DNA of 64,000 nucleotides from Candidatus Omnitrophota bacterium. GTDB lineage: Bacteria > Omnitrophota > Gorgyraeia > Zapsychrales > Fredricksoniimonadaceae. The stretch lies in assembly GCA_903860135.1 (NCBI GenBank), contig CAIOPG010000009.1, positions 111,805-175,804 of the forward strand, in the 5' to 3' direction. Made by a program: the position numbers and the translations under genes. This document shows, piece after piece, positions 1 through 64,000 of this stretch (the first letter of the stretch is position 1; every line of letters starts with the position of its first letter). Below the pieces are notes generated by a model. That model was given only the letters and a program-made list of their open reading frames with translations. It searched no databases and was not told where the DNA came from.

Positions 1-390
1 AACATTTTCAGCCGATGTTAAAATCATCCCGGTATCGAGCAAGTCTGAAACCTGCGCTTCCGGAACATATGTGGATTGTAAATCTGTCGTTAAGGTGTTT
101 GCTTCCTGAATGGCAACGACCGTCACCGGTGTTTCCGCAGGCGTTAAGGGTATAAAGGCAGGGAACAGATCAGAAGCGGATAAAAGAATCCGCGGCTCAA
201 GCGCTTCAAGTTGAAATTTTGACTGTCTTGAATTCACAAGCGGTATCCTGCCAAGATCAGGTGTATAAATTTTTTGATGATAAATTGAATTTACATCCAA
301 AGCCTGTTTACTGTCAACACCAAAATAAAAATTTTTTAAAGCCCTCAGGCAATATCGCCCTGACCGAAAGATAGTCCGTCTTCCAGCCAT
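1..390 (-). CDS. secA: C-terminal continuation of the SecA-family gene in a different frame (helical scaffold domain region); partial, runs off left edge
   Basis: The minus-strand frame opens at ATG 390..388 and has no stop before position 1. Its translation reads MAGRRTIFRSGRYCL...LEALEPRILLSASDL. This aligns with the SecA segment just after the point where the upstream ORF stops: RRAIYSQRNELL ... LRERILAQS. Confidence 0.45.
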   Translation of the reverse strand, partial: MAGRRTIFRSGRYCLRALKNFYFGVDSKQALDVNSIYHQKIYTPDLGRIPLVNSRQSKFQLEALEPRILLSASDLFPAFIPLTPAETPVTVVAIQEANTLTTDLQSTYVPEAQVSDLLDTGMILTSAENV

Positions 391-2333
391 GTGTCGGCCT
401 GCAGGACACTGCGGCGGCGCTGAGAATTACTCCTTAAGGCCGCAGCCTGGGCCCAATGGATCAGCCCTTGTGCAGCCTGATAAGCACCGGGATGCCCCTG
501 TTCCAATGCATAAGCGATTCGCTGGCGGACTGCTTCGGGTAAATATCGGCACAACAACTCATCATCCAGACTGACAAAAGACCGGGCACTGCCCGCATCT
601 CCCTGTCGTGCCGCCCGGCCAAAAAGTTGCCGGTCGATGCGCCGGCTTTCATGGCATTCGGTAGCAATAACATGCAACCCGCCCAAAGCCGCCACACCAT
701 TACCCAACAGAATATCCGTTCCGCGGCCAGCCATATTTGTGGCTACTGTTATCGCACCGTGCTGTCCGGCCTGGGCGACAATAGCCGCTTCTTCCTTATG
801 TTGAACCGCATTCAAAACCCGGTGAGACAAGTTCAACCGATCCAATCTGCGGGACAGGTCTTCACTGATCCGCACACTGCGCGTGCCGATCAGGACCGGC
901 CGTCCGCTGTGGTGAATCCGGGATATCTCTTCTGTAATGGCCTGCCATTTGGCTTCGTGAGTAACGCGTATCTGACGCTTATAAACCTGACGCTGGCAAG
1001 GTTTGTTTTCCAGGATTGGCACCACCGTCAGTCCATAGACCTGCCATAACTCCTGCCGAGCTTCACGCGCCGTACCGGTCATCCCGCACAACCGATGAAA
1101 GAACCGGAAGAATCGCTGAAAACTCAGCCGAGCCAAGGTCTCATTCATAGGCGAAATATCAAGGTTCTCCTTGGCCTCTATCATCTGATGCAATCCGGCC
1201 TGCCAGCTGCGTTGTGCCATCTTGCGGCCGGTGAACTCATCGACGATCACCACCTTGCCCTGATCCAGGACATATTGTTTGTCGCGAATATAGAATTCTC
1301 GTGCGGTCAAAGCCTGTTCCATCAACTCTTCGAGCCGGTGCACCCCCTGGAACATGACCGGAAAGCCTGCTGCTGCCGCCACAAGCCGTTCACGGCCGCG
1401 CCCGGTGATCCTAACCTCGTGATAACGGGTATCCACCTGATAATCAATGAGAGGATCGAATACCCCGGCCAACCTGGCAGCTGCGAAGCAGGCCGCAGTC
1501 AAAAATTGATCATTGCGGGCGCTGGATATGATCAGCGGCGTAACAGCTTCATCGATCAGCACACTATCGGCTTCATCCACAATAGCACTGTGGATCCCCC
1601 GCATCACCAGTTGCTGATCAAAGCGGGCCTGCATGCCCAAATAAGAGCGAATTTGCCGCCGATTATATTTCTGCAAGAGTCCCAAAAAAAGCCGGTCGCG
1701 CAGAAAATCCGCAGCCATTTCCTTTGCCGTCACATAGGTGATATCTTTCAAATAGTTTTCCCGGCGTTCAACGGGACTCATCACCCCGGTTACCGCGCCT
1801 GCGGAAACCCCGCAATAATCATACAAAGGTTTTAGCCAACGGCTATCCCGTTCGGCCAGATAATCATTAACAGTGATGATATGAGCCGGCAGGCCTGTCC
1901 AACCCAGAAGGACCGCATAAAGACCGGCCGTAAGGGTTTTTCCTTCTCCGGTAGCCATCTCAATGATATGGCCTTGGGCCAGGCCAAGGGCGCCGGCCAT
2001 CTGCACCCGATACGGGTCCAGTCCCAGACTGCGGCGAGCCGATTCCCGTACGGCGGCCAATGCCGACAGGATCGACTGTTCATGACCTGTCTTATGCCGC
2101 CGAAAAATGGAACGATATTGCCGTAACGAGGCCTTGAGCTGATCATCAGACATTCGTTCCATGGCCGATCGATACGTTTCGATGGCCATCGCTGATGTGC
2201 GCAATCGGCGGCTGACCAAAGGTGAATTGCGGAATAGCCCGGCGATATGGGCAAAGACCGCATCCGGCCCCGTCGGTAGAGGGCGAGGGCGAACAATAAG
2301 TGTCCGTTGATAGTCGTGACTCAATGTACTCAT
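345..2333 (-). CDS. secA: SecA-family preprotein translocase ATPase (motor domains NBD1/PPXD/NBD2 and start of HSD); reading frame broken near 380, so the gene may be a pseudogene or an assembly error
   Basis: SecA hallmarks are present: MATGEGKTLTA (Walker A), IVDEADSVLIDEAVTPLIIS (DEAD box), GMTGTA, ATNMAGRGTDI and HESRRIDRQLFGRAARQGDAGS. The N-terminus MSTLSHDYQRTL resembles SecA's SRNDRTL. The start at 2333 overlaps the stop of the upstream M50-HlyD gene as TGATG. The ORF track extends the start to 2402. Confidence 0.8.
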   Translation of the reverse strand: MSTLSHDYQRTLIVRPRPLPTGPDAVFAHIAGLFRNSPLVSRRLRTSAMAIETYRSAMERMSDDQLKASLRQYRSIFRRHKTGHEQSILSALAAVRESARRSLGLDPYRVQMAGALGLAQGHIIEMATGEGKTLTAGLYAVLLGWTGLPAHIITVNDYLAERDSRWLKPLYDYCGVSAGAVTGVMSPVERRENYLKDITYVTAKEMAADFLRDRLFLGLLQKYNRRQIRSYLGMQARFDQQLVMRGIHSAIVDEADSVLIDEAVTPLIISSARNDQFLTAACFAAARLAGVFDPLIDYQVDTRYHEVRITGRGRERLVAAAAGFPVMFQGVHRLEELMEQALTAREFYIRDKQYVLDQGKVVIVDEFTGRKMAQRSWQAGLHQMIEAKENLDISPMNETLARLSFQRFFRFFHRLCGMTGTAREARQELWQVYGLTVVPILENKPCQRQVYKRQIRVTHEAKWQAITEEISRIHHSGRPVLIGTRSVRISEDLSRRLDRLNLSHRVLNAVQHKEEAAIVAQAGQHGAITVATNMAGRGTDILLGNGVAALGGLHVIATECHESRRIDRQLFGRAARQGDAGSARSFVSLDDELLCRYLPEAVRQRIAYALEQGHPGAYQAAQGLIHWAQAAALRSNSQRRRSVLQADTWLEDGLSFGQGDIA

Positions 2334-4486
2334 CAGAGATAGTAGCGTTTCTGCAACAACTGTTGAACCCGGCGCCAGCCTTGTTTGAAAAGGGGCTCCC
2401 ATCGCAAATTATACCGGATGACTCCTGAACGGCCGTGCCAGAACACCACTCTTGCAGAATGCTCAAGCCCAACGCGCAACTCATAAAATGGTTCCGCTGA
2501 TTTGCGTCCGCTCTGGTCTTTGACATCCACCGGGATATCACCGCCCCCCATCCAGCCCAGGGCCAACGAAGGCAGTTCAGATTGCTCCATGGGAATCTTG
2601 ACATAACTCCGGCCAGCGATATCGATGTGGGCCTGGCCATGCAAACGCACCGTCGAAGAAAGAATCTCGTTAGCAAAAATACGCGACACATCCTGTTCCG
2701 ATACAACACTACGAAAAACAAAAGACCTCTCGTCAACGAGCTGACCCACGGGAAAGCCGCGCGGCAGCCACATTCCCCGGTAATTGGCCAAGTTGGGTGC
2801 TGACCACTGGGCATCGATCGGCGCCCGTACCAGGCATTCTTTCTGCTGACCCATCAGCTGATCCAGCTGTTCCTGTAAAGCTGCTATCCGCCGCTGGGTT
2901 GGATGAATATCTGCCGTAGTCCGCGCCAAATTTTCATGCAAACGGGCATTCTCCTGCTCAATGGCAGCTTTCACATCCTGAACTTTCCAGTCTAATTCCT
3001 GGTTCTCGATCCGTAAAAGCAATGTCCCTCTCTGGACACGGGAGCCGGACAAAGCCGGGGCCTCATGGATGATACCGGCCACAGGCATGGCAACCATCTG
3101 ATAGCCAGAAGCCTCGAGCACTCCCGTCGTCTTAAACGATGAAGGGAAGGGAATGATCGAACCAAAAAGGATCACGGCGAGGGCACCACCACCACATACG
3201 GCATAAGCCCGGCCTCGGACCTTCATCAGGCGTGGATTAAAGAAAAGATACTGGCTGGTACGGATAAGCGGCAAAATACCCCATGATACAAGCCCTGCGG
3301 CCCCCATCAGCATACCTAATAACAGAAAACGGTCCGATATAAAAAATAGGATGCCGATGGACAAAAAGAACCGGTAAATACCGCTCAGTATCCCATAAAT
3401 CGTCAACCACACGGCTTCTTTCCTTGACGTTACCGGCGGCTGAGCCTCGCGCATACCAAACACATAGCGTTCCAGGAAATAAGTCATTTCCTGCTGCGCC
3501 AACTGCGCCATATTGGCAATATCAAGAAGATCAGAAAGAATATAATAGCCGTCGTAACGCAACAGAGGGTTAATATTGAACAGGACCGTTGAGACCGATG
3601 CCACAAAAATAATATTATAAGCCAGGGAGTGGATCAGTCCCGGTCCGGTGGCCGCCCAGACAAAAACAGCCAGTGCGGCAATAAAAAGTTCCACGATCAT
3701 GCCAGCTGACCCCACCATGACGCGCGCAATTTTACGGCGAAACGCCCAAGCCCCGGACGCATCCACATAGGGCAATGGCGTAAAGATCATGAACATCACG
3801 CCCATAACATGCGTTTCTCCGCCAAAATGCCTGACGGCCATGGCATGCCCGAATTCATGCAAGGTCTTGACCAGCGCGAGTCCCAGATATAAAAGAAGAA
3901 GATTGGATGGCGCTAGAATCCCCTGGCTTTGCGCCTGCAATTCCTGCCAATGATCAACAGCACTTTTTATAGCAAACCCAAGCACCGCCAACCATAAAGC
4001 CGCTCCGAGTTTAGAAAAAATCCAGCAAAAGAACGGATAGACCCGATTCAGCCAGGGTTGAGGATCTAACAACGGGATACGGAAAAACATAATATTCTGC
4101 AGATTGAACCAACGGGTCTTGCGCTGGCGTTGTTGATTCCGTTCAAACAAGCGAAGACTTTCCCACGGCATCCGATACTGTAACAGATTAGCCTGATACA
4201 GCTGAGACAAAAGCTGAACCAGTTCTTCCTGGCCAGGAGCATGGTCCGGATCACGTTCCAGTGCTTGACGCCAAACATCTTCAACCGTATGCAATCCGTT
4301 CAAACGGGATAAAAATTCCCAGGCTTCGGGGCGAATACGAAAAAACGTATTCCCCAGCGGATCTTCGAGCACATACCATTTCTGTCCCTGAAAAAATTGC
4401 CGCCGGATATTCACAGCGGAACGCAAACAGATACGCTGGTCGGCAATACGGTACCAGGATTCATGGAACATTTTACTCTGGGACAT
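2333..4486 (-). CDS. Fusion of an M50 (site-2-protease-like) membrane metalloprotease domain with a C-terminal HlyD-type membrane-fusion (periplasmic adaptor) domain
   Basis: It has HEFGHAMAVRHFGGETH (HExxH zinc motif) inside hydrophobic segments and NPLLRYDGYYILSDLL (the S2P NxxPxxxxDG motif). The C-terminal ~300 aa show HlyD/biotin-lipoyl-like barrel features and a coiled coil (IENQELDWKVQDVKAAIEQENARLHENL). Confidence 0.75.
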   Translation of the reverse strand: MSQSKMFHESWYRIADQRICLRSAVNIRRQFFQGQKWYVLEDPLGNTFFRIRPEAWEFLSRLNGLHTVEDVWRQALERDPDHAPGQEELVQLLSQLYQANLLQYRMPWESLRLFERNQQRQRKTRWFNLQNIMFFRIPLLDPQPWLNRVYPFFCWIFSKLGAALWLAVLGFAIKSAVDHWQELQAQSQGILAPSNLLLLYLGLALVKTLHEFGHAMAVRHFGGETHVMGVMFMIFTPLPYVDASGAWAFRRKIARVMVGSAGMIVELFIAALAVFVWAATGPGLIHSLAYNIIFVASVSTVLFNINPLLRYDGYYILSDLLDIANMAQLAQQEMTYFLERYVFGMREAQPPVTSRKEAVWLTIYGILSGIYRFFLSIGILFFISDRFLLLGMLMGAAGLVSWGILPLIRTSQYLFFNPRLMKVRGRAYAVCGGGALAVILFGSIIPFPSSFKTTGVLEASGYQMVAMPVAGIIHEAPALSGSRVQRGTLLLRIENQELDWKVQDVKAAIEQENARLHENLARTTADIHPTQRRIAALQEQLDQLMGQQKECLVRAPIDAQWSAPNLANYRGMWLPRGFPVGQLVDERSFVFRSVVSEQDVSRIFANEILSSTVRLHGQAHIDIAGRSYVKIPMEQSELPSLALGWMGGGDIPVDVKDQSGRKSAEPFYELRVGLEHSARVVFWHGRSGVIRYNLRWEPLFKQGWRRVQQLLQKRYYL

Positions 4487-4492
4487 AAAGTG

Positions 4493-6355
4493 TCACCACC
4501 AGAACTTAACAAGCAGAAAATCAAGCGTTTTGTGCGTCCACATCCACAGCAAGGTCTTGTACCCGCCCCGGAGTTTACCAACACCCGTCATGCCTGGCCG
4601 CCACCACGACGGAGTTTCAGACAATAATGCCGCGTGGACAACAAAATAATTACCCTTGTCATTGGCTATCGCGACAGGTTCAATGCGTATAACCTTGACC
4701 CGGCGCATATCCTGAGGGCGGCTGGCCAGAATGACTTGTCCGTCAACCGCAAACTTAAGGTGTTGTATCTCCGATTCAGGGACATTCAATTCCACATAGA
4801 TCTTGCCGGACCGCGCAACCCGAAATAAATTTTCTCCCTGACGCACAATCGAACCGATACGTTCCTTGAGGTCCCCCTCAACAATAATGCCGTCAAACGG
4901 AGATTTAATGTCCATCTGTGACAAACGATATTGCACAAGCCCTCGCTTGGCAGTCGTCTGATCCACCATCGCCTGGGCCATGCGCATCGTTGCCAGATCA
5001 TCCTGCGCCCGGACTTTTTCTGTTTCACGTTGATAACGGCTGATCTCCGCCTCGAGCGACGAACTCTCGAGTTGCAATTCATCCTTATCCAACTGCAGGA
5101 GAACCTGACCCGTCACAACGTCATCTCCTGGGCGTACATTCACCGCGGCAATATGCCCGTCGGTCGGAGCCGTCAGGTAAGCCACATTATCGGTGCGCAC
5201 GATCACAGGCGCATGGACCTGATAAGGAAACGGAATAAGTGCCATGAGGATCACCAAACAACCAGCCCCTATCCAGAGATAACGCCAAAACTCTTTTCTG
5301 TTCTCTTGCCACCTGGCCAAAACCGACAAAAAACGGTGCCAAGCTACAAATCCGATCCAGCGGTCATTGTCTTTCAGGTCCGCCATTCGGCGAGAAATCC
5401 CATCACATTCCATATGAATCAACGCCAATTCCTGGGATGTAAAAGCACCGGTGGTGCGTTCTAACACAAAGCCGGCGACGGGAACGTCATTAAGACGTAA
5501 GGGAACTGTACAAAGAAACGGAAGTTTCTGCGATTTCTGGTACGCTTCATGGTCACGAACAATATGCCGGCCACTATTATCATGAGGCATGACAATCTCG
5601 GTATTTTGATCGAGTGCTTCCTCGACAACGGCCTCGAGCATTTTCACCTGATCCATCTTGGCTTCAAAATGATCCCGATGACTGATCGCCTTAAGCCGCA
5701 CATAATGCTTTTCCAGCCAGCCTAGACTGACCTGCTGACATTGATGGCGTCCGGCTATTTCATTGCATACCACCATCGCCGCGGCAAGGAAATGTTTCTC
5801 ATTATTGATCAATGAAGAAAGGTCAAGAATCCCGGCCAGATTTTCTACCTGTCCTTTAGCTTCCTGAAGCAGGCGCACGGTGTTGTAACTGGCAGGCACA
5901 TCCGCCAGCAGCAAGAGTTTTTCAAAACGCTCGGCGTTCGGCCGTGCGGTTCCTGAAGGCAGAATGAACCCCGCATAACATAAATCCTGCGACCGTCCGG
6001 TTAAAATGGGAAGTGCGACCACAAAACGATCGCCACTGATCCAAATGTCAACCACTGCCGTTGTACCAGCTAAAATATCCCGGTGAGAAAGCCACTCCAG
6101 AAAAATCCCGATCAGAAAGTGGGACTTTTTATCTGCGGGTGCTACCGTAATGGCCTGCCATGATTGACCGATGCCAGCATTCTTTACAGCAAGAACCCCG
6201 ACTTCCGCCTGACACTTCTTACAAAGGAAATCCAGATACGCTGGCCAAAATTCAGCCGGAGTCCCAATAAAATTCCGCAAGGCCAGAGCATCCGCCGGAG
6301 CGTTGTTCGGTGCAGGCGGTGGCCCGCTGTTATGGCGCGGTGAGTCCATTGTCAT
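4493..6355 (-). CDS. HlyD-family periplasmic adaptor with a large N-terminal cytoplasmic GAF-like sensor domain
   Basis: About 340 aa of soluble N-terminal domain are followed by a single TM (FWRYLWIGAGCLVILMALIPFPY). A HlyD signature follows: coiled coil plus the biotin-lipoyl hybrid motif (GQVLLQLD ... DIKSPFDGIIVEGDLKERIGSIVRQGENLFRVA). Confidence 0.7.
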   Translation of the reverse strand: MTMDSPRHNSGPPPAPNNAPADALALRNFIGTPAEFWPAYLDFLCKKCQAEVGVLAVKNAGIGQSWQAITVAPADKKSHFLIGIFLEWLSHRDILAGTTAVVDIWISGDRFVVALPILTGRSQDLCYAGFILPSGTARPNAERFEKLLLLADVPASYNTVRLLQEAKGQVENLAGILDLSSLINNEKHFLAAAMVVCNEIAGRHQCQQVSLGWLEKHYVRLKAISHRDHFEAKMDQVKMLEAVVEEALDQNTEIVMPHDNSGRHIVRDHEAYQKSQKLPFLCTVPLRLNDVPVAGFVLERTTGAFTSQELALIHMECDGISRRMADLKDNDRWIGFVAWHRFLSVLARWQENRKEFWRYLWIGAGCLVILMALIPFPYQVHAPVIVRTDNVAYLTAPTDGHIAAVNVRPGDDVVTGQVLLQLDKDELQLESSSLEAEISRYQRETEKVRAQDDLATMRMAQAMVDQTTAKRGLVQYRLSQMDIKSPFDGIIVEGDLKERIGSIVRQGENLFRVARSGKIYVELNVPESEIQHLKFAVDGQVILASRPQDMRRVKVIRIEPVAIANDKGNYFVVHAALLSETPSWWRPGMTGVGKLRGGYKTLLWMWTHKTLDFLLVKFWW

Positions 6356-7220
6356 TTGATAATGTCATGACAGCATTAAGGCCTGGCACAACACCTCCCT
6401 TATCATTATCGAGCAACACCTTGATTTTGCGCAGGCCGCTGGCGGCATCGGCTACAGGGGCAATATACTCTACCACCCCTTCCCGTCGTACCATCTGCTC
6501 CCCATCTCCTATCTTGAGAAAAACCCTGCGCCCGGTTTGTAACTGGCTGGCCAAATTATGATCAACATTCGTCACGAAACGAACCTTGCTAACATCAACC
6601 ACTCGAAAGACAGCTTCCTGCGGTTGGCAGGACTCGCCCGCCTCCAGCTTGAGGTCTACCACAATCCCGTCGAAAGGCGCCTTGATGAACCGCTTGTTAA
6701 GTTCGGCATTGGCCAGTTGGAATTCAAGCTGTTCACGCCGGCGTGTAACTTTCAAGTTGGCCACTTCATACTTGGCCAGGTCATAGTCCAGTTTCTTTTT
6801 GCGCAACTCCTCGGCACTGACGGAATGGGTTTGCTGATAAAGCGCCAGCGTACCTTTAAGGTCGTATAACAACAGCGCCACCTTGCTTAAGGCCGAATCA
6901 AGTTCACTGCTGTTGGTGGCAATAAGTTTACGCCGTTCCACTTCAAGCGTTTCGACTTCTTTTTCCAACTCAACCACCGGATCACCGCTTTTTACACAAT
7001 CACCTTCTTTATGGACAAGGCGAGCCACCTTACCGGCCACTTCAACCCCGATCTTTGCTTGACGGAAAGGCTCAATAATACCAGCACTCGAAAACGCTTC
7101 CGCACACCAGCCTTGACCGGGAGCCACTAGGATCATCGCAAATAATAAAAATATTCCGCCACTCCATGCGCGTATGCCTTGACGAGAAAAATAATTCAAG
7201 AATTTCATTTTAGTCCTCAA
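6330..7220 (-). CDS. HlyD/RND-type membrane fusion protein (periplasmic adaptor subunit)
   Basis: It has an N-terminal signal/anchor and the adaptor motifs GDCVKSGDPVVELEKE and KAPFDGIVVDLKLEAGE. It overlaps both the upstream and downstream genes, consistent with an operon. Confidence 0.8.
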   Translation of the reverse strand: MRTKMKFLNYFSRQGIRAWSGGIFLLFAMILVAPGQGWCAEAFSSAGIIEPFRQAKIGVEVAGKVARLVHKEGDCVKSGDPVVELEKEVETLEVERRKLIATNSSELDSALSKVALLLYDLKGTLALYQQTHSVSAEELRKKKLDYDLAKYEVANLKVTRRREQLEFQLANAELNKRFIKAPFDGIVVDLKLEAGESCQPQEAVFRVVDVSKVRFVTNVDHNLASQLQTGRRVFLKIGDGEQMVRREGVVEYIAPVADAASGLRKIKVLLDNDKGGVVPGLNAVMTLSNDNGLTAP

Positions 7221-8856
7221 GTTTTTCGTAATATTTTGAATACAACTTTGTGTTCTCGCTATAACTTTCCAGATTATTGTCGATCAACAACGAACCGCGC
7301 GTCAGGGCCAATTCCTGCACCATCTGATAATAGCGAACCTGTTGTTCGAGTGTTTTCTTTCGCGTATCCGCGTATTTTTCATTGACTTCATAAACCAAAC
7401 GATTATGACTTAACCCCATCTTCATTTTTCGAATCTCTATGTTCAGTAAAGACTTTTTAATGTCCGACGCGGTCTGATATGCCTTAACCCGCTGATTGAG
7501 TAGTTTTACCCGAGTAACAAGGGTATTGACCACCGCCATTACCGCAAAGCGGGTTTGCTTAAAGGATTCTTCGGATTTCTTACGTTTAATGCGGGCAGAA
7601 TCCAGTTCCCGACGCTCCTTAAACCCCAAAAGAAGAGGCACCTTGACTTCAAACCCGACAGACCAAGCGGGATAATTGTGATCTTGGATCTCATGCCAAG
7701 CTACCGAATTATCACGTCCATAGCCATTGTACCCGTAACGTCCGTTGACGTTGACTTCTGGAAAAGATTGATTGAGATAATAACGGTAGGCCATCTTGTC
7801 GCGCTCCAACTCATGGATCTTGATCATGATATCCGGCTGCCAATTTAATTCGTCTTCTGAAAGGCGCTCCAGATGAACCTTCATTTGCTTGTCGATCCAC
7901 CCACCGGATCGAGACATCCCTTGCACCCTGATCTTATGAACCGAATTATATTCTCGCTTGTATCCCAAGGTGATCTTAAGTTGATTCATAGCCACCAGCT
8001 GATCTTCATAAGCTTCACAGCGTGCGGCCAGCCCTTGCAAGAACTCAGAGCGGATATCCAGCAATTCAGCCTCGGACATCTTGCCCACGTTGTGGCGCAC
8101 CCGGCCGTCATCGAGCAACCATTTTAAAATGTGATACGTATCTGATGCAATACAAAATTTCTGTTGGGCAAAAGCCAGATTCCAGTACGCCGCCTGCACC
8201 TGATAAATACCTGCCATCAGTTTCTGACGGTATTGATGGTACCCGATAACACGATCTTCCAAAGCCAACCGTGTTTTGACCATTGGCGCACCAGACCATG
8301 CCCCTTTCAATAATGGCTGTGATAAATCCGCCCCGGTAAAGGCCTCATATTCACGCCCTGGCCGTGGATTAATATTGCTACGGATAGAATTCAAGGTATA
8401 CGCCAGTTTATATTCAGCGCCGGTAGGTAAAGCCCCCTTCAAACCGGTACTGTATTTGTCGGTCAAATCGTCATAGACCGGAAGGCCGCCCAAAGCAACA
8501 CTTTCTTGAGAGGTGTTCTCCCTTTTCAGGCCTTCTCTATTATAGGAGGCAAATACCTGTGGCTCGAATTCCCCAAGGCTAGCGACAACGGCATTGCGGC
8601 GTATCAACCAATCGTGGTAGGCATCCCTAACCTCAGGGTTGGTCTTGATCGCTTGGGCAACAACATCCATCAATGACAAGTCAGCTACAGGCAACGCTAA
8701 CGCTGTCGTTGTCCGGGTTAACGATAACAATATAAAAAGAATAATCGGGAATAAAGAATGAGGCATAACACGTGCGGTCAAGAAGCAAAGAAACACTTTC
8801 ATCACGTTATTCACCATTAGCAAGAAAGGTATCCATCGTCTCAAAACCAAAGTCAA
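7210..8856 (-). CDS. TolC-like outer membrane efflux protein (outer membrane factor)
   Basis: A signal peptide precedes typical OMF repeats (LSLMDVVAQAIKTNPEVRDAYHDWLIRRN). The 548-aa length is typical, and the gene is the first in a run of adaptor genes. Confidence 0.8.
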   Translation of the reverse strand: MTLVLRRWIPFLLMVNNVMKVFLCFLTARVMPHSLFPIILFILLSLTRTTTALALPVADLSLMDVVAQAIKTNPEVRDAYHDWLIRRNAVVASLGEFEPQVFASYNREGLKRENTSQESVALGGLPVYDDLTDKYSTGLKGALPTGAEYKLAYTLNSIRSNINPRPGREYEAFTGADLSQPLLKGAWSGAPMVKTRLALEDRVIGYHQYRQKLMAGIYQVQAAYWNLAFAQQKFCIASDTYHILKWLLDDGRVRHNVGKMSEAELLDIRSEFLQGLAARCEAYEDQLVAMNQLKITLGYKREYNSVHKIRVQGMSRSGGWIDKQMKVHLERLSEDELNWQPDIMIKIHELERDKMAYRYYLNQSFPEVNVNGRYGYNGYGRDNSVAWHEIQDHNYPAWSVGFEVKVPLLLGFKERRELDSARIKRKKSEESFKQTRFAVMAVVNTLVTRVKLLNQRVKAYQTASDIKKSLLNIEIRKMKMGLSHNRLVYEVNEKYADTRKKTLEQQVRYYQMVQELALTRGSLLIDNNLESYSENTKLYSKYYEKLED

Positions 8857-9181
8857 TTGTCCTCTTTAGTCTTCAAGGGTCTACTTAAACACAAAGCATC
8901 TGGTTAAAATCATTGATCTTTATGGCAGACAACAAGACTCTACTTAAATATAAATTTTGATATTTTTGATTGACAAGAAATACTACAACATAAATCGAAA
9001 TTCATCAATAAAATAAAATTTCACAAATATGACCCGAACTCCAAATTATAACTAGCACACGATGGATCAATAAATTATCTATAGGTCGGAGAGGCTAAGT
9101 GAACAACGGCATACTTCACGCCGTCAAGGACAGCAGCCATAGCAGTAATGACATGCCGTGTTATCTCCTGATGCAATACGA
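8857..9181. promoter_or_regulatory. AT-rich 325-bp intergenic region upstream of the tolC-led operon; contains a direct repeat TCTACTTAAA(C/T)A(C/T)AAA x2
   Basis: It is the largest non-coding gap in the left 18 kb. It lies immediately 5' of the tolC-like start and its repeat units are about 50 bp apart. Confidence 0.4.
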
Positions 9182-9889
9182 TTACGACAGATTTTCTTCC
9201 TTATGCCCACGCTCCCGCCCTGAATACACCGTCCTCGGTGGGACAATGGTGCCCTTGGGAACGATAACGCCGGGGGCGATGATGGCGTGATCGCCGATCT
9301 CGACGCCGGGCATGATCACGGAGTTTAATCCTACAACGACATGCGCCCCGATCTTGACCTTCTTTAACTTCAGCCCCTTGCGCTCGAACAAATGGCAAAT
9401 GACCGTGGCATTGCCGCCAATGACCGTATTATCGCCGATCTCCAGTAATGAAAGGTCTGCCACATTCTTGGAGTTGATCTGCACATTCAAGCCAAGCTTT
9501 GCCCCCATCATGCGGTAAAAAAGATTCGCAAAGGGCGTCAAGAGCATGAAATCCATGAAGAACGCCTTGACCGCCTGCACGAGCGCGTTCAAGAAGAACC
9601 ACTTGAAAAGTTCGCCGTCCTTAAATCCAAAAGAGCCTTCCTTGAGCCGAAGGCACAGCAATATATTCAACATGCCTACAAAGAACATCAGCGTCAAACC
9701 AAAGAAAAAGAAACCGGCAGCGATTCCAATACCCAGCGCCAACGCGCGGTGAAAGCTTGGCCAATCCGCCGAAACCTGGATCAAATTCAACAACACCGCC
9801 AGCGCCGGTGCCAGCGCCGCCCCGACGACCAAGGCGCCAAGGAAATATAAGAACACCACAATAACGCCCTGCACGATCGCTCGGATCAT
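9182..9889 (-). CDS. Membrane-anchored hexapeptide-repeat (left-handed beta-helix) acyl/acetyltransferase family protein
   Basis: Two to three N-terminal TM helices are followed by hexapeptide repeats (IGDNTVIGGNATV ... IGAHVVVGLNSVIMPGVEIGDHAIIAPGVIV). Confidence 0.65.
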   Translation of the reverse strand: MIRAIVQGVIVVFLYFLGALVVGAALAPALAVLLNLIQVSADWPSFHRALALGIGIAAGFFFFGLTLMFFVGMLNILLCLRLKEGSFGFKDGELFKWFFLNALVQAVKAFFMDFMLLTPFANLFYRMMGAKLGLNVQINSKNVADLSLLEIGDNTVIGGNATVICHLFERKGLKLKKVKIGAHVVVGLNSVIMPGVEIGDHAIIAPGVIVPKGTIVPPRTVYSGRERGHKEENLS

Positions 9890-10004
9890 AAATGATCCCC
9901 CCTATACCAATTGTTTAATATTGCAGAATAACCCCATCCTATCGGCTTTCAGTTTCACTCTCCGTGTCACTTAAATATGACCATTCAAATTGAACAATCA
10001 AAGT

Positions 10005-11195
10005 TCACTTCTTTGAAATGAACTTTGGCATTGCCCGCCGCATAAACTCATCAAAGAGTGGAACTGTGAATGCCACATCACCATATGTTGGACTATAAAT
10101 CATCCCTTTATTGATCAAATTCGCGCGTGTTGGCCCAATGCTGTTTAACTTAACACCTAAGATATCTGCAATATCTCCCGTCCGCTGAACATCCGCGCCT
10201 AAATGAGCCATGGCCCGAAGATATTCTTTTTCTCGTGGAGTAAGCCGATCAAAACGAACACGAAAGAAATTCTCATCCAATCGTTTTATAACGGTTGCTG
10301 TGGCTTTCTGGACATCCAATAAAGAGATCGAGGATTTCTCTGCATAATTCCAAGACTGGTAGCCCCATTCCTGAATAAAATATGGATACCCTTGTGTTAA
10401 CCGAATGATTTCTTTGATGGCATCGCCAGAAAACTTAACGCCGGCACGCACAACCGGATCTTGAAGTGCTTTCGTCGCATCAGAAGATGAGAGCGGCCCT
10501 ATTTCAGGAAATTCAAAAAGCCGTTCGGCATACGATTTAGACTCACCCGCAAGCCTTGTCAATATAGGAAGTCCAGCAGCTAATAAAACCAAAGGCAATT
10601 GCCTCTGTTGCATTTTATGCATCGCCATTATTAAAGCACTTAATTCTTTCTCAGACAGATACTGAATCTCATCAATTAACAACGCCACTGCCGTCCCTCG
10701 ATCCTGGGCGGCTTCAGCCACAGCAATAAATAGATTTGAAAGATCAGCTTCCAGATCGCCACTGTCGGCCGTACCTCGCTCTGGTTCAATATCAAGACCA
10801 AATTCAATGTCCGCAACTTTAACCTTTATGGCACTTATAAAACTTCTAAGCACCCCGAGACCGCGACGAACCTTTGCGCTCGCCCCCTTCTCTCGATCCA
10901 GTTCAAAAAGTAACCGCCGCAAATGAGGTGTCAATAATGCGGCCAAACCTTTATCTTCATGCGCTTCCAGCGTGATCGTATGATAAGCGGAATTTCTTGC
11001 TAATCTCTCGACCTCATTGAGAAGAACTGTTTTTCCCACTCCCCTCAATCCAACAAAAAGCAAACTCTTCTCGGAACGGCGTTGACGCACTCGCCCTAAA
11101 AGAACTTTAGATTTCTCGATTATTTGATCGCGACCAACTAATTCAGGAGGTGGTGAACCAGCTCCTGGTGAAAATGGATTTGCAATATGATCCAT
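10005..11195 (-). CDS. AAA-type ATP-binding protein (archaeal-ATPase/ORC-Cdc6-like family) with a C-terminal winged-helix-like region
   Basis: It has a Walker A motif (GLRGVGKT) and Walker B motif (LLIDEIQYL), and the N-terminal motif NPFSPGAGSPPPELVGRD. The preferred start is the ATG at 11195, which has a GGAGGA Shine-Dalgarno; the ORF track uses a TTG at 11207. Confidence 0.7.
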   Translation of the reverse strand: MDHIANPFSPGAGSPPPELVGRDQIIEKSKVLLGRVRQRRSEKSLLFVGLRGVGKTVLLNEVERLARNSAYHTITLEAHEDKGLAALLTPHLRRLLFELDREKGASAKVRRGLGVLRSFISAIKVKVADIEFGLDIEPERGTADSGDLEADLSNLFIAVAEAAQDRGTAVALLIDEIQYLSEKELSALIMAMHKMQQRQLPLVLLAAGLPILTRLAGESKSYAERLFEFPEIGPLSSSDATKALQDPVVRAGVKFSGDAIKEIIRLTQGYPYFIQEWGYQSWNYAEKSSISLLDVQKATATVIKRLDENFFRVRFDRLTPREKEYLRAMAHLGADVQRTGDIADILGVKLNSIGPTRANLINKGMIYSPTYGDVAFTVPLFDEFMRRAMPKFISKK

Positions 11196-11273
11196 ACAAT
11201 CCTCCAAATGTTATAGCAAGTTATACATAGTTATAGCATAATTATCGTATAACTACAAATAACTTAGTATAAC
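11196..11273. promoter_or_regulatory. Operator-like imperfect palindrome: three GTTATA half-sites followed by three TATAAC/ATAACT half-sites
   Basis: The sequence is GTTATAGCAAGTTATACATAGTTATAGCATAATTATCGTATAACTACAAATAACTTAGTATAACT. It lies directly upstream of the ATPase gene. Confidence 0.4.
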
Positions 11274-13538
11274 TCAAATATCACGACAAGCCCGCTGATC
11301 CTGATTACCAACCTTATCTATCCCAAAGCGCGTATACACATACGAAACCCCCAGGAACAATACACCGAGCACGATCAGGGTGATAATCTTGAAAATGATA
11401 TCCAGCCCTGACAATTCGATCAGCACCACGCGTCCCAGCGTCAGTGCCAACAATAGCATGCCGCCCATCCGTTCGGTCTTGTTGCCGGTAAAGAAACCCG
11501 CAAGGATGACAACAACACTGGCAACCCCAAGGCCCAGCGATATCAACGACGGGGCAACATACTGGTGCACGGCAATAACAAGAACAATAAGTCCAGCGAA
11601 GAACGCTACTTCAGCTTCCTTCTCAAGAAAGGGAACGCTTGTTGGCCGAGTGGTGATCCTTTTGATCAAATAATAAAAAACAAATAGCGCTGCAACATCA
11701 CAACTCACAATGAACCAACCCAGGAACATATTGTACGGGGCAATATGATCAAACAGCAACACAACCGCCCCGAGTGCCATAGCCAGCCAGGCATAAGCCC
11801 TGAATCGCCTTAGATCAAGGACAAAACTTAATACCAATAGCACCAAGCCCGCGACAGATAAAGCAAATGCCACCCATGGCTCACGCACGAACGTACTCAC
11901 CCATAAGGTCGCATACATCACAGCCGCCAATGAAAAAAGCTGATCGAACAGATGATCAACCCCATCAGGCGTTGCCGCTTGCTTCATGCGCTGCAGCCAG
12001 TAGAAACATACCCCGGCAGAAACCGCCGCCAGAAAATAAATGCATCCATACCAGCTCCACACGATCCCCAGGAAATGAATATACGACGGGTACTCCAACC
12101 CGAGCAACACTATCTTTAAAGCTGTGCCGACCGCCAGGGCATACGCCAGATAACGGTATACCCGCTCCTTGCCATACACCCCGACGAACAATAAGAACGG
12201 GATCTCGATCAACCATAACGTCAAGGCCGTGGTCGGCAAAAATTTTATCGCAATGGCCAATGTCATGGCACTCACAGCGGCCACAATATCGCTGATAAAC
12301 ATTTTCTCCTGTTTTTGTTGCTTCATCCACAAGGCCAACAACCAATAGACCAATCCAGTACCAAGAAAGAATACAAACATCTGATCATGGAACAGATGGA
12401 TTAGTCTATAGGAAAGAAGGCTGTATAGGACAATATTCCTCAAATTCGTAGCCGCGACAACACGCTCTTTCACGGGATCAGTGCTCACTTTTATCAGATG
12501 AACGCCGGCAAGAAAGACAGCCCCATATGCCGTCAGGAATGTAAGGTTCAATAAATTTTGTTCGTGCGATGAAAAAAGCTGAGGCGTTACCCACATGCCA
12601 TGGATGCCATAGGTCACGATGACCCCCAAGGCAAGGATGTTGACCCACTGAAACTTATAAACCATGAACAATATGATAGCCGCCAGCAACAATAAACTGA
12701 CAAGCGTAAACGGTGTGACACTGCCGACAGTCAACGTCAAATACGCCACACCAACAACAACCGCCATCATTGACTCTGATCTATAACGTACGCCATGAAC
12801 CATCATGCCCGCGACAACCACGGCCAGCAGGAACGAATTTATCCCCTCACTGGCCAATATCCTTGATGCTTCAAAATGATGCATCGCGTAGGTCGTAAAA
12901 TATATGATCGCCCAGGCACCGCCCAAAAGAACCCGTCCATACGCCATGAACTTCTCCTTAGATTCCAGCCGGAGTCCGACGAAGAATAGGGCAACCCCGA
13001 CCAGATACCCGAAAGCAACCCGCACGAATGGCCCAAAATATTGGAACGAATAACTGATCAGAAACGCCACGCCCAGCGCCAGGATCGCGATCCCGATCTT
13101 GTTCAACCAGTTGCGCCCGAAATCCAGTTCCATATCAGCGGGCCTGACAGGATTTTCATCGGCAACGGCAATCTCTTCAGGCAAGCTCTCCTTAACACTA
13201 ACAACATCATTGCGGGCATCAAATGCCTGAATGGCCGTGCCTCCTTCCGCAAGTTTGCCCATCAACATTTCCAGATTCTTCGCCCTTGCCTCGAGCGCGC
13301 CCAATGATCGTTGCAATTCCCCCAGCTGACGTCGGGCATCGTGAAGATCATGGGCTCCCGGCACTGCAACATCCAACGGATCTTTCTTTGATGGAAGCAC
13401 GAGCGCTATAAGCACAGCCAACGGACCTGTAAAAACCGCCAAGGCAAAGAATAGCCAAGCCCCAAGTTTCTTCTGATCGGCAAGGTACAGCGTGGCGATA
13501 ATGGATATACACCAAATCGATGTAAAGAAGCTATGCAT
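11274..13538 (-). CDS. Large polytopic membrane protein with an N-terminal coiled coil (DUF2339-like)
   Basis: At 754 aa it has 20 or more hydrophobic segments and an N-terminal coiled coil (RRQLGELQRSLGALEARAKNLEMLMGKL). Confidence 0.55.
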   Translation of the reverse strand: MHSFFTSIWCISIIATLYLADQKKLGAWLFFALAVFTGPLAVLIALVLPSKKDPLDVAVPGAHDLHDARRQLGELQRSLGALEARAKNLEMLMGKLAEGGTAIQAFDARNDVVSVKESLPEEIAVADENPVRPADMELDFGRNWLNKIGIAILALGVAFLISYSFQYFGPFVRVAFGYLVGVALFFVGLRLESKEKFMAYGRVLLGGAWAIIYFTTYAMHHFEASRILASEGINSFLLAVVVAGMMVHGVRYRSESMMAVVVGVAYLTLTVGSVTPFTLVSLLLLAAIILFMVYKFQWVNILALGVIVTYGIHGMWVTPQLFSSHEQNLLNLTFLTAYGAVFLAGVHLIKVSTDPVKERVVAATNLRNIVLYSLLSYRLIHLFHDQMFVFFLGTGLVYWLLALWMKQQKQEKMFISDIVAAVSAMTLAIAIKFLPTTALTLWLIEIPFLLFVGVYGKERVYRYLAYALAVGTALKIVLLGLEYPSYIHFLGIVWSWYGCIYFLAAVSAGVCFYWLQRMKQAATPDGVDHLFDQLFSLAAVMYATLWVSTFVREPWVAFALSVAGLVLLVLSFVLDLRRFRAYAWLAMALGAVVLLFDHIAPYNMFLGWFIVSCDVAALFVFYYLIKRITTRPTSVPFLEKEAEVAFFAGLIVLVIAVHQYVAPSLISLGLGVASVVVILAGFFTGNKTERMGGMLLLALTLGRVVLIELSGLDIIFKIITLIVLGVLFLGVSYVYTRFGIDKVGNQDQRACRDI

Positions 13539-13552
13539 AAAAACACCTTTCG

Positions 13553-14284
13553 TTATAAGGTTTCTTTAAACCACGCCCAACACACCCCCATAAACTTCTC
13601 CGGTGCCTGGTCGAACATCGTCTCGGCATGACCCAATTTCTCGAGGATCACGAGCTTCTTGGGCTCCCTGGCCTGTGCAAATAATTTCCGGCTGTGCGCG
13701 GCGTTGATAAGCCAGTCATCGGCCCCATGCACAAACAAAACTGGCCGGGGAGCAATGCGCGCAACAACGTCGATGGGGGCTGTCTTGGGTTCCCATGGAT
13801 GCCCCGGACGAACCCCTTTGCCCCGTGCTTTATGTCCCATATTCAACTTTAAATCATCAAGCATTCCAGGTTTCCAGAACTGATAATCAATCTTCCAGAA
13901 ATCATACGGAGCGCTCACCGCGATCAGGGTTTTGATGTCAGGATTTTGTGCCGTTTCCAGCAGACTGATCGCGGCTCCCAACGAAAACCCCATCAAGCCG
14001 ATCGCCTCATACCCGCAGGTTTTCACATGATCGATCACGGCTTTTAAATCCGCGCATTCCCGGGATGTCCATGTGAAAAGCCCCGAACTTTTTCCATGCC
14101 CGCGGAAATCAAAAGCCACGACATCGTAATGAACAGCCAGGGCGTTAGCCATCGCACGAAAAAGATAGGCGTCTTTGGTATTGAAGAACCCATGTGCCAG
14201 GATAACCACCTTGTGGAACCCCTGCGCATGATGCACGGCTTCAATGCGATGTCCATCCTGGGTTTTTAACGTCACCTCACGCAT
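13553..14284 (-). CDS. Alpha/beta-hydrolase fold esterase/lipase (GxSxG)
   Basis: It has a GFSLGA nucleophile elbow and an HGFF oxyanion region. It overlaps the upstream aas-like gene by 8 nt. Confidence 0.75.
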   Translation of the reverse strand: MREVTLKTQDGHRIEAVHHAQGFHKVVILAHGFFNTKDAYLFRAMANALAVHYDVVAFDFRGHGKSSGLFTWTSRECADLKAVIDHVKTCGYEAIGLMGFSLGAAISLLETAQNPDIKTLIAVSAPYDFWKIDYQFWKPGMLDDLKLNMGHKARGKGVRPGHPWEPKTAPIDVVARIAPRPVLFVHGADDWLINAAHSRKLFAQAREPKKLVILEKLGHAETMFDQAPEKFMGVCWAWFKETL

Positions 14285-17200
14285 CAGTCTTACCTTTACT
14301 GGCTGCGGTCAATTCCTGGGCCAAAGCCTTGATGCGCTTTAAATCCGTCTTGCCCGTCCCCAAAACAGGGATCGCCTCAATGCGGTAAAAGTTATCTTTC
14401 TTGGGTATCCATAAATTGGGGATCCCTTTGCTGACCAGCGACGCGCATACTGCCTCAACATCCATATCAACCGTATGCACCACGACCAGCTTCTCGCCTT
14501 TCTTCTCATCGGCCACAGCGGTGACGGCCACCACCGGATCCGTCGCCCCGATCGCTTCCATGATATTTTCTTCAACCTTAATATGCGGCACCATCTCACC
14601 GCCGATCTTGCTGAAACGGCTCAGGCGGTCGGTGATCTTGATAAACCCGTCTGCGTCGATCGTGGCAATATCGCCGGTGATATACCAGCCATCCTTGAGG
14701 ACCTCAGCTGTTTTCCCGGGATTATTCAAATATCCCTTCATCACATTAGCGCCTTTAACCAAAAGCAACCCATCCTGATCCGGCCCCTTGAGTTCAAAGG
14801 TATCCGGGTCGACCACCTTGGCCGCTACTCCTGGGATAGGATGCCCTACTTTGCCGAACTTGTGGCCGGTCTGTGTGGCGTCAGCTCCTCCCTTATAATG
14901 CGGAAACCCGACGGTCACAATCGGCGACAGTTCGGTTGCGCCATAGCCTTCGAACGGAACAAACCCAAACTTTTCCTGAAAAGCCTGCGCCAATGGCTCT
15001 TTCAGTTTCTCGGCGCCGACAACGGCCATGCGCACGGTAGCAAACTGTTCTTTTGTGCATTTCTTGACATACGCTGACAAGAAGGTCGGCGTTCCCATCA
15101 GGATCGTCCCTTTGTATTTTAAGGCCAGTTTGCCGATGGTACCGGCATCGAGCGGATTGGTGTGGTAAACAACACCGACAGCCGTGCCGACGGGGAAACA
15201 CAGGGTCGCGGTGAATCCAAAAGAATGGAAAAATGGCAATGCCGCCACCACCACATCGTTCTTCTGTATATTAAAAACCTGATACAACCCTTCGATATTG
15301 GAAAAAACATTAGCGTGCGTCAATTGAACCCCCTTGGGTTCGCCTGTCGAACCGCTTGAGAATATCACGGTCGCCGTCTCATCCACGTTGAGCTTGTCAC
15401 CGCGCACAAACAGGGCACTCAAGGCCCGGGCAGGCAAGATAAACGCCGCCAAGAAATACAGCCCCGCCGCCATAGGATGGATCCGGACCTTGATATCCTC
15501 CAGAAAGACCATCTCCGGCTTAACGGCAATCCCGGCTTTCTCCACGAAGGCCCGTGACGTGATGATCATCCGCATGGCGCACTGCCTGACACAGGAATCA
15601 AATGCTTCCGCCGAAAGCGTAAAGTTCAGATTAACGGGAATCTTGCCCGCGAATGCCACTGCCAGATTACACATAGCCGCCATGCATGATGACGGTAATA
15701 ATATTCCTACCATATCCGGAGAATCTTTTAACTGACGCACGGGATGAAACAATACCCTCGCCATGGCAACTACCCCGGCAAAAACCTGGGGATATGTCAG
15801 GTGTGTGCCCATCGAGTCTGCCATACAGGATTTGAACGGATGGCGTTTCACTTCGTCGACAAACGCCAGATGCAGTTTCTTGCGCCATGCCCCGCGTAAA
15901 ATGTTTGCCTCCGCTCCGAGCTCCTGCACGGTCAGTCGAACCTCATGCACCTTTGCCGTAGCAGGCATCGCTTTCCCGAAAACAATAGATACCGGATAAA
16001 GTGTAAAACGCGGGATCTTCCAGAAATAACGGCCATGGGCAAACGTATAAATACTACCCCAGATATTATCGAGATACAGCGGGATGATCGGTGCCGTGAG
16101 CCCTTTCATGATGTGTTCAAAACCTTTATTAAACGGCAGCATATTCCCTGTCCGCGTTAAATGCCCTTCAGGGAAAATACATACCAGCTCACCGCTTTCG
16201 ATCGCTTGCCTCGCGGTTAAAAGGGCGGTCATGATGGCTTTGGGACCTTCAGAACTATCGATCGGGATCACCTTAAGGATACGGCAAAAAAGATTGATCA
16301 CCGGAAGTGCATACATCTTGCGATACATGATAAAGCGTACCGGGCGTTTGAGGGCCGCGAGGATCAGGATCGCATCAACATAGGAAATGTGATTGGCAAT
16401 GAGCAGCGCCCCGCCTTCTTCCGGCACATGCGCACTGTTGACCACGCGCAATTTATAGATCGAATGCGCCAACAGCCAATTCACCAGACGCACCAGCGCG
16501 ATGGGTAAGGTCACGACGATATAGATCGTGGCCAAGAGCGCCATCCCCGCGATGATCCAGAAGATCTTGTCCGGACCGATCGCCAGCTGTCCTCCAAAAT
16601 ACCAAAGGAATGCCCCGGCCACCAATGACCCGCACGCTGAAACCATATTAAGCACAGACAGATACTGCCCGCGCTCTGCCGTCGGGCTCCAGCGCTGGAA
16701 GAACGCATTGAGCGGCACGGTATAAAACCCGGCGCAAACGCCGAGGATAAACAACAGGATCATGGCCATATTAAAATGACCGCCCCATCCCAGCAAGAAC
16801 GACATCAGTGTCATCCCTAGGGCACCCAGCGGCACGAGGCCGAGCTCGACTTTCTTTTCCGACGCCGCTCCCGCCCAGACACTCCCGGCGGCAATGCCCA
16901 GGGAAACGGCAACAAGAAGGATGCTGATATGCACCTGGTCAACTGCCAGCACATGCGCCCCGTAAACAAGGATGTTCATCTGAAATACAGCCCCCAGAAA
17001 ACTAAAGAAAGCCAGGGCGATCATCGTCAGGAAAAGCCCCTTGTCTTTGAGTATCCCTGAAAACGCATTGCCCGCACCGGAAAAAAATCCCTGTGGCAAT
17101 GTGTTGATCGGCTGTTCTGCGCGGATCAAGAAACTAACACCAAACCCTACCAAAGCCAGAGCCGCCATCACAAACCCGACACTAAACAAATGCCCTGAAA

Positions 17201-17735
17201 GGATCTTGAACAATAGCCCGCCCGCCGCTGTGCCCAAGATGATCCCGCTAAAAGTACACAACTGAAAATACCCGTTGCCCCGCGAAAGCTCTTCCTCATC
17301 CAACATCTCCGGCAATATCCCCAGCTTGGCCGGGCTGAACAGAGCACTATCGATCATGAACAATAATAATGCCCCACACAAAAACCATAAATCCCCCGTT
17401 GACAAAGCCCATGCGCCCAGGAGTGCCAGCCCGATCTTGACCAGCCCCATCAGAATAATAATGGTGCGCTTGTTGAAACGATCTGATAAATACCCCGCCA
17501 GCGGCGATAATATAATAAAAGGAAGGACATATAAGATCCCGACGATACTGACTGCGGCCGCCGCTTCACCGGCAGACACCAATACCTGAAGGGCATACAA
17601 GGACACCACCACTTTCAACAAGCTGTCCGTGACAGCTCCCAGGAATTGCGCCCCGAGCAGGGCTTTAAACGATACCGACTGGCACGTCTTGTCCATGATA
17701 ATCCTCCTCGATAAGCCCCCACATATCTTCGCCAT
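14277..17735 (-). CDS. aas: Tri-domain fusion: MFS lysophospholipid transporter (LplT-like) + PlsC-type acyltransferase + AMP-binding acyl-ACP/CoA synthetase (Aas-like)
   Basis: About 400 aa of MFS transmembrane helices come first. Then follows the HxxxxD acyltransferase motif (ANHISYVDAILI), then the AMP-binding motif IFSSGSTGEPKGVQLTH. The total is 1152 aa. Confidence 0.8.
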   Translation of the reverse strand: MAKICGGLSRRIIMDKTCQSVSFKALLGAQFLGAVTDSLLKVVVSLYALQVLVSAGEAAAAVSIVGILYVLPFIILSPLAGYLSDRFNKRTIIILMGLVKIGLALLGAWALSTGDLWFLCGALLLFMIDSALFSPAKLGILPEMLDEEELSRGNGYFQLCTFSGIILGTAAGGLLFKILSGHLFSVGFVMAALALVGFGVSFLIRAEQPINTLPQGFFSGAGNAFSGILKDKGLFLTMIALAFFSFLGAVFQMNILVYGAHVLAVDQVHISILLVAVSLGIAAGSVWAGAASEKKVELGLVPLGALGMTLMSFLLGWGGHFNMAMILLFILGVCAGFYTVPLNAFFQRWSPTAERGQYLSVLNMVSACGSLVAGAFLWYFGGQLAIGPDKIFWIIAGMALLATIYIVVTLPIALVRLVNWLLAHSIYKLRVVNSAHVPEEGGALLIANHISYVDAILILAALKRPVRFIMYRKMYALPVINLFCRILKVIPIDSSEGPKAIMTALLTARQAIESGELVCIFPEGHLTRTGNMLPFNKGFEHIMKGLTAPIIPLYLDNIWGSIYTFAHGRYFWKIPRFTLYPVSIVFGKAMPATAKVHEVRLTVQELGAEANILRGAWRKKLHLAFVDEVKRHPFKSCMADSMGTHLTYPQVFAGVVAMARVLFHPVRQLKDSPDMVGILLPSSCMAAMCNLAVAFAGKIPVNLNFTLSAEAFDSCVRQCAMRMIITSRAFVEKAGIAVKPEMVFLEDIKVRIHPMAAGLYFLAAFILPARALSALFVRGDKLNVDETATVIFSSGSTGEPKGVQLTHANVFSNIEGLYQVFNIQKNDVVVAALPFFHSFGFTATLCFPVGTAVGVVYHTNPLDAGTIGKLALKYKGTILMGTPTFLSAYVKKCTKEQFATVRMAVVGAEKLKEPLAQAFQEKFGFVPFEGYGATELSPIVTVGFPHYKGGADATQTGHKFGKVGHPIPGVAAKVVDPDTFELKGPDQDGLLLVKGANVMKGYLNNPGKTAEVLKDGWYITGDIATIDADGFIKITDRLSRFSKIGGEMVPHIKVEENIMEAIGATDPVVAVTAVADEKKGEKLVVVHTVDMDVEAVCASLVSKGIPNLWIPKKDNFYRIEAIPVLGTGKTDLKRIKALAQELTAASKGKTDA

Positions 17736-18195
17736 CTCTTCATTCTAACTTGATTATTTTTCCTTAAAAGATATAAACTAAATATGTGCTCGTGACACAT
17801 ATACTGGCACTTGAATATATCCGGCACATGATAATCCCGACAACCCCCGAATATAACATCCCCACCCCAGGATCAACGCTACGGCAACAAACAAACTGAT
17901 CAGCCAGAAATTGATATCAATTTTCATGCCACACCTCTAAGCTATGGTCACGCCGTATTGAATCATTTTCCCTACCTCAAAAAATCCTGACATATACCAA
18001 TCTTTAACCATCTTTAACAGCCGCCACATGACACCCTCCTTAACTAGTCATCTATTGACCTATCAACTATCGAGATAAAAAAATAAAATGATAAAAATGA
18101 TTTGATCGAACTTCTCAAAACTTAACACCTAATAGTTGACTTGTCAACATATAAGAATGTGCTACTTATTGACAGGATAAGTATCTTGGATATAT

Positions 18196-20085
18196 TTAAG
18201 GCCTTAATTGATACCAAGCCTGGAACATGATGTAAGTTCCTATTTTCTTCCGATGATCGTTCTTAAATGTCGCGTGTTCCAGGAACATTTGTTTAATATA
18301 AACAGGATCAAATAATCCCTGTTTCTTGAGATAGCCTTCATCAAAAAATTCATTGATCAAACCGCGACAGCGCCTGTCCTGCAACCACTTTGTAAATGGT
18401 ATGGCAAAGCCCTGTTTCCTTCTCTTTAAAATTTTATTGGGCACATATTTTTGCGCAACCGCCTTAAAAAGGCGCTTTTGAAAAATATAATCTGTGGGTA
18501 AATGCCAGGCAAATTCCATTAATTGATGATCAAGATACGGAACCCGTAACTCAAGGGAAGCGGCCATCGAGGCTCTATCGGCTTTGACCAAGAGGTCATC
18601 TGTCAAATAACCATAAATATCCATATATTGGATTTTCTTGAGGACATTGTTAGCTGAAGTCCGACTCAAAATATTTCTATAGTGCTCTTCCAATCCAGCA
18701 GGATCTATCGTTCCAAATATATTTGAAGCGAACAATGACTTTTTTTCTTCCGCCAGAAAAGCCCCCATCCACTTTAAATGACGCGCGCACGGATCTTTCA
18801 AAACCCTTCCGGCGCGTAGAAATTGCCTGGCTTTAAACCCTAATGTAAAATATTCAGAACTGACCGGTAAACAATTACCCAAGACATGGGGAAGGCTTCT
18901 CAATAATGACGCCGGTATAGCCTTAGAACTCTCAAGGAATTTATGGGCCAAATAAGTAGGATACCCCATGAACAACTCATCGCCGCCTTCACCGGACAAG
19001 GCAGTCTTGACGTATTGTCGAACAAAACGGCTCAGGAAGTATGTCGGGAATACTGACATATCCCCTAGCGGCTCATCGAGTTGTCGGGATACCTCGGGAA
19101 AGATCGAAATAAAATCATTCAATGTAAAGACGCGGTGATGATGCTGTGTGCCCAGTGAGCGCGCAACCATATGGGCATATTCGGATTCATCAAAAGTTCG
19201 TTCTTCAAAACCAATAGAAAAAGTATTGCATTTTCCCGATAAGGACCGCATTGCCAAAGCAGCCAGGGTGCTGGAATCAAGCCCACCGCTTAAAAGTACC
19301 CCGACCGGAACATCTGCTGTCAAATGTTCATGGACAGAAGTCTTCAGCAATTGCTCCAAACGTTCACCAGCATCCGGAAAAGAAATAACCCTGGCCTCGG
19401 CCTTTGATCGTCCTAAATCCCAATACCCATGCTCCTCCAGGCCTGACGGGCTGTGGATCAAGAACGTTCCTGGTCTTAATTTATATAGATTTTTGTAGAT
19501 ACAAAAAGGCGCGGGAACATATTCCAGTGAAAAGTACAGATCAAGTGCCTTAAGATCAAGCTCACGACTAATAAAAGGCAAATTCAATAACGGCTTTATT
19601 TCAGAAGCAAAAGCAAAAATGCTCTGGTTATGGAAATAATATAATGGCTTTATCCCGAATCTGTCCCGGGCAACAAACAGGTTCTTCTTTTTGTTATCCC
19701 ACAAAGCAAAAGCAAACATCCCCTTCAGCCGCTCAAGGCACCGCTCACCTATTTCTTCATAAAGATGGACAATGACCTCGATATCCGTTGTTGAATGAAA
19801 CTTGTGGGATCGTTGTTGCAGTTCTGCCCTTAGGGCTGAAGCATTATAAATTTCTCCGTTGCAAACAAGAATTAGCGATCTGTCTTCATTAAAGATTGGC
19901 TGAACACCGGCTGTCGAGAGATCCACAATGCTTAACCTTGTGGCACCAAGGAACAGCCTTTCTTCAACACCGCAATATTCCCCCCTGGCATCAGGCCCTC
20001 GATGCGACAGAGCATCGAGCATCCTGTAACGTATATCCTGCAAATCATCAGGTGCTATGCCTTTAACACCACAAATACCACACAT
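18196..20085 (-). CDS. asnB: Asparagine synthetase B-type glutamine amidotransferase (class II GATase + PP-loop synthetase domain)
   Basis: It has N-terminal MCGICG, then RGPD, then a SGGLDSS PP-loop. The 629-aa length fits. Confidence 0.85.
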   Translation of the reverse strand: MCGICGVKGIAPDDLQDIRYRMLDALSHRGPDARGEYCGVEERLFLGATRLSIVDLSTAGVQPIFNEDRSLILVCNGEIYNASALRAELQQRSHKFHSTTDIEVIVHLYEEIGERCLERLKGMFAFALWDNKKKNLFVARDRFGIKPLYYFHNQSIFAFASEIKPLLNLPFISRELDLKALDLYFSLEYVPAPFCIYKNLYKLRPGTFLIHSPSGLEEHGYWDLGRSKAEARVISFPDAGERLEQLLKTSVHEHLTADVPVGVLLSGGLDSSTLAALAMRSLSGKCNTFSIGFEERTFDESEYAHMVARSLGTQHHHRVFTLNDFISIFPEVSRQLDEPLGDMSVFPTYFLSRFVRQYVKTALSGEGGDELFMGYPTYLAHKFLESSKAIPASLLRSLPHVLGNCLPVSSEYFTLGFKARQFLRAGRVLKDPCARHLKWMGAFLAEEKKSLFASNIFGTIDPAGLEEHYRNILSRTSANNVLKKIQYMDIYGYLTDDLLVKADRASMAASLELRVPYLDHQLMEFAWHLPTDYIFQKRLFKAVAQKYVPNKILKRRKQGFAIPFTKWLQDRRCRGLINEFFDEGYLKKQGLFDPVYIKQMFLEHATFKNDHRKKIGTYIMFQAWYQLRP

Positions 20086-20091
20086 AAGACT

Positions 20092-21600
20092 TTATAACTT
20101 TCTTTGTATGGCCACATGGTAGATCTGATATTTACCATGACCACCAAGATCTTTGGTAAAGACAGCTTCAAGGGTGATATCACCGAAAACCAAAATCTTT
20201 TTATTAAAATCAAAATTCATTACCTTCTGGACAGGACCTTTTGAATTCAAAACAACATACTCCGGTTGTTGGTCTTTTATAAAAGTTTCGAATGAACCTG
20301 CACTGTTTTGAAAAGAACTTTGGAAATATGTTGTCCCGATATCTTGATATCTTTCTTTGGGAAAGCCACTCTTGAGGATTATACTCTGCCAATAGACTGC
20401 AAAAGGATCCCAATCAATGAAGAAACATCTTCCTGAAGAAAGATTCTCCCGTAACCATCGCGATAAGTCATTAATATCTTCAGTTGAAACACTGTTCATA
20501 TAACGTAATGAAACGGATCTTGTTTGTGCAATATGATAAAAATTTATCAATAGCAATATCAGTAACAGACTGTATACCCACCACTTTTTTTGAAGAAAAC
20601 GATCGGAAATATGGTCGAATAAGAATACAGCATAGGGAATCAACAATAACCCAAGAATAAGGCTGTATTTTTCATGGTGCCATTGATGGGCAATAAATGA
20701 ATTGACAGATAATGATGTGAATCCAATAACGAAGAAGTATGCCAAAAACAACTTCTGTCCTGATAACTTGATCGAGGTGATCATCCCCAACAAACCACCT
20801 ATTAAAAATAAACCACCGGAACTGCGCCAAAGAACAGACAACCAGCTCCATAGAGAAGGATCATAAAAGATCTTTTTTTCCATGATCTCCATATTAGATG
20901 TTTGTGCCGAACGTTCAAAAGTATAAAATGGCAGATTAAACACAAAATAATTGAGGGCAAGCCATGCAACGGGTGCAATTAATAGAAGTCCTAAGAATAA
21001 TACAGAAGATTTCTTGTTTTTATTTAATAATATAAAAAAGAAAATAGGGATAAATAACCAGCATTCAAAACGTAATAGTGCCGCGATGTTAAAGGCTAAC
21101 GCCGATAAAATAAAAGACGAGGTTTTAGGCGTCTTAGAAATGTAATCAAGAAAGAAATATAATGCACTAAAAATAAAGAAATAATACATGGCCTCAGAAG
21201 TTGTAATGCAACTTTGAACAACATGTAATGGATAAAAAGCAAGGATCAAACACGAAAGGAAAGCAATGCGTTTAGAAAATATGACTTTAATACATCCATA
21301 AAAAGGCAATACCACGAGGATCCCAAATACAACAGTAATGATTTTAGGCAACAACATCGGATCTCGCCAAATAGATAAAAATATAGCCAAAAAATAAACA
21401 TACAGCATGGAACAATTGCCGTTGAAATTATGTCGAAATCCAGGGTAGTCAATCACTGACAAGGACTGTAAAACATTACTAATAGCAATCCCTGGCATAT
21501 TTTCATAACTTAGCAAACAAATCATACGGACCAGCATAGCCAGCAGGATCAACAATAAAATACGAAACTTCTCATTATTAAACCATACGAGTATTTTCAT
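20092..21600 (-). CDS. Polytopic membrane glycosyltransferase, GT-C fold (ArnT/PMT-like, GT39/83-like)
   Basis: About 11 TM helices with an AT-rich, low-complexity membrane-protein composition. The family call rests on architecture only. Confidence 0.5.
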   Translation of the reverse strand: MKILVWFNNEKFRILLLILLAMLVRMICLLSYENMPGIAISNVLQSLSVIDYPGFRHNFNGNCSMLYVYFLAIFLSIWRDPMLLPKIITVVFGILVVLPFYGCIKVIFSKRIAFLSCLILAFYPLHVVQSCITTSEAMYYFFIFSALYFFLDYISKTPKTSSFILSALAFNIAALLRFECWLFIPIFFFILLNKNKKSSVLFLGLLLIAPVAWLALNYFVFNLPFYTFERSAQTSNMEIMEKKIFYDPSLWSWLSVLWRSSGGLFLIGGLLGMITSIKLSGQKLFLAYFFVIGFTSLSVNSFIAHQWHHEKYSLILGLLLIPYAVFLFDHISDRFLQKKWWVYSLLLILLLINFYHIAQTRSVSLRYMNSVSTEDINDLSRWLRENLSSGRCFFIDWDPFAVYWQSIILKSGFPKERYQDIGTTYFQSSFQNSAGSFETFIKDQQPEYVVLNSKGPVQKVMNFDFNKKILVFGDITLEAVFTKDLGGHGKYQIYHVAIQRKL

Positions 21601-23081
21601 ATTGAAGAATGCGGATCAATGTTTTCTTTTTCTTTCAATGCAATATGAGGATTAAGTTTGGGTTGATTGACAATACTTTTACGCAACCCCATATCTTCGA
21701 CCATTTTTGAAAAACTGAACACTCTTTCGGCACGTGCGTCACGGTTAAGGCCGTTACTATCCACAAAAAGCATGGGATCCAAATCCCAGCTTAGGCCATA
21801 ACACGCTGTATTTTGCCCAATATCAGATTCAGGAAAAAGTGTAAACCCTGAAATATTTGTGACTTCAGAAATATAGGCCTTATTGCGACGCAAAAAGACA
21901 GCCACTTCATCCAGGTCATTCTTTGTTTCTCCTGGGAAACCGACAATGATATTAACATTTGTACAGATACCCGCATTATGGGACATCCGTAAAACATTCT
22001 CTATTTCACTAGGGGTATAAAATTTCTTCATCCTGGTAAGTATACTTTTGGCTACATGTTCCATGCCATAAATAAGGGTATGACAACCAGCCTTCTTCAT
22101 TTTCTCACACAACCGTTCGGTCATATCCGAACGGATCACCGCATAGCTCACCCAATTAAACTTTAATCCGGAATCAATGATCAGATCACACAAAGATTCC
22201 AGCAAACGTAAATTCCCGTTGCATAACAGGTCATTCCATTCAAAGGCTTTTGTTTTGTTGATCCGGCAATGGTACTCAATTTCACGAAAGGCATGTTCTG
22301 CTGAACGCGACCTGTATTTCGGCCAAAGGATATGATCAATGCAATACGAACACTTATTGATACAGCCGCGGGTTAACAATAAAGGTAAGGGTTTATAGTC
22401 ATTCCCATTATTGTATAATGAAAGATCAAATTCTTCATATGTTGGAAAAGGCAAAAGATCAAGATCAACGCAAGGGATCGCCGGGATAGGTGTGCCACGG
22501 CCTACTTCTTTGGCCGGAAAAATACCAGGTTCAAGTTCAATGCGTTCCCCTTTTTTTATACGTTTGATCAAGGACAAAAAAACCATTTCGCCTTCACCTA
22601 TGACAAAATAGTCTACGAATCCCGGTGTGATCAATTCTCTGGGATGTATAAAATATGTTGCCGCACCACCGAAAACGATAATACGGTTACTATCATACGC
22701 TTTGATATTTTCGGCCAGTTTATTGGCTAAGAAAATACTGACCATATTGACTGAAAAAGCAATGATCTTGACATCAGAGCGAATGACCCAAGCGATAAAA
22801 TCAAGTAACTCGCCGTTGAACTTATCAAATATAATGTCTGCTATTTCCGCTTGATAGAATGAATTGGTACTGTCCGGAGACCAAAGATCCTTAATATTAT
22901 CGACACTTTTGTTAAACAATAAAATATTCAGATCGACCAATTCAACAGAACACTGTTGTTGTTTCAAATATGCCGTTAAATACGCGGGACCTAAGGGGGG
23001 CATCTTTGTAAATAATGGCGGTGGAATGATCAGCAATACATCCTTACCATCAAGATGATAGCGTGAAAGATCCAATGACAT
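21597..23081 (-). CDS. B12-binding (class B) radical SAM enzyme
   Basis: An N-terminal cobalamin-binding-like Rossmann domain is followed by CINKCSYC (CxxxCxxC). Confidence 0.8.
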   Translation of the reverse strand: MSLDLSRYHLDGKDVLLIIPPPLFTKMPPLGPAYLTAYLKQQQCSVELVDLNILLFNKSVDNIKDLWSPDSTNSFYQAEIADIIFDKFNGELLDFIAWVIRSDVKIIAFSVNMVSIFLANKLAENIKAYDSNRIIVFGGAATYFIHPRELITPGFVDYFVIGEGEMVFLSLIKRIKKGERIELEPGIFPAKEVGRGTPIPAIPCVDLDLLPFPTYEEFDLSLYNNGNDYKPLPLLLTRGCINKCSYCIDHILWPKYRSRSAEHAFREIEYHCRINKTKAFEWNDLLCNGNLRLLESLCDLIIDSGLKFNWVSYAVIRSDMTERLCEKMKKAGCHTLIYGMEHVAKSILTRMKKFYTPSEIENVLRMSHNAGICTNVNIIVGFPGETKNDLDEVAVFLRRNKAYISEVTNISGFTLFPESDIGQNTACYGLSWDLDPMLFVDSNGLNRDARAERVFSFSKMVEDMGLRKSIVNQPKLNPHIALKEKENIDPHSSI

Positions 23082-23115
23082 AAATATTCTTTCCTTACAT
23101 AATAGAAAAATTTAT

Positions 23116-24222
23116 CTAACTTTTACAACAGCGGCCACAAACCTTAAGAGGTTCTTCTTTTATCATTTTTCTGAACTGTTGATAGCTCTTTGAATGCCAT
23201 ATGACTTCCAAAGAGTCTTTGCGGATATTGCCAAACACACAGCATGTTAGAAATTGACACGGTAGAATATCGCCATTATGATTGATAAAAACAGAGTGGG
23301 ATATGAATCGGCAATGATTTTTCCGTAGCGGGTTATCGCTATACCAATCACGCATCTGTTCATCCGTCAGATGCGGTTTCATATATACAGGCAAGTCCGC
23401 ATACTGAAGAAGCCGCCTCAAATGAAGAACTTTATTGATAAAACCTTCCGGTAAATTCTTCTCGAGCAAAAAGATTTCCGGCTTTAAATCAAGGCCATTA
23501 ACAATAAAAGGGATCGATCGGGCATATTCAGCTGGAGTCATAAAATTAAATTGTTCTATCTTGATTGAATCAACTCCTATCAAACGTAAATCAACGAATA
23601 AAGACGGTAATGAAGCAATATTTTCAGGCAACGGGATACAGCTGACCATAATACGCATGCCTGTGCGTTTATTCTTGATCAACCGTTTTAAATTTTCTAT
23701 TGTTCGATCAAATGCGCCTGTGATGCCTACAACTTGATCATGAATTTCACGAGTGCCATACAGCGACACGATCAAGATATCCACATATTTCAAAGCAGAT
23801 ATTAAACTATCACCGTGCAGAAGAGATCCGTTGGTCGTCAACATGCATTTAAGACCATTTTGCTTGATGCAAGCTAATATATCATTAAAATCTTTACACA
23901 TAAACGGCTCACCACCGCTAAAATGTACTACCGACTGAAATTTCCTGATACTTCCAATGAAATTCTTAATTGTTAGTAGATCCATACTTTGAATTGGCAC
24001 ACAATCATTTGAACGCTTGAGCGTTGAAACACACATCCGGCACACATAATTGCATTTTAAAGTTATCAGAAAGTTAATAGTTAAGGGGAAGTTTGTCGGT
24101 TGCCCGCTAAGAAAGTTGATCGCTCCGGTAAAAATATTTCTTGGGATAAAGACATAACGGTAGAGTTTATAAATGAGCAGATTAGATAAGAATGAATTAA
24201 ATATCTGATTAAGAAAGTTCAT
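23116..24222 (-). CDS. Radical SAM enzyme with a C-terminal Cys-rich SPASM/twitch-like domain
   Basis: It has CNYVCRMC and FSGGEPFM (SAM glycine-rich motif), plus a C-terminal CQFLTCC ... CGRCC cluster. Confidence 0.75.
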   Translation of the reverse strand: MNFLNQIFNSFLSNLLIYKLYRYVFIPRNIFTGAINFLSGQPTNFPLTINFLITLKCNYVCRMCVSTLKRSNDCVPIQSMDLLTIKNFIGSIRKFQSVVHFSGGEPFMCKDFNDILACIKQNGLKCMLTTNGSLLHGDSLISALKYVDILIVSLYGTREIHDQVVGITGAFDRTIENLKRLIKNKRTGMRIMVSCIPLPENIASLPSLFVDLRLIGVDSIKIEQFNFMTPAEYARSIPFIVNGLDLKPEIFLLEKNLPEGFINKVLHLRRLLQYADLPVYMKPHLTDEQMRDWYSDNPLRKNHCRFISHSVFINHNGDILPCQFLTCCVFGNIRKDSLEVIWHSKSYQQFRKMIKEEPLKVCGRCCKS

Positions 24223-24229
24223 AAAAAGA

Positions 24230-25924
24230 TTACCTGATAATCAGAAAGTTATTCAAAACTAAAACATCCAGAGCGCACTCGTTGAACGAATGTAAGGCAT
24301 CCTGAAATGAGCATACGATAGGTTCTTCATGCCTGTTAAAACTTGTGTTTAATACTGTCGCTACGCCTTTCTTTTGTTCATATTTCTCAAGTATCCTGTA
24401 TATTCTTGGATTATCAGCCATTGACACGATCTGGGGGCGTGCTGTGCCATCAATGTGAGCAGCGGCAGGACATAGATCCTTTAATCTGTCCGTTCCATCA
24501 ACAGCAAAAGTCATAAATTTCAAAGCATACGTCATGTTATCGATACCCTTATAAAAACCTGCCGCCTCCCTATCAAGGCTTATGGGAGCAAACGGCATAA
24601 AAGAAGAACGATCCATTTTTTTGTTTAACCATTCCATGGCGGATACATCATCAGCCCTGTATAGAATAGAACGATTCCCCAGAGATCGCGGACCAAACTC
24701 CATTCGCCCGTTAAAATGACCTACGGTACATCCTTGGGCCAACAAATCCGCTACGCGCGCACACAAAGAGTCTTCTTCCAGAAAAGTAAATGTTACTTTT
24801 TCATTGTCCAGAAATGATCGAATATCAGCATTATCATATTGCGGGCCAAGATAAACATTCCTAAAACAAAAAGGTTCCGGCTTTAGGAATGCCAACCCGG
24901 CACCAACAGCCAACCCACCATCACCCATGTGCGGAAATACGTAAACATTTTCTATTTTTTTAACGTCTTTGATCCGATGATTGAGACTAACATTAGCGGC
25001 AATGCCCCCGGCCAACGCAACCCTGAATATATCTGTTTTGGCAACCCAATATGAAACGAACTTTACTATTTCATCTTCAAAGTTCTTTTGAAAATTAAAG
25101 GCTACGTCTTCTCTGGAATAGCCCTTTAACTGTTTGTACACACCACTTTTCATGGATTCTGGAATGAAATGATTCTTCCAGTTAAAACCTTCGGTCTTTT
25201 TGATAAAGCTTAAACTGGATTTAGCAACAGCCATTATATCTTCATTAAAACGACCAAAAGATGCCAAACTCGTGATCTTACCTTCATGTCTTAACGCCAT
25301 AAACCCGAGAAATTCAGTCAACCTTTGGTAATAAGTACCGATCGCACTAAAACCTGACTGTTCATAAATACGTTTAAGTTCATTGCCATAACCAATATTA
25401 ACCGTCACACTGACACCATCACCCATGGCATCAAGCGTGAACACCAGCGTTTTTTCATTGTTTCCACTCGAATAATAGGCACCTGCCGCATGGGCTTCAT
25501 GATGATCAATGCAATGAACCGGGGCATGAATACCCAAACGACCAAGGCGAAAAGCTATGATCTTGCCTGAAAGGAATGCTTCTATACGCTCAGGGAACCT
25601 CATGTGCCGCAAAGTTACCTGATAAATAATATACAGATTCAATAAAAAACTAAATTGTGATTCTCTTTCTCTTAGACCGCTATGCCACGAAGGTAAAAGA
25701 CGCAGCATACTGGCAGGTGTCATGCGCGATGCCAGCAAAACGTGGTCAACGGTTGACGGGAGAATGCCTGTATGCTGTAAACATGCTTGTATCGATAATA
25801 GGGGAAAGCCACCTTGAAGCTTATGCCTGGTCAACCGTTCCTCATTCACAGCAAAAAGTAATTCATGATCTCTAAAAATACAGGCACCACTATCATGATT
25901 ATCAGAAATGCTTAGTGTGATCAT
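24230..25924 (-). CDS. Carbamoyltransferase (NodU/CmcH/TobZ family)
   Basis: It has an N-terminal Kae1/YgjD-like ASKHA domain (LSISDNHDSGACIF ... VNEERLTRHK) plus a C-terminal carbamoyltransferase domain. The 564-aa length fits. Confidence 0.75.
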   Translation of the reverse strand: MITLSISDNHDSGACIFRDHELLFAVNEERLTRHKLQGGFPLLSIQACLQHTGILPSTVDHVLLASRMTPASMLRLLPSWHSGLRERESQFSFLLNLYIIYQVTLRHMRFPERIEAFLSGKIIAFRLGRLGIHAPVHCIDHHEAHAAGAYYSSGNNEKTLVFTLDAMGDGVSVTVNIGYGNELKRIYEQSGFSAIGTYYQRLTEFLGFMALRHEGKITSLASFGRFNEDIMAVAKSSLSFIKKTEGFNWKNHFIPESMKSGVYKQLKGYSREDVAFNFQKNFEDEIVKFVSYWVAKTDIFRVALAGGIAANVSLNHRIKDVKKIENVYVFPHMGDGGLAVGAGLAFLKPEPFCFRNVYLGPQYDNADIRSFLDNEKVTFTFLEEDSLCARVADLLAQGCTVGHFNGRMEFGPRSLGNRSILYRADDVSAMEWLNKKMDRSSFMPFAPISLDREAAGFYKGIDNMTYALKFMTFAVDGTDRLKDLCPAAAHIDGTARPQIVSMADNPRIYRILEKYEQKKGVATVLNTSFNRHEEPIVCSFQDALHSFNECALDVLVLNNFLIIR

Positions 25925-25943
25925 ACGATCAACTCAAAAAATG

Positions 25944-27458
25944 TTAGGTAGCCGAACGATTAACCAATGAAATTTCTTTGTTACTATTGGATGTCTCAAC
26001 AACAGCACCAAAAGCAGAAAATGCCTTGTTGATTTCGCTAAAAGAAAGTCGTTGCAACTGATAAAGGAACTGTTTGGGGCGAAAATAAAATTCCCGGATC
26101 GCCTTCTTTTGAAGAAGCCTGAGTTTCTCTGCTGTTAATCCAGGCGTCACCCAAATAGGAACCTGTCCCGTAAAAGCAATATATGAAGAATACCTTTGCC
26201 AAACAGAAGTATCCAAAGTTCCATCCGCCCTCACCCCGGTATCAATTTCACCCTTGCTCGATAACTCATGAAACATGGGAGAGCCTGGGTAAGGAACAAA
26301 AATACTGAATTGTGCCATATCCAAAGGTAATTTTTTGGCGAAAGCGATGGTCTGCAGTGAATCCTGGTACGTTTCTCCAGGTAAACCCAGAATAAAAAGA
26401 CCGCCAATAACGATCCGTGTGTGTTTCTTGACCAAGGCAATGCTGTATTCTATATCAGCCAAATTGGTACCTTTATTAACACGTTCTAATAAGCTTTGCA
26501 CGCCGGATTCAATGCCAAAAGACATATCATGACAACCGGCAGACTCCATGGCACGGATCATCTCGGTGTCGATGCAATTAACATGCGCTTCACACCCCCA
26601 ACGGAATTTAAGTTTTGACTCCTTGATCTTATGGCAAAGCTCAAGTGTTCTCTGTTTATCAACCGCGAAGATAGGATCCATGAAGAAAATGTAATTGGTC
26701 TTGTATTGTTCAATAAGCACCTGTATTTCTTCCAAAACCTGGGGAATACTATAATGCCTTCGCCCATGATGCTTTTGTACAGCACAAAAAGCACAGTTAA
26801 ACGGACAGCCTCGCGACGTGAACATATGTTTGGCAACACGTCCCAGGCGATAACTGTAGGGCATATTGGTAATGTTGGGGAAATTGTAAAGTTTGGGATC
26901 AAGCATATCTCTGGCAGGAAGAGGCAATGATGCCAAATCTTTTACAAGAGCACATTCTGTAGGTGGACGATAACAACCATTTAACAAAAGGGATAAAGAA
27001 GGAATGTCTGCCAAACTGCTTTTATCTTCAATCTGTTTGATGATCCTTACAAATACTTCTTCCCCATCGCCATGAACCACACAATCAGCACAGCCACTTC
27101 TCAAGTAAGCTTCTGCGTAGGCTCCTGCGTGTACATTGCCCAATACCACGAAAATACCAGGGCAGTTTTGTTTTACCCATCGACCGATCTCAAAAACAAC
27201 TTCTCCATTGGAAATAAAAGAAGTCAGTCCGATCACATCCGGTTTTGTTTTTACAATAAAGTCTTTTACCATCTCATTAGAAAACTTGGCAGCAAAAGCA
27301 TCCAGAACTTTTACATCATAACCGGATTGTCTGATATATGCCGCTATCGAGAGTAACCCCAGCGGTTCCAGAACAGGCATAAATTGAGAGCCTTTGCCTA
27401 AGAAATTTTGCAAATCATCGGGTGGATTAATCAATAATATCTTTAATGGTTTAATCAT
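25944..27458 (-). CDS. B12-binding (class B) radical SAM enzyme
   Basis: An N-terminal B12-binding-like domain is followed by TSRGCPFNCAFCAV. Confidence 0.8.
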   Translation of the reverse strand: MIKPLKILLINPPDDLQNFLGKGSQFMPVLEPLGLLSIAAYIRQSGYDVKVLDAFAAKFSNEMVKDFIVKTKPDVIGLTSFISNGEVVFEIGRWVKQNCPGIFVVLGNVHAGAYAEAYLRSGCADCVVHGDGEEVFVRIIKQIEDKSSLADIPSLSLLLNGCYRPPTECALVKDLASLPLPARDMLDPKLYNFPNITNMPYSYRLGRVAKHMFTSRGCPFNCAFCAVQKHHGRRHYSIPQVLEEIQVLIEQYKTNYIFFMDPIFAVDKQRTLELCHKIKESKLKFRWGCEAHVNCIDTEMIRAMESAGCHDMSFGIESGVQSLLERVNKGTNLADIEYSIALVKKHTRIVIGGLFILGLPGETYQDSLQTIAFAKKLPLDMAQFSIFVPYPGSPMFHELSSKGEIDTGVRADGTLDTSVWQRYSSYIAFTGQVPIWVTPGLTAEKLRLLQKKAIREFYFRPKQFLYQLQRLSFSEINKAFSAFGAVVETSNSNKEISLVNRSAT

Positions 27459-29391
27459 GCATGATTTCCTTAAGGTTAAAGATCAACGCATCGATCTCTT
27501 CGGCAGTGGTCCATTTGCTCAAACTTATGCGCATAGCCTGCAGGGCCTCATCAAGGGAACGACCCATCGCCAATAAAACACTGCTGGGGATCAAGACGCG
27601 CGAAGAACAAGCCGCTCCTGTAGCAATATAGATCCCGCGCTGATTTAATTGCGTGACAATATCTTTACCACTTCTATTCTTGAAGGAAATATTTATATTA
27701 TTGCAAAGTCTGTTATGGGCAGGACCATTCAATTGTGCACTATCAAAATCTTGCGTTAAACGTGAAATACAGTAATCCCGCAACTGTGCGATTTGACTGA
27801 TGTGTTCTTCCTGCGCGATATCAACAGCTTTCCCAAATCCCGCAATGCCATGGACATTATATGTACCCGAACGTAAATCTTGTTCCTGACCACCCCCATG
27901 CAAAAGCGGTGCCATGGAGATCCCTTTACGAACATATAATGCACCGACACCGCCCGGGCCATAGATTTTATGGGCACTAAGACTGACCATATCCAATTTT
28001 TGTTGTTGAACATTCAATTCAACTTTGGTGAAACTCTGGCACGCATCAACATGAAAGGCTACACCATTCTGGCGGCAAATTTCTCCAATAGCGGCAACAG
28101 GTTCAATGGTCCCAATCTCATTATTGGCATGCATGATCGAAACAAGGATCGTATCTTTCCTTATCAATCGAAGAACTTCGTCAGGATCAATAAAGCCCTC
28201 AGCGTTGACGCCAACGACTGAAATATTAAATCCAAAATTCTTTAACCATACCGCAGGCGCCATAACACTGGGATGTTCTATCGCGGAAATTATAATGTGC
28301 CTTCCCTCGCCTTGATGAGCAAAAGCAAATCCTTTAATGGCAAAATTATTAGATTCAGTACCGCCAGATGTAAAAATAACTTCGTCCGGCTCGGCATTGA
28401 TCCTTTTGGCAATCTCGGTACGCACATCCTCAATAATTTTCTTTCCTTGTATGCCGCGTTCATGCGACGCAGAGGCATTACCAACATACACTTGCTGTAA
28501 ATGCGCCATGACTTTAATAACTTCCGGGTCAAGTTTGGTCGTCGCATTATTATCAAAATAAATCGACGTCGGCACTGTCAATTGCACCTGTTTTCTTGTC
28601 AGTGAATGACGCAAAGAAGAAAATCTTTGTGTATCATGAGCAAAGAACTTATCAGATATATAATTCAAATAACCATATTTCAAGGTACAACAACCACCTT
28701 GTTCCTTAAAAATAACTTTTAACGGCAATCGCAATAAATTAAAGACAAGGCTCATCAGACACGACGGTTGCGTGCTTCTATACTGACTATATAACCCCTT
28801 ACCTAATTCTATGCCCAAACTTTTTAGAAAGACAACCCTGTTTTCCGTAGAATCCTTGTATAAACCTATAAATCTTAATAAAGAAATAATTTTATTATTA
28901 TTTAACGAATGTACGGATTCATCGTAATAATTTGGCGCGACTATCATTATTCCGTAAGTTTTATAAATTTCAGCCAACAATCCTTTTACATCTTTATGCT
29001 GCTCTAAAGCATGGGAATCATAGAAATTGCTTCCATCAAGGACACAGTCAATCCCCTGCGCTTTACAATATTTGATTGTATACATATGCATGGCACACTT
29101 GCAACCCAAACACCAGGAATAAAGGAATTTATATTTTAAATTATCCAATACACACCGTAAAGGGCCGCCTCTACTGGAGGTAATAAATTTTCGTATATCT
29201 ATGATGTGATGTTCAAGCTTATGACCGTATATTCTTTGTAATTGTAGAAAACTTCGAGATGAAAATTTTTCATTGATCATACCCGGGACAAGGTAAGTGA
29301 TCAGGACGAGTTTGTCATATTTATCGACACTCTTAACCACCGTATATGTTGAATCAACACCTCCGGAAAACAATACAACCGCAGTATTCAT
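27451..29391 (-). CDS. Fusion protein: N-terminal PP-loop ATP pyrophosphatase (QueC/TtcA/ThiI-like, SGGxDS) + C-terminal class-V aminotransferase-fold cysteine desulfurase (NifS/IscS-like)
   Basis: The N-terminus has VVLFSGGVDSTY and a CLGCKC cysteine motif. The C-terminal ~380 aa have IFTSGGTESNN, the AHKIYGPGGVGALYVR PLP-lysine region, and a catalytic-Cys-loop-like ATGAACSS. Confidence 0.75.
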   Translation of the reverse strand: MNTAVVLFSGGVDSTYTVVKSVDKYDKLVLITYLVPGMINEKFSSRSFLQLQRIYGHKLEHHIIDIRKFITSSRGGPLRCVLDNLKYKFLYSWCLGCKCAMHMYTIKYCKAQGIDCVLDGSNFYDSHALEQHKDVKGLLAEIYKTYGIMIVAPNYYDESVHSLNNNKIISLLRFIGLYKDSTENRVVFLKSLGIELGKGLYSQYRSTQPSCLMSLVFNLLRLPLKVIFKEQGGCCTLKYGYLNYISDKFFAHDTQRFSSLRHSLTRKQVQLTVPTSIYFDNNATTKLDPEVIKVMAHLQQVYVGNASASHERGIQGKKIIEDVRTEIAKRINAEPDEVIFTSGGTESNNFAIKGFAFAHQGEGRHIIISAIEHPSVMAPAVWLKNFGFNISVVGVNAEGFIDPDEVLRLIRKDTILVSIMHANNEIGTIEPVAAIGEICRQNGVAFHVDACQSFTKVELNVQQQKLDMVSLSAHKIYGPGGVGALYVRKGISMAPLLHGGGQEQDLRSGTYNVHGIAGFGKAVDIAQEEHISQIAQLRDYCISRLTQDFDSAQLNGPAHNRLCNNINISFKNRSGKDIVTQLNQRGIYIATGAACSSRVLIPSSVLLAMGRSLDEALQAMRISLSKWTTAEEIDALIFNLKEIMHD

Positions 29392-29437
29392 ATTGACTCC
29401 CTGTCAATTTGTAAAATACGGCATTTAAGTATGAAAT

Positions 29438-30358
29438 TCACAAAATATTCCTGATAAAATATGTTTTCTTTTTCTCATAATAGATACGCATGGTTATTTC
29501 AGCAATAAGACCCATCAGGATCAACTGCAACCCAATAATCGAAAACATAACAAAAAGAAACAATAATGGACTAACCCATATGCCATTATAAAATACTTTC
29601 CTTATAATAATGATTAAACCAACACAGAAAGAAAGAAATATCAAAGAAATACCGCATCCTCCAAAAATATACATAGGCTTATTCAAATAATTATTAATGA
29701 ATTCTGCGACAAAGAAATCCAGGATCAATCGAAAAACACGCGACAACCCATATTTCGACTTTCCTGCAATACGTTTGCGATGCGACACAGCTATTTCAGC
29801 GACTAACCCACCTTGCCTGGCGACATAAATCACCATAAGGCGATGCATTTCACTATATAAACGAAAACGTTCAAATACAACCTTGCGATAGGCTTTAAGC
29901 GTACACCCCACATCATGCAATTTTATACCGGTGATTTTAGAAATTAATAAATTTGCCAGGTAGGAAGGTACCTTTCGGATAAGGAAGGGGTCTTGTCGGC
30001 TCTTGCGCCAGCCACTCACAACATCAAAACCTTCTTCAAGTTTAGCCAATAAGGATGGTATATCTTTGGGATCATTTTGAAGATCGGCATCAAAGAATAC
30101 CAGAACCTCACCTGAAGCATGATCGATGCCGGCCTGCATCGCTTCTGTCTGGCCAAAATGACGCGTAAATTCTATAACACGAATATGAGAATAATCAGTT
30201 CTAATTTGTTTTAATACCGATAAACTATGATCAACACTCCCATCATCAACATAAATGATCTCATACGGCCCTATCATCTTCAAGGCATTAACGATTTCCT
30301 CTTGCAAGACGGGCAAATTAGCTTCTTCATTATAAACAGGGATAATAATTGAAATCAT
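29438..30358 (-). CDS. GT2 polyprenyl-phosphate sugar synthase (DPM1/ArnC/GtrB-like) with C-terminal TM helices
   Basis: It has IIIPVYNEEANLP and YEIIYVDDGSVDHS, plus a C-terminal hydrophobic pair. Confidence 0.8.
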   Translation of the reverse strand: MISIIIPVYNEEANLPVLQEEIVNALKMIGPYEIIYVDDGSVDHSLSVLKQIRTDYSHIRVIEFTRHFGQTEAMQAGIDHASGEVLVFFDADLQNDPKDIPSLLAKLEEGFDVVSGWRKSRQDPFLIRKVPSYLANLLISKITGIKLHDVGCTLKAYRKVVFERFRLYSEMHRLMVIYVARQGGLVAEIAVSHRKRIAGKSKYGLSRVFRLILDFFVAEFINNYLNKPMYIFGGCGISLIFLSFCVGLIIIIRKVFYNGIWVSPLLFLFVMFSIIGLQLILMGLIAEITMRIYYEKKKTYFIRNIL

Positions 30359-31518
30359 AGTGTGTATACCTTTTCAAGACGCTTCACAAGGTTGCGCCAG
30401 TTATATGTATCCTCCGCTCGTTTTCGTGCAGCCATAGACATTTGATAACGTAGTTCAGGATTAACCGCCAGCTTCAGGATCCCCTTTGCCATTTCACCAG
30501 GGCTTCCTGGGTGAACCAGTAAACCGGCCTCACCCAACATATTTCTGACTTCGCCCACATCACTGGCTACGATCGGCTTTCCAGCTGCCATATACTCAGC
30601 GATCTTCAATGGGCTTTTACAACGCGTGACTTTATTGTCTTCAAAAGGAGCCACACAAATATCAGCCGCAGCAATATATTCAGGAATATCAATATAGGGG
30701 ATAAAATCAGTAAAAAGAACTTTATCCTCAAGACAAAGTTCAATGGCATTTGCACGCAAGGCTTCAAGCTCTGAACCACTGCCGGCGATCATAAGTTTTA
30801 TGGTCAAATTGACATTTTCTTGCTCAATAAGCTTAAAGACCTGTAAAAGGATCTTTACATATTGGCAAGAATGCAACTGGCCATGATAAAAAACAACAAT
30901 GGAATCGCAAAGATCATGCTTCTGGCGGATATTTTCAGCCTTACGGCCGAAATGAAAGCGTGTTAGATCTGCGCCAACGGGGATCAAAACTACTTTTCTT
31001 TCATTAGCTCCCCGCTTGACAGCTAACTTCCTCAATAACTCACTCGATACACTAACACTATCCGCGAGGAAAGGGAGTGTATGTTCCATTAAAAAAAATG
31101 AAAACCATACTAAGATCGATGTGGGTGACCTTTGGGGGATAGCGCATTCAAATATCTTTTCTTCCCTATCATCCCAGTCATAATGAAGTGGTTTGCAGGC
31201 CATCAATGCCGCTAGAATTGCCGGGATCGAAGCGTAAAAATGCGCTTTCTGAAGATGAATGATATCTACTGTACGCGCAAATTTATAAAGCACCGCCGTA
31301 TTCTTGATGAATGACCTTATAGAAATCTTTCTGTTGAGAGGAATAATATAAACACCGCGAATGGTGTCACGGTAATGCATTTTCATAGGAAAGTATGCCA
31401 AAGTAACCGTGTGATCATGATAAACCAGTTCTTCGGCGAATTTCTTAATACGGATCGTCCATGGTTCCATGGGCGAATATAAATCATGAGGATGGATCAT
31501 TAAAACTTTCATCATCAA
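30355..31518 (-). CDS. Glycosyltransferase family 4 (GT-B)
   Basis: The C-terminal GT4 signature EGFGLPLLEAM is present as a variant (SPLKIAEYMAAGKPIVASDVGEV). Confidence 0.75.
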   Translation of the reverse strand: MMMKVLMIHPHDLYSPMEPWTIRIKKFAEELVYHDHTVTLAYFPMKMHYRDTIRGVYIIPLNRKISIRSFIKNTAVLYKFARTVDIIHLQKAHFYASIPAILAALMACKPLHYDWDDREEKIFECAIPQRSPTSILVWFSFFLMEHTLPFLADSVSVSSELLRKLAVKRGANERKVVLIPVGADLTRFHFGRKAENIRQKHDLCDSIVVFYHGQLHSCQYVKILLQVFKLIEQENVNLTIKLMIAGSGSELEALRANAIELCLEDKVLFTDFIPYIDIPEYIAAADICVAPFEDNKVTRCKSPLKIAEYMAAGKPIVASDVGEVRNMLGEAGLLVHPGSPGEMAKGILKLAVNPELRYQMSMAARKRAEDTYNWRNLVKRLEKVYTL

Positions 31519-33158
31519 CCACCTGGAAAAACAATGGTTTTACGGAAGAACTTTATCGTTTGTAAACAACCAGTAAGAAAGAAATGATACCCGGCTAATA
31601 AAAATATTAGCGGGAGAAACAGTAACCGTCTGAAAAATATACGCCGGGAAGCTTTTATGATATGCGTATTATTTTGTAATATTCTCTGGGCATTCAGTGG
31701 ACTTTCTCCGTCATAAATACCGATAAAATTCGTCTGTATACTTAATCCGCGCAAGAATTCGTAGATCTCTTTTATGCGCTGTTTTCTAATGAAAGGCGTA
31801 TTCTTGCCATCTAATGTTTCCCATGCTTCACACGCATCTTTCCCAGGCGGACAAACAATGCTGAATTTCTCGGGGAATATTTCAAGGTCGGTCAAAGCAG
31901 TAATATGGCATGGATTAAGGCTAGACACGGTATCCAGATGATCACGAATTTCTTCCAGATTTTTCTTTGTAAGCTGGAAATCCTGTTCTGTTTCGCCAGG
32001 AAAGCCTATGATCAGATTGATCCATGTATTGATACCGGCTTTTTTTGTGTTTTCTAAAACCACGTTGATATCAGCAAAACAGAATGGTTTCCCCATCATC
32101 TTCAGTACATTGTCAGACAAACTCTCAACACCATAAATGATGGTTGTCATGCCAGCCTGTTTTAATTTACGCAACAAGGCGGGCTTCATGTCTGTCCGAA
32201 CAATGCCCTGGGCCGTCCAATGAATAGTTAAGCCTGCGGCCATAATAAGATCTGCCAATTCGTCGAGGACATTCAGGTTCCCATTAAATAATAAATCATT
32301 ACAACGAAAAGTCTTCTTGCCTAAATGATCGCGCACTGTTTTCATCTCTTCAAAAATATTTTTTGCCGAACGGAAACGAAAACGAGCATCCCACATCCGC
32401 CAATCATTACAAAAAGTACAGCGATTGACACACCCCCGGCTGAATAGAATAGGCATTTCTCCCTGGACATCATACTTCTTTAATGGGAATTTATGCCAGG
32501 CAGGAAATGGGAGTGTATCAAGATTGGAGATACAGGGGGCTTGCTCGATCTTGCCATAATTCCCTGTAACCACAGGAACAATACCCGCACGTTTAACTGG
32601 ACGATTGGCAATACATGCAGAAACTATTTCAAAGAAAGATTCCTCCCCTTCTCCGGCAACGATAAAATCAACAACGCCCTCAGGCAGTAATGATGCCGCA
32701 TGATGGTTGGAGGTCAAAAAACGAAAAGGCATAGGATTTTCATGCAAAAAGCAGCACGAAGAACCGCCAAAAACAATACGGATATTCTGTGCCTTCTCGC
32801 GTAAAGCTTTAGCCATTTCAATCGAAAAAAGAATATTAGCCCCATGGAGCGAAAACCCTACAATCTTAAATTTCTTATCAATAATATTCTGAACGGCTGA
32901 CTGAATAGCCGTCGAAAACTTTTCTTTGATAAATGGGAACATATTTTCTTGAGACCAAAGATGAAAGTTCTCCATCTGCCATAATCGGCGGTCTTCTGTG
33001 CCGGCAGAAGAATACAATGAAATATTTAGATCCATCACATCGCACAAAATGCCTTTATGCTCAAGATACGCGGCAATATAAGCAATGCCGATGGGCGGAA
33101 GACATGTTCCCCACATAGGACAGATCACCAGCAGAACATCTCTGGATAACGGCATCAT
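31515..33158 (-). CDS. B12-binding (class B) radical SAM enzyme
   Basis: It has FSRGCVNRCTFCND plus an N-terminal B12-binding-like domain. Confidence 0.8.
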   Translation of the reverse strand: MMPLSRDVLLVICPMWGTCLPPIGIAYIAAYLEHKGILCDVMDLNISLYSSAGTEDRRLWQMENFHLWSQENMFPFIKEKFSTAIQSAVQNIIDKKFKIVGFSLHGANILFSIEMAKALREKAQNIRIVFGGSSCCFLHENPMPFRFLTSNHHAASLLPEGVVDFIVAGEGEESFFEIVSACIANRPVKRAGIVPVVTGNYGKIEQAPCISNLDTLPFPAWHKFPLKKYDVQGEMPILFSRGCVNRCTFCNDWRMWDARFRFRSAKNIFEEMKTVRDHLGKKTFRCNDLLFNGNLNVLDELADLIMAAGLTIHWTAQGIVRTDMKPALLRKLKQAGMTTIIYGVESLSDNVLKMMGKPFCFADINVVLENTKKAGINTWINLIIGFPGETEQDFQLTKKNLEEIRDHLDTVSSLNPCHITALTDLEIFPEKFSIVCPPGKDACEAWETLDGKNTPFIRKQRIKEIYEFLRGLSIQTNFIGIYDGESPLNAQRILQNNTHIIKASRRIFFRRLLFLPLIFLLAGYHFFLTGCLQTIKFFRKTIVFPGG

Positions 33159-35893
33159 TATTTCACCATTCTGGCTATGCTTTTGAATAAAAACTTCTGA
33201 AAAGGAGATAATGATTTAAGGTGTTGTTTGACGATCATATTCCTGCCGATATCATCACAGCTTTTATAACAACCCGTCTTACAGTTTTCATCATTACCAA
33301 TGAAATTAAAGAAATTATCATCTTTGTTGGAACTTAATGCTTTTTGACGGAATTCACATTGTTGTTGAGAATTCCATATCTCATGAAAAGAATGCTTGTA
33401 TATGTTACCTACAGGCATACGATGCGCTTTTAAACAAAAGTTAACATCCCCATCGGACATGATCCGGCTGAAAACCCATCCCACATAACATGGAGAATCC
33501 GCAAGCAAACCACTATCATATTGAGCATCCTCAGCTCCTGAATCAGAAATTCGACGCATAAAATGCTCAAGGTTACTCACGATGACCCGTAATGTCTTGG
33601 CTTGAATACGACGGCACTGTTCAAGAACAGCTTCGCGCTGGTCTTTATTTAGGATTAAACTATCGGTAGCATCAGGGATCGTATCAACAACAGTAAATTC
33701 AACACACTCGGATCGCGTCTGCTCGGCAAAATCAACCATTTGTTCAACTTCCATAAAATTCAAGTTAGAAATCACATTATAAATCTTTACACGCGGGCCA
33801 CGATGCTTTTTAAGTGAATTAAGCATTGTTAACGTGGACTTTAAACGATAAAAGGTTGCTTCGTCTTTGTTGGGATGGGTCAGTACATACGTTTGTGGCG
33901 TAGCCGCCCATATGCTGACAGTCATCTCGTCCAAACCCATATAAATAAGCCGCCTCACGACGATCTCATTGACAAGGGTAAAATTGGTATTGACACAACA
34001 GTGCATCCCTCTATGTTTGGCATGTCCGAGGATTTGGAGTATATCCGGATGCATAAATGGTTCACCACCACCAGAGAAAAACAACTCACGGGTGCCCAGC
34101 TGAGCCAATTCATCAATAATGCTTTCGGCAAGATATAAGGGGATAGTCTTGTGACGCCGGGCCCCGGTATACTGACGATCACGCAATAACGGGGAATTAC
34201 ACCAACAACTGACACAATTATTATTGCACTTACTGGTTAGATCAATCTGAACGCAATCTGGCCCCTTGAAAGCACGTGAGCCGTGGTATATCCCCAGAAT
34301 ATTAAGTATATTCTTTTTTATTTTCTTTAATATTACTTCCTTCGTACGCCAGAATGTTTTCAAATGAATGCCCATGGCTTTAACTTTGATGCGCACGCGT
34401 GATACAGCGCTTGAAACACCTAGAACACCATGTACACGAATATACACAAACAATCGTCTCAGCATCTTGTAAAGATCTTGGTGCATCCAATGGCCTTGCC
34501 ACTTATTCAAATATTCTTGGAACGAAGATAACTGTCGAGGCCTTGTTTTGTACACATGCGCCAGCCATATCGTATCCGCCGTTCTCTTGGCTTTCTGGAG
34601 ATCAGTAGCACTCATATGTTCGGTCCTGAGCATCGAACGCGCATTGCCGTCGTAATCGTTCAAATTACGCGAAACCACAAAACCTTTTTGCAATAGTTCG
34701 TCGAAATAACTCGTGCCAGGAAAAGCCGTGTTTATCGAAAATTGTAACGAATCAGGATCGAGCGATAATGCCAGGTCAATGGTTTTCTTTACTGTCTGAC
34801 GGGTTTCTCCGGGCAGACCAAAAGAAAATGTCAAATGAGTCTTTATGCCTATGGCTTTTGTAAAACGGATCATTCTTTCTGCCTTGACAATATCCAGTCC
34901 TTTGTTGATATTATCAAGAAGTTGCTGGTCAGCCGATTCGACTCCATATTTGATCGCCTCAAGTCCCGCCGCGCGTAAGGCCAGAAGGATATCTTCATCC
35001 ATGATATCGGCACGCGCCATCATGGCCCAGGGAACATTTAATCCCCGGCGCAGGATTTCTTTTGAGAATTCCATCATTCTCAATTTCCCGATATTAGCTG
35101 TGTCATCGTCGAAGTAAATCGACTTAAATCCCTTTTGACGGACAAGAAATTCCATCTCGTCAACGACATCCTTGATGCTGCGCGTCCGGTATCGACGTGT
35201 GCCATACATCAACTGGGGCCAGACACAGAAAGAGCAATGATAGGGACAGCCTCGTGATGCCCACATCTGCACACTGGGCAACGGTATGCCTCCAGGCGTA
35301 TCATTATATTTATGCATGGGCAAACCATCGCGCGCAGGCCATGGCAGATCATCAAGATGCTCAAGTAATGGACGCACCGGATTGATCATGACATGAGCTT
35401 TATCGCGCCAGATCAACCCTAAAACACCTGTCCCGTCTTTCTTGGTAGAAAGCCTGCGAACAAGTTCAAGCAATGTAATTTCATACTCACCTTGCAGGAC
35501 ATAATTTATACGGGGATTTCTTTCAAGAAAACCAGTGGTACGAATATTTATTTCCGGGCCACATAACGCTACCGGCAAGTCCTTGGGAATACGATTAAGA
35601 ATATGGAGGTCATTGTCGAGAGATGGCGCGGATGTCTCACCTACCAATAGATCCCATCCGCCGGAAACAACCGTTTGGATGAATTTAGCGACAGGCATTT
35701 CATCAGCTAAAGCATCCAGAACTGTAACCTCAAAACCTTGTTGCTTCAAAAGAGCTGCGGCATACGCCATGAAAAAAGGGTATGGCAAATATTTTTTTTC
35801 TTCGGCTGTCTTGATGTGCGGCCAACGAGATCCAGCCCGCACGCCCCAGTAACGCCCTTTTTTCCAAGGGAAGTTGGCCAAAAGGATTTTCAT
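33158..35893 (-). CDS. Double radical-SAM fusion: B12-binding rSAM domain + second rSAM domain with a SPASM-like Cys cluster
   Basis: The N-terminal half has ASRGCPYHCSFCVW. The C-terminal half has LTSKCNNNCVSCWC, FSGGGEPFM and a terminal cysteine cluster. The C-terminal half is homologous to the 23116..24222 protein. Confidence 0.8.
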   Translation of the reverse strand: MKILLANFPWKKGRYWGVRAGSRWPHIKTAEEKKYLPYPFFMAYAAALLKQQGFEVTVLDALADEMPVAKFIQTVVSGGWDLLVGETSAPSLDNDLHILNRIPKDLPVALCGPEINIRTTGFLERNPRINYVLQGEYEITLLELVRRLSTKKDGTGVLGLIWRDKAHVMINPVRPLLEHLDDLPWPARDGLPMHKYNDTPGGIPLPSVQMWASRGCPYHCSFCVWPQLMYGTRRYRTRSIKDVVDEMEFLVRQKGFKSIYFDDDTANIGKLRMMEFSKEILRRGLNVPWAMMARADIMDEDILLALRAAGLEAIKYGVESADQQLLDNINKGLDIVKAERMIRFTKAIGIKTHLTFSFGLPGETRQTVKKTIDLALSLDPDSLQFSINTAFPGTSYFDELLQKGFVVSRNLNDYDGNARSMLRTEHMSATDLQKAKRTADTIWLAHVYKTRPRQLSSFQEYLNKWQGHWMHQDLYKMLRRLFVYIRVHGVLGVSSAVSRVRIKVKAMGIHLKTFWRTKEVILKKIKKNILNILGIYHGSRAFKGPDCVQIDLTSKCNNNCVSCWCNSPLLRDRQYTGARRHKTIPLYLAESIIDELAQLGTRELFFSGGGEPFMHPDILQILGHAKHRGMHCCVNTNFTLVNEIVVRRLIYMGLDEMTVSIWAATPQTYVLTHPNKDEATFYRLKSTLTMLNSLKKHRGPRVKIYNVISNLNFMEVEQMVDFAEQTRSECVEFTVVDTIPDATDSLILNKDQREAVLEQCRRIQAKTLRVIVSNLEHFMRRISDSGAEDAQYDSGLLADSPCYVGWVFSRIMSDGDVNFCLKAHRMPVGNIYKHSFHEIWNSQQQCEFRQKALSSNKDDNFFNFIGNDENCKTGCYKSCDDIGRNMIVKQHLKSLSPFQKFLFKSIARMVK

Positions 35894-35897
35894 AAAC

Positions 35898-36188
35898 TCA
35901 CAGGCCCCTCACTTTTTGATCAACAAGATCCCTGATCTCCTGCTTTAAAGCGTTAGCATATTGTCCGGAACGTTCCATATTGGAAAGGATCCTGGCAAAG
36001 TCATGTCGAATTTCAAATATCAACTGCCCCATGATGGCCAATAGCCTTAATAAAAACCAGCTAATAAAGCTTCCAAAAACCATCAACCAGAAAGATAACA
36101 TCATCGGTGTAAAGAAAAATACGGCCATGAAGATACCTGCCGCTAAAAGGATGTGCGCGAATAATTTGATGTAACGTGTTGTTCTCAT
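35898..36188 (-). CDS. Small two-TM membrane protein
   Basis: Its start and stop abut the flanking genes and it has two hydrophobic helices. Function is unknown. Confidence 0.45.
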   Translation of the reverse strand: MRTTRYIKLFAHILLAAGIFMAVFFFTPMMLSFWLMVFGSFISWFLLRLLAIMGQLIFEIRHDFARILSNMERSGQYANALKQEIRDLVDQKVRGL

Positions 36189-38518
36189 TAAATCTCTCCT
36201 CCGATATTTATAAAGCCTTTAAAAAAGTTATACTCTCCAGCCTCAACAAAAGATTCCTCTTGTTTATGTACCCGCGAGCAATGCAATAATCTGGATTCCG
36301 CCCCATGAAGATGCGCCGCATTTTCAAGCATGATCCTCTGCTGGGGCAACAGATCCGGGATAAATGCAAGCGCTGGCATGGCATCCCCACGCAAAAGCAA
36401 GCCATGATGACCATCTGCTGCACGTGAAGACAGACAAATCCTGAAGAAATCATCTAGCGTAACATCTTCGGGGAAGACATGAACAGCCTCTCCCGCAGAC
36501 CAATGCCGGTACACAGGATCAAGCATAAGGGCTGTCTCATAGACCTTTAACGGGCAGGCTTTTAAAACCTGCATGGATAGATCCAAACGTATCTTTGTAT
36601 CCGAAACAAGTTGAATATCCCATATTTGAGAAACAGGGAGCCATGGCCAACGCCCCACAACGACCAATCGATCAACACCGGCAGATATGACACGCCAAAG
36701 GGCTTGTGTTGAATCATACCAGATCCCATCCGCATATAGCGATGTATACAACCCCATCCCTGTGGTAAGAACATTGGGTGTATGACGTAAACAACACTGG
36801 CCTTCCGAAAAATGTAGATTGAGTTCCATTTTCGTTAAAGTATGGGCAACAACGTTATGATGCGGCAGGATACTACTGCTTTCGTCACGAACCTGTTCGG
36901 ACATCACTTGAAAAGAATAATGATGTTTAATGATAGGTTGCGGATACAATAATTCTTTATCCGCTACGGTTAAGAAATAAAAACAGATTTTACCTTCAGT
37001 ATGCGCATAAGACGCTGTGATCTGATTATCCTGTGATGATACGCACAATACATCATTCTTCAAGCCCATGAAAAACCCTTTTTCTTTTCCACAAAACGAT
37101 GAGTTTTTCATTACCCCAGGCTGGCTGAGCAAACGACACTCCGTGCGCAAACTATCGACAGGTTGTTCATCTAAAGATCGCGTTTCTACCCGGAAATCAA
37201 TGTTCCCATCGGACATGAGGACCCATCGCCAAATTTGAGTCACATGTACCGGCTTAGGCCATCTTAAAAAACAAAGAATAAATGTTTTTGAAACTTTTAT
37301 GATCCTCCAACTGGCCGCAGAAGAAGAAACATCTTTAAAACGTCCTTTATTAAACAAAGTGCGGATACCATCATCATCAGTTAACAAATTATCACTGGAA
37401 AATATTTGCACCCCTAAATTCTGAGGAGATGCAACAACAACCCTGAATCCTTGCGCATCCAAAAGTTCCACGGGGCCCGATCTTCTTGCCTTATTACAAT
37501 TAGTGCGCGACTCCTGGGCCTTACGCCAAATATCCTGCTCATACCGGATGCGTTCTTGCAATTCAAGACTGTTCCGCTGCTCCTGGTCCAAACGCCATTC
37601 AGCTTGTTCGTGACGGATGCGTTCCGCCTGCGCTTTATGCCAGGCCGTTTGCTCAAGTATATTTCTTTCTTCCTGGGCCTTAAGCCAAATTTCTTGATCC
37701 AGTCTACGACGATTTTCTTCATCCTGTTGTCGATCAGCCGCCGCGGCTCTTTCACGTAGATCATCCGCAACTATTTTTGCTCCAAGATATTTATAGGAAC
37801 TTTTATCAACATCTAATGGTAAAAGATACGCCTGAACAACCTCATCGAGCGGGCCATCCTGAAGAATATTACCTTGCCTAAGATACAAACCCCGTGTACA
37901 AACTTGCCGGGCTGTACCAAAATCATGCGTCACAAAGATAATGGTTTTATTCTTTGATTTGAACTCCAATACTTTATCAATACATTTAATCCGGAATCCG
38001 TCATCTCCGACGGCAAGGCAATCATCGATCAGCAAGATGTCCGGATCAACATGAATGGCCAGACTGAACGCCAGACGAACGTACATCCCTTGTGAATAAC
38101 AACGCACCGGAACATCAATAAATTTCCCAATATCCGCAAACCGGAGGATCTGCTCAAGTTTGCTGTTGAGCTCCTCCCGGCTAAAATCATACAGGCTCGC
38201 ATTAAGAAGGAGGTTATCCCGTCCGGTTAATTCCGAATGGAACCCGGCACCAAGATCCAGCAAGCTCGACACTCGGCCATGGATCCTGACCTGACCTTTT
38301 TCTGGCTTCAATAAACCCGCCAAAATACGCAACAGGGTCGACTTCCCGGCACCATTAGGACCGATAATAGCTACAGCTTCACCTTTATGGACAGAAAAAG
38401 ACACATCCTGAAGCGCCTTAAAATTCTCGCGTATGATCTGAGTTTCAGTCTTGATCTCTAATTGATAAGTCTCCGAGATATTGGTCAATTCTATGGCTGT
38501 ATTGTTTTCTGATGTCAT
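36188..38518 (-). CDS. Wzt/TagH/KpsT-like ABC transporter ATP-binding protein with a ~500-aa C-terminal extension (coiled-coil repeats + large beta-rich domain)
   Basis: It has GPNGAGKSTLLRILAGLL and ABC signature and Walker B motifs. This is followed by 4-5 tandem ~15-aa repeats, W(L/H/R)KAQ(E/A)ER..., then about 400 aa of non-NBD sequence. Confidence 0.8.
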   Translation of the reverse strand: MTSENNTAIELTNISETYQLEIKTETQIIRENFKALQDVSFSVHKGEAVAIIGPNGAGKSTLLRILAGLLKPEKGQVRIHGRVSSLLDLGAGFHSELTGRDNLLLNASLYDFSREELNSKLEQILRFADIGKFIDVPVRCYSQGMYVRLAFSLAIHVDPDILLIDDCLAVGDDGFRIKCIDKVLEFKSKNKTIIFVTHDFGTARQVCTRGLYLRQGNILQDGPLDEVVQAYLLPLDVDKSSYKYLGAKIVADDLRERAAAADRQQDEENRRRLDQEIWLKAQEERNILEQTAWHKAQAERIRHEQAEWRLDQEQRNSLELQERIRYEQDIWRKAQESRTNCNKARRSGPVELLDAQGFRVVVASPQNLGVQIFSSDNLLTDDDGIRTLFNKGRFKDVSSSAASWRIIKVSKTFILCFLRWPKPVHVTQIWRWVLMSDGNIDFRVETRSLDEQPVDSLRTECRLLSQPGVMKNSSFCGKEKGFFMGLKNDVLCVSSQDNQITASYAHTEGKICFYFLTVADKELLYPQPIIKHHYSFQVMSEQVRDESSSILPHHNVVAHTLTKMELNLHFSEGQCCLRHTPNVLTTGMGLYTSLYADGIWYDSTQALWRVISAGVDRLVVVGRWPWLPVSQIWDIQLVSDTKIRLDLSMQVLKACPLKVYETALMLDPVYRHWSAGEAVHVFPEDVTLDDFFRICLSSRAADGHHGLLLRGDAMPALAFIPDLLPQQRIMLENAAHLHGAESRLLHCSRVHKQEESFVEAGEYNFFKGFINIGGEI

Positions 38519-39288
38519 ATGCGTTGAAGGAATTTATGTTCTTTATTTAAAAAAATAAACGCGCCTGTAAATAAAGCCAGCATAGATAAAGCTATAGATA
38601 TACCAAACTCGACAAAATCCCATGGGACTCCGTTTAATAATGCCGCCCTGAACAACATCAAGAATGGATAAAATGGATTCCAATCGATCACCACCCTGAA
38701 TTCTGCTGGAACAATATCCACAGCATAGAATACAGGCGTAAGCCATAACCAAAATGTCAAAAAAGTATTCAACATATGCGTAATATCACGCCATTGTACC
38801 GACAAACCGGATAATACCAAAGACAATCCGAGGGTAAATATAAACAATGTAATTAAAGCCACTCCTAATAAAGGTAAAACCATCAACCGTTGCACATCGA
38901 TCATAATAAACAATGGTAAAACGGCTAAAAGACCAATTAAAAATATAACAAAATTTGCCAGTACAACTGAAAGAGGAATGATTTCCCGTGGTAACGGGAA
39001 TTGTTTTAAAACAGCCGCATGCGCGGGGATCGACATAGCTGCTTCCTGTAATGAACCGGCAAAGAACGTCCATGGCAGTAAACCAGAAAGAATATAAAGA
39101 TAAAAGTTGGTAGATGACATCCTGAGAATATGCGTAAACACAAAACTGATGATCAGCGCCAGCAATAACGGATTTATAAATGCCCACAACATCCCCAAAA
39201 AAGAACCGGCATATTTCGCTCTCAGGTTCTTGTTGACCAGATTCCAAATAATTTCACGATGAGTAAAGAATAAAGAAAATATTTTCAC
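38515..39288 (-). CDS. ABC-2 type polysaccharide export permease (Wzm/TagG/KpsM-like)
   Basis: Six TM helices in 257 aa. It is translationally coupled to the ATPase. Confidence 0.8.
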   Translation of the reverse strand: MKIFSLFFTHREIIWNLVNKNLRAKYAGSFLGMLWAFINPLLLALIISFVFTHILRMSSTNFYLYILSGLLPWTFFAGSLQEAAMSIPAHAAVLKQFPLPREIIPLSVVLANFVIFLIGLLAVLPLFIMIDVQRLMVLPLLGVALITLFIFTLGLSLVLSGLSVQWRDITHMLNTFLTFWLWLTPVFYAVDIVPAEFRVVIDWNPFYPFLMLFRAALLNGVPWDFVEFGISIALSMLALFTGAFIFLNKEHKFLQRI

Positions 39289-40601
39289 AATAAGATCAAT
39301 CCTGGGTCATTAAGCATGCGCGGAATCCCCTTGCCTTCCAGTATCACATCTTCCATCGACATATACCGCCAACCACCATAACGGCCACAGCACAGCACCC
39401 GGTGCTTGCGTAAAAAAGCAAGGATGACTTGCCGGGCAGACGCGTAATTATTGTCATAAATAGGATAGCCAAAAACAATATCATTAACATCACGGCATTC
39501 AATATTATCTCCAGTATTTAACAAACCTACTTTCCTGAGATCTTTTTCAATACGCGCAATAATAGTTTCCCTGTTTATCGGTTTATACCTGGAATAGGAA
39601 ACTTCAGCATATAAAGAAGTCATACCGGGTGGCGTTAAATCAGCAGAGAAATTATGAAAAAAGCCGACTCTAAAGAAACACAGGTTTTCTTGAGGGAAAT
39701 ATATCCAATGCCGCGAAGATGGATTCTCTTGCCGTAACCCAAAATTAACATTAAATATTGAATTCCAGCGGAGTGCTCCGAAAGCCCGCGCCACATCAGC
39801 AGGAAGATCCTTGATTAAACTCCCAAGTTCGGGCAAAGGGATGGTTGAAACAAGATCGCTGAATTCTCTCTTCTCGCCATTGGTAAAGACCATCCGTCTT
39901 TGTTGCAGATCTATCTCTGCCAGACAAAAATTATGATAGATATTGCGGATATCATTGGCGAATGCTGAAGCCAACTGTCCTATCCCACCTTTACGCGGAT
40001 ACCAGAAATGCGAGTTATAGCCCAACAATTGACGGCTATCATGTACAGCCCCATCGATCACACGATCCATACTGGGCAGAGGGATAAAGCCATCCAACCA
40101 TTCCCCGGTCATCTGCCGTGGATGAACAGTCCAGAACTTTGTATTGTACGGGATCATAAAATGACCTGCTATTCCGTCGCCAAAAGTTCCTTCGATCCAC
40201 TTTAGAAAGTTTTCTTTTCCGGGATCTTGCGTGGTGCGTTTAGCCTTGATGAATCCGGTCAAACATTCCTTAAGAACAGGCCGCGATAAACCATAAAGAT
40301 TCGCCTGAAATGGATAACGGATATAACGTTCATCACAATAAACCCAGGAATCCCGGCGATGCTTGACAAGATTATCTTTCAATAATTTACGCACAAGATC
40401 AAAAACTTCTCGATGACGAAAATGTAAAACATGACCATCATAATCAAACGTGAAACCACTGATCTTCTTGGAACGGCACAACCCCCCCGATGTTGTATTC
40501 TTTTCATAAAGACAACACGGGATATCTCTTTCTTGTAAATGCCATGCTGTGCTTAAGCCAGCCAGTCCAGCACCAATGATACTCACACCATTACGCGCCA
40601 T
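39285..40601 (-). CDS. FAD-dependent oxidoreductase, UDP-galactopyranose-mutase-like
   Basis: It has the N-terminal dinucleotide motif IIGAGLAGLS and a C-terminal segment CCGRYGGWRYMSMEDV resembling the UGM GRLGTYRYLDMD. Confidence 0.5.
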   Translation of the reverse strand: MARNGVSIIGAGLAGLSTAWHLQERDIPCCLYEKNTTSGGLCRSKKISGFTFDYDGHVLHFRHREVFDLVRKLLKDNLVKHRRDSWVYCDERYIRYPFQANLYGLSRPVLKECLTGFIKAKRTTQDPGKENFLKWIEGTFGDGIAGHFMIPYNTKFWTVHPRQMTGEWLDGFIPLPSMDRVIDGAVHDSRQLLGYNSHFWYPRKGGIGQLASAFANDIRNIYHNFCLAEIDLQQRRMVFTNGEKREFSDLVSTIPLPELGSLIKDLPADVARAFGALRWNSIFNVNFGLRQENPSSRHWIYFPQENLCFFRVGFFHNFSADLTPPGMTSLYAEVSYSRYKPINRETIIARIEKDLRKVGLLNTGDNIECRDVNDIVFGYPIYDNNYASARQVILAFLRKHRVLCCGRYGGWRYMSMEDVILEGKGIPRMLNDPGLILL

Positions 40602-41583
40602 GTTCCTCCAAGAATAATAACAAAAAGATCATAAGAATACTGACCACAACAACGATTAACGCCATAGACCAAGCCAAAGGAACAGTAAAAGATCTATAAA
40701 GATATATCCCGAGAATGGAAAACAACCCTGCCATAGCAGACATACCCAATAAAACTTGCTGACGGGTGAACCCACGCCCAAGGAATCTTAACGCCAGATG
40801 ATCATCACTTTTTTGCAGTGGATTAATCTTTTTTCTTAATCGAAAAAAAACAAGGCAAACTGTTTCAAACACAGGCAACCAAAGGATCATCAAGACACTA
40901 AACCCCATGGCCATACTCGGGACATCCCCCAGAAGCGTCAGCGTCAATGCTGCCAGAATAAACCCCAAACAATGACTCCCGGCATTGCCCAGATATATTT
41001 TTGCAGGGGGAAAATTTAGGAAAAGGAAACCTAAAATAGCAGGCACAAGTACACATGCTATTACGGCAACATCCCGGCAGTCTGTCATGGCAGCGATACA
41101 GCCAACTGTTACAACAGCCAATAATGTAATGACGGAACAAACCCCATCACTGACGTCCAAGAGATTAAAAGCATTGGTTAATCCAACGATCCATAATAAA
41201 TTCAGGATGAAACTACCCGGATCACCGATCACAGGAAGATGAATGCCTATGCCACAAAAAAGCAAACCTAAAGCACACATGATCTGCCACAAGAACTTCT
41301 GCAAAATAGAAGCTGATTTCCAGTCATCACAAACACCAAATATCAAAATGATCAGAGACCAGAAAGAAATGCTGATGATGCGTTCATATGGATAAGTAAC
41401 AAACAAGAATATCTTATTAAAGAATAAGGTCAGAAGAAGTATTGCCACAATTGCAATACCCCCCACTAAAGGGATACCCCCATCGAGAAGGATATTTCGG
41501 TCTTTTGAAATATTACCTAACATTTTCGATAGAAGAAAAGATAAACATAAAATGATAATGAAAGAAATTAGTGGGAAGGACAT
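40591..41583 (-). CDS. Polyprenyl-phosphate sugar-1-phosphate transferase (WecA/WbpL/MraY family, GT4 membrane)
   Basis: Ten or more TM helices with the NAFNLLDVSDGVCS motif (family NAxNxxDGxDGL). It would be the initiating enzyme. Confidence 0.75.
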   Translation of the reverse strand: MSFPLISFIIILCLSFLLSKMLGNISKDRNILLDGGIPLVGGIAIVAILLLTLFFNKIFLFVTYPYERIISISFWSLIILIFGVCDDWKSASILQKFLWQIMCALGLLFCGIGIHLPVIGDPGSFILNLLWIVGLTNAFNLLDVSDGVCSVITLLAVVTVGCIAAMTDCRDVAVIACVLVPAILGFLFLNFPPAKIYLGNAGSHCLGFILAALTLTLLGDVPSMAMGFSVLMILWLPVFETVCLVFFRLRKKINPLQKSDDHLALRFLGRGFTRQQVLLGMSAMAGLFSILGIYLYRSFTVPLAWSMALIVVVVSILMIFLLLFLEEHGA

Positions 41584-42749
41584 TCCGTCATCCGTAGCAG
41601 ACCTTGAAGATAAACTTGCTCGATGGATCGCGATGTTCCTTCGATGGAGAACTCCTCGGACATAACCTTTAAATTAGCGTTTATCGCTAGTCGTTGCCTG
41701 ATCGCCGTATTCTTAAGCAAGAAAGCAACTTTAGCTGTCATTGCTGGATAGTTCCCCGGTTCAACCAATTCACCAGTCTCTCCAGGTATAATGACATCAC
41801 CAACGCCGCCTGTATCAGTCGCTATAACCGCAATGTTCGCAGCCATGGCCTCCAGAACAACCACCGGAAGTCCCTCGTACAACGATGTCAATATAAAAAC
41901 ATCCATAATACTGAGAATATCAGGGATATCATCTCTCCAGCCAGTCAATATTACATCAGAGACGAGATCATTGTCATGCAAAAAAGAATTAATCTTAACT
42001 TTAAATACACCATCCCCAACCATAAGAAACTTCACCTCCGGGATTGTCTGCTTCAACTCTTTAGCCATACGCAAGAAAGACAACGGATCTTTCTGCGGCT
42101 TCCAGCAAGCAACCGTACCAACGATCTGACAATCAGGGGATATCCCGAGTCTTGTTCGTATCATCCTGTTTGAGGCAACAGGACGTTGATAATCATTGAA
42201 GCGAATGCCACATCGGATAAGAACGTAAGCATCTAATGGCTTTATGGCCAATTTAAGCCCACGCGCTTGATCCATCGATGCCACAACGATCAAAACATGC
42301 GTGAAGCGTGCGCAGAGCCGCTCGAGTGCTACAGCAATCCAATAAGCATATTTGGACTGATAACTATTAAAACTCCAACCATGAACCGTATGCACAATAA
42401 ATTTTACTCCGGCTAACCGTGCGGCTATACGACCAATAACACCAGCTTTTGAACTATGTGTATGCACGATCTCGAACCTGTTTTTCTTAATAAAGAAATA
42501 AAGATCGATCAGAGCCAAAATATCTTTAAACGGGGAAAAGTCCCTGTCTAGGAAAGAAGAAAAAAACACCCGTACACCGGGTAATGAGCAAAAGCTTTCG
42601 GCAAGATAACCATTTTTTGCTGTATAGAGATTGAGCTCAAAAAGCGTTTTATCAATATTTTCTAATAATGATAAAACATGCTTTTGGGCGCCGCCTAATT
42701 CAGGTTTGGTCAGCACAAAGAGTACCCGAATCATTGACACTAACTCCAA
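41568..42749 (-). CDS. Glycosyltransferase family 4
   Basis: GT-B fold with EGLPVVVLEAMAANIAVIATDTGG. Confidence 0.8.
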   Translation of the reverse strand: MELVSMIRVLFVLTKPELGGAQKHVLSLLENIDKTLFELNLYTAKNGYLAESFCSLPGVRVFFSSFLDRDFSPFKDILALIDLYFFIKKNRFEIVHTHSSKAGVIGRIAARLAGVKFIVHTVHGWSFNSYQSKYAYWIAVALERLCARFTHVLIVVASMDQARGLKLAIKPLDAYVLIRCGIRFNDYQRPVASNRMIRTRLGISPDCQIVGTVACWKPQKDPLSFLRMAKELKQTIPEVKFLMVGDGVFKVKINSFLHDNDLVSDVILTGWRDDIPDILSIMDVFILTSLYEGLPVVVLEAMAANIAVIATDTGGVGDVIIPGETGELVEPGNYPAMTAKVAFLLKNTAIRQRLAINANLKVMSEEFSIEGTSRSIEQVYLQGLLRMTECPSH

Positions 42750-42797
42750 AAAAAATAAATAAAATGGTAAAAGATTATATGATGATACAATTAAAAA

Positions 42798-43967
42798 ATG
42801 ATTTATGCACTTGCTATCTTCATCTTCTTGCGTCCTTTTATTTGCTCCCCTGCATTTCCAAAAATCAACTTGTTCTACGCTATAGCTTTATTTATTTTTC
42901 TTTTAATATGGATACTCCTGAAAAAACCAAGACTGCCGGAGAAAAATATTTTTGGCGGCATCATGGCTTTTTCCGGCAGTCTTGCCATAGCGGCAATCCT
43001 TACAAAGTCACCCACATCAATGCTGATGAACGTGTTGCAATATATGAGTGGTATCCTGCTTTTTTTAATCTGCCGCGTGATGCCTTATGCTCAAACGGAT
43101 AAAATACTTCAAACCATCATCGCCTCCGGCATAACCATTTGTCTCCTAGGATTACATCAATTCTTTTTTGATTTCCCGGGCACACTCCATTATCTGAATA
43201 ATCCTCAGGTCGTTGATCCTTTGGTTACACAATTTATCCAACAAAAACGTGTCTATTCAGTCCTGATAACACCCAATACGCTTGGTGCCTACCTGATCAT
43301 GCTTTTGCCACTGTTTTTATTTCTAAGGAACAAAATATGGTTATTGCCACTGGGAGGAGTTCTGATCCTGACAAAGTCGATCGGCACTTTTTTGACACTA
43401 CTTATTACTTTCCCGTTCTATGCCTATCAACGCCGACTTTCTAATCTTTCTATCTTTTTTCTATTCTTGGGGGTCATCCTCACAAGCATAGGTATCATCT
43501 GGTGGCGTTCATCTACTCCCACACACGATTTTAATCCCGGCTTCTCTTTGGATATGCGCTGGCAATACTGGAAAGAAACCTGGGCTATTATAAAACTTCA
43601 CCCGATCACCGGCATAGGACTCGGGAATTTCAATCTCCCTGATGCCCGTTACACACACAATCTTTTTCTTCAACTTTGGGCCGAAACAGGCATCGCCGGA
43701 ATGCTTTCTTTCATATACTTGATAAGCCTGCTCCTACATAAAGCATGGCAAACCATGAATACGACTTTATCCCCCCAACGTCCCACAGCCCTCTTTTTTG
43801 CTGTTACTGTTTTTCTCGTGCACAATATGATTGATTTTTCATTCTTTCTTCCGGAAGTTTCCCTGATATGGTGTGTTCTCCTAGGGCTTGCCTGCAACCC
43901 CTCTGCCCCACCAGACGTTGCCTCCATGCCCGTTGGAAACAACTCAAATCAGACCAAAAGCCTCTGA
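42798..43967 (+). CDS. O-antigen ligase/polymerase-like (Wzy_C family) membrane protein
   Basis: About 10 TM helices with a large loop containing H(N)xxxxxWAE (HNLFLQLWAETGIAG). The start codon is uncertain because only 48 bp separate it from the divergent gene. Confidence 0.65.
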   Translation: MIYALAIFIFLRPFICSPAFPKINLFYAIALFIFLLIWILLKKPRLPEKNIFGGIMAFSGSLAIAAILTKSPTSMLMNVLQYMSGILLFLICRVMPYAQTDKILQTIIASGITICLLGLHQFFFDFPGTLHYLNNPQVVDPLVTQFIQQKRVYSVLITPNTLGAYLIMLLPLFLFLRNKIWLLPLGGVLILTKSIGTFLTLLITFPFYAYQRRLSNLSIFFLFLGVILTSIGIIWWRSSTPTHDFNPGFSLDMRWQYWKETWAIIKLHPITGIGLGNFNLPDARYTHNLFLQLWAETGIAGMLSFIYLISLLLHKAWQTMNTTLSPQRPTALFFAVTVFLVHNMIDFSFFLPEVSLIWCVLLGLACNPSAPPDVASMPVGNNSNQTKSL

Positions 43968-44835
43968 ACACCCTCTGACGGAAAATCACGACATATCCCC
44001 AGGCCAATATGTCATAACCCACGACAGGTATCAGACAAATAAATAACCGCCACCAGGCTTCATTCTTGATAAGCACAAGGTAACGATTCCTGAGTAAAAG
44101 AATATTCAATTCATCATTGAGGTATCGCCGTGCCAGTGGCAAGACACGCTCATTATTCTGACGCACCGTGCCGCCACGCACATGAAAAGCAACAGCTTTG
44201 GCAACATAATAGGCCGACCAGCCACGCCGCTGACCTCGCCAGGAAATATCAATATCCTCAAAGAATATCCGGAAGTCCGGATCAAACCAGTTTCCCCCTT
44301 CGCGAACATCATCTAGCATCTTGCGCCGGAAAAGAGCCGCCGCGCAATTCACCGCAAAAACATACCCGGAACAATTAAACTGCCCGTGATCCTGTTCCCC
44401 GTAACCCCGCTCTCTGGGTGTACGCCACAAGGTTAAGCTCATTCCGGTACTATCGACTGTCTTGGCATCCAGACGAAGGATCTTGCCCGTAACCATCCCA
44501 ACCCTGGCAGAAACCTTAAACCCTTCCAAGGCTTCGCTCAAGAAAGAAGGCTCAAGGCAAACATCATCATTTAAACATAAAACGTACTCTCCCCGGGATT
44601 GAGCGATCCCCTGATTCAAGGCCTCGCAATACATCAGATTCCTGCTCGCAGAAATAATTTTAACCGAAGGATATTGAAAAGATACTCTGGCACGGACCGC
44701 TGCAGCTAACGAATTATCAATAACAATGATCTCAACATGAGCATACGTTTGGAGGGCTATGGTCTGCAAGCAAGATAAGAAATAATCATTGACCCCACAG
44801 GTCACCATCACGATGCTGACAACATCATCTTTCAT
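43804..44835 (-). CDS. Glycosyltransferase family 2
   Basis: SIVMVTCGVNDYFLSCLQTIALQTYAHVEIIVIDNS. Its 3' end overlaps the convergent ligase ORF by 164 nt. Confidence 0.75.
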   Translation of the reverse strand: MKDDVVSIVMVTCGVNDYFLSCLQTIALQTYAHVEIIVIDNSLAAAVRARVSFQYPSVKIISASRNLMYCEALNQGIAQSRGEYVLCLNDDVCLEPSFLSEALEGFKVSARVGMVTGKILRLDAKTVDSTGMSLTLWRTPRERGYGEQDHGQFNCSGYVFAVNCAAALFRRKMLDDVREGGNWFDPDFRIFFEDIDISWRGQRRGWSAYYVAKAVAFHVRGGTVRQNNERVLPLARRYLNDELNILLLRNRYLVLIKNEAWWRLFICLIPVVGYDILAWGYVVIFRQRVFRGFWSDLSCFQRAWRQRLVGQRGCRQALGEHTISGKLPEERMKNQSYCAREKQ

Positions 44836-45046
44836 TGGCGTTTCCTACCTTTTGAATAGAATGAAAATATTGCGTGTCTTTAAGACCAGGCGACGGGACA
44901 ACATCCCCGTAAAAAGTGGCTTTAAGAAATCGTGAGTTCACATTATGCTCTAAAAACAAGCTCTGAATATATAAAAACGACAATATACACTGACGTCGAA
45001 CAACGGACCTTAACGCCTTTCGATAGATACCTCACGAATTAGAAAG

Positions 45047-45131
45047 ATCAGAACCTATGAAACGGACAGAACCAAATGCAAACACCGATCAAAACAATAA
45101 CACCTAAAATAACTGCAAATGTCTTACTCAT
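45047..45131 (-). CDS. 27-aa hydrophobic micro-ORF (MSKTFAVILGVIVLIGVCIWFCPFHRF) with a strong AGGAGG Shine-Dalgarno
   Basis: The ATG lies 7 nt downstream of AGGAGGA. The peptide is a single TM helix. It is not in the ORF track because it is shorter than 60 aa. Confidence 0.35.
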
Positions 45132-45186
45132 GTGAATCCTCCTTGTTTAGCAAACAATAAACCTCACAAAACGTCCCCAATGCTTG

Positions 45187-45552
45187 TTAGTGACAATCGT
45201 GATGAGCACAGGCATTCTGAACAGATATCTCCTCAAGCTTGCCACTGGCAAACTGGACCGCAACATCAGCAACCGTCCCGGAAATTGCCCGATAAACCTT
45301 GATCCCTCCCTGATTCAACTTCTGGATCGCGCCAGAACCTGCACCACCTGTCACAACTGCATTCACGCTCTTCCCGGCAATCGCCGCCATCGGCTGGCAC
45401 ATCCCGTGCGCATGGTGCTGGTTGGCATTGGTAATGATCTCAACAGAGCCGTTGTCTGTGTCGTAAATCGTGAAGAATGGCGCACTGCCAAAATGACCAA
45501 AAACCGTTGCTTCTTTACCTTTGTTCGTTTCTGTGGGGATACAAATCTTCAT
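45187..45552 (-). CDS. NifX/NifB-C-terminal-domain-like (dinitrogenase FeMo-cofactor-binding fold) small protein
   Basis: KICIPTE ... ATVFGHFGSAPFFTIYD matches the family consensus. The preferred start is M18, which gives an ATGA overlap with the DUF134 stop. Confidence 0.7.
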   Translation of the reverse strand: MKICIPTETNKGKEATVFGHFGSAPFFTIYDTDNGSVEIITNANQHHAHGMCQPMAAIAGKSVNAVVTGGAGSGAIQKLNQGGIKVYRAISGTVADVAVQFASGKLEEISVQNACAHHDCH

Positions 45553-45872
45553 TTCTCGACTTCTTTTGTTTGTTGGTTTAATTTCTTGGCGAATCTGGGA
45601 CAATTTATACGAAGCGCTTTCCCTCTAATAAGTGCTTCAGCAATCTTGGCATGAGCACGATTGATAATGTTGCCAAATGTCGGGCGTGAAATACCCATTT
45701 GTACCGCCGCCTCTTCTTGATATTTTCCTTCAAGATCAGCAAGACGCACCGCTTCCATCTCATCCACCTCAAGGACGATCTCGGATAGTTCTGTCATGGG
45801 AATACCGCGTGGCTTAAAGTAAGCCGTCTTCAGATCAAGACACACGGTTCTTTTCTTATAAGGTCTTGGCAT
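45549..45872 (-). CDS. DUF134/UPF0251-family small DNA-binding protein (sigma-70 region-4-like HTH)
   Basis: It has VDEMEAVRLADLEGKYQEEAAVQMGISRPTFGNIINRAHAKIAEAL. It forms a classic pair with the NifX-like gene. Confidence 0.7.
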   Translation of the reverse strand: MPRPYKKRTVCLDLKTAYFKPRGIPMTELSEIVLEVDEMEAVRLADLEGKYQEEAAVQMGISRPTFGNIINRAHAKIAEALIRGKALRINCPRFAKKLNQQTKEVEK

Positions 45873-45921
45873 GATTACCTCTTAACTTTCATTATTAGCA
45901 TATGTCAATAATAACAGCAAA

Positions 45922-45960
45922 AAAATATATGTCAATTACTCATACTAAACGGAACATGTT
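45922..45960. promoter_or_regulatory. Direct repeat ATATGTCAAT x2 (29-nt spacing) upstream of the DUF134 gene
   Basis: The sequence is gcATATGTCAATaataacagcaaaaaaatATATGTCAATtactc, 50-90 nt 5' of the minus-strand DUF134 start. Confidence 0.35.
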
Positions 45961-46032
45961 TAGCGGGGCTTCGGGTCGGCCACTCGCCCCGCCTATAGGA
46001 CGCTCCTATTCGTCGCGTCCAGCGGAGCTCAA

Positions 46033-46049
46033 GTTCGAATCCATGCCTC
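46033..46049 (+). other. 16-nt tRNA 3'-end fragment (T-loop to acceptor) in inverted orientation relative to the adjacent tRNA-Tyr
   Basis: GTTCGAATCCATGCCT on the plus strand is identical to tRNA-Tyr positions 53-68, which are encoded on the minus strand 60 nt away. No cloverleaf can be folded around it. Confidence 0.4.
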
Positions 46050-46063
46050 AAAGAAAATTAAAA

Positions 46064-46088
46064 AGCCCCCGCTGTGCGGAGGCTTTTT
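46064..46088. terminator. Rho-independent terminator hairpin flanked by A-run and T-run (bidirectional)
   Basis: aaaaAGCCCCCGCtgtGCGGAGGCTtttt has an 8/9-bp GC-rich stem. It lies just downstream, on the minus strand, of the tRNA pair. Confidence 0.6.
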
Positions 46089-46092
46089 ATAA

Positions 46093-46178
46093 TGGTGGGC
46101 AGGCATGGATTCGAACCATGGAAGAGCAAGCTCAACAGATTTACAGTCTGTCCCCTTTGGCCACTTGGGTACCTACCC
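46093..46178 (-). tRNA. tRNA-Tyr (GTA), long variable arm, CCA encoded
   Basis: The minus-strand sequence is GGGTAGGTACCCAAGTGGCCAAAGGGGACAGACTGTAAATCTGTTGAGCTTGCTCTTCCATGGTTCGAATCCATGCCTGCCCACCA. Acceptor, D, anticodon (loop CTGTAAA) and T stems all pair. Confidence 0.85.
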
Positions 46179-46193
46179 TTGAAACATAAATAA

Positions 46194-46266
46194 AGCCGAC
46201 GAGAGGTTTCGAACCCCCGACCTGCTGATTACAAATCAGCTGCTCTACCAGCTGAGCTACATCGGC
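46194..46266 (-). tRNA. tRNA-Thr (TGT)
   Basis: The minus-strand sequence is GCCGATGTAGCTCAGCTGGTAGAGCAGCTGATTTGTAATCAGCAGGTCGGGGGTTCGAAACCTCTCGTCGGCT. The anticodon stem is GCTGA/TCAGC with loop TTTGTAA. Confidence 0.75.
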
Positions 46267-46371
46267 GTAAAATATCTAACCAGCGGCGCGTATATTAGCA
46301 AAAGGTGTAATTGATGTAAAGAGAGAATGTTGCTTTGTGGTTTTTTTATTATTTTTTGGTATCATAGGGGC

Positions 46372-48051
46372 ATGCTTGAAACATTGACTGTTAAAAATTT
46401 CGGGATCATTGAAGCCGTTGCCATTGAATTGACCCCCGGTCTTAATATCCTCACCGGCGAAACCGGTGCCGGGAAGTCCATCCTCATCGATGCCCTGCGC
46501 TTCTGCCTCGGCGAACGGTTCCAAACAAGTTACCTGCGCGATGACGGAGTCCCCTGCACGGTTGAAGCGGTATTTGCACTCTCACCGGATCTATGGAAGA
46601 AGATCGAAGGCCTGCACGACTTTCAGTCCGACGATGCCACCCTGGTCATCCAGCGCACCGTTACACACGATGGCAAAAACCGTATCCGGGTCAACGGCCT
46701 TACAGCTTCTGTCTCCCAGCTAAAAGAGATCGGTGATGCCCTCATTGATTTCCATGGTCCCCATGACCACCAGCAGCTTTTGGCCGAACAGCATCATCTG
46801 GAGATCATCGATTCCCTGACCAGCCTCGATGCGGTTCAAACGGAATATGCAACCATCTATCATACGTTCTGCCATATCAGGACCCAAATAGAAGAACTCA
46901 AGGCCATGGCTCAAAGCCGCGAACGCGACCTGCACCTGCTCGATCACCAGATCAAGGAACTCGAACAAGTCCCGCTCGATGAAGCGGTGCATGAAGAAAT
47001 TGCCCGCAGCCGGATCAAGATCTCCAATGCCCAGAAACTGCATGAAAATATCAGCCAGGCCATGGCGATCCTTGAAGACGAAGACGCCGGCATAGCACTC
47101 ATGCTCGGACGTACCTTCAAGCCCCTGCAGGCCCTTGCGGCCATTGATGAAAACGCAGCAAAATTTTTGAATCAACTTTCAGCTGTCCAGGATCAGGCCG
47201 CTGAATTGTCTGCGGCCTTGCGGGACTATGCTGATTCTCTGCTGTTTGATCGTGCGGCGGCACAACGTGTGCATGAACAGTTCGACGCTTATCAGGATAT
47301 CCTGCGCAAATATGGGCCCTTGATGGAAGATGCCCGTCGCACCTACGCTGAAATCAGTCAAAAATTCGCCCTGCTCAATGATTTCGAACACCACGCCGGC
47401 ACGCTCGACAAAGACTTGAATGCCCACGAAGCGGATCTCACCCGCCTGGCTAAGAACATGTCCCAGCGGCGCAAGAAAACAGCTGATGCCCTTAAGAAGA
47501 CCATCGAGCAGGAATTGCACGAACTGGGTTTTAAAGCCATCGCCTTTGAAGCCCGCTTTGAAAAGAAGCCGCTCGCGCCCGACGGGTCCGACAAAATTGT
47601 TTTCTATATCAGCACAAATGCCGGTGAAGGCCTGAAACCACTTGCCGCGATCGTTTCATCTGGTGAGGCCGCGCGCATCATGCTCGCCATCAAGCGTGCC
47701 CTGATGATAGCCGACCCGGTGCCAGTCCTGATCTTTGACGAGATCGACGCCCAGATCGGCGGCCGCCTGGGAACGGTCATCGGAACCAAGCTCAAGGAGA
47801 TCGCCACGCACCGCCAGGTTATTCTGATCACCCATTTGCCCCAGATCGCGGCATTCGCCCAGACACATTTTAAGATCACCAAGCACGTCGATCAAGGACG
47901 GACCCGCACGGCAGTCGCGGCGATTGCGGGACAAATGCGCGTGGATGAGCTGGCGCACATGATGGCTGGCGACAAGATGACCGCCGCCGCCATCAAGCAT
48001 GCCCGGGAAATGCTCAAGGATGCCGCATCACACGCCGCATCCAACCAGTAG
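46372..48051 (+). CDS. recN: DNA repair protein RecN
   Basis: N-terminal MLETLTVKNFGIIE...LNILTGETGAGKSILIDAL and C-terminal SMC-like signature/Walker B (LIFDEIDAQIGG). The start is the ATG at 46372, which has an AGGGG RBS; the ORF track starts at 46327. Confidence 0.85.
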   Translation: MLETLTVKNFGIIEAVAIELTPGLNILTGETGAGKSILIDALRFCLGERFQTSYLRDDGVPCTVEAVFALSPDLWKKIEGLHDFQSDDATLVIQRTVTHDGKNRIRVNGLTASVSQLKEIGDALIDFHGPHDHQQLLAEQHHLEIIDSLTSLDAVQTEYATIYHTFCHIRTQIEELKAMAQSRERDLHLLDHQIKELEQVPLDEAVHEEIARSRIKISNAQKLHENISQAMAILEDEDAGIALMLGRTFKPLQALAAIDENAAKFLNQLSAVQDQAAELSAALRDYADSLLFDRAAAQRVHEQFDAYQDILRKYGPLMEDARRTYAEISQKFALLNDFEHHAGTLDKDLNAHEADLTRLAKNMSQRRKKTADALKKTIEQELHELGFKAIAFEARFEKKPLAPDGSDKIVFYISTNAGEGLKPLAAIVSSGEAARIMLAIKRALMIADPVPVLIFDEIDAQIGGRLGTVIGTKLKEIATHRQVILITHLPQIAAFAQTHFKITKHVDQGRTRTAVAAIAGQMRVDELAHMMAGDKMTAAAIKHAREMLKDAASHAASNQ

Positions 48052-48142
48052 AAAAATCCCTTGCCCGCTGATTTAGCCCGTGATAATTTAGCATCTTCAT
48101 TTGAAACATGGTCATTCCAATCAACCCACAGGAGTTCATGAT

Positions 48143-49348
48143 ATGAAAAAGATCGGTATCCTTACTTCCGGCGGCGACTGCGGCGGCCTCAATGGCGTTG
48201 TCAAGGGCGCGGCTCAAATGGCCAATAGCCTCGGCATCACGCCTTACGTTGTCCCCAACGGCTACGCAGGCCTCTACAATCTCGTTGAAATGGATTCCCT
48301 GACAGCATTGACACCCGAGCGCGCCGACAGGATCGACGCCAACCTCGCCGGCTCTGAAGCCGGGCATTCCCGTGTCAAGGTCAAGAAGATCGAAGACCCC
48401 AGGAAATACGAACGCATCAAGGAAGGCATGAAGAAATTCGGGATCGACGGTCTTGTTATTTCCGGCGGCGACGATTCAGGTTCTGTGATGGTCGACCTTT
48501 ACGAGCAGGGCATCAAGTGCGTCCACGCCCCCAAGACCATGGACCTCGACCTCCAGACCTACTCTGTTGGCGGCGATTCCACGGTCAACAAGATCGCGAC
48601 CTATGTGGAAGAACTAAAGACAACCGCCCTCACCCACAACCGCATCATGGTGTTGGAAGTGTTCGGTCGTTACGCCGGTCATACAGCGTTTCGTGGTGGA
48701 GTTGCGGCAGATGCGGATGCCATTTTGATCCCTGAAATTCCTTCGGATTTTGATATCGTCTACAACCACATGAAAGCGCGATATTTCGGCCGCATCTTAA
48801 AGAACGATGTTTTGGCCGGGCAATACATGGTCGTTGTCGCGGAAGGTTTAAAGACCGCCGACGGATCCGAGATCTACGATGAATCTGCCGGGATGGATTC
48901 TTTCGGCCACAAGAAACTCGCCGGCGCCGCCAAATACGCTTGCCAGGAGCTTACCAAACGCCTCAAAGCCGATCCGGAAATCAAAGGTCTCATGAAACAA
49001 GCGCATATGTATGTAGAAAAAATGAATGAGATCCCCGAAGTGCGTTCCGTTGTCCCGGGCCATCTGGTTCGTTGCGGGCACTCCTCCGCTTTTGACGTCT
49101 GCTTCGGTAAAGAAGCCGGTGCCGCGGCGGTGATGCTCCTTCAACAAGGTATCGTGGGCGTCACCATTGTAGGGATCGACGGGGCACAGGTGCGCTACAT
49201 GGAATCCAAGAAAGCCATCGTACAGCGTCACGTCGACCTCGATCAGGTCTCTGTCTATGAACAAATGGGTGTCTGCTTCGGACGGCCTGTAAATGCTTAT
49301 ACGCCTAAATTCGAAAAAGCTGAAGGCAGGATCGCGCGTCACATGTAA
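48143..49348 (+). CDS. 6-phosphofructokinase, probably PPi-dependent
   Basis: MKKIGILTSGGDCGGLNGVVKG. The GGDDSG motif has Asp where ATP-dependent PFKs have GGDGS. An AGGAG RBS sits 8 nt upstream. Confidence 0.8.
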   Translation: MKKIGILTSGGDCGGLNGVVKGAAQMANSLGITPYVVPNGYAGLYNLVEMDSLTALTPERADRIDANLAGSEAGHSRVKVKKIEDPRKYERIKEGMKKFGIDGLVISGGDDSGSVMVDLYEQGIKCVHAPKTMDLDLQTYSVGGDSTVNKIATYVEELKTTALTHNRIMVLEVFGRYAGHTAFRGGVAADADAILIPEIPSDFDIVYNHMKARYFGRILKNDVLAGQYMVVVAEGLKTADGSEIYDESAGMDSFGHKKLAGAAKYACQELTKRLKADPEIKGLMKQAHMYVEKMNEIPEVRSVVPGHLVRCGHSSAFDVCFGKEAGAAAVMLLQQGIVGVTIVGIDGAQVRYMESKKAIVQRHVDLDQVSVYEQMGVCFGRPVNAYTPKFEKAEGRIARHM

Positions 49349-49367
49349 GCGGTAAATTAATATTCAA

Positions 49368-49400
49368 TAAAAAACCCGGCCTAACCACCGGGTTTTTTAT
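49368..49400. terminator. Bidirectional rho-independent terminator between the convergent pfk gene and DUF2079 gene
   Basis: aaaaaaCCCGGcctaaccaCCGGGttttttattttt. Confidence 0.7.
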
Positions 49401-50815
49401 TTTTCAACCTGCCTGTGAAGGAGCCTCAATGTCCCGCGTTGGTACAACACGCACCACCCTTGCGACAGGAACGCGTCCACACGCCGTTGTTCGTCAATAG
49501 AATGATCCATCCAGGGATCATCGAGATCGATCAACGCATAGGCGACATCACGGGGAAGCTCAAAGAGGCGGCCCATGGCAAATTCAGTATTCCTGGCTAT
49601 CGCAAGATCCTGAAACTTTTTATTAAAGACCTTATAAAAAGGATATATTGATGCCCGTGATGATAACGGCACAAGGACATCAAAAGAAGCCACAACGCTT
49701 GCCGATGGAGGGATATTTTGAATAAGCGCCCAGCGATCGTGCACCTCCTTAGCATTCAAATACCCTATACGCCTCATTAACATTTTCTCATAACAGACGA
49801 TACCCAGCAAACACCCCGTTGTCACAACAGCCAATAAAGAAACATAAATAAGCCGGCCCAACCTGGCACGGACCCGCGCCAATGCATCAATGCCGGCAAT
49901 GAAAATAAAAGGTGTTAACGCAAATGCATAAAAATAAAATATCCGGTGTTCGGTAACATGGATGGAAAGGGTATGTTGCAGGAAAACCGGGATCCCCAGC
50001 CACAAAGGAACCGAAGGCAGAAAAGCAAGCCCGAAAAAGGGGCCTGAAAGCTCCTGCCAAAAGCGCCCGTTCTCGGCTGAGAAAAAATATTGCTGTAAAG
50101 CCTGGGGCGAAACAAAAAGATGTTTATACCTTAGCCAGGCTGAAACCCCCTCGCCGCCCCTGAAGTATTTGACAGAGATCATGGCCAGGGCCAGCGTCAA
50201 TAGCGCAAAAATAAGGATGCCCCACGTCCAGGCAAAAGAACGCCGCTGAAATAATCCATACACCCCGAAGGCCATAACAACCAGGATAAGATTTTCTTTT
50301 GTAAGGCAAAGACATACGGCCGCGATCCAGAAAAGACGGAGATCATCCTTGCGGTGCGCATAAAACATCATGAATATAAATAATGGCGCAAAACATTCGA
50401 AACTGAATTCGTACAGCATCGCAAAGCTGTTGGGAACAAAGAAAGAAAAAAGGATGGTCATGAGTAACGCCCCCTTGTCCCCCAACTTTTCCCGGGCTAT
50501 TAGATACAAGAAATACAGGCTCACGGCAAAAGCAGCCGCTTTAACATAAAGGAGCGTGAGCGGCGACGGGAACACAGCATAAAAAGGAAGGATCAAAAAA
50601 GCACCATAAGAGGCATGGTCGCCCAGGAAATTATACCCAAAGATAGAACTATACTGGTGCCCTTGGGTCAAATTCCAGAACGATTGATTAAAGAACGCAA
50701 AATCCCAGTTATCGAAACCAAGGTTGATATATTTATACGTCAGCGCACATGCCCACGCGAGAAAGACAACGGTCATCACCCAGAAAACAGGCGTCAGCTT
50801 CTTAACAACCATCAA
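49397..50815 (-). CDS. Polytopic membrane protein, DUF2079-like (putative GT-C-type glycosyltransferase)
   Basis: 472 aa with about 12 TM helices and NLGFDNWDFAFFNQSFWN in the first loop. The family call is tentative. Confidence 0.5.
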   Translation of the reverse strand: MMVVKKLTPVFWVMTVVFLAWACALTYKYINLGFDNWDFAFFNQSFWNLTQGHQYSSIFGYNFLGDHASYGAFLILPFYAVFPSPLTLLYVKAAAFAVSLYFLYLIAREKLGDKGALLMTILFSFFVPNSFAMLYEFSFECFAPLFIFMMFYAHRKDDLRLFWIAAVCLCLTKENLILVVMAFGVYGLFQRRSFAWTWGILIFALLTLALAMISVKYFRGGEGVSAWLRYKHLFVSPQALQQYFFSAENGRFWQELSGPFFGLAFLPSVPLWLGIPVFLQHTLSIHVTEHRIFYFYAFALTPFIFIAGIDALARVRARLGRLIYVSLLAVVTTGCLLGIVCYEKMLMRRIGYLNAKEVHDRWALIQNIPPSASVVASFDVLVPLSSRASIYPFYKVFNKKFQDLAIARNTEFAMGRLFELPRDVAYALIDLDDPWMDHSIDEQRRVDAFLSQGWCVLYQRGTLRLLHRQVEK

Positions 50816-52260
50816 GGCCTCTCCATGCGCGTTTCAGGCGCATACCTAAAGATCCATACTGCATTCCTGAATTGTTTGACCAGCACAAACCCCATTTTCT
50901 CAATATCAGCCCTCTTGCCCGCGTCAAACGGATACAGCCACGACGGCTGATGGAAGAACTCCCACCTGTCAACCACAAGATACGCCGTACCATTAGCTGT
51001 CCTGACGGGATGAAATTGATCCCTGGGCATAAGCACCGGGAATATACGGCCGCCATCTTCACTGAACGCGATCCCTGAACAATATTTCATTTGCCGGCGT
51101 GATCCTGAGAAAATAACATCCTGGGCAGATACATTTTTGCGTACCCAGTCCCCTGCCTCAAGGAATCCTGTGTACCCTGTGGACAAGGAAGACGCATCTT
51201 TATACCCAAAGAACGGAATGAACAAAAATAATCCGGCAACAAGAACAAAGCACTTGAGCACCCGGCGCCAATAAGGGTCATTAACCAGAAGGCCGGTTAC
51301 TTTCTTGATGCCCAAAGCGCTGACGATCGCCAGTAAAGGCACCACCGGCAGGGCATACCGGATATCTTTCTCTGCCGTCAATGACATGACACACAAAGGC
51401 ACGGCGATCATGCCATAAAAAAGAGTCCTGATACCAGCCGGATACCCTGGAAGAAAAAGAATACCTGCCGTAAAGAACCCGCCAACGATCAACCCGCCAA
51501 CGAGTATTTTAAAATTTAATAAATAATATAACGCCGATTGCTCAAAACAAACACCTGGGCCGCCATGAGACTTCAAAAAGAAAGCCAAAAATATAAAGAA
51601 AGGCACCAATGGCAGGCAGACGGCCGCACCCGTAAACCCCAACGCCTTCAGGCGGTCTATAAACCGAAACCCATTCAATCCAAATATGAAATACACACCC
51701 AGCACAGGAAGGACAAACAAAACCGCGTACCACTTGCAAATGATCACAAGGATAGCGGCAAGAATAGTCCACCCCAGGACTTTGCTATCCTTCAATTTAT
51801 TTGATGCATAAATATGAAGCAATGCTAAAGCAAAAAGAAGATAACAAACAGTTAACAAACCGTCGATGAGGATCAAACTGGCATGGTCATAATACACCAC
51901 ATTCAACGCAAGCAAAAGCATGGCCAATAACCCGCTGAAAAGGCCAAAGGCTCTTTTCCCAAGTTCAAAAACAAGCACTAGACCGGCAAGATTGATCAGG
52001 ATCGTCACCATGTGAAAACCAACGAGACCCGGCGACAAGCCATCACCGGCGGCGATGATCAAAGGGAAGAAAGGCAGGTGTCCGGATAGTGTGACCGCGC
52101 GCAATATGGTCTGAGGATCATTCAGGAACTGCTGCGCGATATAAGCGTACAACGCTTCATCGGGCCATAAGCGCTCGACAAATAAGGCCGGGATACGTGC
52201 CATCAAGGAAAGGCTGATGATGATAAGAAAAAAAACGGCAGATCCATAGCGAAGGAACAT
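50812..52260 (-). CDS. ArnT/PMT-like GT-C membrane glycosyltransferase (GT39/83-like)
   Basis: Multi-TM protein with FVERLWPDEALYAYIAQQF in the first periplasmic loop. The start is reassigned to M52 (ATG at 52260, with an AGGAG RBS) to remove a 98-nt overlap with acpS. Confidence 0.6.
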   Translation of the reverse strand: MFLRYGSAVFFLIIISLSLMARIPALFVERLWPDEALYAYIAQQFLNDPQTILRAVTLSGHLPFFPLIIAAGDGLSPGLVGFHMVTILINLAGLVLVFELGKRAFGLFSGLLAMLLLALNVVYYDHASLILIDGLLTVCYLLFALALLHIYASNKLKDSKVLGWTILAAILVIICKWYAVLFVLPVLGVYFIFGLNGFRFIDRLKALGFTGAAVCLPLVPFFIFLAFFLKSHGGPGVCFEQSALYYLLNFKILVGGLIVGGFFTAGILFLPGYPAGIRTLFYGMIAVPLCVMSLTAEKDIRYALPVVPLLAIVSALGIKKVTGLLVNDPYWRRVLKCFVLVAGLFLFIPFFGYKDASSLSTGYTGFLEAGDWVRKNVSAQDVIFSGSRRQMKYCSGIAFSEDGGRIFPVLMPRDQFHPVRTANGTAYLVVDRWEFFHQPSWLYPFDAGKRADIEKMGFVLVKQFRNAVWIFRYAPETRMERP

Positions 52261-52315
52261 CAATACTCCTGTTGCGGATCCAACACCAGCCGGATCATCA
52301 CCCTCGACACAGGTA

Positions 52316-52669
52316 TTACTCTTTGGTCTCAACAAGAGCGCTGGCAACCGCATAGAATTTTGAATGAGAAATGGATAAGTGAACAACATAACCCTCGGGC
52401 AGGCCCTTAACACAACAAACCGGTTTACCGCTGGTCTCGTTGATGATCGTCATATCTTTCCAGTTCACATCCTTACGCCCAAGGGCCTTATAAACAGCCT
52501 CTTTCGCCGCAAAGCGCCCGGCGTAATGCGGATAAGGCACAACATGTGACTGCGCATAAGCGATCTCTCCCGGATTAAAAACCCGTTCCAGAAAACGCTC
52601 ACCCCAGCTATCCACCGCCGAACGGATCCGCCCGATCTCGATGACATCAATGCCTGTTCCGATGATCAT
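52316..52669 (-). CDS. acpS: Holo-[acyl-carrier-protein] synthase (4'-phosphopantetheinyl transferase)
   Basis: MIIGTGIDVIEIGRI...FAAKEAVYKALG...HLSISHSKFYAVA. The ATG at 52669 overlaps the pdxJ stop. The track ORF's Cys-rich N-terminal extension is the out-of-frame shadow of pdxJ. Confidence 0.85.
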   Translation of the reverse strand: MIIGTGIDVIEIGRIRSAVDSWGERFLERVFNPGEIAYAQSHVVPYPHYAGRFAAKEAVYKALGRKDVNWKDMTIINETSGKPVCCVKGLPEGYVVHLSISHSKFYAVASALVETKE

Positions 52670-53388
52670 GCACGCTCCTGCGCGAGCAGGCGCATCTCTT
52701 TGACCGCACGTTCCAGCCCGACAAAAATAGCATACGCCATGATGGAATGACCGATGTTGAGTTCGTGCATGGCAGGGATACGCGCCACAGGCGATGTGTT
52801 CTGATAATCCAACCCATGCCCGGCATTGACCACAAGCCCGTGGCGGTGCGCATAAGCCGTCATGCCCACAAGTTTCTTTAATTCGCGTGCTTGCGCCGCA
52901 GGTGTACGCGCCAGGGCATAACACCCGGTATGCAGCTCAATGGCACCGACCCCCAGCTCAATAGCCTTGTCGATCTGAGCCTTGTCAGGCGCAATAAAAA
53001 GGCTGATGGCTATCCCCTTGTCCCCGAGGCGCGCGCACGCCGCCTTGAGCCGGCGAAACCCGCCGATCACATCAAGCCCGCCCTCGGTCGTTAATTCCAG
53101 GCGCCGCTCAGGCACCAGTGTAACCTGAACAGGCCTGACACGGCAAGCCAGGTCAACAACCCCTGGAGCGATGGACATTTCCAGGTTAAACCGGATCGAA
53201 AGTTCCTTCTTGAGACGGACAACATCCTTATCCTGAATGTGGCGCCGGTCTTCCCTGAGATGGGCAACGATCGAATCAGCCCCGGCTTTTTCACATACCA
53301 GCGCAGCCTTTACCGGATCCGGATCAAAACCTCGCCGGGCCTGGCGTAAGGTGGCAACGTGATCAATATTAACTCCAAGGATCGGCAT
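52666..53388 (-). CDS. pdxJ: Pyridoxine 5'-phosphate synthase
   Basis: MPILGVNIDHVATLRQARRG...VAHLREDRRHI. There is a GGGAG RBS. Confidence 0.9.
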   Translation of the reverse strand: MPILGVNIDHVATLRQARRGFDPDPVKAALVCEKAGADSIVAHLREDRRHIQDKDVVRLKKELSIRFNLEMSIAPGVVDLACRVRPVQVTLVPERRLELTTEGGLDVIGGFRRLKAACARLGDKGIAISLFIAPDKAQIDKAIELGVGAIELHTGCYALARTPAAQARELKKLVGMTAYAHRHGLVVNAGHGLDYQNTSPVARIPAMHELNIGHSIMAYAIFVGLERAVKEMRLLAQERA

Positions 53389-53394
53389 AGCTCC

Positions 53395-53493
53395 CTACCT
53401 TAAAACTTCGCCATGCACATAGATCCATGTGATGACCGCAAGCCCCAATGCAATGATCTTTAACGATATATTCTTAGTCAAAGAAAGTTTCAT
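53395..53493 (-). CDS. 32-aa single-TM micro-ORF (MKLSLTKNISLKIIALGLAVITWIYVHGEVLR) translationally coupled to cdaA (ATGA)
   Basis: Its ATG overlaps the cdaA stop and its stop lies inside the pdxJ RBS. It occupies the position where a CdaR/YbbR regulator gene usually follows cdaA. Confidence 0.35.
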   Translation of the reverse strand: MKLSLTKNISLKIIALGLAVITWIYVHGEVLR

Positions 53494-54263
53494 TTTCTCT
53501 CCTTTACATGCGTGATCAATAAATCTTTAAGAATATCCTGCAAGCGCTCGATGCCGGTAACCGGGATGAATTTGCCATCACACGCCACCGACATTTCTCC
53601 GGTCTCCTCCGAAACAAGGACAACCACCGCATCGGTGTGTTCCGTAAGCCCGAGTGCCGCCCGGTGACGGGTACCAATAATCTTGCTCAGATTTTGATTA
53701 TCAGTTAATGGAAAAAGACAGGCCGCCGCCGCAAAACGCTGACCGCAAATAACAACGCCCCCGTCGTGGATCGGAGACTCATGCTTAAAGACAGCCTGTA
53801 TCAACTCGGCGGTGACAAGCCCGTCGACCTGAACGCCGCTCTCCACATATGTCGTCAGCTTTGTTTCCCGTTCAATGGCAATGATAGCCCCGGTCTTTTT
53901 CTCCGACAACTTAAAGACAGCGTCAGAAAGCTCCTGAATGACCGCCAAGACTTCCGACTCGCCAACAAAAAGATTGAAAAACCGCCCGCGGCCAAGGCGC
54001 GCAAGGCCGTGCCGGATTTCCTGCTGAAAAAGAATAACCATCGCCAAAATAGAAATGGCGAAAAACTGCCGGAGCAACCAATTAAGCGTATGAAATTCCA
54101 AAAGCTGGGCGGCAAGGAAAAGGATAGCCAGATAGGTGATGCCTTTGAGCACCTGAAAAGCGCGTGTGCCTTGAAAAAATAAAAGGATGCGATAAAAGAT
54201 CAGCCAGAGGATCATGATCTCCAAGAGGGGTTTAATGGTAGACCAGAACTGTAATAGATTCAT
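53490..54263 (-). CDS. cdaA: Diadenylate cyclase CdaA (membrane-anchored c-di-AMP synthase)
   Basis: Three N-terminal TM helices and a DAC domain with HDGGVV and GTRHRAALGLTE...LVSEETG. Confidence 0.85.
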   Translation of the reverse strand: MNLLQFWSTIKPLLEIMILWLIFYRILLFFQGTRAFQVLKGITYLAILFLAAQLLEFHTLNWLLRQFFAISILAMVILFQQEIRHGLARLGRGRFFNLFVGESEVLAVIQELSDAVFKLSEKKTGAIIAIERETKLTTYVESGVQVDGLVTAELIQAVFKHESPIHDGGVVICGQRFAAAACLFPLTDNQNLSKIIGTRHRAALGLTEHTDAVVVLVSEETGEMSVACDGKFIPVTGIERLQDILKDLLITHVKERK

Positions 54264-54283
54264 GCCGCCTCTTTCTTTCTGAT

Positions 54284-55159
54284 TTACGCCGCGCGAATAG
54301 CATCGGCCATGAGCGCGGCCTGTTTCATCACCTTGACATCATGTACGCGCATAATATGCGCCCCTGACATAACAGCCGTTGCGACAGTAACAACCGTCCC
54401 GACAAGCCTTCGCTTCTCAGCCACACCAAGGACTTTTCCGATAAATGATTTGCGCGATGTCCCGACAAGCACAGGATACCCGCACGAAAGAAATTCATCG
54501 AGGCGTCGCAGGATCTCCAGGTTTTGCTCCGGCACCTTTGAAAAGCCAATGCCTGGATCCAGCACAATATGATCTTTTGTAATACCGGCAACCAAACATT
54601 GTTCGAGTGCCAGCTCAAGTTCCGCCTTCACTTCTTTCACAACATCCCGGTAATGCGTCTTGCCGGGTAACTGCATGGTCCTGGAGGTGCCGCGCCTGTG
54701 CATCAATACCAGACCCGCTCCAGACTCGGCGACCAACGCCAGAAGTCTGCGGTCAGCCGGCGTCCCCTGGATCAGATTGACAATCGATGCACCAGCCTTC
54801 AAGGCTTCACGTGCCACACCAACAGATGCCGTATCTACGGACACAGGCACAGGCACTGTGGCCACCAGCGCCTTGATCAGCGGAACAACGCGTTGCGCCT
54901 CTTCTTTACACCCTGGAGGCGTCGATCCAGGACGCGAGGAAGCCCCGCCAATGTCCAGGATATCCGCGCCAGCCCGGATCAGTTTCAAGGCATACGCCAT
55001 GCCGGGAATTTTTTCCTGTTTTCCGCCGGCCAATACCCCGTCGCCGCTGAAAGAGTCCGGCGTTACATTAACAATCCCCATGACCAGGGTGCGCCCCCCA
55101 AGCTCAAGGCTATAATCCCGCGCCTTCCAGATAAACTTCCGGCACACGGGCGACGCCAT
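54284..55159 (-). CDS. folP: Dihydropteroate synthase
   Basis: GIVNVTPDSFSGDG. The ORF track starts at 55213; the ATG at 55159 is preferred because its N-terminus aligns with E. coli FolP. Confidence 0.85.
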   Translation of the reverse strand: MASPVCRKFIWKARDYSLELGGRTLVMGIVNVTPDSFSGDGVLAGGKQEKIPGMAYALKLIRAGADILDIGGASSRPGSTPPGCKEEAQRVVPLIKALVATVPVPVSVDTASVGVAREALKAGASIVNLIQGTPADRRLLALVAESGAGLVLMHRRGTSRTMQLPGKTHYRDVVKEVKAELELALEQCLVAGITKDHIVLDPGIGFSKVPEQNLEILRRLDEFLSCGYPVLVGTSRKSFIGKVLGVAEKRRLVGTVVTVATAVMSGAHIMRVHDVKVMKQAALMADAIRAA

Positions 55160-55163
55160 ATAA

Positions 55164-57086
55164 TCAGACGCCCTGGGCAGGCGGTACGTCGACCACCGCC
55201 ACCGGCATGCCAAGGATCAAACGCGCCTCATCAATATCGATCACTTCTTTTTCGATCAGATGATTGGCAATAATATCCAGTTTGGCGCGATACGCTGTAA
55301 TAAGATTCTTGGCGCGTTGATACGCCGCATCAACGAGCTTTTGCACCTCATCGTCGATCTGCTGGGCCGTTGATGCCCCATAATCCTTTTCTTCAAAGAT
55401 ATCCCGCCCCAGGAAAGCCGGATGGGTACTGCGCCCGTAAGCCCGTTTGCCCAGCGCATCATTCATCCCGAAAGAACAAACCATACTGCGCGCCAGCGAA
55501 GAAACCTTTTCAAGGTCGTTGGATACCCCTGTTGTCGAATCATTCATAAACGTCTGCTCACCCACAAGACCGCCCAGCAATACGGTCATCTGTCCGAACA
55601 GTTCTTTCTTGGTGTAATAATGCTTGTCTTCCGTCGGAGGAGTAAGCGTATAGCCGCCGGCCATCCCGCGCGGGATGATCGAAACCTTGGAAAATGTATC
55701 TACCTCATCAATGAGAAGGCTGAGCATGGCATGTCCTGCCTCATGGTAAGCGGTCATCTCTTTCTCTTTGCGGGAGGTAGTATGGGACTTTTTCTCGGGC
55801 CCCAGGGTCACGCGTTCCACTGCAGCGAGGAATTCGGCAATACCCACTGTCTCTCTATTCCGACGCGCCGCCAGCAGGGCCGCTTCATTACAAACATTGG
55901 CCAGGTCAGCCCCCGAGAAATAAACGGTCTGCCGGGCAATGCGGCGCAAATCCACATCAGGATCTGTCTTGATATTGCGGGAATGGACCTTCAGGATACC
56001 TTCACGCCCGTTGATGTCAGGCAATCCGACAACAACACGACGGTCAAACCGGCCAGGCCGTAAAAGCGCCGGATCGAGTGTGTCCGGGCGATTGGTGGCC
56101 GCCATGACAATAAGGCCGCTGGGCGCATTAAAACCGTCCATCTCGACCAGGAGCGCATTCAAGGTCTGCTCGCGCTCGTCGTTGCCACCGCCGATGCCCG
56201 CAAAACGCTGGCGGCCGACAGCATCAATTTCATCAATAAAAATAATACAGCCCTTGCCTAAGACACGCGATGCCTTGCGCGCCTGCTCAAAGAGGTCGCG
56301 CACGCGTGAAGCGCCAACGCCCACGAACATTTCAACAAAGTCAGATCCGCTCAGCGAAAAGAACGGCACATCAGCCTCACCGGCGACGGCCTTGGCCAAC
56401 AGCGTTTTGCCTGTTCCTGGCGGTCCTACCAAAAGCACCCCTTTGGGGATTTTCCCCCCCAGGCGTTCGAATTTCTTGGGCTCTTTCAGGAATTCAATGA
56501 TCTCCTGGAGTTCTTCTTTGGCCTCATCGACACCGGCAACATCAGCAAAAGTTATTTTGTTCTGCCCCTTTTCCGTCACCTTGGCGCGGGATTTCCCGAA
56601 AGACCATATCTTGTTGCCCATCTCCGCTCCGCGGCGGCCGACGAACCATATAAAGAAAATGATCAAGAAGACAGGGACAAATGAAAAGAACGCCTGGCTC
56701 CAGAATGTTTCCAGCGGCTGGACGGACAAGTCGGAAATATTTTCACGCATCGCCGCAAGGAGATCCTTATCATCCGCCGGAATATTGAGACGGAACTCGG
56801 AATTATCCTTGAACGTACCCCGGACAACATTTTCAGGTCCTTCCGAAAGCGTGGCCTTCCTGATCGTGCGTGTTTCTTTATTCAACTTCACCATCTCGTA
56901 AAACTGGCTGTACGAAACTTTGGACGCCGGTTTCCCGCTGGTGGTCGACTGATTGGCAATGATGAGAAAAATGGCGGCGATAATGAGCCAGAAAAGCCAA
57001 ACGCCACTGCCATCTTTATTATTGGTTGGCCGGGGAAGCTTGGGACCGGGAGATTTTTTGGGTGTTGCTGACTTCTGAACTGCCAT
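55164..57086 (-). CDS. ftsH: ATP-dependent zinc metalloprotease FtsH
   Basis: N-terminal TM helices, [23 protein letters not shown], an SRH region and the HEAGHA zinc site. Confidence 0.9.
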
Positions 57087-57140
57087 AGCGCGACTCCTGA
57101 TAAATTTTTTAAATTATTTTATACATTTTAATGGTTAAGC

Positions 57141-58157
57141 TCAAGAAAGAGTTATAAATTTATCCGTCACCGCCCCGCGCAGTCCCAGGGGCAACGATAA
57201 GACTGTTTTCACTCCTTCTAATCCGGCACGTTCAAGCACTTCCACATGCTTGCAAGCCAAAGCACCGGCCAAGGCACCGTTCATCCGCGCCACACCTTCA
57301 CGCAACACCATACGGCGCATGGAAGAAGAAAGGGCACACCACGCGGCACGGGTGATCACGGCCTTCGCCGCATACATCCGCATCACCTGTGGCAGGACCT
57401 TTTGAAGTTCATCATCGATAAACTCATGGTCAAGTGCCGCATTGACAGCCAGTTCAGCCAGCTTGTTCTTAATGGCCGGGCTAAACTCCTTAGAAATGTA
57501 CGGGATAAGTTTATGCCTGATCCGGTTACGCAGGAAATCATCGCCGGCATTGGTCGGATCCTCTCTGTACAAAAGACCCTGTTCAGCGATAAATCTTTCA
57601 ACTTCGGCACGCGTCATATCGAGCATCGGACGCACGAACACCGTCCCCGCGATGATCCGCCGCGGCAAGATCGCCCTTAACCCGGACAAGCCTGTGCCGC
57701 GCAACAGGCGCATCAAAACCGTTTCCGCTAGATCATCTTGGGTATGCGCCAGCACCACCGCATCAGCAAAAACTAAACGGGCTTTCCTGACAAAGAAATC
57801 AAACCGCCGCTGACGCGCAAAATCCTCGGTTGAAACTCCCGCCGGCTTTTTCAGTTTATTCCGTTCCCAGACACAATCCAAGGCAAGCCCGGCACATACC
57901 TTACGGACAAACGCACAATCCCTGGCCGATCCCGGGCGCAAGGCATGGTCATAATGTGCCACGGTCAGATGAAGGGCCAGGTCATGCCGCAAAGCATATA
58001 GAAGATGCAACAGCGCCACAGAATCAGCACCGCCGGAAACACCCACCAGAATCTTCGCTCCATGAGGGATCAACCGCTGACGAACCACCATGTCACGCCA
58101 GCGAACAAGGACAACAGCCCCGGGGATGTCGCGCCTTGAAACTTTACCGCTCACCAC
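57141..58157 (-). CDS. tilS: tRNA(Ile)-lysidine synthase
   Basis: ILVGVSGGADSVALLHLL PP-loop. It sits next to ftsH, which is the conserved synteny. Confidence 0.8.
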   Translation of the reverse strand: MVSGKVSRRDIPGAVVLVRWRDMVVRQRLIPHGAKILVGVSGGADSVALLHLLYALRHDLALHLTVAHYDHALRPGSARDCAFVRKVCAGLALDCVWERNKLKKPAGVSTEDFARQRRFDFFVRKARLVFADAVVLAHTQDDLAETVLMRLLRGTGLSGLRAILPRRIIAGTVFVRPMLDMTRAEVERFIAEQGLLYREDPTNAGDDFLRNRIRHKLIPYISKEFSPAIKNKLAELAVNAALDHEFIDDELQKVLPQVMRMYAAKAVITRAAWCALSSSMRRMVLREGVARMNGALAGALACKHVEVLERAGLEGVKTVLSLPLGLRGAVTDKFITLS

Positions 58158-58687
58158 TCCCCCTGCAGGCCACGCATTTCATGCCGGGCTTCCTGATAAG
58201 CTTCACGCAGTTTGTCTGCATATTTCATGTTGGGCGGCGTTAATTTCAATGCCGCGTAACCCGCGCGTACCAGTTCCGCATTTAAAAGTCTTCCGTCAGG
58301 CAAGATCACATACGCCAACAGTGATCCATCATTAGCCCGACGCTGCGTATCAAACTCCAGGTGAACCATGCGTCCTTCGCACAACCCTCGCGTAGAACGG
58401 ATGGCTTCATCCTCGAAAGGGACAACTGGATTATCATCCGAGATAATAAACCCGTGCTCATCGCGCCGGACATCTTTCATGCGCGGCGACCGCGCTCCCT
58501 GAATCCCGATCAGCGTGACTTTATCGCCGTTCTCCATCAAAAGAAAATCAACCGCCAGTGCCCGCTCCACACGGATATCCCGGTATTTTACCGACGATTC
58601 CAATAACGGATTTAAACTTTGCGCTTGCGCCCCAATCGGGATAATCATTGCCGACAACACTAAAAAAAATATAATCTTCTTTATCAC
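58151..58687 (-). CDS. Secreted thermonuclease (SNase-like)
   Basis: Signal peptide MIKKIIFFLVLSAMIIPIGAQA. The SNase fold motifs are VTLIGIQGARSP and DGSLLAYVILPDGRLLNAELVRAGYA. Confidence 0.75.
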   Translation of the reverse strand: MIKKIIFFLVLSAMIIPIGAQAQSLNPLLESSVKYRDIRVERALAVDFLLMENGDKVTLIGIQGARSPRMKDVRRDEHGFIISDDNPVVPFEDEAIRSTRGLCEGRMVHLEFDTQRRANDGSLLAYVILPDGRLLNAELVRAGYAALKLTPPNMKYADKLREAYQEARHEMRGLQGEW

Positions 58688-58726
58688 GTGATGGCCTCTC
58701 TAGATTAGGCTTCATAATACCATAAT

Positions 58727-60187
58727 TTATGGGAAAACTTGAAATATTGAATACTGAGCATTCGTCCAGATGATCCTGAAGCGCTCGGGAACCAATGAAA
58801 TCGATCTAAAAACAATATCCGAAAAATTATTGCCTAAAATAATATATCGGACATTAAACCCTCTGATCCTGTCATCCAAATCATAAGGATTACCATTCAT
58901 AACATAAGTTGATTTCTTCCCGGTCATCAATTTAAAAAGCCTCGGCTTGGCAAACATCACTACCTCATCTGACGCCACATGCTCCCGGACCCAGGCGAAC
59001 ATTTCCTGATTTTCCCGATAGAACAATACATCATCATTAAAATTATAGTTAAGCGCGATATCGAAACAATTCAGGGATAAAACCACCGCAAAAACAATAT
59101 TGGCCAAAAGCATCCGTTGCCCGAACAATCGATTCGAAATAGTTTTAATAAAATGGAAAGAATAGAATATCGCAAAGACATAAACCGGCAAAAGCACCCG
59201 CGCAAAAGCAGCCGGCGGTTGAGGGAAGAAAGCCCATGTATACACCAAAGCTAAATACACGGCCAAGAACAATCCCGTGAATGAAATGGATCGAGCCGCT
59301 ATTTTCCTGATAAGAAAGATAATCACAATGAACGGAAGCAAATAACCGGCAACATTCAATCCACCTGCTAAATAATGATTAAAGGTGAATGTCATCACCG
59401 TATGCTCCGGCACAAAGACCCATAACAAAGCTTTCAGGGTCAATGGCGCCTGATGCACAACCTGTTTAACAGTAACCCATGGATCCTGGGATATTTGATG
59501 CCAGTAGCCTGCGGCTGTTCCTAACAATAGATGTTGAACAACAGTTGTTACGGCAAGAACAATGCCAATGAAAAAAGCCTTCCTGTTCTCTTTCCTCAAT
59601 AATAGATGAGCCACGGCGGCAACAAATAGTGCTAATCCCGCCGATCTCGCCAGATAAGCAAGGACAGCGAAACCTGTGAAAAGATAAAAATATTTATCCC
59701 TGTGATCTTTCTGAAAATACTCATAAAAAATAACCGCGTATAAAACCAATCCCGTAAATAGAATATCTGATAAAACATTTTGTTTGAAAATAAAGAAAAA
59801 AGAAGACCACGCGAGCAAGACCATATATCTAAAAACATGTTCATCCTTCTTCAACGTAAAGAAAATATACGTCCCCGCGACAATGGCGCCCCAGAACAAA
59901 ACATTGATCGCTTTTAAAATAACAAAATTCATGCCGAAGAAATACAGCAGAGGGCTCAATATCAAAGGATAGAGCGGCGGCCAGATAACATTATAATCAA
60001 CAAGAATGCCATCAATGATGCCGGCTGTATAATGCCGGCCGGATATCAAATTCTGGGCATGAAGTATATACATGGCAAAATCATCACCCCAGTTATGCCC
60101 GTTCTTCAAGGTTAAAAGATTGATAAGGAAAGGCAATGCTATCAGCAAGCACTTGAAGATAAGGTGACGACTGTCCATGTTTTTCAT
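58727..60187 (-). CDS. Polytopic membrane protein, putative GT-C-fold glycosyltransferase
   Basis: 486 aa with 12 or more TM helices and no soluble domain. The call rests on architecture only. Confidence 0.4.
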   Translation of the reverse strand: MKNMDSRHLIFKCLLIALPFLINLLTLKNGHNWGDDFAMYILHAQNLISGRHYTAGIIDGILVDYNVIWPPLYPLILSPLLYFFGMNFVILKAINVLFWGAIVAGTYIFFTLKKDEHVFRYMVLLAWSSFFFIFKQNVLSDILFTGLVLYAVIFYEYFQKDHRDKYFYLFTGFAVLAYLARSAGLALFVAAVAHLLLRKENRKAFFIGIVLAVTTVVQHLLLGTAAGYWHQISQDPWVTVKQVVHQAPLTLKALLWVFVPEHTVMTFTFNHYLAGGLNVAGYLLPFIVIIFLIRKIAARSISFTGLFLAVYLALVYTWAFFPQPPAAFARVLLPVYVFAIFYSFHFIKTISNRLFGQRMLLANIVFAVVLSLNCFDIALNYNFNDDVLFYRENQEMFAWVREHVASDEVVMFAKPRLFKLMTGKKSTYVMNGNPYDLDDRIRGFNVRYIILGNNFSDIVFRSISLVPERFRIIWTNAQYSIFQVFP

Positions 60188-60261
60188 CGATATTTATTAA
60201 ACCCGGATTGTGCCCTGGCCGTCTTTCATCGACGAAACCATTTGCACGAAAATATGCGTTG

Positions 60262-62721
60262 TTATTTCAACTGGCCTTCCCCGATTTCAACATCCAGTCG
60301 ACAAAAAACCAAATAGGCCACTAAGTATATCGCCAGGGCCAAAAATAAGACTGCTTTAAAATCCATAAATTGAGCCAAAATAATGGCCAACATAGAACCT
60401 AGAACACTGAAACCGCAGTTAATGCCCCAAGCCCAAGGGATACCAGCGTTGCCACGCATTTCAATAATCTTAAGACCTTGGGGGAAGAAAATCCCCAAAG
60501 TAAAACCTATCGGTGCCAACAAAGCAACAACCAGTCCCACCCGAGCTGCAAAAGTCCAGCCTACAGCTGTGTTAACAATTGTTGTGCCAATACCAGTCAA
60601 AGTTAAGATCAAGAACATAATTGCCATCACCGCCGCGAGAACAACATTCTTCTTGTTCCCTCCGAAGAGACGCTGTACAAAAGGAAGGCACAGGCTTCCC
60701 ACGCCCGTCCAAAAGAGAAGCGCTGCGAGGACTACTGAAAGTGAACATATTGGCGTCCCTAGAATCAAAACGAACTTTTGCATTAAAGAGATCTCAATGA
60801 ACATATACCCGAACCCAAGACACGCGAAATAGACAATAAATGGAGCTACGATCTTCCCGGGGAATTCCTGAGGATCAATCCTTCGCCAGAGAATTAATGG
60901 GCCCATAATAAAAACAATGATGAAAATCGTCGCTTGGAGCAAAACCAGGAATTGTGTCCAAAAGATCACTGTACCAGTATGGTGAGTCACCTTAGGCTTG
61001 AGTATATCGGACCAATGGAATTTATAATATTTATAAAAGAAAGGATTATCATCCGTAACGACGGAAATGTCGTAAAGGTATTTGTTTACAAATATATTCT
61101 GTTGCCCTTGCTTAAAGAATTCCGCATATGCATCAAAGGCCTTATACAGATCATCGCCGATCTCCTTGTCCCTTTTTGATGGATACAGAAGAACCATCTC
61201 ATGGGAATGCAGAAAACCGATAAGCTTACGAAAATCTTCATCAGTGAAAACCGTCTTCTTAACAATGGTTATGGACCATCCCTTGTTCATGACGATGATA
61301 ACATGTTCCCACGGATTTTTGATACCCATTGTCCGCAAAGCCTCGAGAGCGATCGCCTCCAACCGTAGTGTTTCGCGAGGAGGTCGAAAGAGCCATCGAT
61401 TGAAAACAACGATACCATTATCATTGAGTATATTGAGATAATCTATCATTGCTTCTTTAGTATAAAGAAAGCTTTCGGCGTAGGCATAAGCCCCCGAAAA
61501 AAGCCCTGAGAACGTGTCCACGCCATTAAGAACGATCAAATCGTAATAATTTCTCGGAGCGACCTTAACCACATGGCGACCATCAAACGGCTTAACATTC
61601 GCCCAATCATATAGACGGCCTGAATATTCATACATATCCCCACCAGCAGACATAGCCCGAAAGGTCTCTGTGTTGATCTCCGCCCCGACAATCTCTTTGG
61701 CCCCGTGGGTCTTGGCCATAAAAATATCCCGTCCGCCCCCAGTCCCAATAATGAACACCTTAGGCTCATTTAACAACACATAAGGTGCTTCCATCGGCTG
61801 ACTGAAAAGCGAAATCTTAAAAGGAGCCTCACCTTTTTTAGGATAACGAAAAACGGGCGTCCCTGCTAAAAAGTTTGTCGAAAAATATGAGAACTCTGGC
61901 ATGGGATCGATATTGATTTGGAATGTACCCGCCGCGGTTTGTGCCATATACTGGCGAACATCCGGGTTCTTTATTCTATAAATATCAGTCCTTCCCATGG
62001 GATGCCAGCGGGCTGAAATCCGCTCAAAATCCTGCGCTTTAAAATGGCCGGGAATCCACTCCCATCCTTTGGCAGGATCAACCGTATAATTAACAGGTTC
62101 CGGCAACGCTCTGAACGCTAAAAGAAGCAATAACAAACTCACCCCGATCGCGATCCAACGACGATGCGCGAACAAAATGGCACCACCCAACGCCAAAGAA
62201 GCAAAGGAAAGGACGATCAATGAATGGACAACGGCAAAATGCATTAGAAAGAAGAAAAAGGCAGCAGCACCCATGGCCGCACCTAATAAATCAATAAAAT
62301 ACAAACGATGCGTTTCTTTGGGTAAAGTCGAAAATATATGGACAATCACAAACCCAATGAGCACAAAAGGGAGCATGAACATCGTATACGCCAGGAGCAA
62401 CATGGCCAATGCCTTGGATGTTACAAAAACATTCAACAAATATTCGACCCTGATGGGAAGATAAATAATTGTGTATGTGCTTATTAAAATAACAGCACCC
62501 AAGACAAATAATAGCTTAGCCAGCAACCGCTTGGAAGCATCCGGTGAAAGTTTCTTATTCCAAATTAATTGAATATTAGCACCGATCCCATAACCCAGGA
62601 TGGCAAAAGGAATAACGGTATAAACCACATGATTCCAGGCCTTCAGGTTCAACATCTTCGTCCAGAAAAGCTCCAGAAGGATGCAAAGAAAAGAAACAAA
62701 AAAGACAATAATGTAAGACAT
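60262..62721 (-). CDS. Large polytopic membrane protein with an embedded spermidine-synthase-like (SAM-MTase fold) domain
   Basis: 819 aa. TM bundles flank a ~250-aa soluble domain containing VFIIGTGGGRDIFMAKTHGAKEIVGAEIN...YDLIVLNGVD. Confidence 0.5.
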   Translation of the reverse strand: MSYIIVFFVSFLCILLELFWTKMLNLKAWNHVVYTVIPFAILGYGIGANIQLIWNKKLSPDASKRLLAKLLFVLGAVILISTYTIIYLPIRVEYLLNVFVTSKALAMLLLAYTMFMLPFVLIGFVIVHIFSTLPKETHRLYFIDLLGAAMGAAAFFFFLMHFAVVHSLIVLSFASLALGGAILFAHRRWIAIGVSLLLLLLAFRALPEPVNYTVDPAKGWEWIPGHFKAQDFERISARWHPMGRTDIYRIKNPDVRQYMAQTAAGTFQINIDPMPEFSYFSTNFLAGTPVFRYPKKGEAPFKISLFSQPMEAPYVLLNEPKVFIIGTGGGRDIFMAKTHGAKEIVGAEINTETFRAMSAGGDMYEYSGRLYDWANVKPFDGRHVVKVAPRNYYDLIVLNGVDTFSGLFSGAYAYAESFLYTKEAMIDYLNILNDNGIVVFNRWLFRPPRETLRLEAIALEALRTMGIKNPWEHVIIVMNKGWSITIVKKTVFTDEDFRKLIGFLHSHEMVLLYPSKRDKEIGDDLYKAFDAYAEFFKQGQQNIFVNKYLYDISVVTDDNPFFYKYYKFHWSDILKPKVTHHTGTVIFWTQFLVLLQATIFIIVFIMGPLILWRRIDPQEFPGKIVAPFIVYFACLGFGYMFIEISLMQKFVLILGTPICSLSVVLAALLFWTGVGSLCLPFVQRLFGGNKKNVVLAAVMAIMFLILTLTGIGTTIVNTAVGWTFAARVGLVVALLAPIGFTLGIFFPQGLKIIEMRGNAGIPWAWGINCGFSVLGSMLAIILAQFMDFKAVLFLALAIYLVAYLVFCRLDVEIGEGQLK

Positions 62722-62840
62722 CTACTTCTCCCGATTAAACCCGGTTCATGTCCTGACCGTCTTTCATCGACAATTGAGGATAAAGGCAGCCTAAAACATT
62801 TGATTGTGCGTAAAAGAGGTTTGGGAATAAAAAGAAAAAG

Positions 62841-62915
62841 TGCCGAGGGAGAGACTTGAACTCTCGACCTAGCGGGTATGAACCGCTCGCTCTAAACCAA
62901 CTGAGCTACCTCGGC
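62841..62915 (-). tRNA. tRNA with CAT anticodon (elongator Met or Ile2/lysidine type; not initiator)
   Basis: The minus-strand sequence is GCCGAGGTAGCTCAGTTGGTTTAGAGCGAGCGGTTCATACCCGCTAGGTCGAGAGTTCAAGTCTCTCCCTCGGCA. The 7-bp acceptor stem, anticodon loop TTCATAC and T-arm GAGAG/CTCTC all pair. Confidence 0.8.
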
Positions 62916-62993
62916 AAAATCATTGGGACTAAGCCACGCTACTAAAATGTTGCGGAATTATAGGACAAACCCGCATGAAGTTCAAGCAGGAAA

Positions 62994-63302
62994 TTAATAA
63001 CGTGTAAAGAAAACAATATACAGCAACCCGAGGATGACCAAAAACGCGGCGATATAAACATCGTTGTAAAAAAACAGATCACGCGCGCGCTCCTGGACTG
63101 TATAAGGGAACTTGACTGTTTCCGACGCGACATCACCCGAAGACTTCAACTGCAGGACTTCGTCCCGCTTGAGGCGCAAATACTGCCCGGCAATATGATA
63201 CGCGTGAAGCTTCTTCCCGTCGACAAGCTCCATCAGCTTCCCTTCGGAAACTTTCAGCATCTGCGCCGCCTCGCGCACGGTCACATACGGCCTGTTCATC
63301 AT
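62994..63302 (-). CDS. Excisionase/MerR-type HTH DNA-binding protein with a C-terminal TM anchor
   Basis: YVTVREAAQMLKVSEGKLMELVDGKKLHAYHIAGQYLRLKRDEV (HTH_17-like) plus the terminal hydrophobic helix VYIAAFLVILGLLYIVFF. Its ATG overlaps the bactofilin stop (ATGA). Confidence 0.65.
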   Translation of the reverse strand: MMNRPYVTVREAAQMLKVSEGKLMELVDGKKLHAYHIAGQYLRLKRDEVLQLKSSGDVASETVKFPYTVQERARDLFFYNDVYIAAFLVILGLLYIVFFTRY

Positions 63303-63844
63303 TTGCTAGTCCCTGCCGCCGCCCACTGGTCTATCTGGGCGCGTTCAAACTTGTAAACATCGCCTTCCATAACAACAGGGATCTTCCCCGCCCTGACAAG
63401 TTCAAGGATAACACCTTCCTCGATCTCAAGATATGCCGACAAACCCTTCAGATCGAACAACTCTGCCGCAGGTGCCGCTTCTTCCGCGGTCATGTGGCAA
63501 TGACCCTGAAAGATGGCCCCTTCGACCACATTGAGCTTCGGGGCATGGATATCACCGATCAATACCGCCGTCGGCATGAGCGTCAGAAGGCGCGTGGCAT
63601 TGACCGTGCCTTTCACCTTGCCGGCGATCACAATATTATCACCTGTTATGTCCGCCTCCACATCCGCACAGGTACCAACCGTCAGGGCTCCCTTCACATC
63701 CAGACTTCCCCTGAAATGACCGTTGATCCTTAGATCAACAGGCTCCTGAAAAGAAAGCGACCCATTCATCTGCGCATTGAGTTCTATCACATTAAGCGCA
63801 CCTGGCTCAGATAGCTTAACCGGTTTCTTGTCACCAAAAGCCAT
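63299..63844 (-). CDS. Bactofilin (DUF583 beta-helical cytoskeletal polymer) fused to a C-terminal excisionase-type HTH domain
   Basis: A repetitive beta-helix (DLRINGHFRGSLDVKGALTVGTCADVEADITGDNIVIAGKVKGTV...) is followed by LSAYLEIEEGVILELVRAGKIPVVMEGDVYKFERAQIDQW. An AAGGAG RBS precedes it. Confidence 0.7.
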   Translation of the reverse strand: MAFGDKKPVKLSEPGALNVIELNAQMNGSLSFQEPVDLRINGHFRGSLDVKGALTVGTCADVEADITGDNIVIAGKVKGTVNATRLLTLMPTAVLIGDIHAPKLNVVEGAIFQGHCHMTAEEAAPAAELFDLKGLSAYLEIEEGVILELVRAGKIPVVMEGDVYKFERAQIDQWAAAGTSK

Positions 63845-64000
63845 ATAAACTCCTTGTTATGCCCTACGGATACATTTTCAAATCACTATATGTTGATCAG
63901 GTTAACAAAAGAAAGCCTTCCCGTCAACGCGAAGCGTGGATGTGCGCCAGACCCGCTACCATGGCCGCATTGTCCATGCACAACGACAAAGGCGGAAAAC

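Follow-up and report, generated by a model that had tools for sequence, protein, structure and literature searches.

Closest described systems

The ABC-dependent O-antigen pathway (E. coli O9a WbdD/Wzt; Aquifex aeolicus WzmWzt; PMC9445017) resembles the locus described here in its WecA-type initiation, its cytoplasmic assembly on a polyprenyl carrier, its Wzm/Wzt exporter with an extra C-terminal domain on Wzt, and its Wzy_C/ligase-family protein. In known systems, these C-terminal domains of Wzt read the modified terminus of the glycan (PMC9445017). The present locus differs in that the extra domain consists of 2 to 5 tandem galactose-mutarotase-like supersandwiches, not a canonical carbohydrate-binding domain, and is also fused to tailoring enzymes, and in that the conserved neighbor is a radical-SAM (rSAM) fusion instead of a kinase/methyltransferase or Kdo-transferase terminator.

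Moenomycin tailoring is similar by enzyme type, with a B12-rSAM, a NodU/CmcH-type carbamoyltransferase, an AsnB-type amidotransferase and glycosyltransferases working on a lipid-linked sugar chain. MoeM5 is reportedly the carbamoyltransferase and MoeF5 and MoeH5 AsnB-type amidotransferases, and we know of no SPASM-type rSAM in the moenomycin set. The present locus, in contrast, serves a cell-envelope polymer and has Wzm/Wzt plus six rSAM modules, SPASM types included. MoeK5 is the B12-rSAM C-methylase of moenomycin, and ring contraction of a lipid-linked glucosamine is the reaction proposed for HpnJ (PMC9204698).

HpnJ, which takes part in forming the hopanoid cyclitol ether, and AprD4, a 1,2-diol dehydratase of aminoglycosides (PDB 6FD2), both act on sugar rings and have the Rossmann plus rSAM architecture seen here in the N-terminal head of the fusion protein FUS and in the product of 25944-27458. 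Scores nevertheless lie under every curated cutoff (241.8 versus 577.6; 110.8 and 123.6 versus 500), and here the genes lie in a polysaccharide locus instead of one for hopanoids or aminoglycosides, with the FUS head joined to a second rSAM. DesII, BtrN and BlsE, which act on sugars and are partly of the twitch/SPASM type, combine an rSAM core with a Cys-rich auxiliary-cluster domain, like the C-terminal head of FUS and the protein at 23116-24222, although this similarity is at superfamily level only (E values of 1e-5 to 1e-7) and the reaction is not transferable. The Gms/Hbs and Hgm enzymes of archaeal GMGT lipids are likewise a co-clustered SPASM/twitch rSAM and B12-rSAM with one membrane-bound substrate, but they stand in lipid, not glycan, gene neighborhoods, and neither a fusion nor a link to an exporter has been reported for them (PMC11214058).

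Organization of the locus

The window, the whole stretch of 64,000 nucleotides that was analyzed, and its relatives are from Omnitrophota MAGs. It holds a 24-kb, O-antigen-like glycan assembly operon of an Omnitrophota-type host with six rSAM modules. Seventeen genes, mostly overlapping, run in the same direction from 42749 to 18196 and encode a WecA-like initiating transferase, glycosyltransferases, Wzm/Wzt, the six rSAM modules, a carbamoyltransferase, an AsnB-type amidotransferase and an ArnC-like/ArnT-like pair. These genes, together with two more at the upstream edge of the locus, are:

18196-20085, minus: AsnB-type amidotransferase (accessory block)
20092-21600, minus: PMT_2 GT-C glycosyltransferase (accessory block)
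21597..23081, minus: B12_A, B12-binding + rSAM, 494 aa (Pfam, NCBIfam)
23116..24222, minus: stand-alone rSAM-SPASM protein, 368 aa (Pfam, NCBIfam, homologue search)
24230-25924, minus: NodU/CmcH-type carbamoyltransferase (accessory block)
25944..27458, minus: B12_B, B12-binding + rSAM, 504 aa (Pfam, NCBIfam, PDB match)
27451-29391, minus: PP-loop + cysteine-desulfurase fusion (accessory block)
29438-30358, minus: ArnC-like polyprenyl-phosphate glycosyltransferase (accessory block)
18196..30358, minus: variable accessory block as a whole, also containing B12_A, SPASM and B12_B
30355..31518, minus: GT4a, GT4-family glycosyltransferase, conserved downstream partner of the FUS/B12 genes
31515..33158, minus: B12_C, B12-binding + rSAM, TsrM/PoyC-like type, 547 aa (Pfam, NCBIfam)
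33158..35893, minus: FUS, two-headed radical-SAM protein, 911 aa (Pfam, NCBIfam, PDB sequence search, AF2, Foldseek)
35898..36188, minus: 96-aa protein with a long hydrophobic stretch, between wzt and FUS
36188..38518, minus: Wzt-type ABC ATPase, 776 aa, continuing into a coiled-coil and two tandem WFD
38515..39288, minus: Wzm ABC-2 permease (domain search; synteny)
39285-40601, minus: FAD amine-oxidase-family oxidoreductase
40591-41583, minus: WecA/MraY-family polyprenyl-phosphate sugar-1-phosphate transferase
41568-42749, minus: second GT4 glycosyltransferase
39285..42749, minus: block of these three conserved upstream genes
42798-43967, plus: Wzy_C/O-antigen-ligase-family membrane protein (upstream locus edge, 42798..44835)
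43804-44835, minus: GT2 glycosyltransferase (upstream locus edge)

WecA, five glycosyltransferases and the Wzy_C protein share the operon with the rSAM genes, and domain searches of the window operon retrieved no NDP-sugar pathway genes (nucleotidyltransferase, 4,6-dehydratase). Synteny of the Wzy_C and GT2 edge genes extends to L002, L035 and the P0002 contig. The accessory block is shared with one relative and differs in a relative with 76% FUS identity.

The observation in an earlier note of five rSAM genes in this region was confirmed: the open reading frames are exact, all on the minus strand, with the domains it named, and its quoted motifs (ASRGCPYHCSFCVW, LTSKCNNNCVSCWC, FSGGGEPFM, FSGGEPFMCKDF...GLKCMLTTNG and GMHCCVNTNF) all occur in the translations. 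All six CxxxCxxC motifs lie at the start of an rSAM core. Those at C240, C57, C218, C243 and C216 are within Pfam Radical_SAM stretches with reported coordinates; the sixth, C556, is in the second FUS Radical_SAM stretch, and NCBIfam radical-SAM/SPASM models align from residue ~543-550. The interpretation offered in that note is partly supported, as detailed below.

Radical-SAM modules

FUS matches Pfam Radical_SAM with 118 bits over two stretches, SPASM with 40.1 bits and B12-binding with 26.9 bits, the last below the gathering score of 32.1. These stretches and the motifs in both halves bear out the proposal that B12-rSAM-type and rSAM-SPASM modules are fused in this protein. FUS_N (residues 1-~450, nt 34544-35893) is an HpnJ/AprD4/BchE-like Rossmann + rSAM module with C216-x3-C-x2-C. 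A helical, low-confidence linker (residues ~451-540) leads to FUS_C (residues ~541-911, nt 33161-34273), an rSAM + SPASM/twitch-like module with C556-x3-C-x2-C and auxiliary cysteines at 802, 820, 875 and 879. The AF2 model has a pLDDT of 85.5. The best PDB match of FUS_N is AprD4 (sequence search E 4e-34; Foldseek TM-score for FUS 0.80, normalized to AprD4 length), and its best NCBIfam model is HpnJ, at a sub-cutoff 241.8 bits; the closest solved relatives of FUS_C in PDB sequence search and Foldseek are DesII, BtrN and BlsE.

B12-binding matches are present in B12_A (39.0 bits; Radical_SAM 64.8), B12_B (67.8; Radical_SAM 67.4) and B12_C (43.0; Radical_SAM 74.3). AprD4 does not bind cobalamin (PMC12931638). 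Because AprD4 is the best structural match of FUS_N and the B12-binding score of FUS stays below the Pfam threshold, its assignment to class B (B12) is unproven. The four predicted B12 modules form two subfamilies, with 22-29% identity between them: the TsrM/PoyC-like paralogues A and C (32% identity), and B with FUS_N, whose closest window paralogue is B (29%); the best PDB match of B is also AprD4. For A and C, the best NCBIfam model is TIGR03975 (RiPP C-methyltransferase subfamily), with 113 and 130 bits, far under its cutoff of 281.85. Since the scores against curated families are all far under cutoff, no reaction is transferable by homology. Near its C terminus, B12_C has a hydrophobic helix (residues 511-535); the start of its gene overlaps the FUS stop by 1 nt.

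The genes 21597-23081 and 23116-24222 are adjacent and separate (34-nt gap), and the 368-aa protein aligns with the second half of FUS (residues 545-850, 327 columns, 22% identity, E 4e-6), as had been claimed. That this pair is an obligate two-enzyme unit equivalent to FUS, a strict Rosetta stone, is very improbable and already largely refuted. Its order is repeated in one relative with 57% SPASM identity, and its members share superfamilies with the FUS halves; however, the two comparisons give only 27% and 23% identity and place the B12-type halves in separate subfamilies, so the pair was rejected as the unfused counterpart of FUS. The product of 21597-23081 was also rejected as counterpart of FUS_N, to which B12_B is closer. 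The stand-alone SPASM protein (Radical_SAM 50.4, SPASM 53.3; closest solved relatives DesII, BtrN and BlsE by PDB sequence search) belongs to a small family, and none of the 53 homologues found by word-indexed search is fused to a B12 domain. Its orthologue elsewhere adjoins an AsnB-type amidotransferase, PMT_2 or a B-type rSAM oftener than an A-type one.

A conserved cassette

A pattern scan gave 510 confirmed matches in species-representative genomes, mostly Candidatus Omnitrophota. The core cassette, comprising Wzm, Wzt, a small membrane protein or WFD, FUS, an A/C-type B12-rSAM and GT4, occurs in hundreds of genomes, and no description of it was found in the literature searched. By tblastn on incomplete MAG contigs, 34 of the 51 loci that have 5 kb of flank or more carry Wzt upstream of FUS in the same orientation, and Wzm is upstream in 35 of 80; GT4a and an A/C-type B12-rSAM are each downstream in 28 of the 45 loci whose flank is long enough. 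The median count of rSAM modules is 5 (loci of at least 15 kb) and the highest is 10; the density that the earlier note found unusual is so against textbook O-antigen loci, but is the norm within this locus family.

From genome to genome, the FUS modules occur fused, as split genes, or joined anew to other rSAM modules. FUS_N and FUS_C are split neighboring genes in L042, whereas P0004 and L028 have a triple fusion, FUS_N-B12_C-FUS_C, that includes the orthologue of 31515-33158 (56% identity to B12_C over P0004 residues 575-1065; a single 1458-aa ORF in L028). FUS is joined to an A/C-type module in P0092 and P0106 and to a second SPASM module in P0032, P0035 and P0039. Functional coupling of the two FUS modules is supported, because most relatives have them in one protein and others as separate neighboring genes; the Rosetta-stone reading is only partly right and does not apply to the adjacent window pair.

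The exporter ATPase and the rSAM enzymes of relatives have a domain in common, here named WFD (Wzt/rSAM shared domain), of ~200 aa with a sugar-binding-type beta-supersandwich, galactose-mutarotase-like fold typical of carbohydrate enzymes. The window Wzt carries two tandem copies (residues 341-560, nt 36839-37498; residues 561-776, nt 36191-36838), within the 2 to 5 of the locus family; WFD is absent from the window FUS. The 96-aa protein, whose hydrophobic stretch (residues 5-60) is consistent with two membrane helices, is kept in the 12 closest loci. It never occurs together with WFD on FUS, an exclusion that follows clade boundaries.

Candidate substrates

We consider, with a probability of roughly 0.55, that the region is the tailoring section of an assembly operon for a polyprenyl-phosphate-linked glycan exported by an ABC transporter, and that rSAM tailoring precedes export. 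In a precursor pathway, the reading nearest to the earlier note, the rSAM enzymes would work on soluble nucleotide-sugars, giving a C-methylated, deoxy or epimerized monomer before polymerization. This is unlikely, even though DesII (TDP-sugar), BlsE (cytosylglucuronate) and viperin (CTP), which are among the closest solved relatives of the SPASM-type modules, have nucleotide-linked substrates that fit such a pathway too, and some related loci (L082) contain NDP-sugar epimerase/dehydratase genes. A lipid-linked polymer is the more likely substrate because WFD is found both on relatives of the rSAM enzymes and on the exporter ATPase; HpnJ as best model for FUS_N, the hydrophobic helix of B12_C and an operon without NDP-sugar genes point the same way, and the core cassette is tied to wzm-wzt, not to sugar activation.

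Modification of membrane or carrier lipids, as by Gms/Hbs (SPASM) and Hgm (B12) on tetraether lipids, appears improbable. GMGT synthesis and methylation offer a precedent for pairing B12-rSAM with SPASM/twitch enzymes, homologues of Hbs are present in Omnitrophota (10.1101/2023.10.20.563219), and there are weak matches of the SPASM modules to GDGT-MAS 7TOL (E ~1e-4) and to a ladderane-type B12-rSAM model; yet sugar-acting enzymes outscore GDGT-MAS, WFD has a carbohydrate-enzyme fold, and the operon, where the neighbors are all glycan genes, is without lipid-synthesis genes (tes, mss, grs). It is hardly credible that PoyC-like C-methyltransferases, SPASM maturases and an AsnB-like cyclase mature a small ABC-exported RiPP. 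TIGR03975 as best model, lasso cyclases among AsnB homologues and small ORFs adjoining FUS would suit it, but the TIGR03975 scores, the mostly hydrophobic 96-aa ORF, unlike a leader-core peptide, a polysaccharide-type Wzm/Wzt transporter with no peptidase, and the WecA, glycosyltransferase and Wzy_C genes of the operon argue against it.

Proposed role

For tailoring of a lipid-linked glycan, the rSAM enzymes would act in the cytoplasm on the glycan itself, and the two FUS heads may act sequentially on one sugar residue. The HpnJ/AprD4-like N-terminal head would abstract hydrogen from a sugar C-H, leading to rearrangement, dehydration or methylation, and the DesII/BtrN-like C-terminal head, with one or two auxiliary clusters, could catalyze oxidation, deamination or decarboxylation. 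The proposed obligate two-enzyme radical chemistry on a sugar or nucleotide-sugar is in keeping with FUS coupling and with these sugar-acting relatives, but does not extend to the window pair, which is no FUS counterpart. C-methylation is the most likely activity of the TsrM/PoyC-like modules A and C. A side sugar that is carbamoylated, amidated and C-modified would be made by the accessory block while bound to a polyprenyl-phosphate carrier, and the PMT_2 GT-C enzyme may attach this sugar after export. The WFD repeats of Wzt probably recognize the modification made by the core enzymes, coupling tailoring to export. Within the literature searched, FUS is a member of an undescribed cassette family.

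A glycan-assembly operon with a conserved radical-SAM core

All genes at 18196-42749 are co-directional and overlap or are separated by very short gaps. They constitute a glycan operon of the ABC-transporter-dependent kind, in which several radical SAM (rSAM) enzymes form a conserved core, modules are shuffled, and a sugar-binding-type domain is common to the exporter and the enzymes. The Wzm/Wzt pathway is represented within this one operon by a permease (PF01061), an ATPase (PF00005) whose best NCBIfam models are of the TagH/Wzt type, and a polyprenyl-phosphate initiating transferase (PF00953). The glycan locus (window ~18000-46000) is a low-GC island, with 36-46% GC versus 50-53% in its flanks, which hold housekeeping genes (SecA, RecN, PFK, PdxJ, FolP, FtsH, TilS). 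When the two ends of the operon were scanned for promoters and terminators, no signal exceeded the shuffled expectation.

ORF calling recovered five rSAM genes with exactly the coordinates assigned to them in the earlier note, and every motif cited there is found in the translations.

Radical-SAM genes of the operon, with Pfam domains
21597-23081, minus strand, B12_A: B12-binding and Radical_SAM
23116-24222, minus strand, stand-alone SPASM protein (368 aa): Radical_SAM and SPASM
25944-27458, minus strand, B12_B: B12-binding and Radical_SAM
31515-33158, minus strand, B12_C: B12-binding and Radical_SAM
33158-35893, minus strand, the fusion FUS (911 aa): Radical_SAM in two stretches, a single SPASM, and B12-binding as a weak hit

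The CxxxCxxC motif is present in all six rSAM modules (C240, C57, C218, C243, C216, and C556), which places them in the radical SAM superfamily. Five of the six motifs lie within reported PF04055 stretches (E values of 1e-13 to 1e-34), and C556 lies in the second Radical_SAM stretch of FUS, a part to which radical-SAM/SPASM models of NCBIfam align, starting at residue ~543-550. The 368-aa SPASM protein aligns with FUS residues 545 to 850 over 327 columns, with 22% identity and an E value of 4e-6. Neither of the two outcomes that the earlier note named as refuting it, motifs outside an rSAM core and nonhomologous SPASM proteins, was thus observed: all six motifs open a radical-SAM core, and the alignment supports homology.

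The B12-binding scores (PF02310) of B12_A, B12_B, and B12_C are 39.0, 67.8, and 43.0 bits; Pfam sets the gathering score at 32.1 bits, and the match in FUS, at 26.9 bits, falls below it. By domain score, B12_A, B12_B, and B12_C are candidate class B (cobalamin-dependent) enzymes, and FUS does not qualify. The four modules split into two subfamilies, one of B12_A and B12_C (32% identity) and the other of B12_B and the first half of FUS, FUS_N (29%). The SPASM domain (PF13186, cutoff of 21.5 bits) scores 53.3 bits in the stand-alone protein and 40.1 bits in FUS, which by domain score places both in the SPASM/twitch subfamily. A full SPASM motif has seven cysteines for two auxiliary [4Fe-4S] clusters. 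The stand-alone protein has C304, C322, C327, C328, C362, C365, and C366. Invariance in the FUS family is limited to C802, C820, C875, and C879 and does not extend to C846 or C871, an arrangement that looks more twitch-like than a full SPASM. One auxiliary cluster is likely and a second uncertain. The C terminus of B12_C (window ~31515-31650) ends in a hydrophobic helix (residues 511 to 535, LLFLPLIFLLAGYHFFLTGCL), which suggests a radical-SAM enzyme anchored in the membrane.

Nearest characterized enzymes

None of the five rSAM proteins reaches the cutoff of an NCBIfam model, and hence no name can be transferred to them. The best NCBIfam model for FUS_N is HpnJ (TIGR03471), followed by BchE. 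Against this equivalog model FUS and B12_B score 241.8 and 144 bits, respectively, below its curated cutoff of 577.6. For HpnJ, contraction of a lipid-linked glucosamine ring has been proposed (PMC9204698). AprD4, a sugar 1,2-diol dehydratase with a Rossmann-like domain that does not bind cobalamin (PMC12931638), is the top PDB sequence match of both FUS_N (E value of 4e-34) and B12_B (1.5e-29). Scores against the AprD4 family model (NF033070) are 110.8 and 123.6 bits, below its cutoff of 500. The AlphaFold model of FUS (pLDDT of 85.5) superposes on the whole AprD4 chain with a TM-score of 0.80 (normalized to AprD4 length; E value of 2.5e-24), its best structural match. FUS has the Rossmann-like fold. 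This high similarity of a modeled fold does not establish membership in the diol dehydratases. By NCBIfam and PDB sequence search, B12_A and B12_C are nearer, weakly, to methylases of the TsrM/QCMT/PoyC type. The best PDB matches of the second half of FUS, FUS_C, and of the stand-alone SPASM protein are DesII, BtrN, BlsE, and viperin, all of which act on sugars or nucleotides.

Fusion, fission, and shuffling of modules

The adjacent genes at 21597-23081 and 23116-24222 had been read in the earlier note as the split form of FUS, in the manner of a Rosetta stone. This does not hold: identities to the halves of FUS are 27% and 23%, B12_A and FUS_N fall into different subfamilies, and FUS_N is closer to B12_B than to B12_A in BLAST among the window modules. 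A strict Rosetta stone was rejected on the evidence of BLAST run all against all, of gene neighborhoods, and of the list of SPASM homologues. The stand-alone SPASM family is small, with 53 homologues (263 to 610 aa) in a word-indexed search, none of which carries a B12 domain. In other genomes its orthologues usually adjoin an AsnB-type amidotransferase, a PMT_2 protein, or a B-type rSAM; the window order of B12_A and SPASM is kept in one relative, with 57% SPASM identity.

Genuine fusion and fission of FUS modules does occur, but with partners other than the adjacent pair. In locus L042, a 732-aa ORF corresponding to FUS_N, with the shared domain described below, is separated by 3 nt from the next ORF, which encodes 431 aa and corresponds to FUS_C. 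A triple fusion of FUS_N, B12_C, and FUS_C is found in protein P0004 and as a single 1458-aa ORF in L028, with a middle module 56% identical to B12_C, the gene that overlaps the FUS stop codon in the window. Modules of the A/C type are appended to FUS in P0092 and P0106, and a second SPASM module is appended in P0032, P0035, and P0039.

A domain common to exporter and enzymes

In the Wzt protein of the window, an ATPase of 240 aa and a coiled-coil are joined to two tandem repeats of ~215 aa (31% identical; E value of 1e-7). The repeats have no Pfam match, and the canonical C-terminal carbohydrate-binding domain of Wzt was not found in this protein. The repeat has a galactose-mutarotase-like beta-supersandwich fold and is referred to here as WFD, a name coined for the domain shared by Wzt and rSAM proteins.

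Features between the Wzt ATPase and FUS
36191-37498, minus strand, WFD repeats of Wzt (residues 341 to 776)
35898-36188, minus strand, membrane-type protein of 96 aa that is hydrophobic over a long stretch, conserved in the 12 closest loci

A word-indexed search with the C-terminal part of Wzt matched only 2 proteins; BLAST and HMM comparisons with the relatives and loci of FUS did reveal WFD, as did an exhaustive profile search. Among 80 fetched loci, 36 bear Wzt, and in 32 of these the HMM places WFD on the Wzt ORF, in 1 to 5 copies; it places WFD on an rSAM ORF in 45 of the 80. The rSAM carriers are FUS-type proteins, FUS_C-like SPASM proteins (2 or 3 copies), and A/C-type B12 proteins; further carriers are a PMT_2 protein and stand-alone ORFs immediately upstream of FUS. 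In longer relatives of FUS, WFD forms an N-terminal extension (~1150 to 1230 aa), and in forms of ~1400 aa it is inserted exactly in the linker between FUS_N and FUS_C and occurs again at the C terminus. The exhaustive search of 1.84 billion representative proteins retrieved only 647 carriers, each with at most 9 copies.

The clade nearest the window has FUS without WFD and the 96-aa membrane-type protein between wzt and FUS. This protein occurs in 12 loci and WFD on or before FUS_N in 42, with zero co-occurrence. The 96-aa protein may be an alternative tether in place of WFD; the split tracks clade boundaries. Separately, Wzt residues ~245 to 335 (window ~37500-37800), between ATPase and WFD, form a predicted coiled-coil rich in glutamine, glutamate, and arginine, which recalls the ruler that a coiled-coil provides in WbdD, the O9a terminator.

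Gene order and distribution

Window proteins were searched by tblastn against the 80 loci. The recurrent order begins with GT4, a WecA-like transferase, an FAD oxidoreductase, Wzm, Wzt, a small protein, and FUS, and continues with an A/C-type B12-rSAM, GT4, an ArnC-like GT2, AsnB or a carbamoyltransferase, SPASM, a B-type rSAM, and PMT_2. Wzt lies upstream of FUS on the same strand in 34 of the 51 loci with enough flank; downstream, the glycosyltransferase GT4a (30355-31518 in the window) and an A/C-type B12-rSAM are each present in 28 of 45 such loci. Loci of at least 15 kb hold a median of 5 and a maximum of 10 rSAM modules. In a relative whose FUS is 76% identical, the core is retained and the accessory block is another one (GDSL, TPR, PMT_2, GT9, and another rSAM), which identifies 18196-30358 as the variable part and 30355-42749 as the conserved part.

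The window derives from an ENA metagenome scaffold. Relatives of FUS are annotated only as "radical SAM protein" and come mostly from Candidatus Omnitrophota. A FUS pattern scan in which each species was represented by one genome gave 510 matches confirmed by tblastn, mostly in Omnitrophota, with some in DPANN archaea, Margulisiibacteriota, Elusimicrobia, and others. Loci including L021, L025, L038, L065, and L069 place FUS genes in metagenome-assembled genomes labeled Woesearchaeota/Nanoarchaeia (DPANN), Margulisiibacteriota, Patescibacteria, Caldisericota, and Calescamantes; gene transfer between Omnitrophota and archaea with small cells could explain these, as could errors in binning. In L004, L005, L042, and L069 (~13-23 kb in locus coordinates), 6 to 8 tandem rSAM-SPASM paralogues follow FUS, bringing the rSAM modules to as many as 10 per 23 kb.

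The gene at 27451-29391 (minus strand) encodes a 646-aa fusion of a ~270-aa N-terminal domain, with an SGGxDS PP-loop and a CxxCxC motif, to a NifS/IscS-type cysteine desulfurase (416 bits). The PP-loop domain has only marginal matches to QueC, LarE, and asparagine synthetase domains; the fusion is found in none of the 80 loci and has a 645-aa counterpart in the P0122 contig. Its composition suggests ATP-dependent sulfur insertion (thiocarboxylate or thio-sugar) within the glycan operon. At 43804-43967, a Wzy_C-family gene (plus strand) and a GT2 gene (minus strand) converge with a 164-nt overlap. Just beyond the island, a 1152-aa protein (14277-17735, minus strand) joins an MFS transporter, an acyltransferase, and an AMP-binding enzyme, as a putative LplT/Aas-like lysophospholipid recycling fusion.

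Proposed function and alternatives

The FUS cassette is tentatively read as a radical-SAM system for chain-end tailoring or termination of ABC-exported glycans, with a rough probability of one in five. FUS and its B12-rSAM partner would modify the nonreducing end of a lipid-linked polymer at the C-C or C-H level (e.g., to a C-methyl, deoxy-keto, or ring-contracted/carbocyclic sugar), and WFD on Wzt and the enzymes would read this structure and gate export. In a broader and more probable reading, the rSAM enzymes would act in the cytoplasm on the lipid-linked glycan, the two heads of FUS successively on one residue, and the A/C modules probably in C-methylation. The accessory block would use the ArnC-like GT2 to assemble, on a polyprenyl-phosphate carrier, a side sugar that is carbamoylated, amidated, and C-modified, and PMT_2 would move it onto the glycan after export. 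In chemical terms, the accessory genes most closely resemble the moenomycin tailoring set, which pairs MoeK5 with a carbamoyltransferase and AsnB-type amidotransferases. MoeK5 is a B12-rSAM (PMC9204698). Recognition of the tailored structure by the WFD repeats of Wzt is proposed by analogy with the terminus-reading Wzt domains (PMC9445017).

Less probably, the same enzymes might synthesize nucleotide-sugar precursors, tailor lipids, or mature a RiPP; against each of these alternatives there is specific evidence. Lipid tailoring of the Gms/Hbs and Hgm type would call for a neighborhood of the lipid-synthesis genes tes, mss, and grs, which is not seen around these genes, and the operon neighbors are all glycan-assembly genes. 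As for RiPP maturation, B12_A and B12_C score 113.2 and 129.6 bits against the model for rSAM C-methyltransferases of that kind (TIGR03975), both below the cutoff of 281.85. A precursor was sought between wzt and FUS, where the sole small conserved ORF encodes the hydrophobic, membrane-type 96-aa protein, and the RiPP reading was rejected. Chain-end tailoring, if true, would make the cassette an O-antigen terminator of a new class and WFD a Wzt recognition domain of a new class, both characteristic of Omnitrophota together with some DPANN archaea.

Significance

Antibiotics, cofactors, RiPPs, and lipids are familiar settings of radical-SAM chemistry. Omnitrophota are a phylum of nanobacteria, mostly uncultured and partly host dependent. 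The literature search retrieved no described rSAM enzyme as the conserved core of a Wzm/Wzt cell-surface polysaccharide pathway, nor such a system, and a 2026 Omnitrophota preprint names radical SAM only among the Pfam modules of giant proteins. The enzyme superfamilies and the kind of export pathway were known already; the conserved rSAM core, the modular fusions, and the domain common to exporter and enzymes are new. The cassette offers a testable entry to the envelope chemistry of Omnitrophota, to multiheaded rSAM enzymes whose modules are shuffled among genomes, and to a new domain family that physically links an exporter with tailoring enzymes. Should the cassette turn out to place C-methylated, deoxygenated, or carbocyclic sugars on a polymer, these products would broaden the chemical space of bacterial glycans, and the enzymes would be new biocatalysts for the C-H functionalization of carbohydrates.

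Follow-up and report, generated by a model that had tools for sequence, protein, structure and literature searches.

In the YcfA-YcfC system of Erwinia amylovora (PDB 9kq6/9kq7), the thioamide of 6-thioguanine is formed and YcfA acts on GTP; YcfA adds free L-cysteine and has no Fe-S cluster, and YcfC is a C-S lyase without a persulfide cysteine (PMC12494993). The thioamide synthetase of closthioamide, CtaC, belongs to the AANH enzymes; it has an SGGxDS loop and a tri-Cys [4Fe-4S] site (D77; proven cluster ligands C154, C157 and C284), and converts an amide C=O to C=S with ATP (PMC6772006). The [4Fe-4S]-dependent form of LarE is known from Thermotoga maritima and Methanococcus maripaludis (PDB 8cnz); the proven ligands of LarE-Tm are C92, C95 and C172, and IscS is the direct sulfur donor (PMC9283937).

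The tRNA thiolases TtuA, TtcA, NcsA, ThiI and MnmA work with IscS or NifS, carry RNA-binding modules (THUMP, zinc fingers or a C-terminal barrel) and are not known from glycan loci. A NifS/IscS-type desulfurase is also paired with a PP-loop ATP pyrophosphatase in DndA-DndC and SspA-SspD, the target of which is the DNA backbone. The N-acetyl sugar amidotransferases activate the acetamido carbonyl and replace its O by NH. Like the protein described below, these PP-loop enzymes (WbuX, PseA and LfnA; PDB 8wex) lie in glycan clusters, and the structural paper for 8wex gives their product as a sugar-NC(=NH)CH3 (acetamidino) group; among precedents for a PP-loop enzyme that activates the carbonyl of a sugar amide, they come closest.

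The DNA analyzed (the window) was a stretch of 64,000 nucleotides from a Candidatus Omnitrophota bacterium (contig CAIOPG010000009.1). On its minus strand, at 27451..29391, an uninterrupted ORF of 646 aa, with an ATG start and a GGGAG ribosome-binding site 6 nt 5' of it, encodes a PP-loop (AANH) domain, a flexible linker and a NifS-type cysteine desulfurase. A fusion of these two activities had been proposed in the initial annotation and was borne out by the continuous reading frame, by the Aminotran_5 match given below and by the recurrence of the architecture. The identical protein is found on 5 contigs by cluster count (6 by a separate look-up) from more than one metagenome assembly and nine further clusters share the architecture, so that the fusion is no assembly artefact. 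The linker (residues about 251-276; 28564..28641, minus strand) differs from fusion to fusion both in length and in sequence and has a pLDDT <50; the predicted structure of the whole protein (pTM 0.59) does not define the packing of the domains.

The N-terminal PP-loop / adenine-nucleotide alpha-hydrolase domain (residues 1-250; 28642..29391, minus strand) is YcfA-like. YcfA is its nearest solved relative, with homology detectable in sequence and in fold, and the YcfA-like fold and the linker account for all 273 N-terminal residues. The ATP-binding motif S9-G-G-V-D13-S14 (SGGVDS, residues 9-14; 29350..29367, minus strand) follows the first beta-strand of the Rossmann-like fold, as in the AANH superfamily, and is invariant in 35 family members; of 184 wider relatives, nearly all have it. 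Assignment by HMM was strong for the desulfurase half and reached no further than the PP-loop tip in the N-terminal domain, for which no curated family model attained its threshold in Pfam and NCBIfam scans; the LarE model gave 18.6 bits (cut-off 150), and no TIGR03573 match with the N-terminal zinc-ribbon cysteines of the WbuX-type amidotransferases was obtained. QueC was considered as an identity for the domain and rejected (Pfam, 15.8 bits with a cut-off of 22 and a match confined to residues 3-33; NCBIfam, 19.9 against 378). No RNA-binding module (THUMP, zinc ribbons or C-terminal barrel) was found in Pfam/NCBIfam scans of the fusion protein, which reaches the threshold of no curated tRNA-thiolase model; its N-terminal domain is not an orthologue of TtcA, MnmA, ThiI or QueC, in agreement with the earlier view that the substrate is not tRNA.

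In the CLGCKC motif (residues 94-99), singled out in the initial annotation, C94 and C97 are conserved and C99 is not. The invariant C94-L-G-C97 (29101..29112, minus strand) forms a CxxC of putative [4Fe-4S] ligands, predicted to lie at the N-terminus of helix 92-112 ahead of strand 116-119. A putative third cluster ligand is C211 in a QPSC motif (28759..28761, minus strand); all three cysteines are invariant in the 35 core and 10 fused sequences, and the QxC also occurs in those wider-family members whose alignment extends that far. PP-loop, CxxC and third Cys are spaced as in CtaC (C154, C157 and C284) and comparably to LarE-Tm (C92, C95 and C172), and the offset from PP-loop to CxxC matches in both. 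CtaC was not recovered among the close sequence or structure matches of the domain, and the PDB matches include no CtaC structure. CtaC differs in its carrier-protein-tethered peptide substrates and in its NRPS-like cluster, in which no sulfur-mobilizing enzyme is encoded nearby; LarE, unfused to a desulfurase and encoded in the lar operon, converts pyridinium mononucleotide carboxylates to thiocarboxylates (nickel-pincer cofactor).

YcfA itself has LGEK in place of the CxxC, and the Cys triad that is invariant in the present family is absent from it. Its residues R18 (phosphate-binding), Q129 and F132 (guanine-stacking) are V12, D125 and A128 here, whereas Y128, E134 and Q135 are kept as Y124, E130 and Q131; the residue set that goes with guanine-nucleotide binding and direct L-Cys addition is thus kept only in part in the N-terminal domain. 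The C-S lyase partner of the YcfA type is likewise replaced, YcfC lacking a persulfide cysteine whereas a true desulfurase (C595) is fused in cis here; the nucleotide context of YcfA also contrasts with the glycan context of the fusion. A G233-C234-C235 loop (28687..28695, minus strand) is invariant in 10/10 fusions and is a candidate persulfide relay site. The standalone members mostly have a gap at this loop and none has the Cys-Cys pair. Its low pLDDT suggests that the loop is flexible, and a persulfide may be relayed by Cys234-Cys235.

The C-terminal domain (residues 277-646 and the stop codon; 27451..28563, minus strand) is a group I (NifS/IscS-type) cysteine desulfurase. Pfam Aminotran_5 matches residues 277-636 (281.7 bits, E 1.1e-83), the NifS, IscS and DndA models match residues 277-645 (E 1e-102 to 1e-125), and among PDB entries A. 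fulgidus IscS2 and E. coli IscS match best (E about 1e-85). The class V aminotransferase fold is accompanied by the PLP Schiff-base lysine K475 (SAHK; 27967..27969, minus strand), aligned with the lysine of 4r5f and IscS, by H373 and D449, aligned with the His/Asp contacts of solved IscS/NifS structures, and by the persulfide-forming catalytic cysteine C595 (TGAACSS loop; 27607..27609, minus strand), placed by alignment to IscS/NifS. All four residues are invariant in the fusions, and the possibility raised earlier that the PLP lysine might be lacking is set aside. The C595 loop has a low pLDDT, as expected of a mobile Cys loop. Equivalog cut-offs were missed (NifS TIGR03402, 416.5 against 530.75 bits; IscS TIGR02006, 343.1 against 643.2), and the IscS-subfamily model NF002806 was borderline (303, cut-off 304); this half is of NifS/IscS type and no orthologue of the housekeeping enzymes. 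The DndA model gave 362.1 bits (cut-off 480), the N-terminal half had no DndC match, and no DndB-E-like genes were found among the annotated neighbors.

The same two-domain fusion was found in ten 90%-identity clusters (46-100% identity) of several lineages. The nine further clusters encode proteins of 641-683 aa with 46-71% identity, and fusions also occur in MAGs labeled Omnitrophota, Myxococcales and Planctomycetia. In a sister clade, the PP-loop gene is followed 0.3-0.8 kb downstream by a gene for a SufS-type desulfurase that has both the PLP Lys and the catalytic Cys (14 loci), with or without radical SAM genes. The fusions offer Rosetta-stone support for a functional pairing of PP-loop enzyme and desulfurase, and the same pairing recurs as gene adjacency. 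The family comprises about 250-480 clusters at 50% identity, and all its members are from uncultured organisms.

The glycosyltransferases, AsnB amidotransferase and carbamoyltransferase reported earlier as neighbors were all confirmed. An ArnC/GtrB-like GT2, a polyprenyl-phosphate sugar transferase with C-terminal TM helices (29438..30358, minus strand; 193 bits to the ArnC model, under its cut-off), lies 47 nt upstream of the fusion gene, with a GT1 (30355-31518) next to it on the far side. On the other side, all on the minus strand, are a B12-binding radical SAM enzyme (25944..27458), the gene for which overlaps the fusion gene by 8 nt (ATGATTAA) and is translationally coupled to it, a NodU/CmcH-type carbamoyltransferase (24230..25924), which is a recurrent partner of the PP-loop/desulfurase pair, a radical SAM / SPASM enzyme (23116..24222), a second B12-binding radical SAM enzyme (21597..23081), a GT-C-type membrane glycosyltransferase (PMT_2, ArnT-like; 20092..21600) and an AsnB-family glutamine-dependent amidotransferase with an N-terminal MCGI nucleophile (18196..20085). 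The remainder of the low-GC glycan cluster (30355..44835, no single strand assigned) encodes the GT1, a B12-rSAM enzyme, a 911-aa double radical SAM protein, a 96-aa TM ORF, a Wzt and Wzm ABC exporter, an FAD oxidoreductase, a WecA-like GT4, a GT1, a Wzy_C protein (plus strand) and a GT2. The radical SAM neighbors number five proteins with six radical SAM domains plus SPASM clusters; these enzymes, including the one translationally coupled to the fusion gene, were missing from the earlier account.

Unrelated MAGs repeat the glycan context, with its ArnC-like GT2, GT-C, AsnB, carbamoyltransferase and Wzm/Wzt genes, and envelope-glycan loci, with ArnC-like GT2, GT-C, AsnB, carbamoyltransferase and radical SAM genes, make up most of the well-flanked family loci; the initial annotation, which had suggested a search for the same fusion in other glycan loci, was upheld on this point. 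Homologues of the ArnC-like GT2 adjoin the PP-loop gene in most family loci, in L001-L007 and L070 the family members are flanked by PMT_2 genes, and in L001-3, L006-8, L010-12, L014, L017, L018 and L020 an AsnB homologue is encoded no more than about 3 kb from the PP-loop gene. The carbamoyltransferase recurs in L070, L071 and 7 sister-clade loci, and the adjacency of B12-rSAM and fusion genes is also seen in L071 and L070. Radical SAM/SPASM homologues were found near family members in L008, L013, L014 and L019, and in L070 NifS, TusA and two N-acetyl-sugar amidotransferase homologues are encoded beside another fusion. The glycan context is not universal: L004, L016 and L019 have neither AsnB nor carbamoyltransferase, and the fused gene of L009, on a short contig, adjoins an aconitase-like gene with no obvious glycan locus.

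The reading that we prefer, with a probability of roughly 0.55, is that the fusion protein is a self-contained ATP-dependent O-to-S exchange enzyme, the target of which is the carbonyl of an amide or carbamoyl group in a glycan precursor. Since a desulfurase is fused to an ATP-using relative of the 6-thioguanine thioamide enzyme, sulfur placed on a sugar building block is the most likely outcome. The C-terminal NifS-type domain would take sulfur from L-cysteine via PLP (K475) and keep it as the C595 persulfide, from which it would pass to the N-terminal domain, maybe via the fusion-specific Cys234-Cys235 loop. There C94, C97 and C211 would probably hold a [4Fe-4S] cluster, and the sulfur would probably be bound to its free iron as terminal sulfide. 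The PP-loop domain would adenylate the substrate carbonyl oxygen with ATP, and displacement of AMP by sulfide would turn C=O into C=S. Judged by the surrounding genes, the most likely substrate is a sugar intermediate in the polysaccharide pathway that bears an amide-type carbonyl; candidates are a carboxamide from the neighboring AsnB, which would give a thioamide, and a carbamoyl group from the neighboring carbamoyltransferase, which would give a thiocarbamate. Next, the ArnC-like GT2 would place the modified sugar on polyprenyl phosphate, and the GT-C enzyme would transfer it.

The thioamidation proposed in the initial annotation gains from the kinship with YcfA, from the CxxC...C triad, from the desulfurase pairing in two clades and from the glycan context. 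Several observations weigh against O-to-S exchange on a glycan precursor: YcfA acts on a nucleotide, without persulfide or Fe-S cluster, three of its substrate-binding residues are replaced here, the glycan context is not universal, and the radical SAM enzymes of the cluster also need Fe-S clusters, which gives another reason for a local desulfurase. More tentatively, these loci may make a surface glycan with a thiocarbonyl, installed with in-cis desulfurase sulfur by an unrecognized Fe-S-dependent branch of the YcfA family; the group would be a thioamide (from the AsnB carboxamide), a thiocarbamate (from the carbamoyl group) or a thioacetamide (from an acetamido group). No report of a sulfur-containing polysaccharide of this kind, or of a polysaccharide thiocarbonyl, was found in the literature searched, which also counts against the preferred reading, and these uncultured organisms are not known to make a sulfur-containing glycan.

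That sulfur is inserted, but into something other than a glycan, is considered unlikely. The substrate could then be a free nucleotide or nucleobase, the nucleotide moiety of a nucleotide-sugar, a peptide, or a small-molecule natural product co-processed, like the peptide, by the many radical SAM enzymes. The use of GTP by YcfA, the closest characterized homologue, fits a nucleotide substrate, as does the gene neighborhood, with NUDIX and HAD hydrolases, of a member of the wider family from Anaeromicropila populeti, a cultured organism; however, the guanine-stacking F132 and phosphate-binding R18 of YcfA are Ala and Val here and the core family has no NUDIX partner. A peptide substrate would accord with the weak RiPP C-methyltransferase matches of the B12-rSAM neighbors and the weaker lasso-peptide cyclase match of AsnB, but the RiPP-model matches are far under their cut-offs and no precursor-peptide-like ORF was found in the intergenic gaps of the cluster, the only small product being the 96-aa TM protein. 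The L009 gene, outside an obvious glycan locus, also favors a non-glycan substrate, against which stand the ArnC-like polyprenyl-phosphate GT2, GT-C and AsnB genes as the commonest neighbors across unrelated MAGs.

Less probable still, the desulfurase might mainly feed Fe-S assembly, for the five radical SAM proteins and perhaps for the PP-loop cluster. The PP-loop chemistry would then be free of sulfur, an ATP-dependent amidation or the formation of an amidine or nitrile, as in QueC, ArtA and the N-acetyl-sugar amidotransferases. Against this, the fusion partner is a PP-loop domain and not a NifU-like scaffold or a radical SAM enzyme, the sister-clade PP-loop/SufS pair persists in loci without a radical SAM gene (L031, L042, L052, L061 and L062), and the nearest relative, YcfA, is a thioamide maker. 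The tri-Cys Fe-S clusters known from characterized PP-loop enzymes serve sulfur insertion, as documented for CtaC, LarE and the TtcA/TtuA group. The zinc site of QueC lies in its C-terminal region, in a placement unlike the CxxC...C triad, and QueC matches only residues 1-33 here. A tRNA thiolase (ThiI/MnmA/TtcA/TtuA type)-IscS fusion or a DndA/DndC-like module, present in the glycan cluster by accident, is highly improbable, given the lack of THUMP, PRC-barrel, zinc-ribbon or other RNA-binding domains in the fusion protein, the tRNA-thiolase and DndC models all under threshold (DndA, 362 against 480), the lack of DndB-E-like genes among the annotated neighbors, the glycan-gene synteny conserved across phyla and the translational coupling of the fusion gene to a radical SAM gene of the cluster.

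Natural thioamides are very rare, the known cases being a few peptides, closthioamide, thionucleosides and 6-thioguanine, and each new route to them has been of biochemical and pharmacological interest. The fusion protein is a good experimental lead and, as an enzyme needing only cysteine and ATP, could serve as a compact tool for enzymatic thioamidation if the O-to-S exchange reading is true. That reading would also suggest a derived position for the cluster-less YcfA, as an offshoot from a clade that depends on Fe-S. The glycan would be the first natural thioamidated polysaccharide, C=S modification being not yet known in bacterial glycans, and the new chemical group would alter the metal binding and hydrogen bonding of surface glycans and their resistance to hydrolases and phage depolymerases. 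A function would be defined for an uncharacterized desulfurase-coupled PP-loop family across many uncultured phyla, with a functional handle on those glycan clusters of Omnitrophota, Planctomycetota and Myxococcota MAGs in which radical SAM tailoring is heavy.

The fusion gene (27451-29391, minus strand) was found to be one uninterrupted open reading frame of 646 amino acids, opening with ATG and carrying a GGGAG ribosome-binding site 6 nt 5' of that codon. This bears out the initial annotation, which had described an SGGVDS PP-loop domain joined to a cysteine desulfurase of the NifS/IscS type. The 3' end of the gene overlaps the beginning of the next gene downstream, for a B12-binding radical SAM enzyme, by 8 nt (ATG CAT GAT TAA), which indicates that the two are translationally coupled. 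An identical protein was recorded on 5 contigs (cluster count; a separate look-up gave 6) from more than one metagenome assembly, and the fusion is therefore not an assembly artefact. The closest match to the window protein in the genome collection was from an Omnitrophota MAG (59% identity).

The desulfurase half was assigned with profile HMMs. Pfam Aminotran_5 covered residues 277-636 (E 1.1e-83), and residues 277-645 matched the NifS, IscS and DndA models at E 1e-102 to 1e-125, each under its equivalog cut-off. Alignment to solved IscS and NifS structures placed the cofactor histidine at H373, the aspartate at D449, the PLP lysine at K475 (SAHK) and the mobile-loop cysteine at C595 (TGAACSS). 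Since all four residues are kept, including the lysine on which the earlier proposal depended, this half is predicted from the alignment to be a catalytically intact desulfurase of group I.

Using the full-length protein as query, ten 90%-identity clusters sharing the two-domain architecture were recovered (641-683 aa, 46-100% identity), whose annotation goes no further than "cysteine desulfurase". Within the genome collection, this fusion was present in an Omnitrophota MAG (locus L008, 665 aa), a high-GC Myxococcales MAG (locus L009, 648 aa) and a Planctomycetia-labelled MAG (locus L013, cut by the contig end). The PP-loop, C94, C97, C211, H373, D449, K475 and C595 are invariant among the ten fused proteins, and so is a loop formed by G233-C234-C235; the Cys-Cys pair occurs in none of the standalone members, most of which have a gap there. 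The linker (25-30 residues) varies in length and sequence. In a full-length AF2 model on the ten fused sequences (pLDDT 71, pTM 0.59) scores fell below 50 in the linker and in both the GCC and the C595 loop, which are plausibly mobile elements.

In the N-terminal half (residues 1 to ~250) the SGGVDS motif lies at residues 9-14. The PP-loop assignment of this half held, but no curated family threshold was reached when it was searched alone against Pfam and NCBIfam. The QueC model aligned, sub-threshold, with the first ~33 residues only, and the LarE, ThiI-like and QatC models gave faint sub-threshold matches; assignment as QueC, LarE or QatC was dropped because the curated matches were sub-threshold and confined to the PP-loop tip. 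A database search with the N-half alone returned ~35 clusters at 45-66% identity, all of them standalone proteins (245-315 aa) lacking any functional annotation. Positions invariant in their alignment include SGGxDS, W93-C94-x-G96-C97, C109, D125, Q131, R205 and Q208-P-S-C211. An exhaustive search of 1.84 billion representatives with the family HMM retrieved 21 proteins at E<=1e-30, and the number rose to 254 at E<=1e-10 and to 484 at E<=1e-3; the core family is thus rare, within a modest wider family. All core-family members come from uncultured organisms, and the case made here is therefore a comparative one.

The nearest solved structure to the N-domain is, by a wide margin in model and profile searches, YcfA of Erwinia amylovora. 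Single-sequence phmmer against the PDB returned YcfA as its one match and a weak one (E 4e-4). The AF2 model of the N-domain on the family alignment (pLDDT 89, pTM 0.87) matched YcfA in Foldseek at E 8e-12, versus ~1e-5 for the remaining structures, and the family profile matched the YcfA sequence at E 2e-13; the profile and fold searches make the kinship convincing. Together with the class-V-fold PLP enzyme YcfC, the PP-loop enzyme YcfA builds the thioamide of 6-thioguanine: YcfA adenylates the C6 carbonyl of GTP and then adds free L-cysteine, and YcfC, which is without a persulfide cysteine, cleaves the C-S bond after the YcfA step (PMC12494993). In a pairwise alignment E134-Q135 of YcfA (general base and ATP/substrate aligner) correspond to E130-Q131 of the fusion protein and Y128 to Y124, whereas R18, Q129 and F132, which serve to bind phosphate, handle L-Cys and stack on guanine, are replaced by V12, D125 and A128.

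YcfA also differs in having L-x-x-E in place of C94-x-x-C97. Nearly all of the 184 core and wider-family proteins aligned to the family HMM contain the CxxC, so YcfA looks like a derived member that has lost it, on an alignment comparison that is not tree-based. Of the CLGCKC motif pointed out in the initial annotation, C94 and C97 are invariant, but C99 is not conserved. C211 (QPSC) is invariant wherever the family alignment extends that far. In one fused member C109 is replaced by Ala, and the wider family varies at this position, which makes C109 an unlikely cluster ligand. In the AF2 model of the N-domain the CxxC lies at the N-terminus of helix 92-112, ahead of strand 116-119, which we take to be the equivalent position in TtcA/TtuA-type enzymes. 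The layout of the fusion protein (D13 of the PP-loop, then C94/C97 at +81 and C211 at +114) is comparable to that of CtaC, the closthioamide thioamide synthetase (D77, C154/C157, C284), in which the three cysteines are the [4Fe-4S] ligands (PMC6772006). It is likewise comparable to that of Thermotoga maritima LarE (SGGXDS, C92/C95, C172), which holds a transferable sulfide on its cluster and to which E. coli IscS gives sulfane sulfur directly (PMC9283937).

A sister clade of PP-loop genes (24-30% identity, WCxGCK...QPKC) was found at 14 loci (L022, L031, L033, L036, L039, L042, L043, L046, L050, L052, L053, L056, L061 and L062) with a SufS/CsdA-type gene 0.3-0.8 kb downstream; in the full-flank loci the PP-loop gene lies at ~10001-10700. 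The desulfurase belongs to group II, has an RxGxHC loop and keeps both its PLP lysine and its catalytic cysteine. Long fusions in the high-GC sister loci (673 aa in L033, 1061 aa in L056, and those of L046 and L022) were discarded as spurious upstream ORF extensions of ~250-aa proteins. A NodU-type carbamoyltransferase is often near the pair, and L042 also encodes an LPG_synthase_TM protein and a TPR protein. The pair looks like a second uncharacterised desulfurase-coupled system. Pairing in two clades with two desulfurase types shows the PP-loop family to be coupled to a true persulfide-forming desulfurase, in which it differs from YcfA-YcfC.

The fusion gene lies in a unidirectional low-GC block at ~18.2-44.8 kb (36-46% GC, against ~50-53% in the flanks). 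The low GC (18000-46000) fits either horizontal acquisition or the compositional bias that surface-glycan loci usually show. The glycosyltransferases, AsnB and carbamoyltransferase reported earlier were all present. The block begins with AsnB (MCGI glutaminase nucleophile), a PMT_2 GT-C glycosyltransferase, a B12-rSAM gene (21597-23081), an rSAM-SPASM gene (23116-24222), a NodU-type carbamoyltransferase, a second B12-rSAM gene (25944-27458) and the fusion gene. These are followed by an ArnC-like GT2 with C-terminal TM helices, a GT1, a third B12-rSAM gene (31515-33158), a 911-aa double radical SAM protein (33158-35893, minus strand) and a 96-aa TM protein, and then by Wzt, Wzm, an FAD oxidoreductase, a WecA-like GT4, a GT1, a Wzy_C protein and a GT2. 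The 911-aa protein, an unusual two-enzyme fusion within a glycan cluster, has a B12-binding HpnJ-like N-half (242 bits to the HpnJ model, under its cut-off) and a SPASM-domain radical SAM C-half. Five radical SAM genes with six radical SAM domains thus stand in one polysaccharide cluster (21597-35893), which implies extensive radical tailoring of a sugar, for example C-methylation, dehydration or ring contraction. In the 776-aa Wzt-type ABC ATPase (36188-38518, minus strand) the ATPase domain (~250 aa) is followed by a charged, repeat-like coiled-coil (QEE/RN-rich) and a C-terminal region of ~400 aa without a Pfam match, which may be a glycan-terminus-binding domain. The flanks hold ordinary chromosomal genes (SecA-like, an HlyD/OEP efflux system, RecN-like and PFK). 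A 717-aa ORF without a Pfam match (2333-4486, minus strand) lies between the SecA-like gene and the efflux operon, and an LplT/Aas-like triple fusion for lysophospholipid recycling (MFS transporter, acyltransferase and AMP-binding enzyme; 1152 aa; 14277-17735, minus strand) lies directly outside the low-GC block.

Similar neighbourhoods were seen around family members in unrelated MAGs. An ArnC-like GT2 and AsnB lie within ~3 kb of the PP-loop gene in L001-3, L006-7, L010-12, L014, L017 and L018; AsnB adjoins it in L020 and, beside a fused gene, in L008. Genes flanking the PP-loop gene in L001-7, L008, L014, L016, L019 and L070 include those for GT-C and radical SAM enzymes. A carbamoyltransferase is found within ~3 kb in all three fused loci that have good flanks (the window, L070 and L071) and in 7 of 9 well-flanked sister-clade loci, and five of these sister-clade loci have no radical SAM gene. 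Exceptions are L004, L016 and L019, with neither AsnB nor carbamoyltransferase, and L009, where on a 6.9-kb contig the fused gene adjoins an aconitase-like gene (identified by eye, no HMM). The L070 fusion is 66% identical to that of the window. A few kb from it (L070:1126-4940) lies an operon of NifS, a WbuX-family N-acetyl-sugar amidotransferase (203.7 bits, cut-off 203.2), a TusA/YedF-like sulfur carrier and a second WbuX-like protein. WbuX enzymes are normally paired with HisH/HisF-like ammonia donors. The combination with NifS and TusA suggests that the acetamido carbonyl receives sulfur rather than nitrogen, giving a thioacetamido sugar.

A divergent operon lies beside the core PP-loop gene in L001 (5706-9753): DUF5989, a 52-aa TM protein, a second PP-loop paralogue (wider family, DUF7411-like; it has the CxxC and scores 70.9 bits against the family HMM), a member of the FGE-sulfatase family and a multi-pass membrane protein of 577 aa. 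Just past this operon comes a complete suf operon (SufCBD-SufS-NifU). The arrangement is repeated in L002, L003, L006 and L007, and a matching 270-aa PP-loop ORF is present in L010. In the cultured Anaeromicropila populeti (L059:9992-11917) a wider-family PP-loop protein (DUF7411; ThiI and QueC-like matches) precedes a NUDIX hydrolase and a HAD phosphatase, a context that resembles thiopurine/thionucleotide pathways, unlike the glycan contexts.

This NUDIX/HAD context, the nucleotide substrate of YcfA and weak RiPP-type matches of the radical SAM neighbours would fit sulfur insertion into a nucleotide, a peptide or a small molecule. Against such a substrate, which we consider unlikely, the nucleotide-binding residues of YcfA are lost here and the glycan synteny is conserved; a search of the intergenic gaps of the cluster for small precursor-like ORFs yielded only the 96-aa TM protein, so that no peptide precursor was found. 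The desulfurase might instead serve only Fe-S assembly for the radical SAM enzymes, with the PP-loop domain performing nitrogen chemistry. This is improbable, because the desulfurase is fused to the PP-loop domain, PP-loop/SufS pairs also occur without radical SAM genes and the tri-Cys motif is characteristic of sulfur insertases. Thiolation of tRNA or DNA is very improbable: as the initial annotation had supposed, the N-half is not an intact tRNA-modifying enzyme, with no RNA-binding domain (Pfam, NCBIfam) and no curated model at threshold, and no dnd genes lie nearby in the window.

Thiolation or thioamidation of a sugar, as first proposed, is supported as a well-founded hypothesis. We infer that C595 of the NifS domain would form a persulfide, and that its sulfur, perhaps relayed by C234/C235, would reach the free iron of a putative [4Fe-4S] cluster on C94, C97 and C211. 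The PP-loop domain would adenylate the carbonyl oxygen of the substrate, and sulfide would displace AMP to give C=S. The recurrent amide-forming neighbours provide candidate substrates: a sugar carboxamide made by AsnB, which would become a thioamide, or the carbamoyl group from the carbamoyltransferase, which would become a thiocarbamate. The WbuX, NifS and TusA genes of L070 add the thioacetamido sugar as a third option. A LarE-like conversion of carboxylate to thiocarboxylate may be an alternative. In the Arn and Gtr pathways a monosaccharide is carried on polyprenyl phosphate and added to a glycan outside the membrane. By analogy, the pair of ArnC-like GT2 and GT-C suggests that the modified monosaccharide would be carried on polyprenyl phosphate and joined to the glycan beyond the cytoplasmic membrane.

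Nothing relevant emerged from literature searches on polysaccharides with thioamides or thio-sugars, or on fusions of a PP-loop domain with a desulfurase within glycan clusters. Systems in which an AANH sulfur insertase works with a cysteine desulfurase are already known. New here are the family, an uncharacterised branch of the YcfA lineage with Fe-S-type cysteines, its covalent joining to NifS together with a Cys-Cys loop specific to the fusions, and its conserved place in envelope-glycan loci where radical SAM tailoring enzymes abound; the product that this implies, a sugar bearing a thiocarbonyl, would be new as well, with no precedent in the literature searched.
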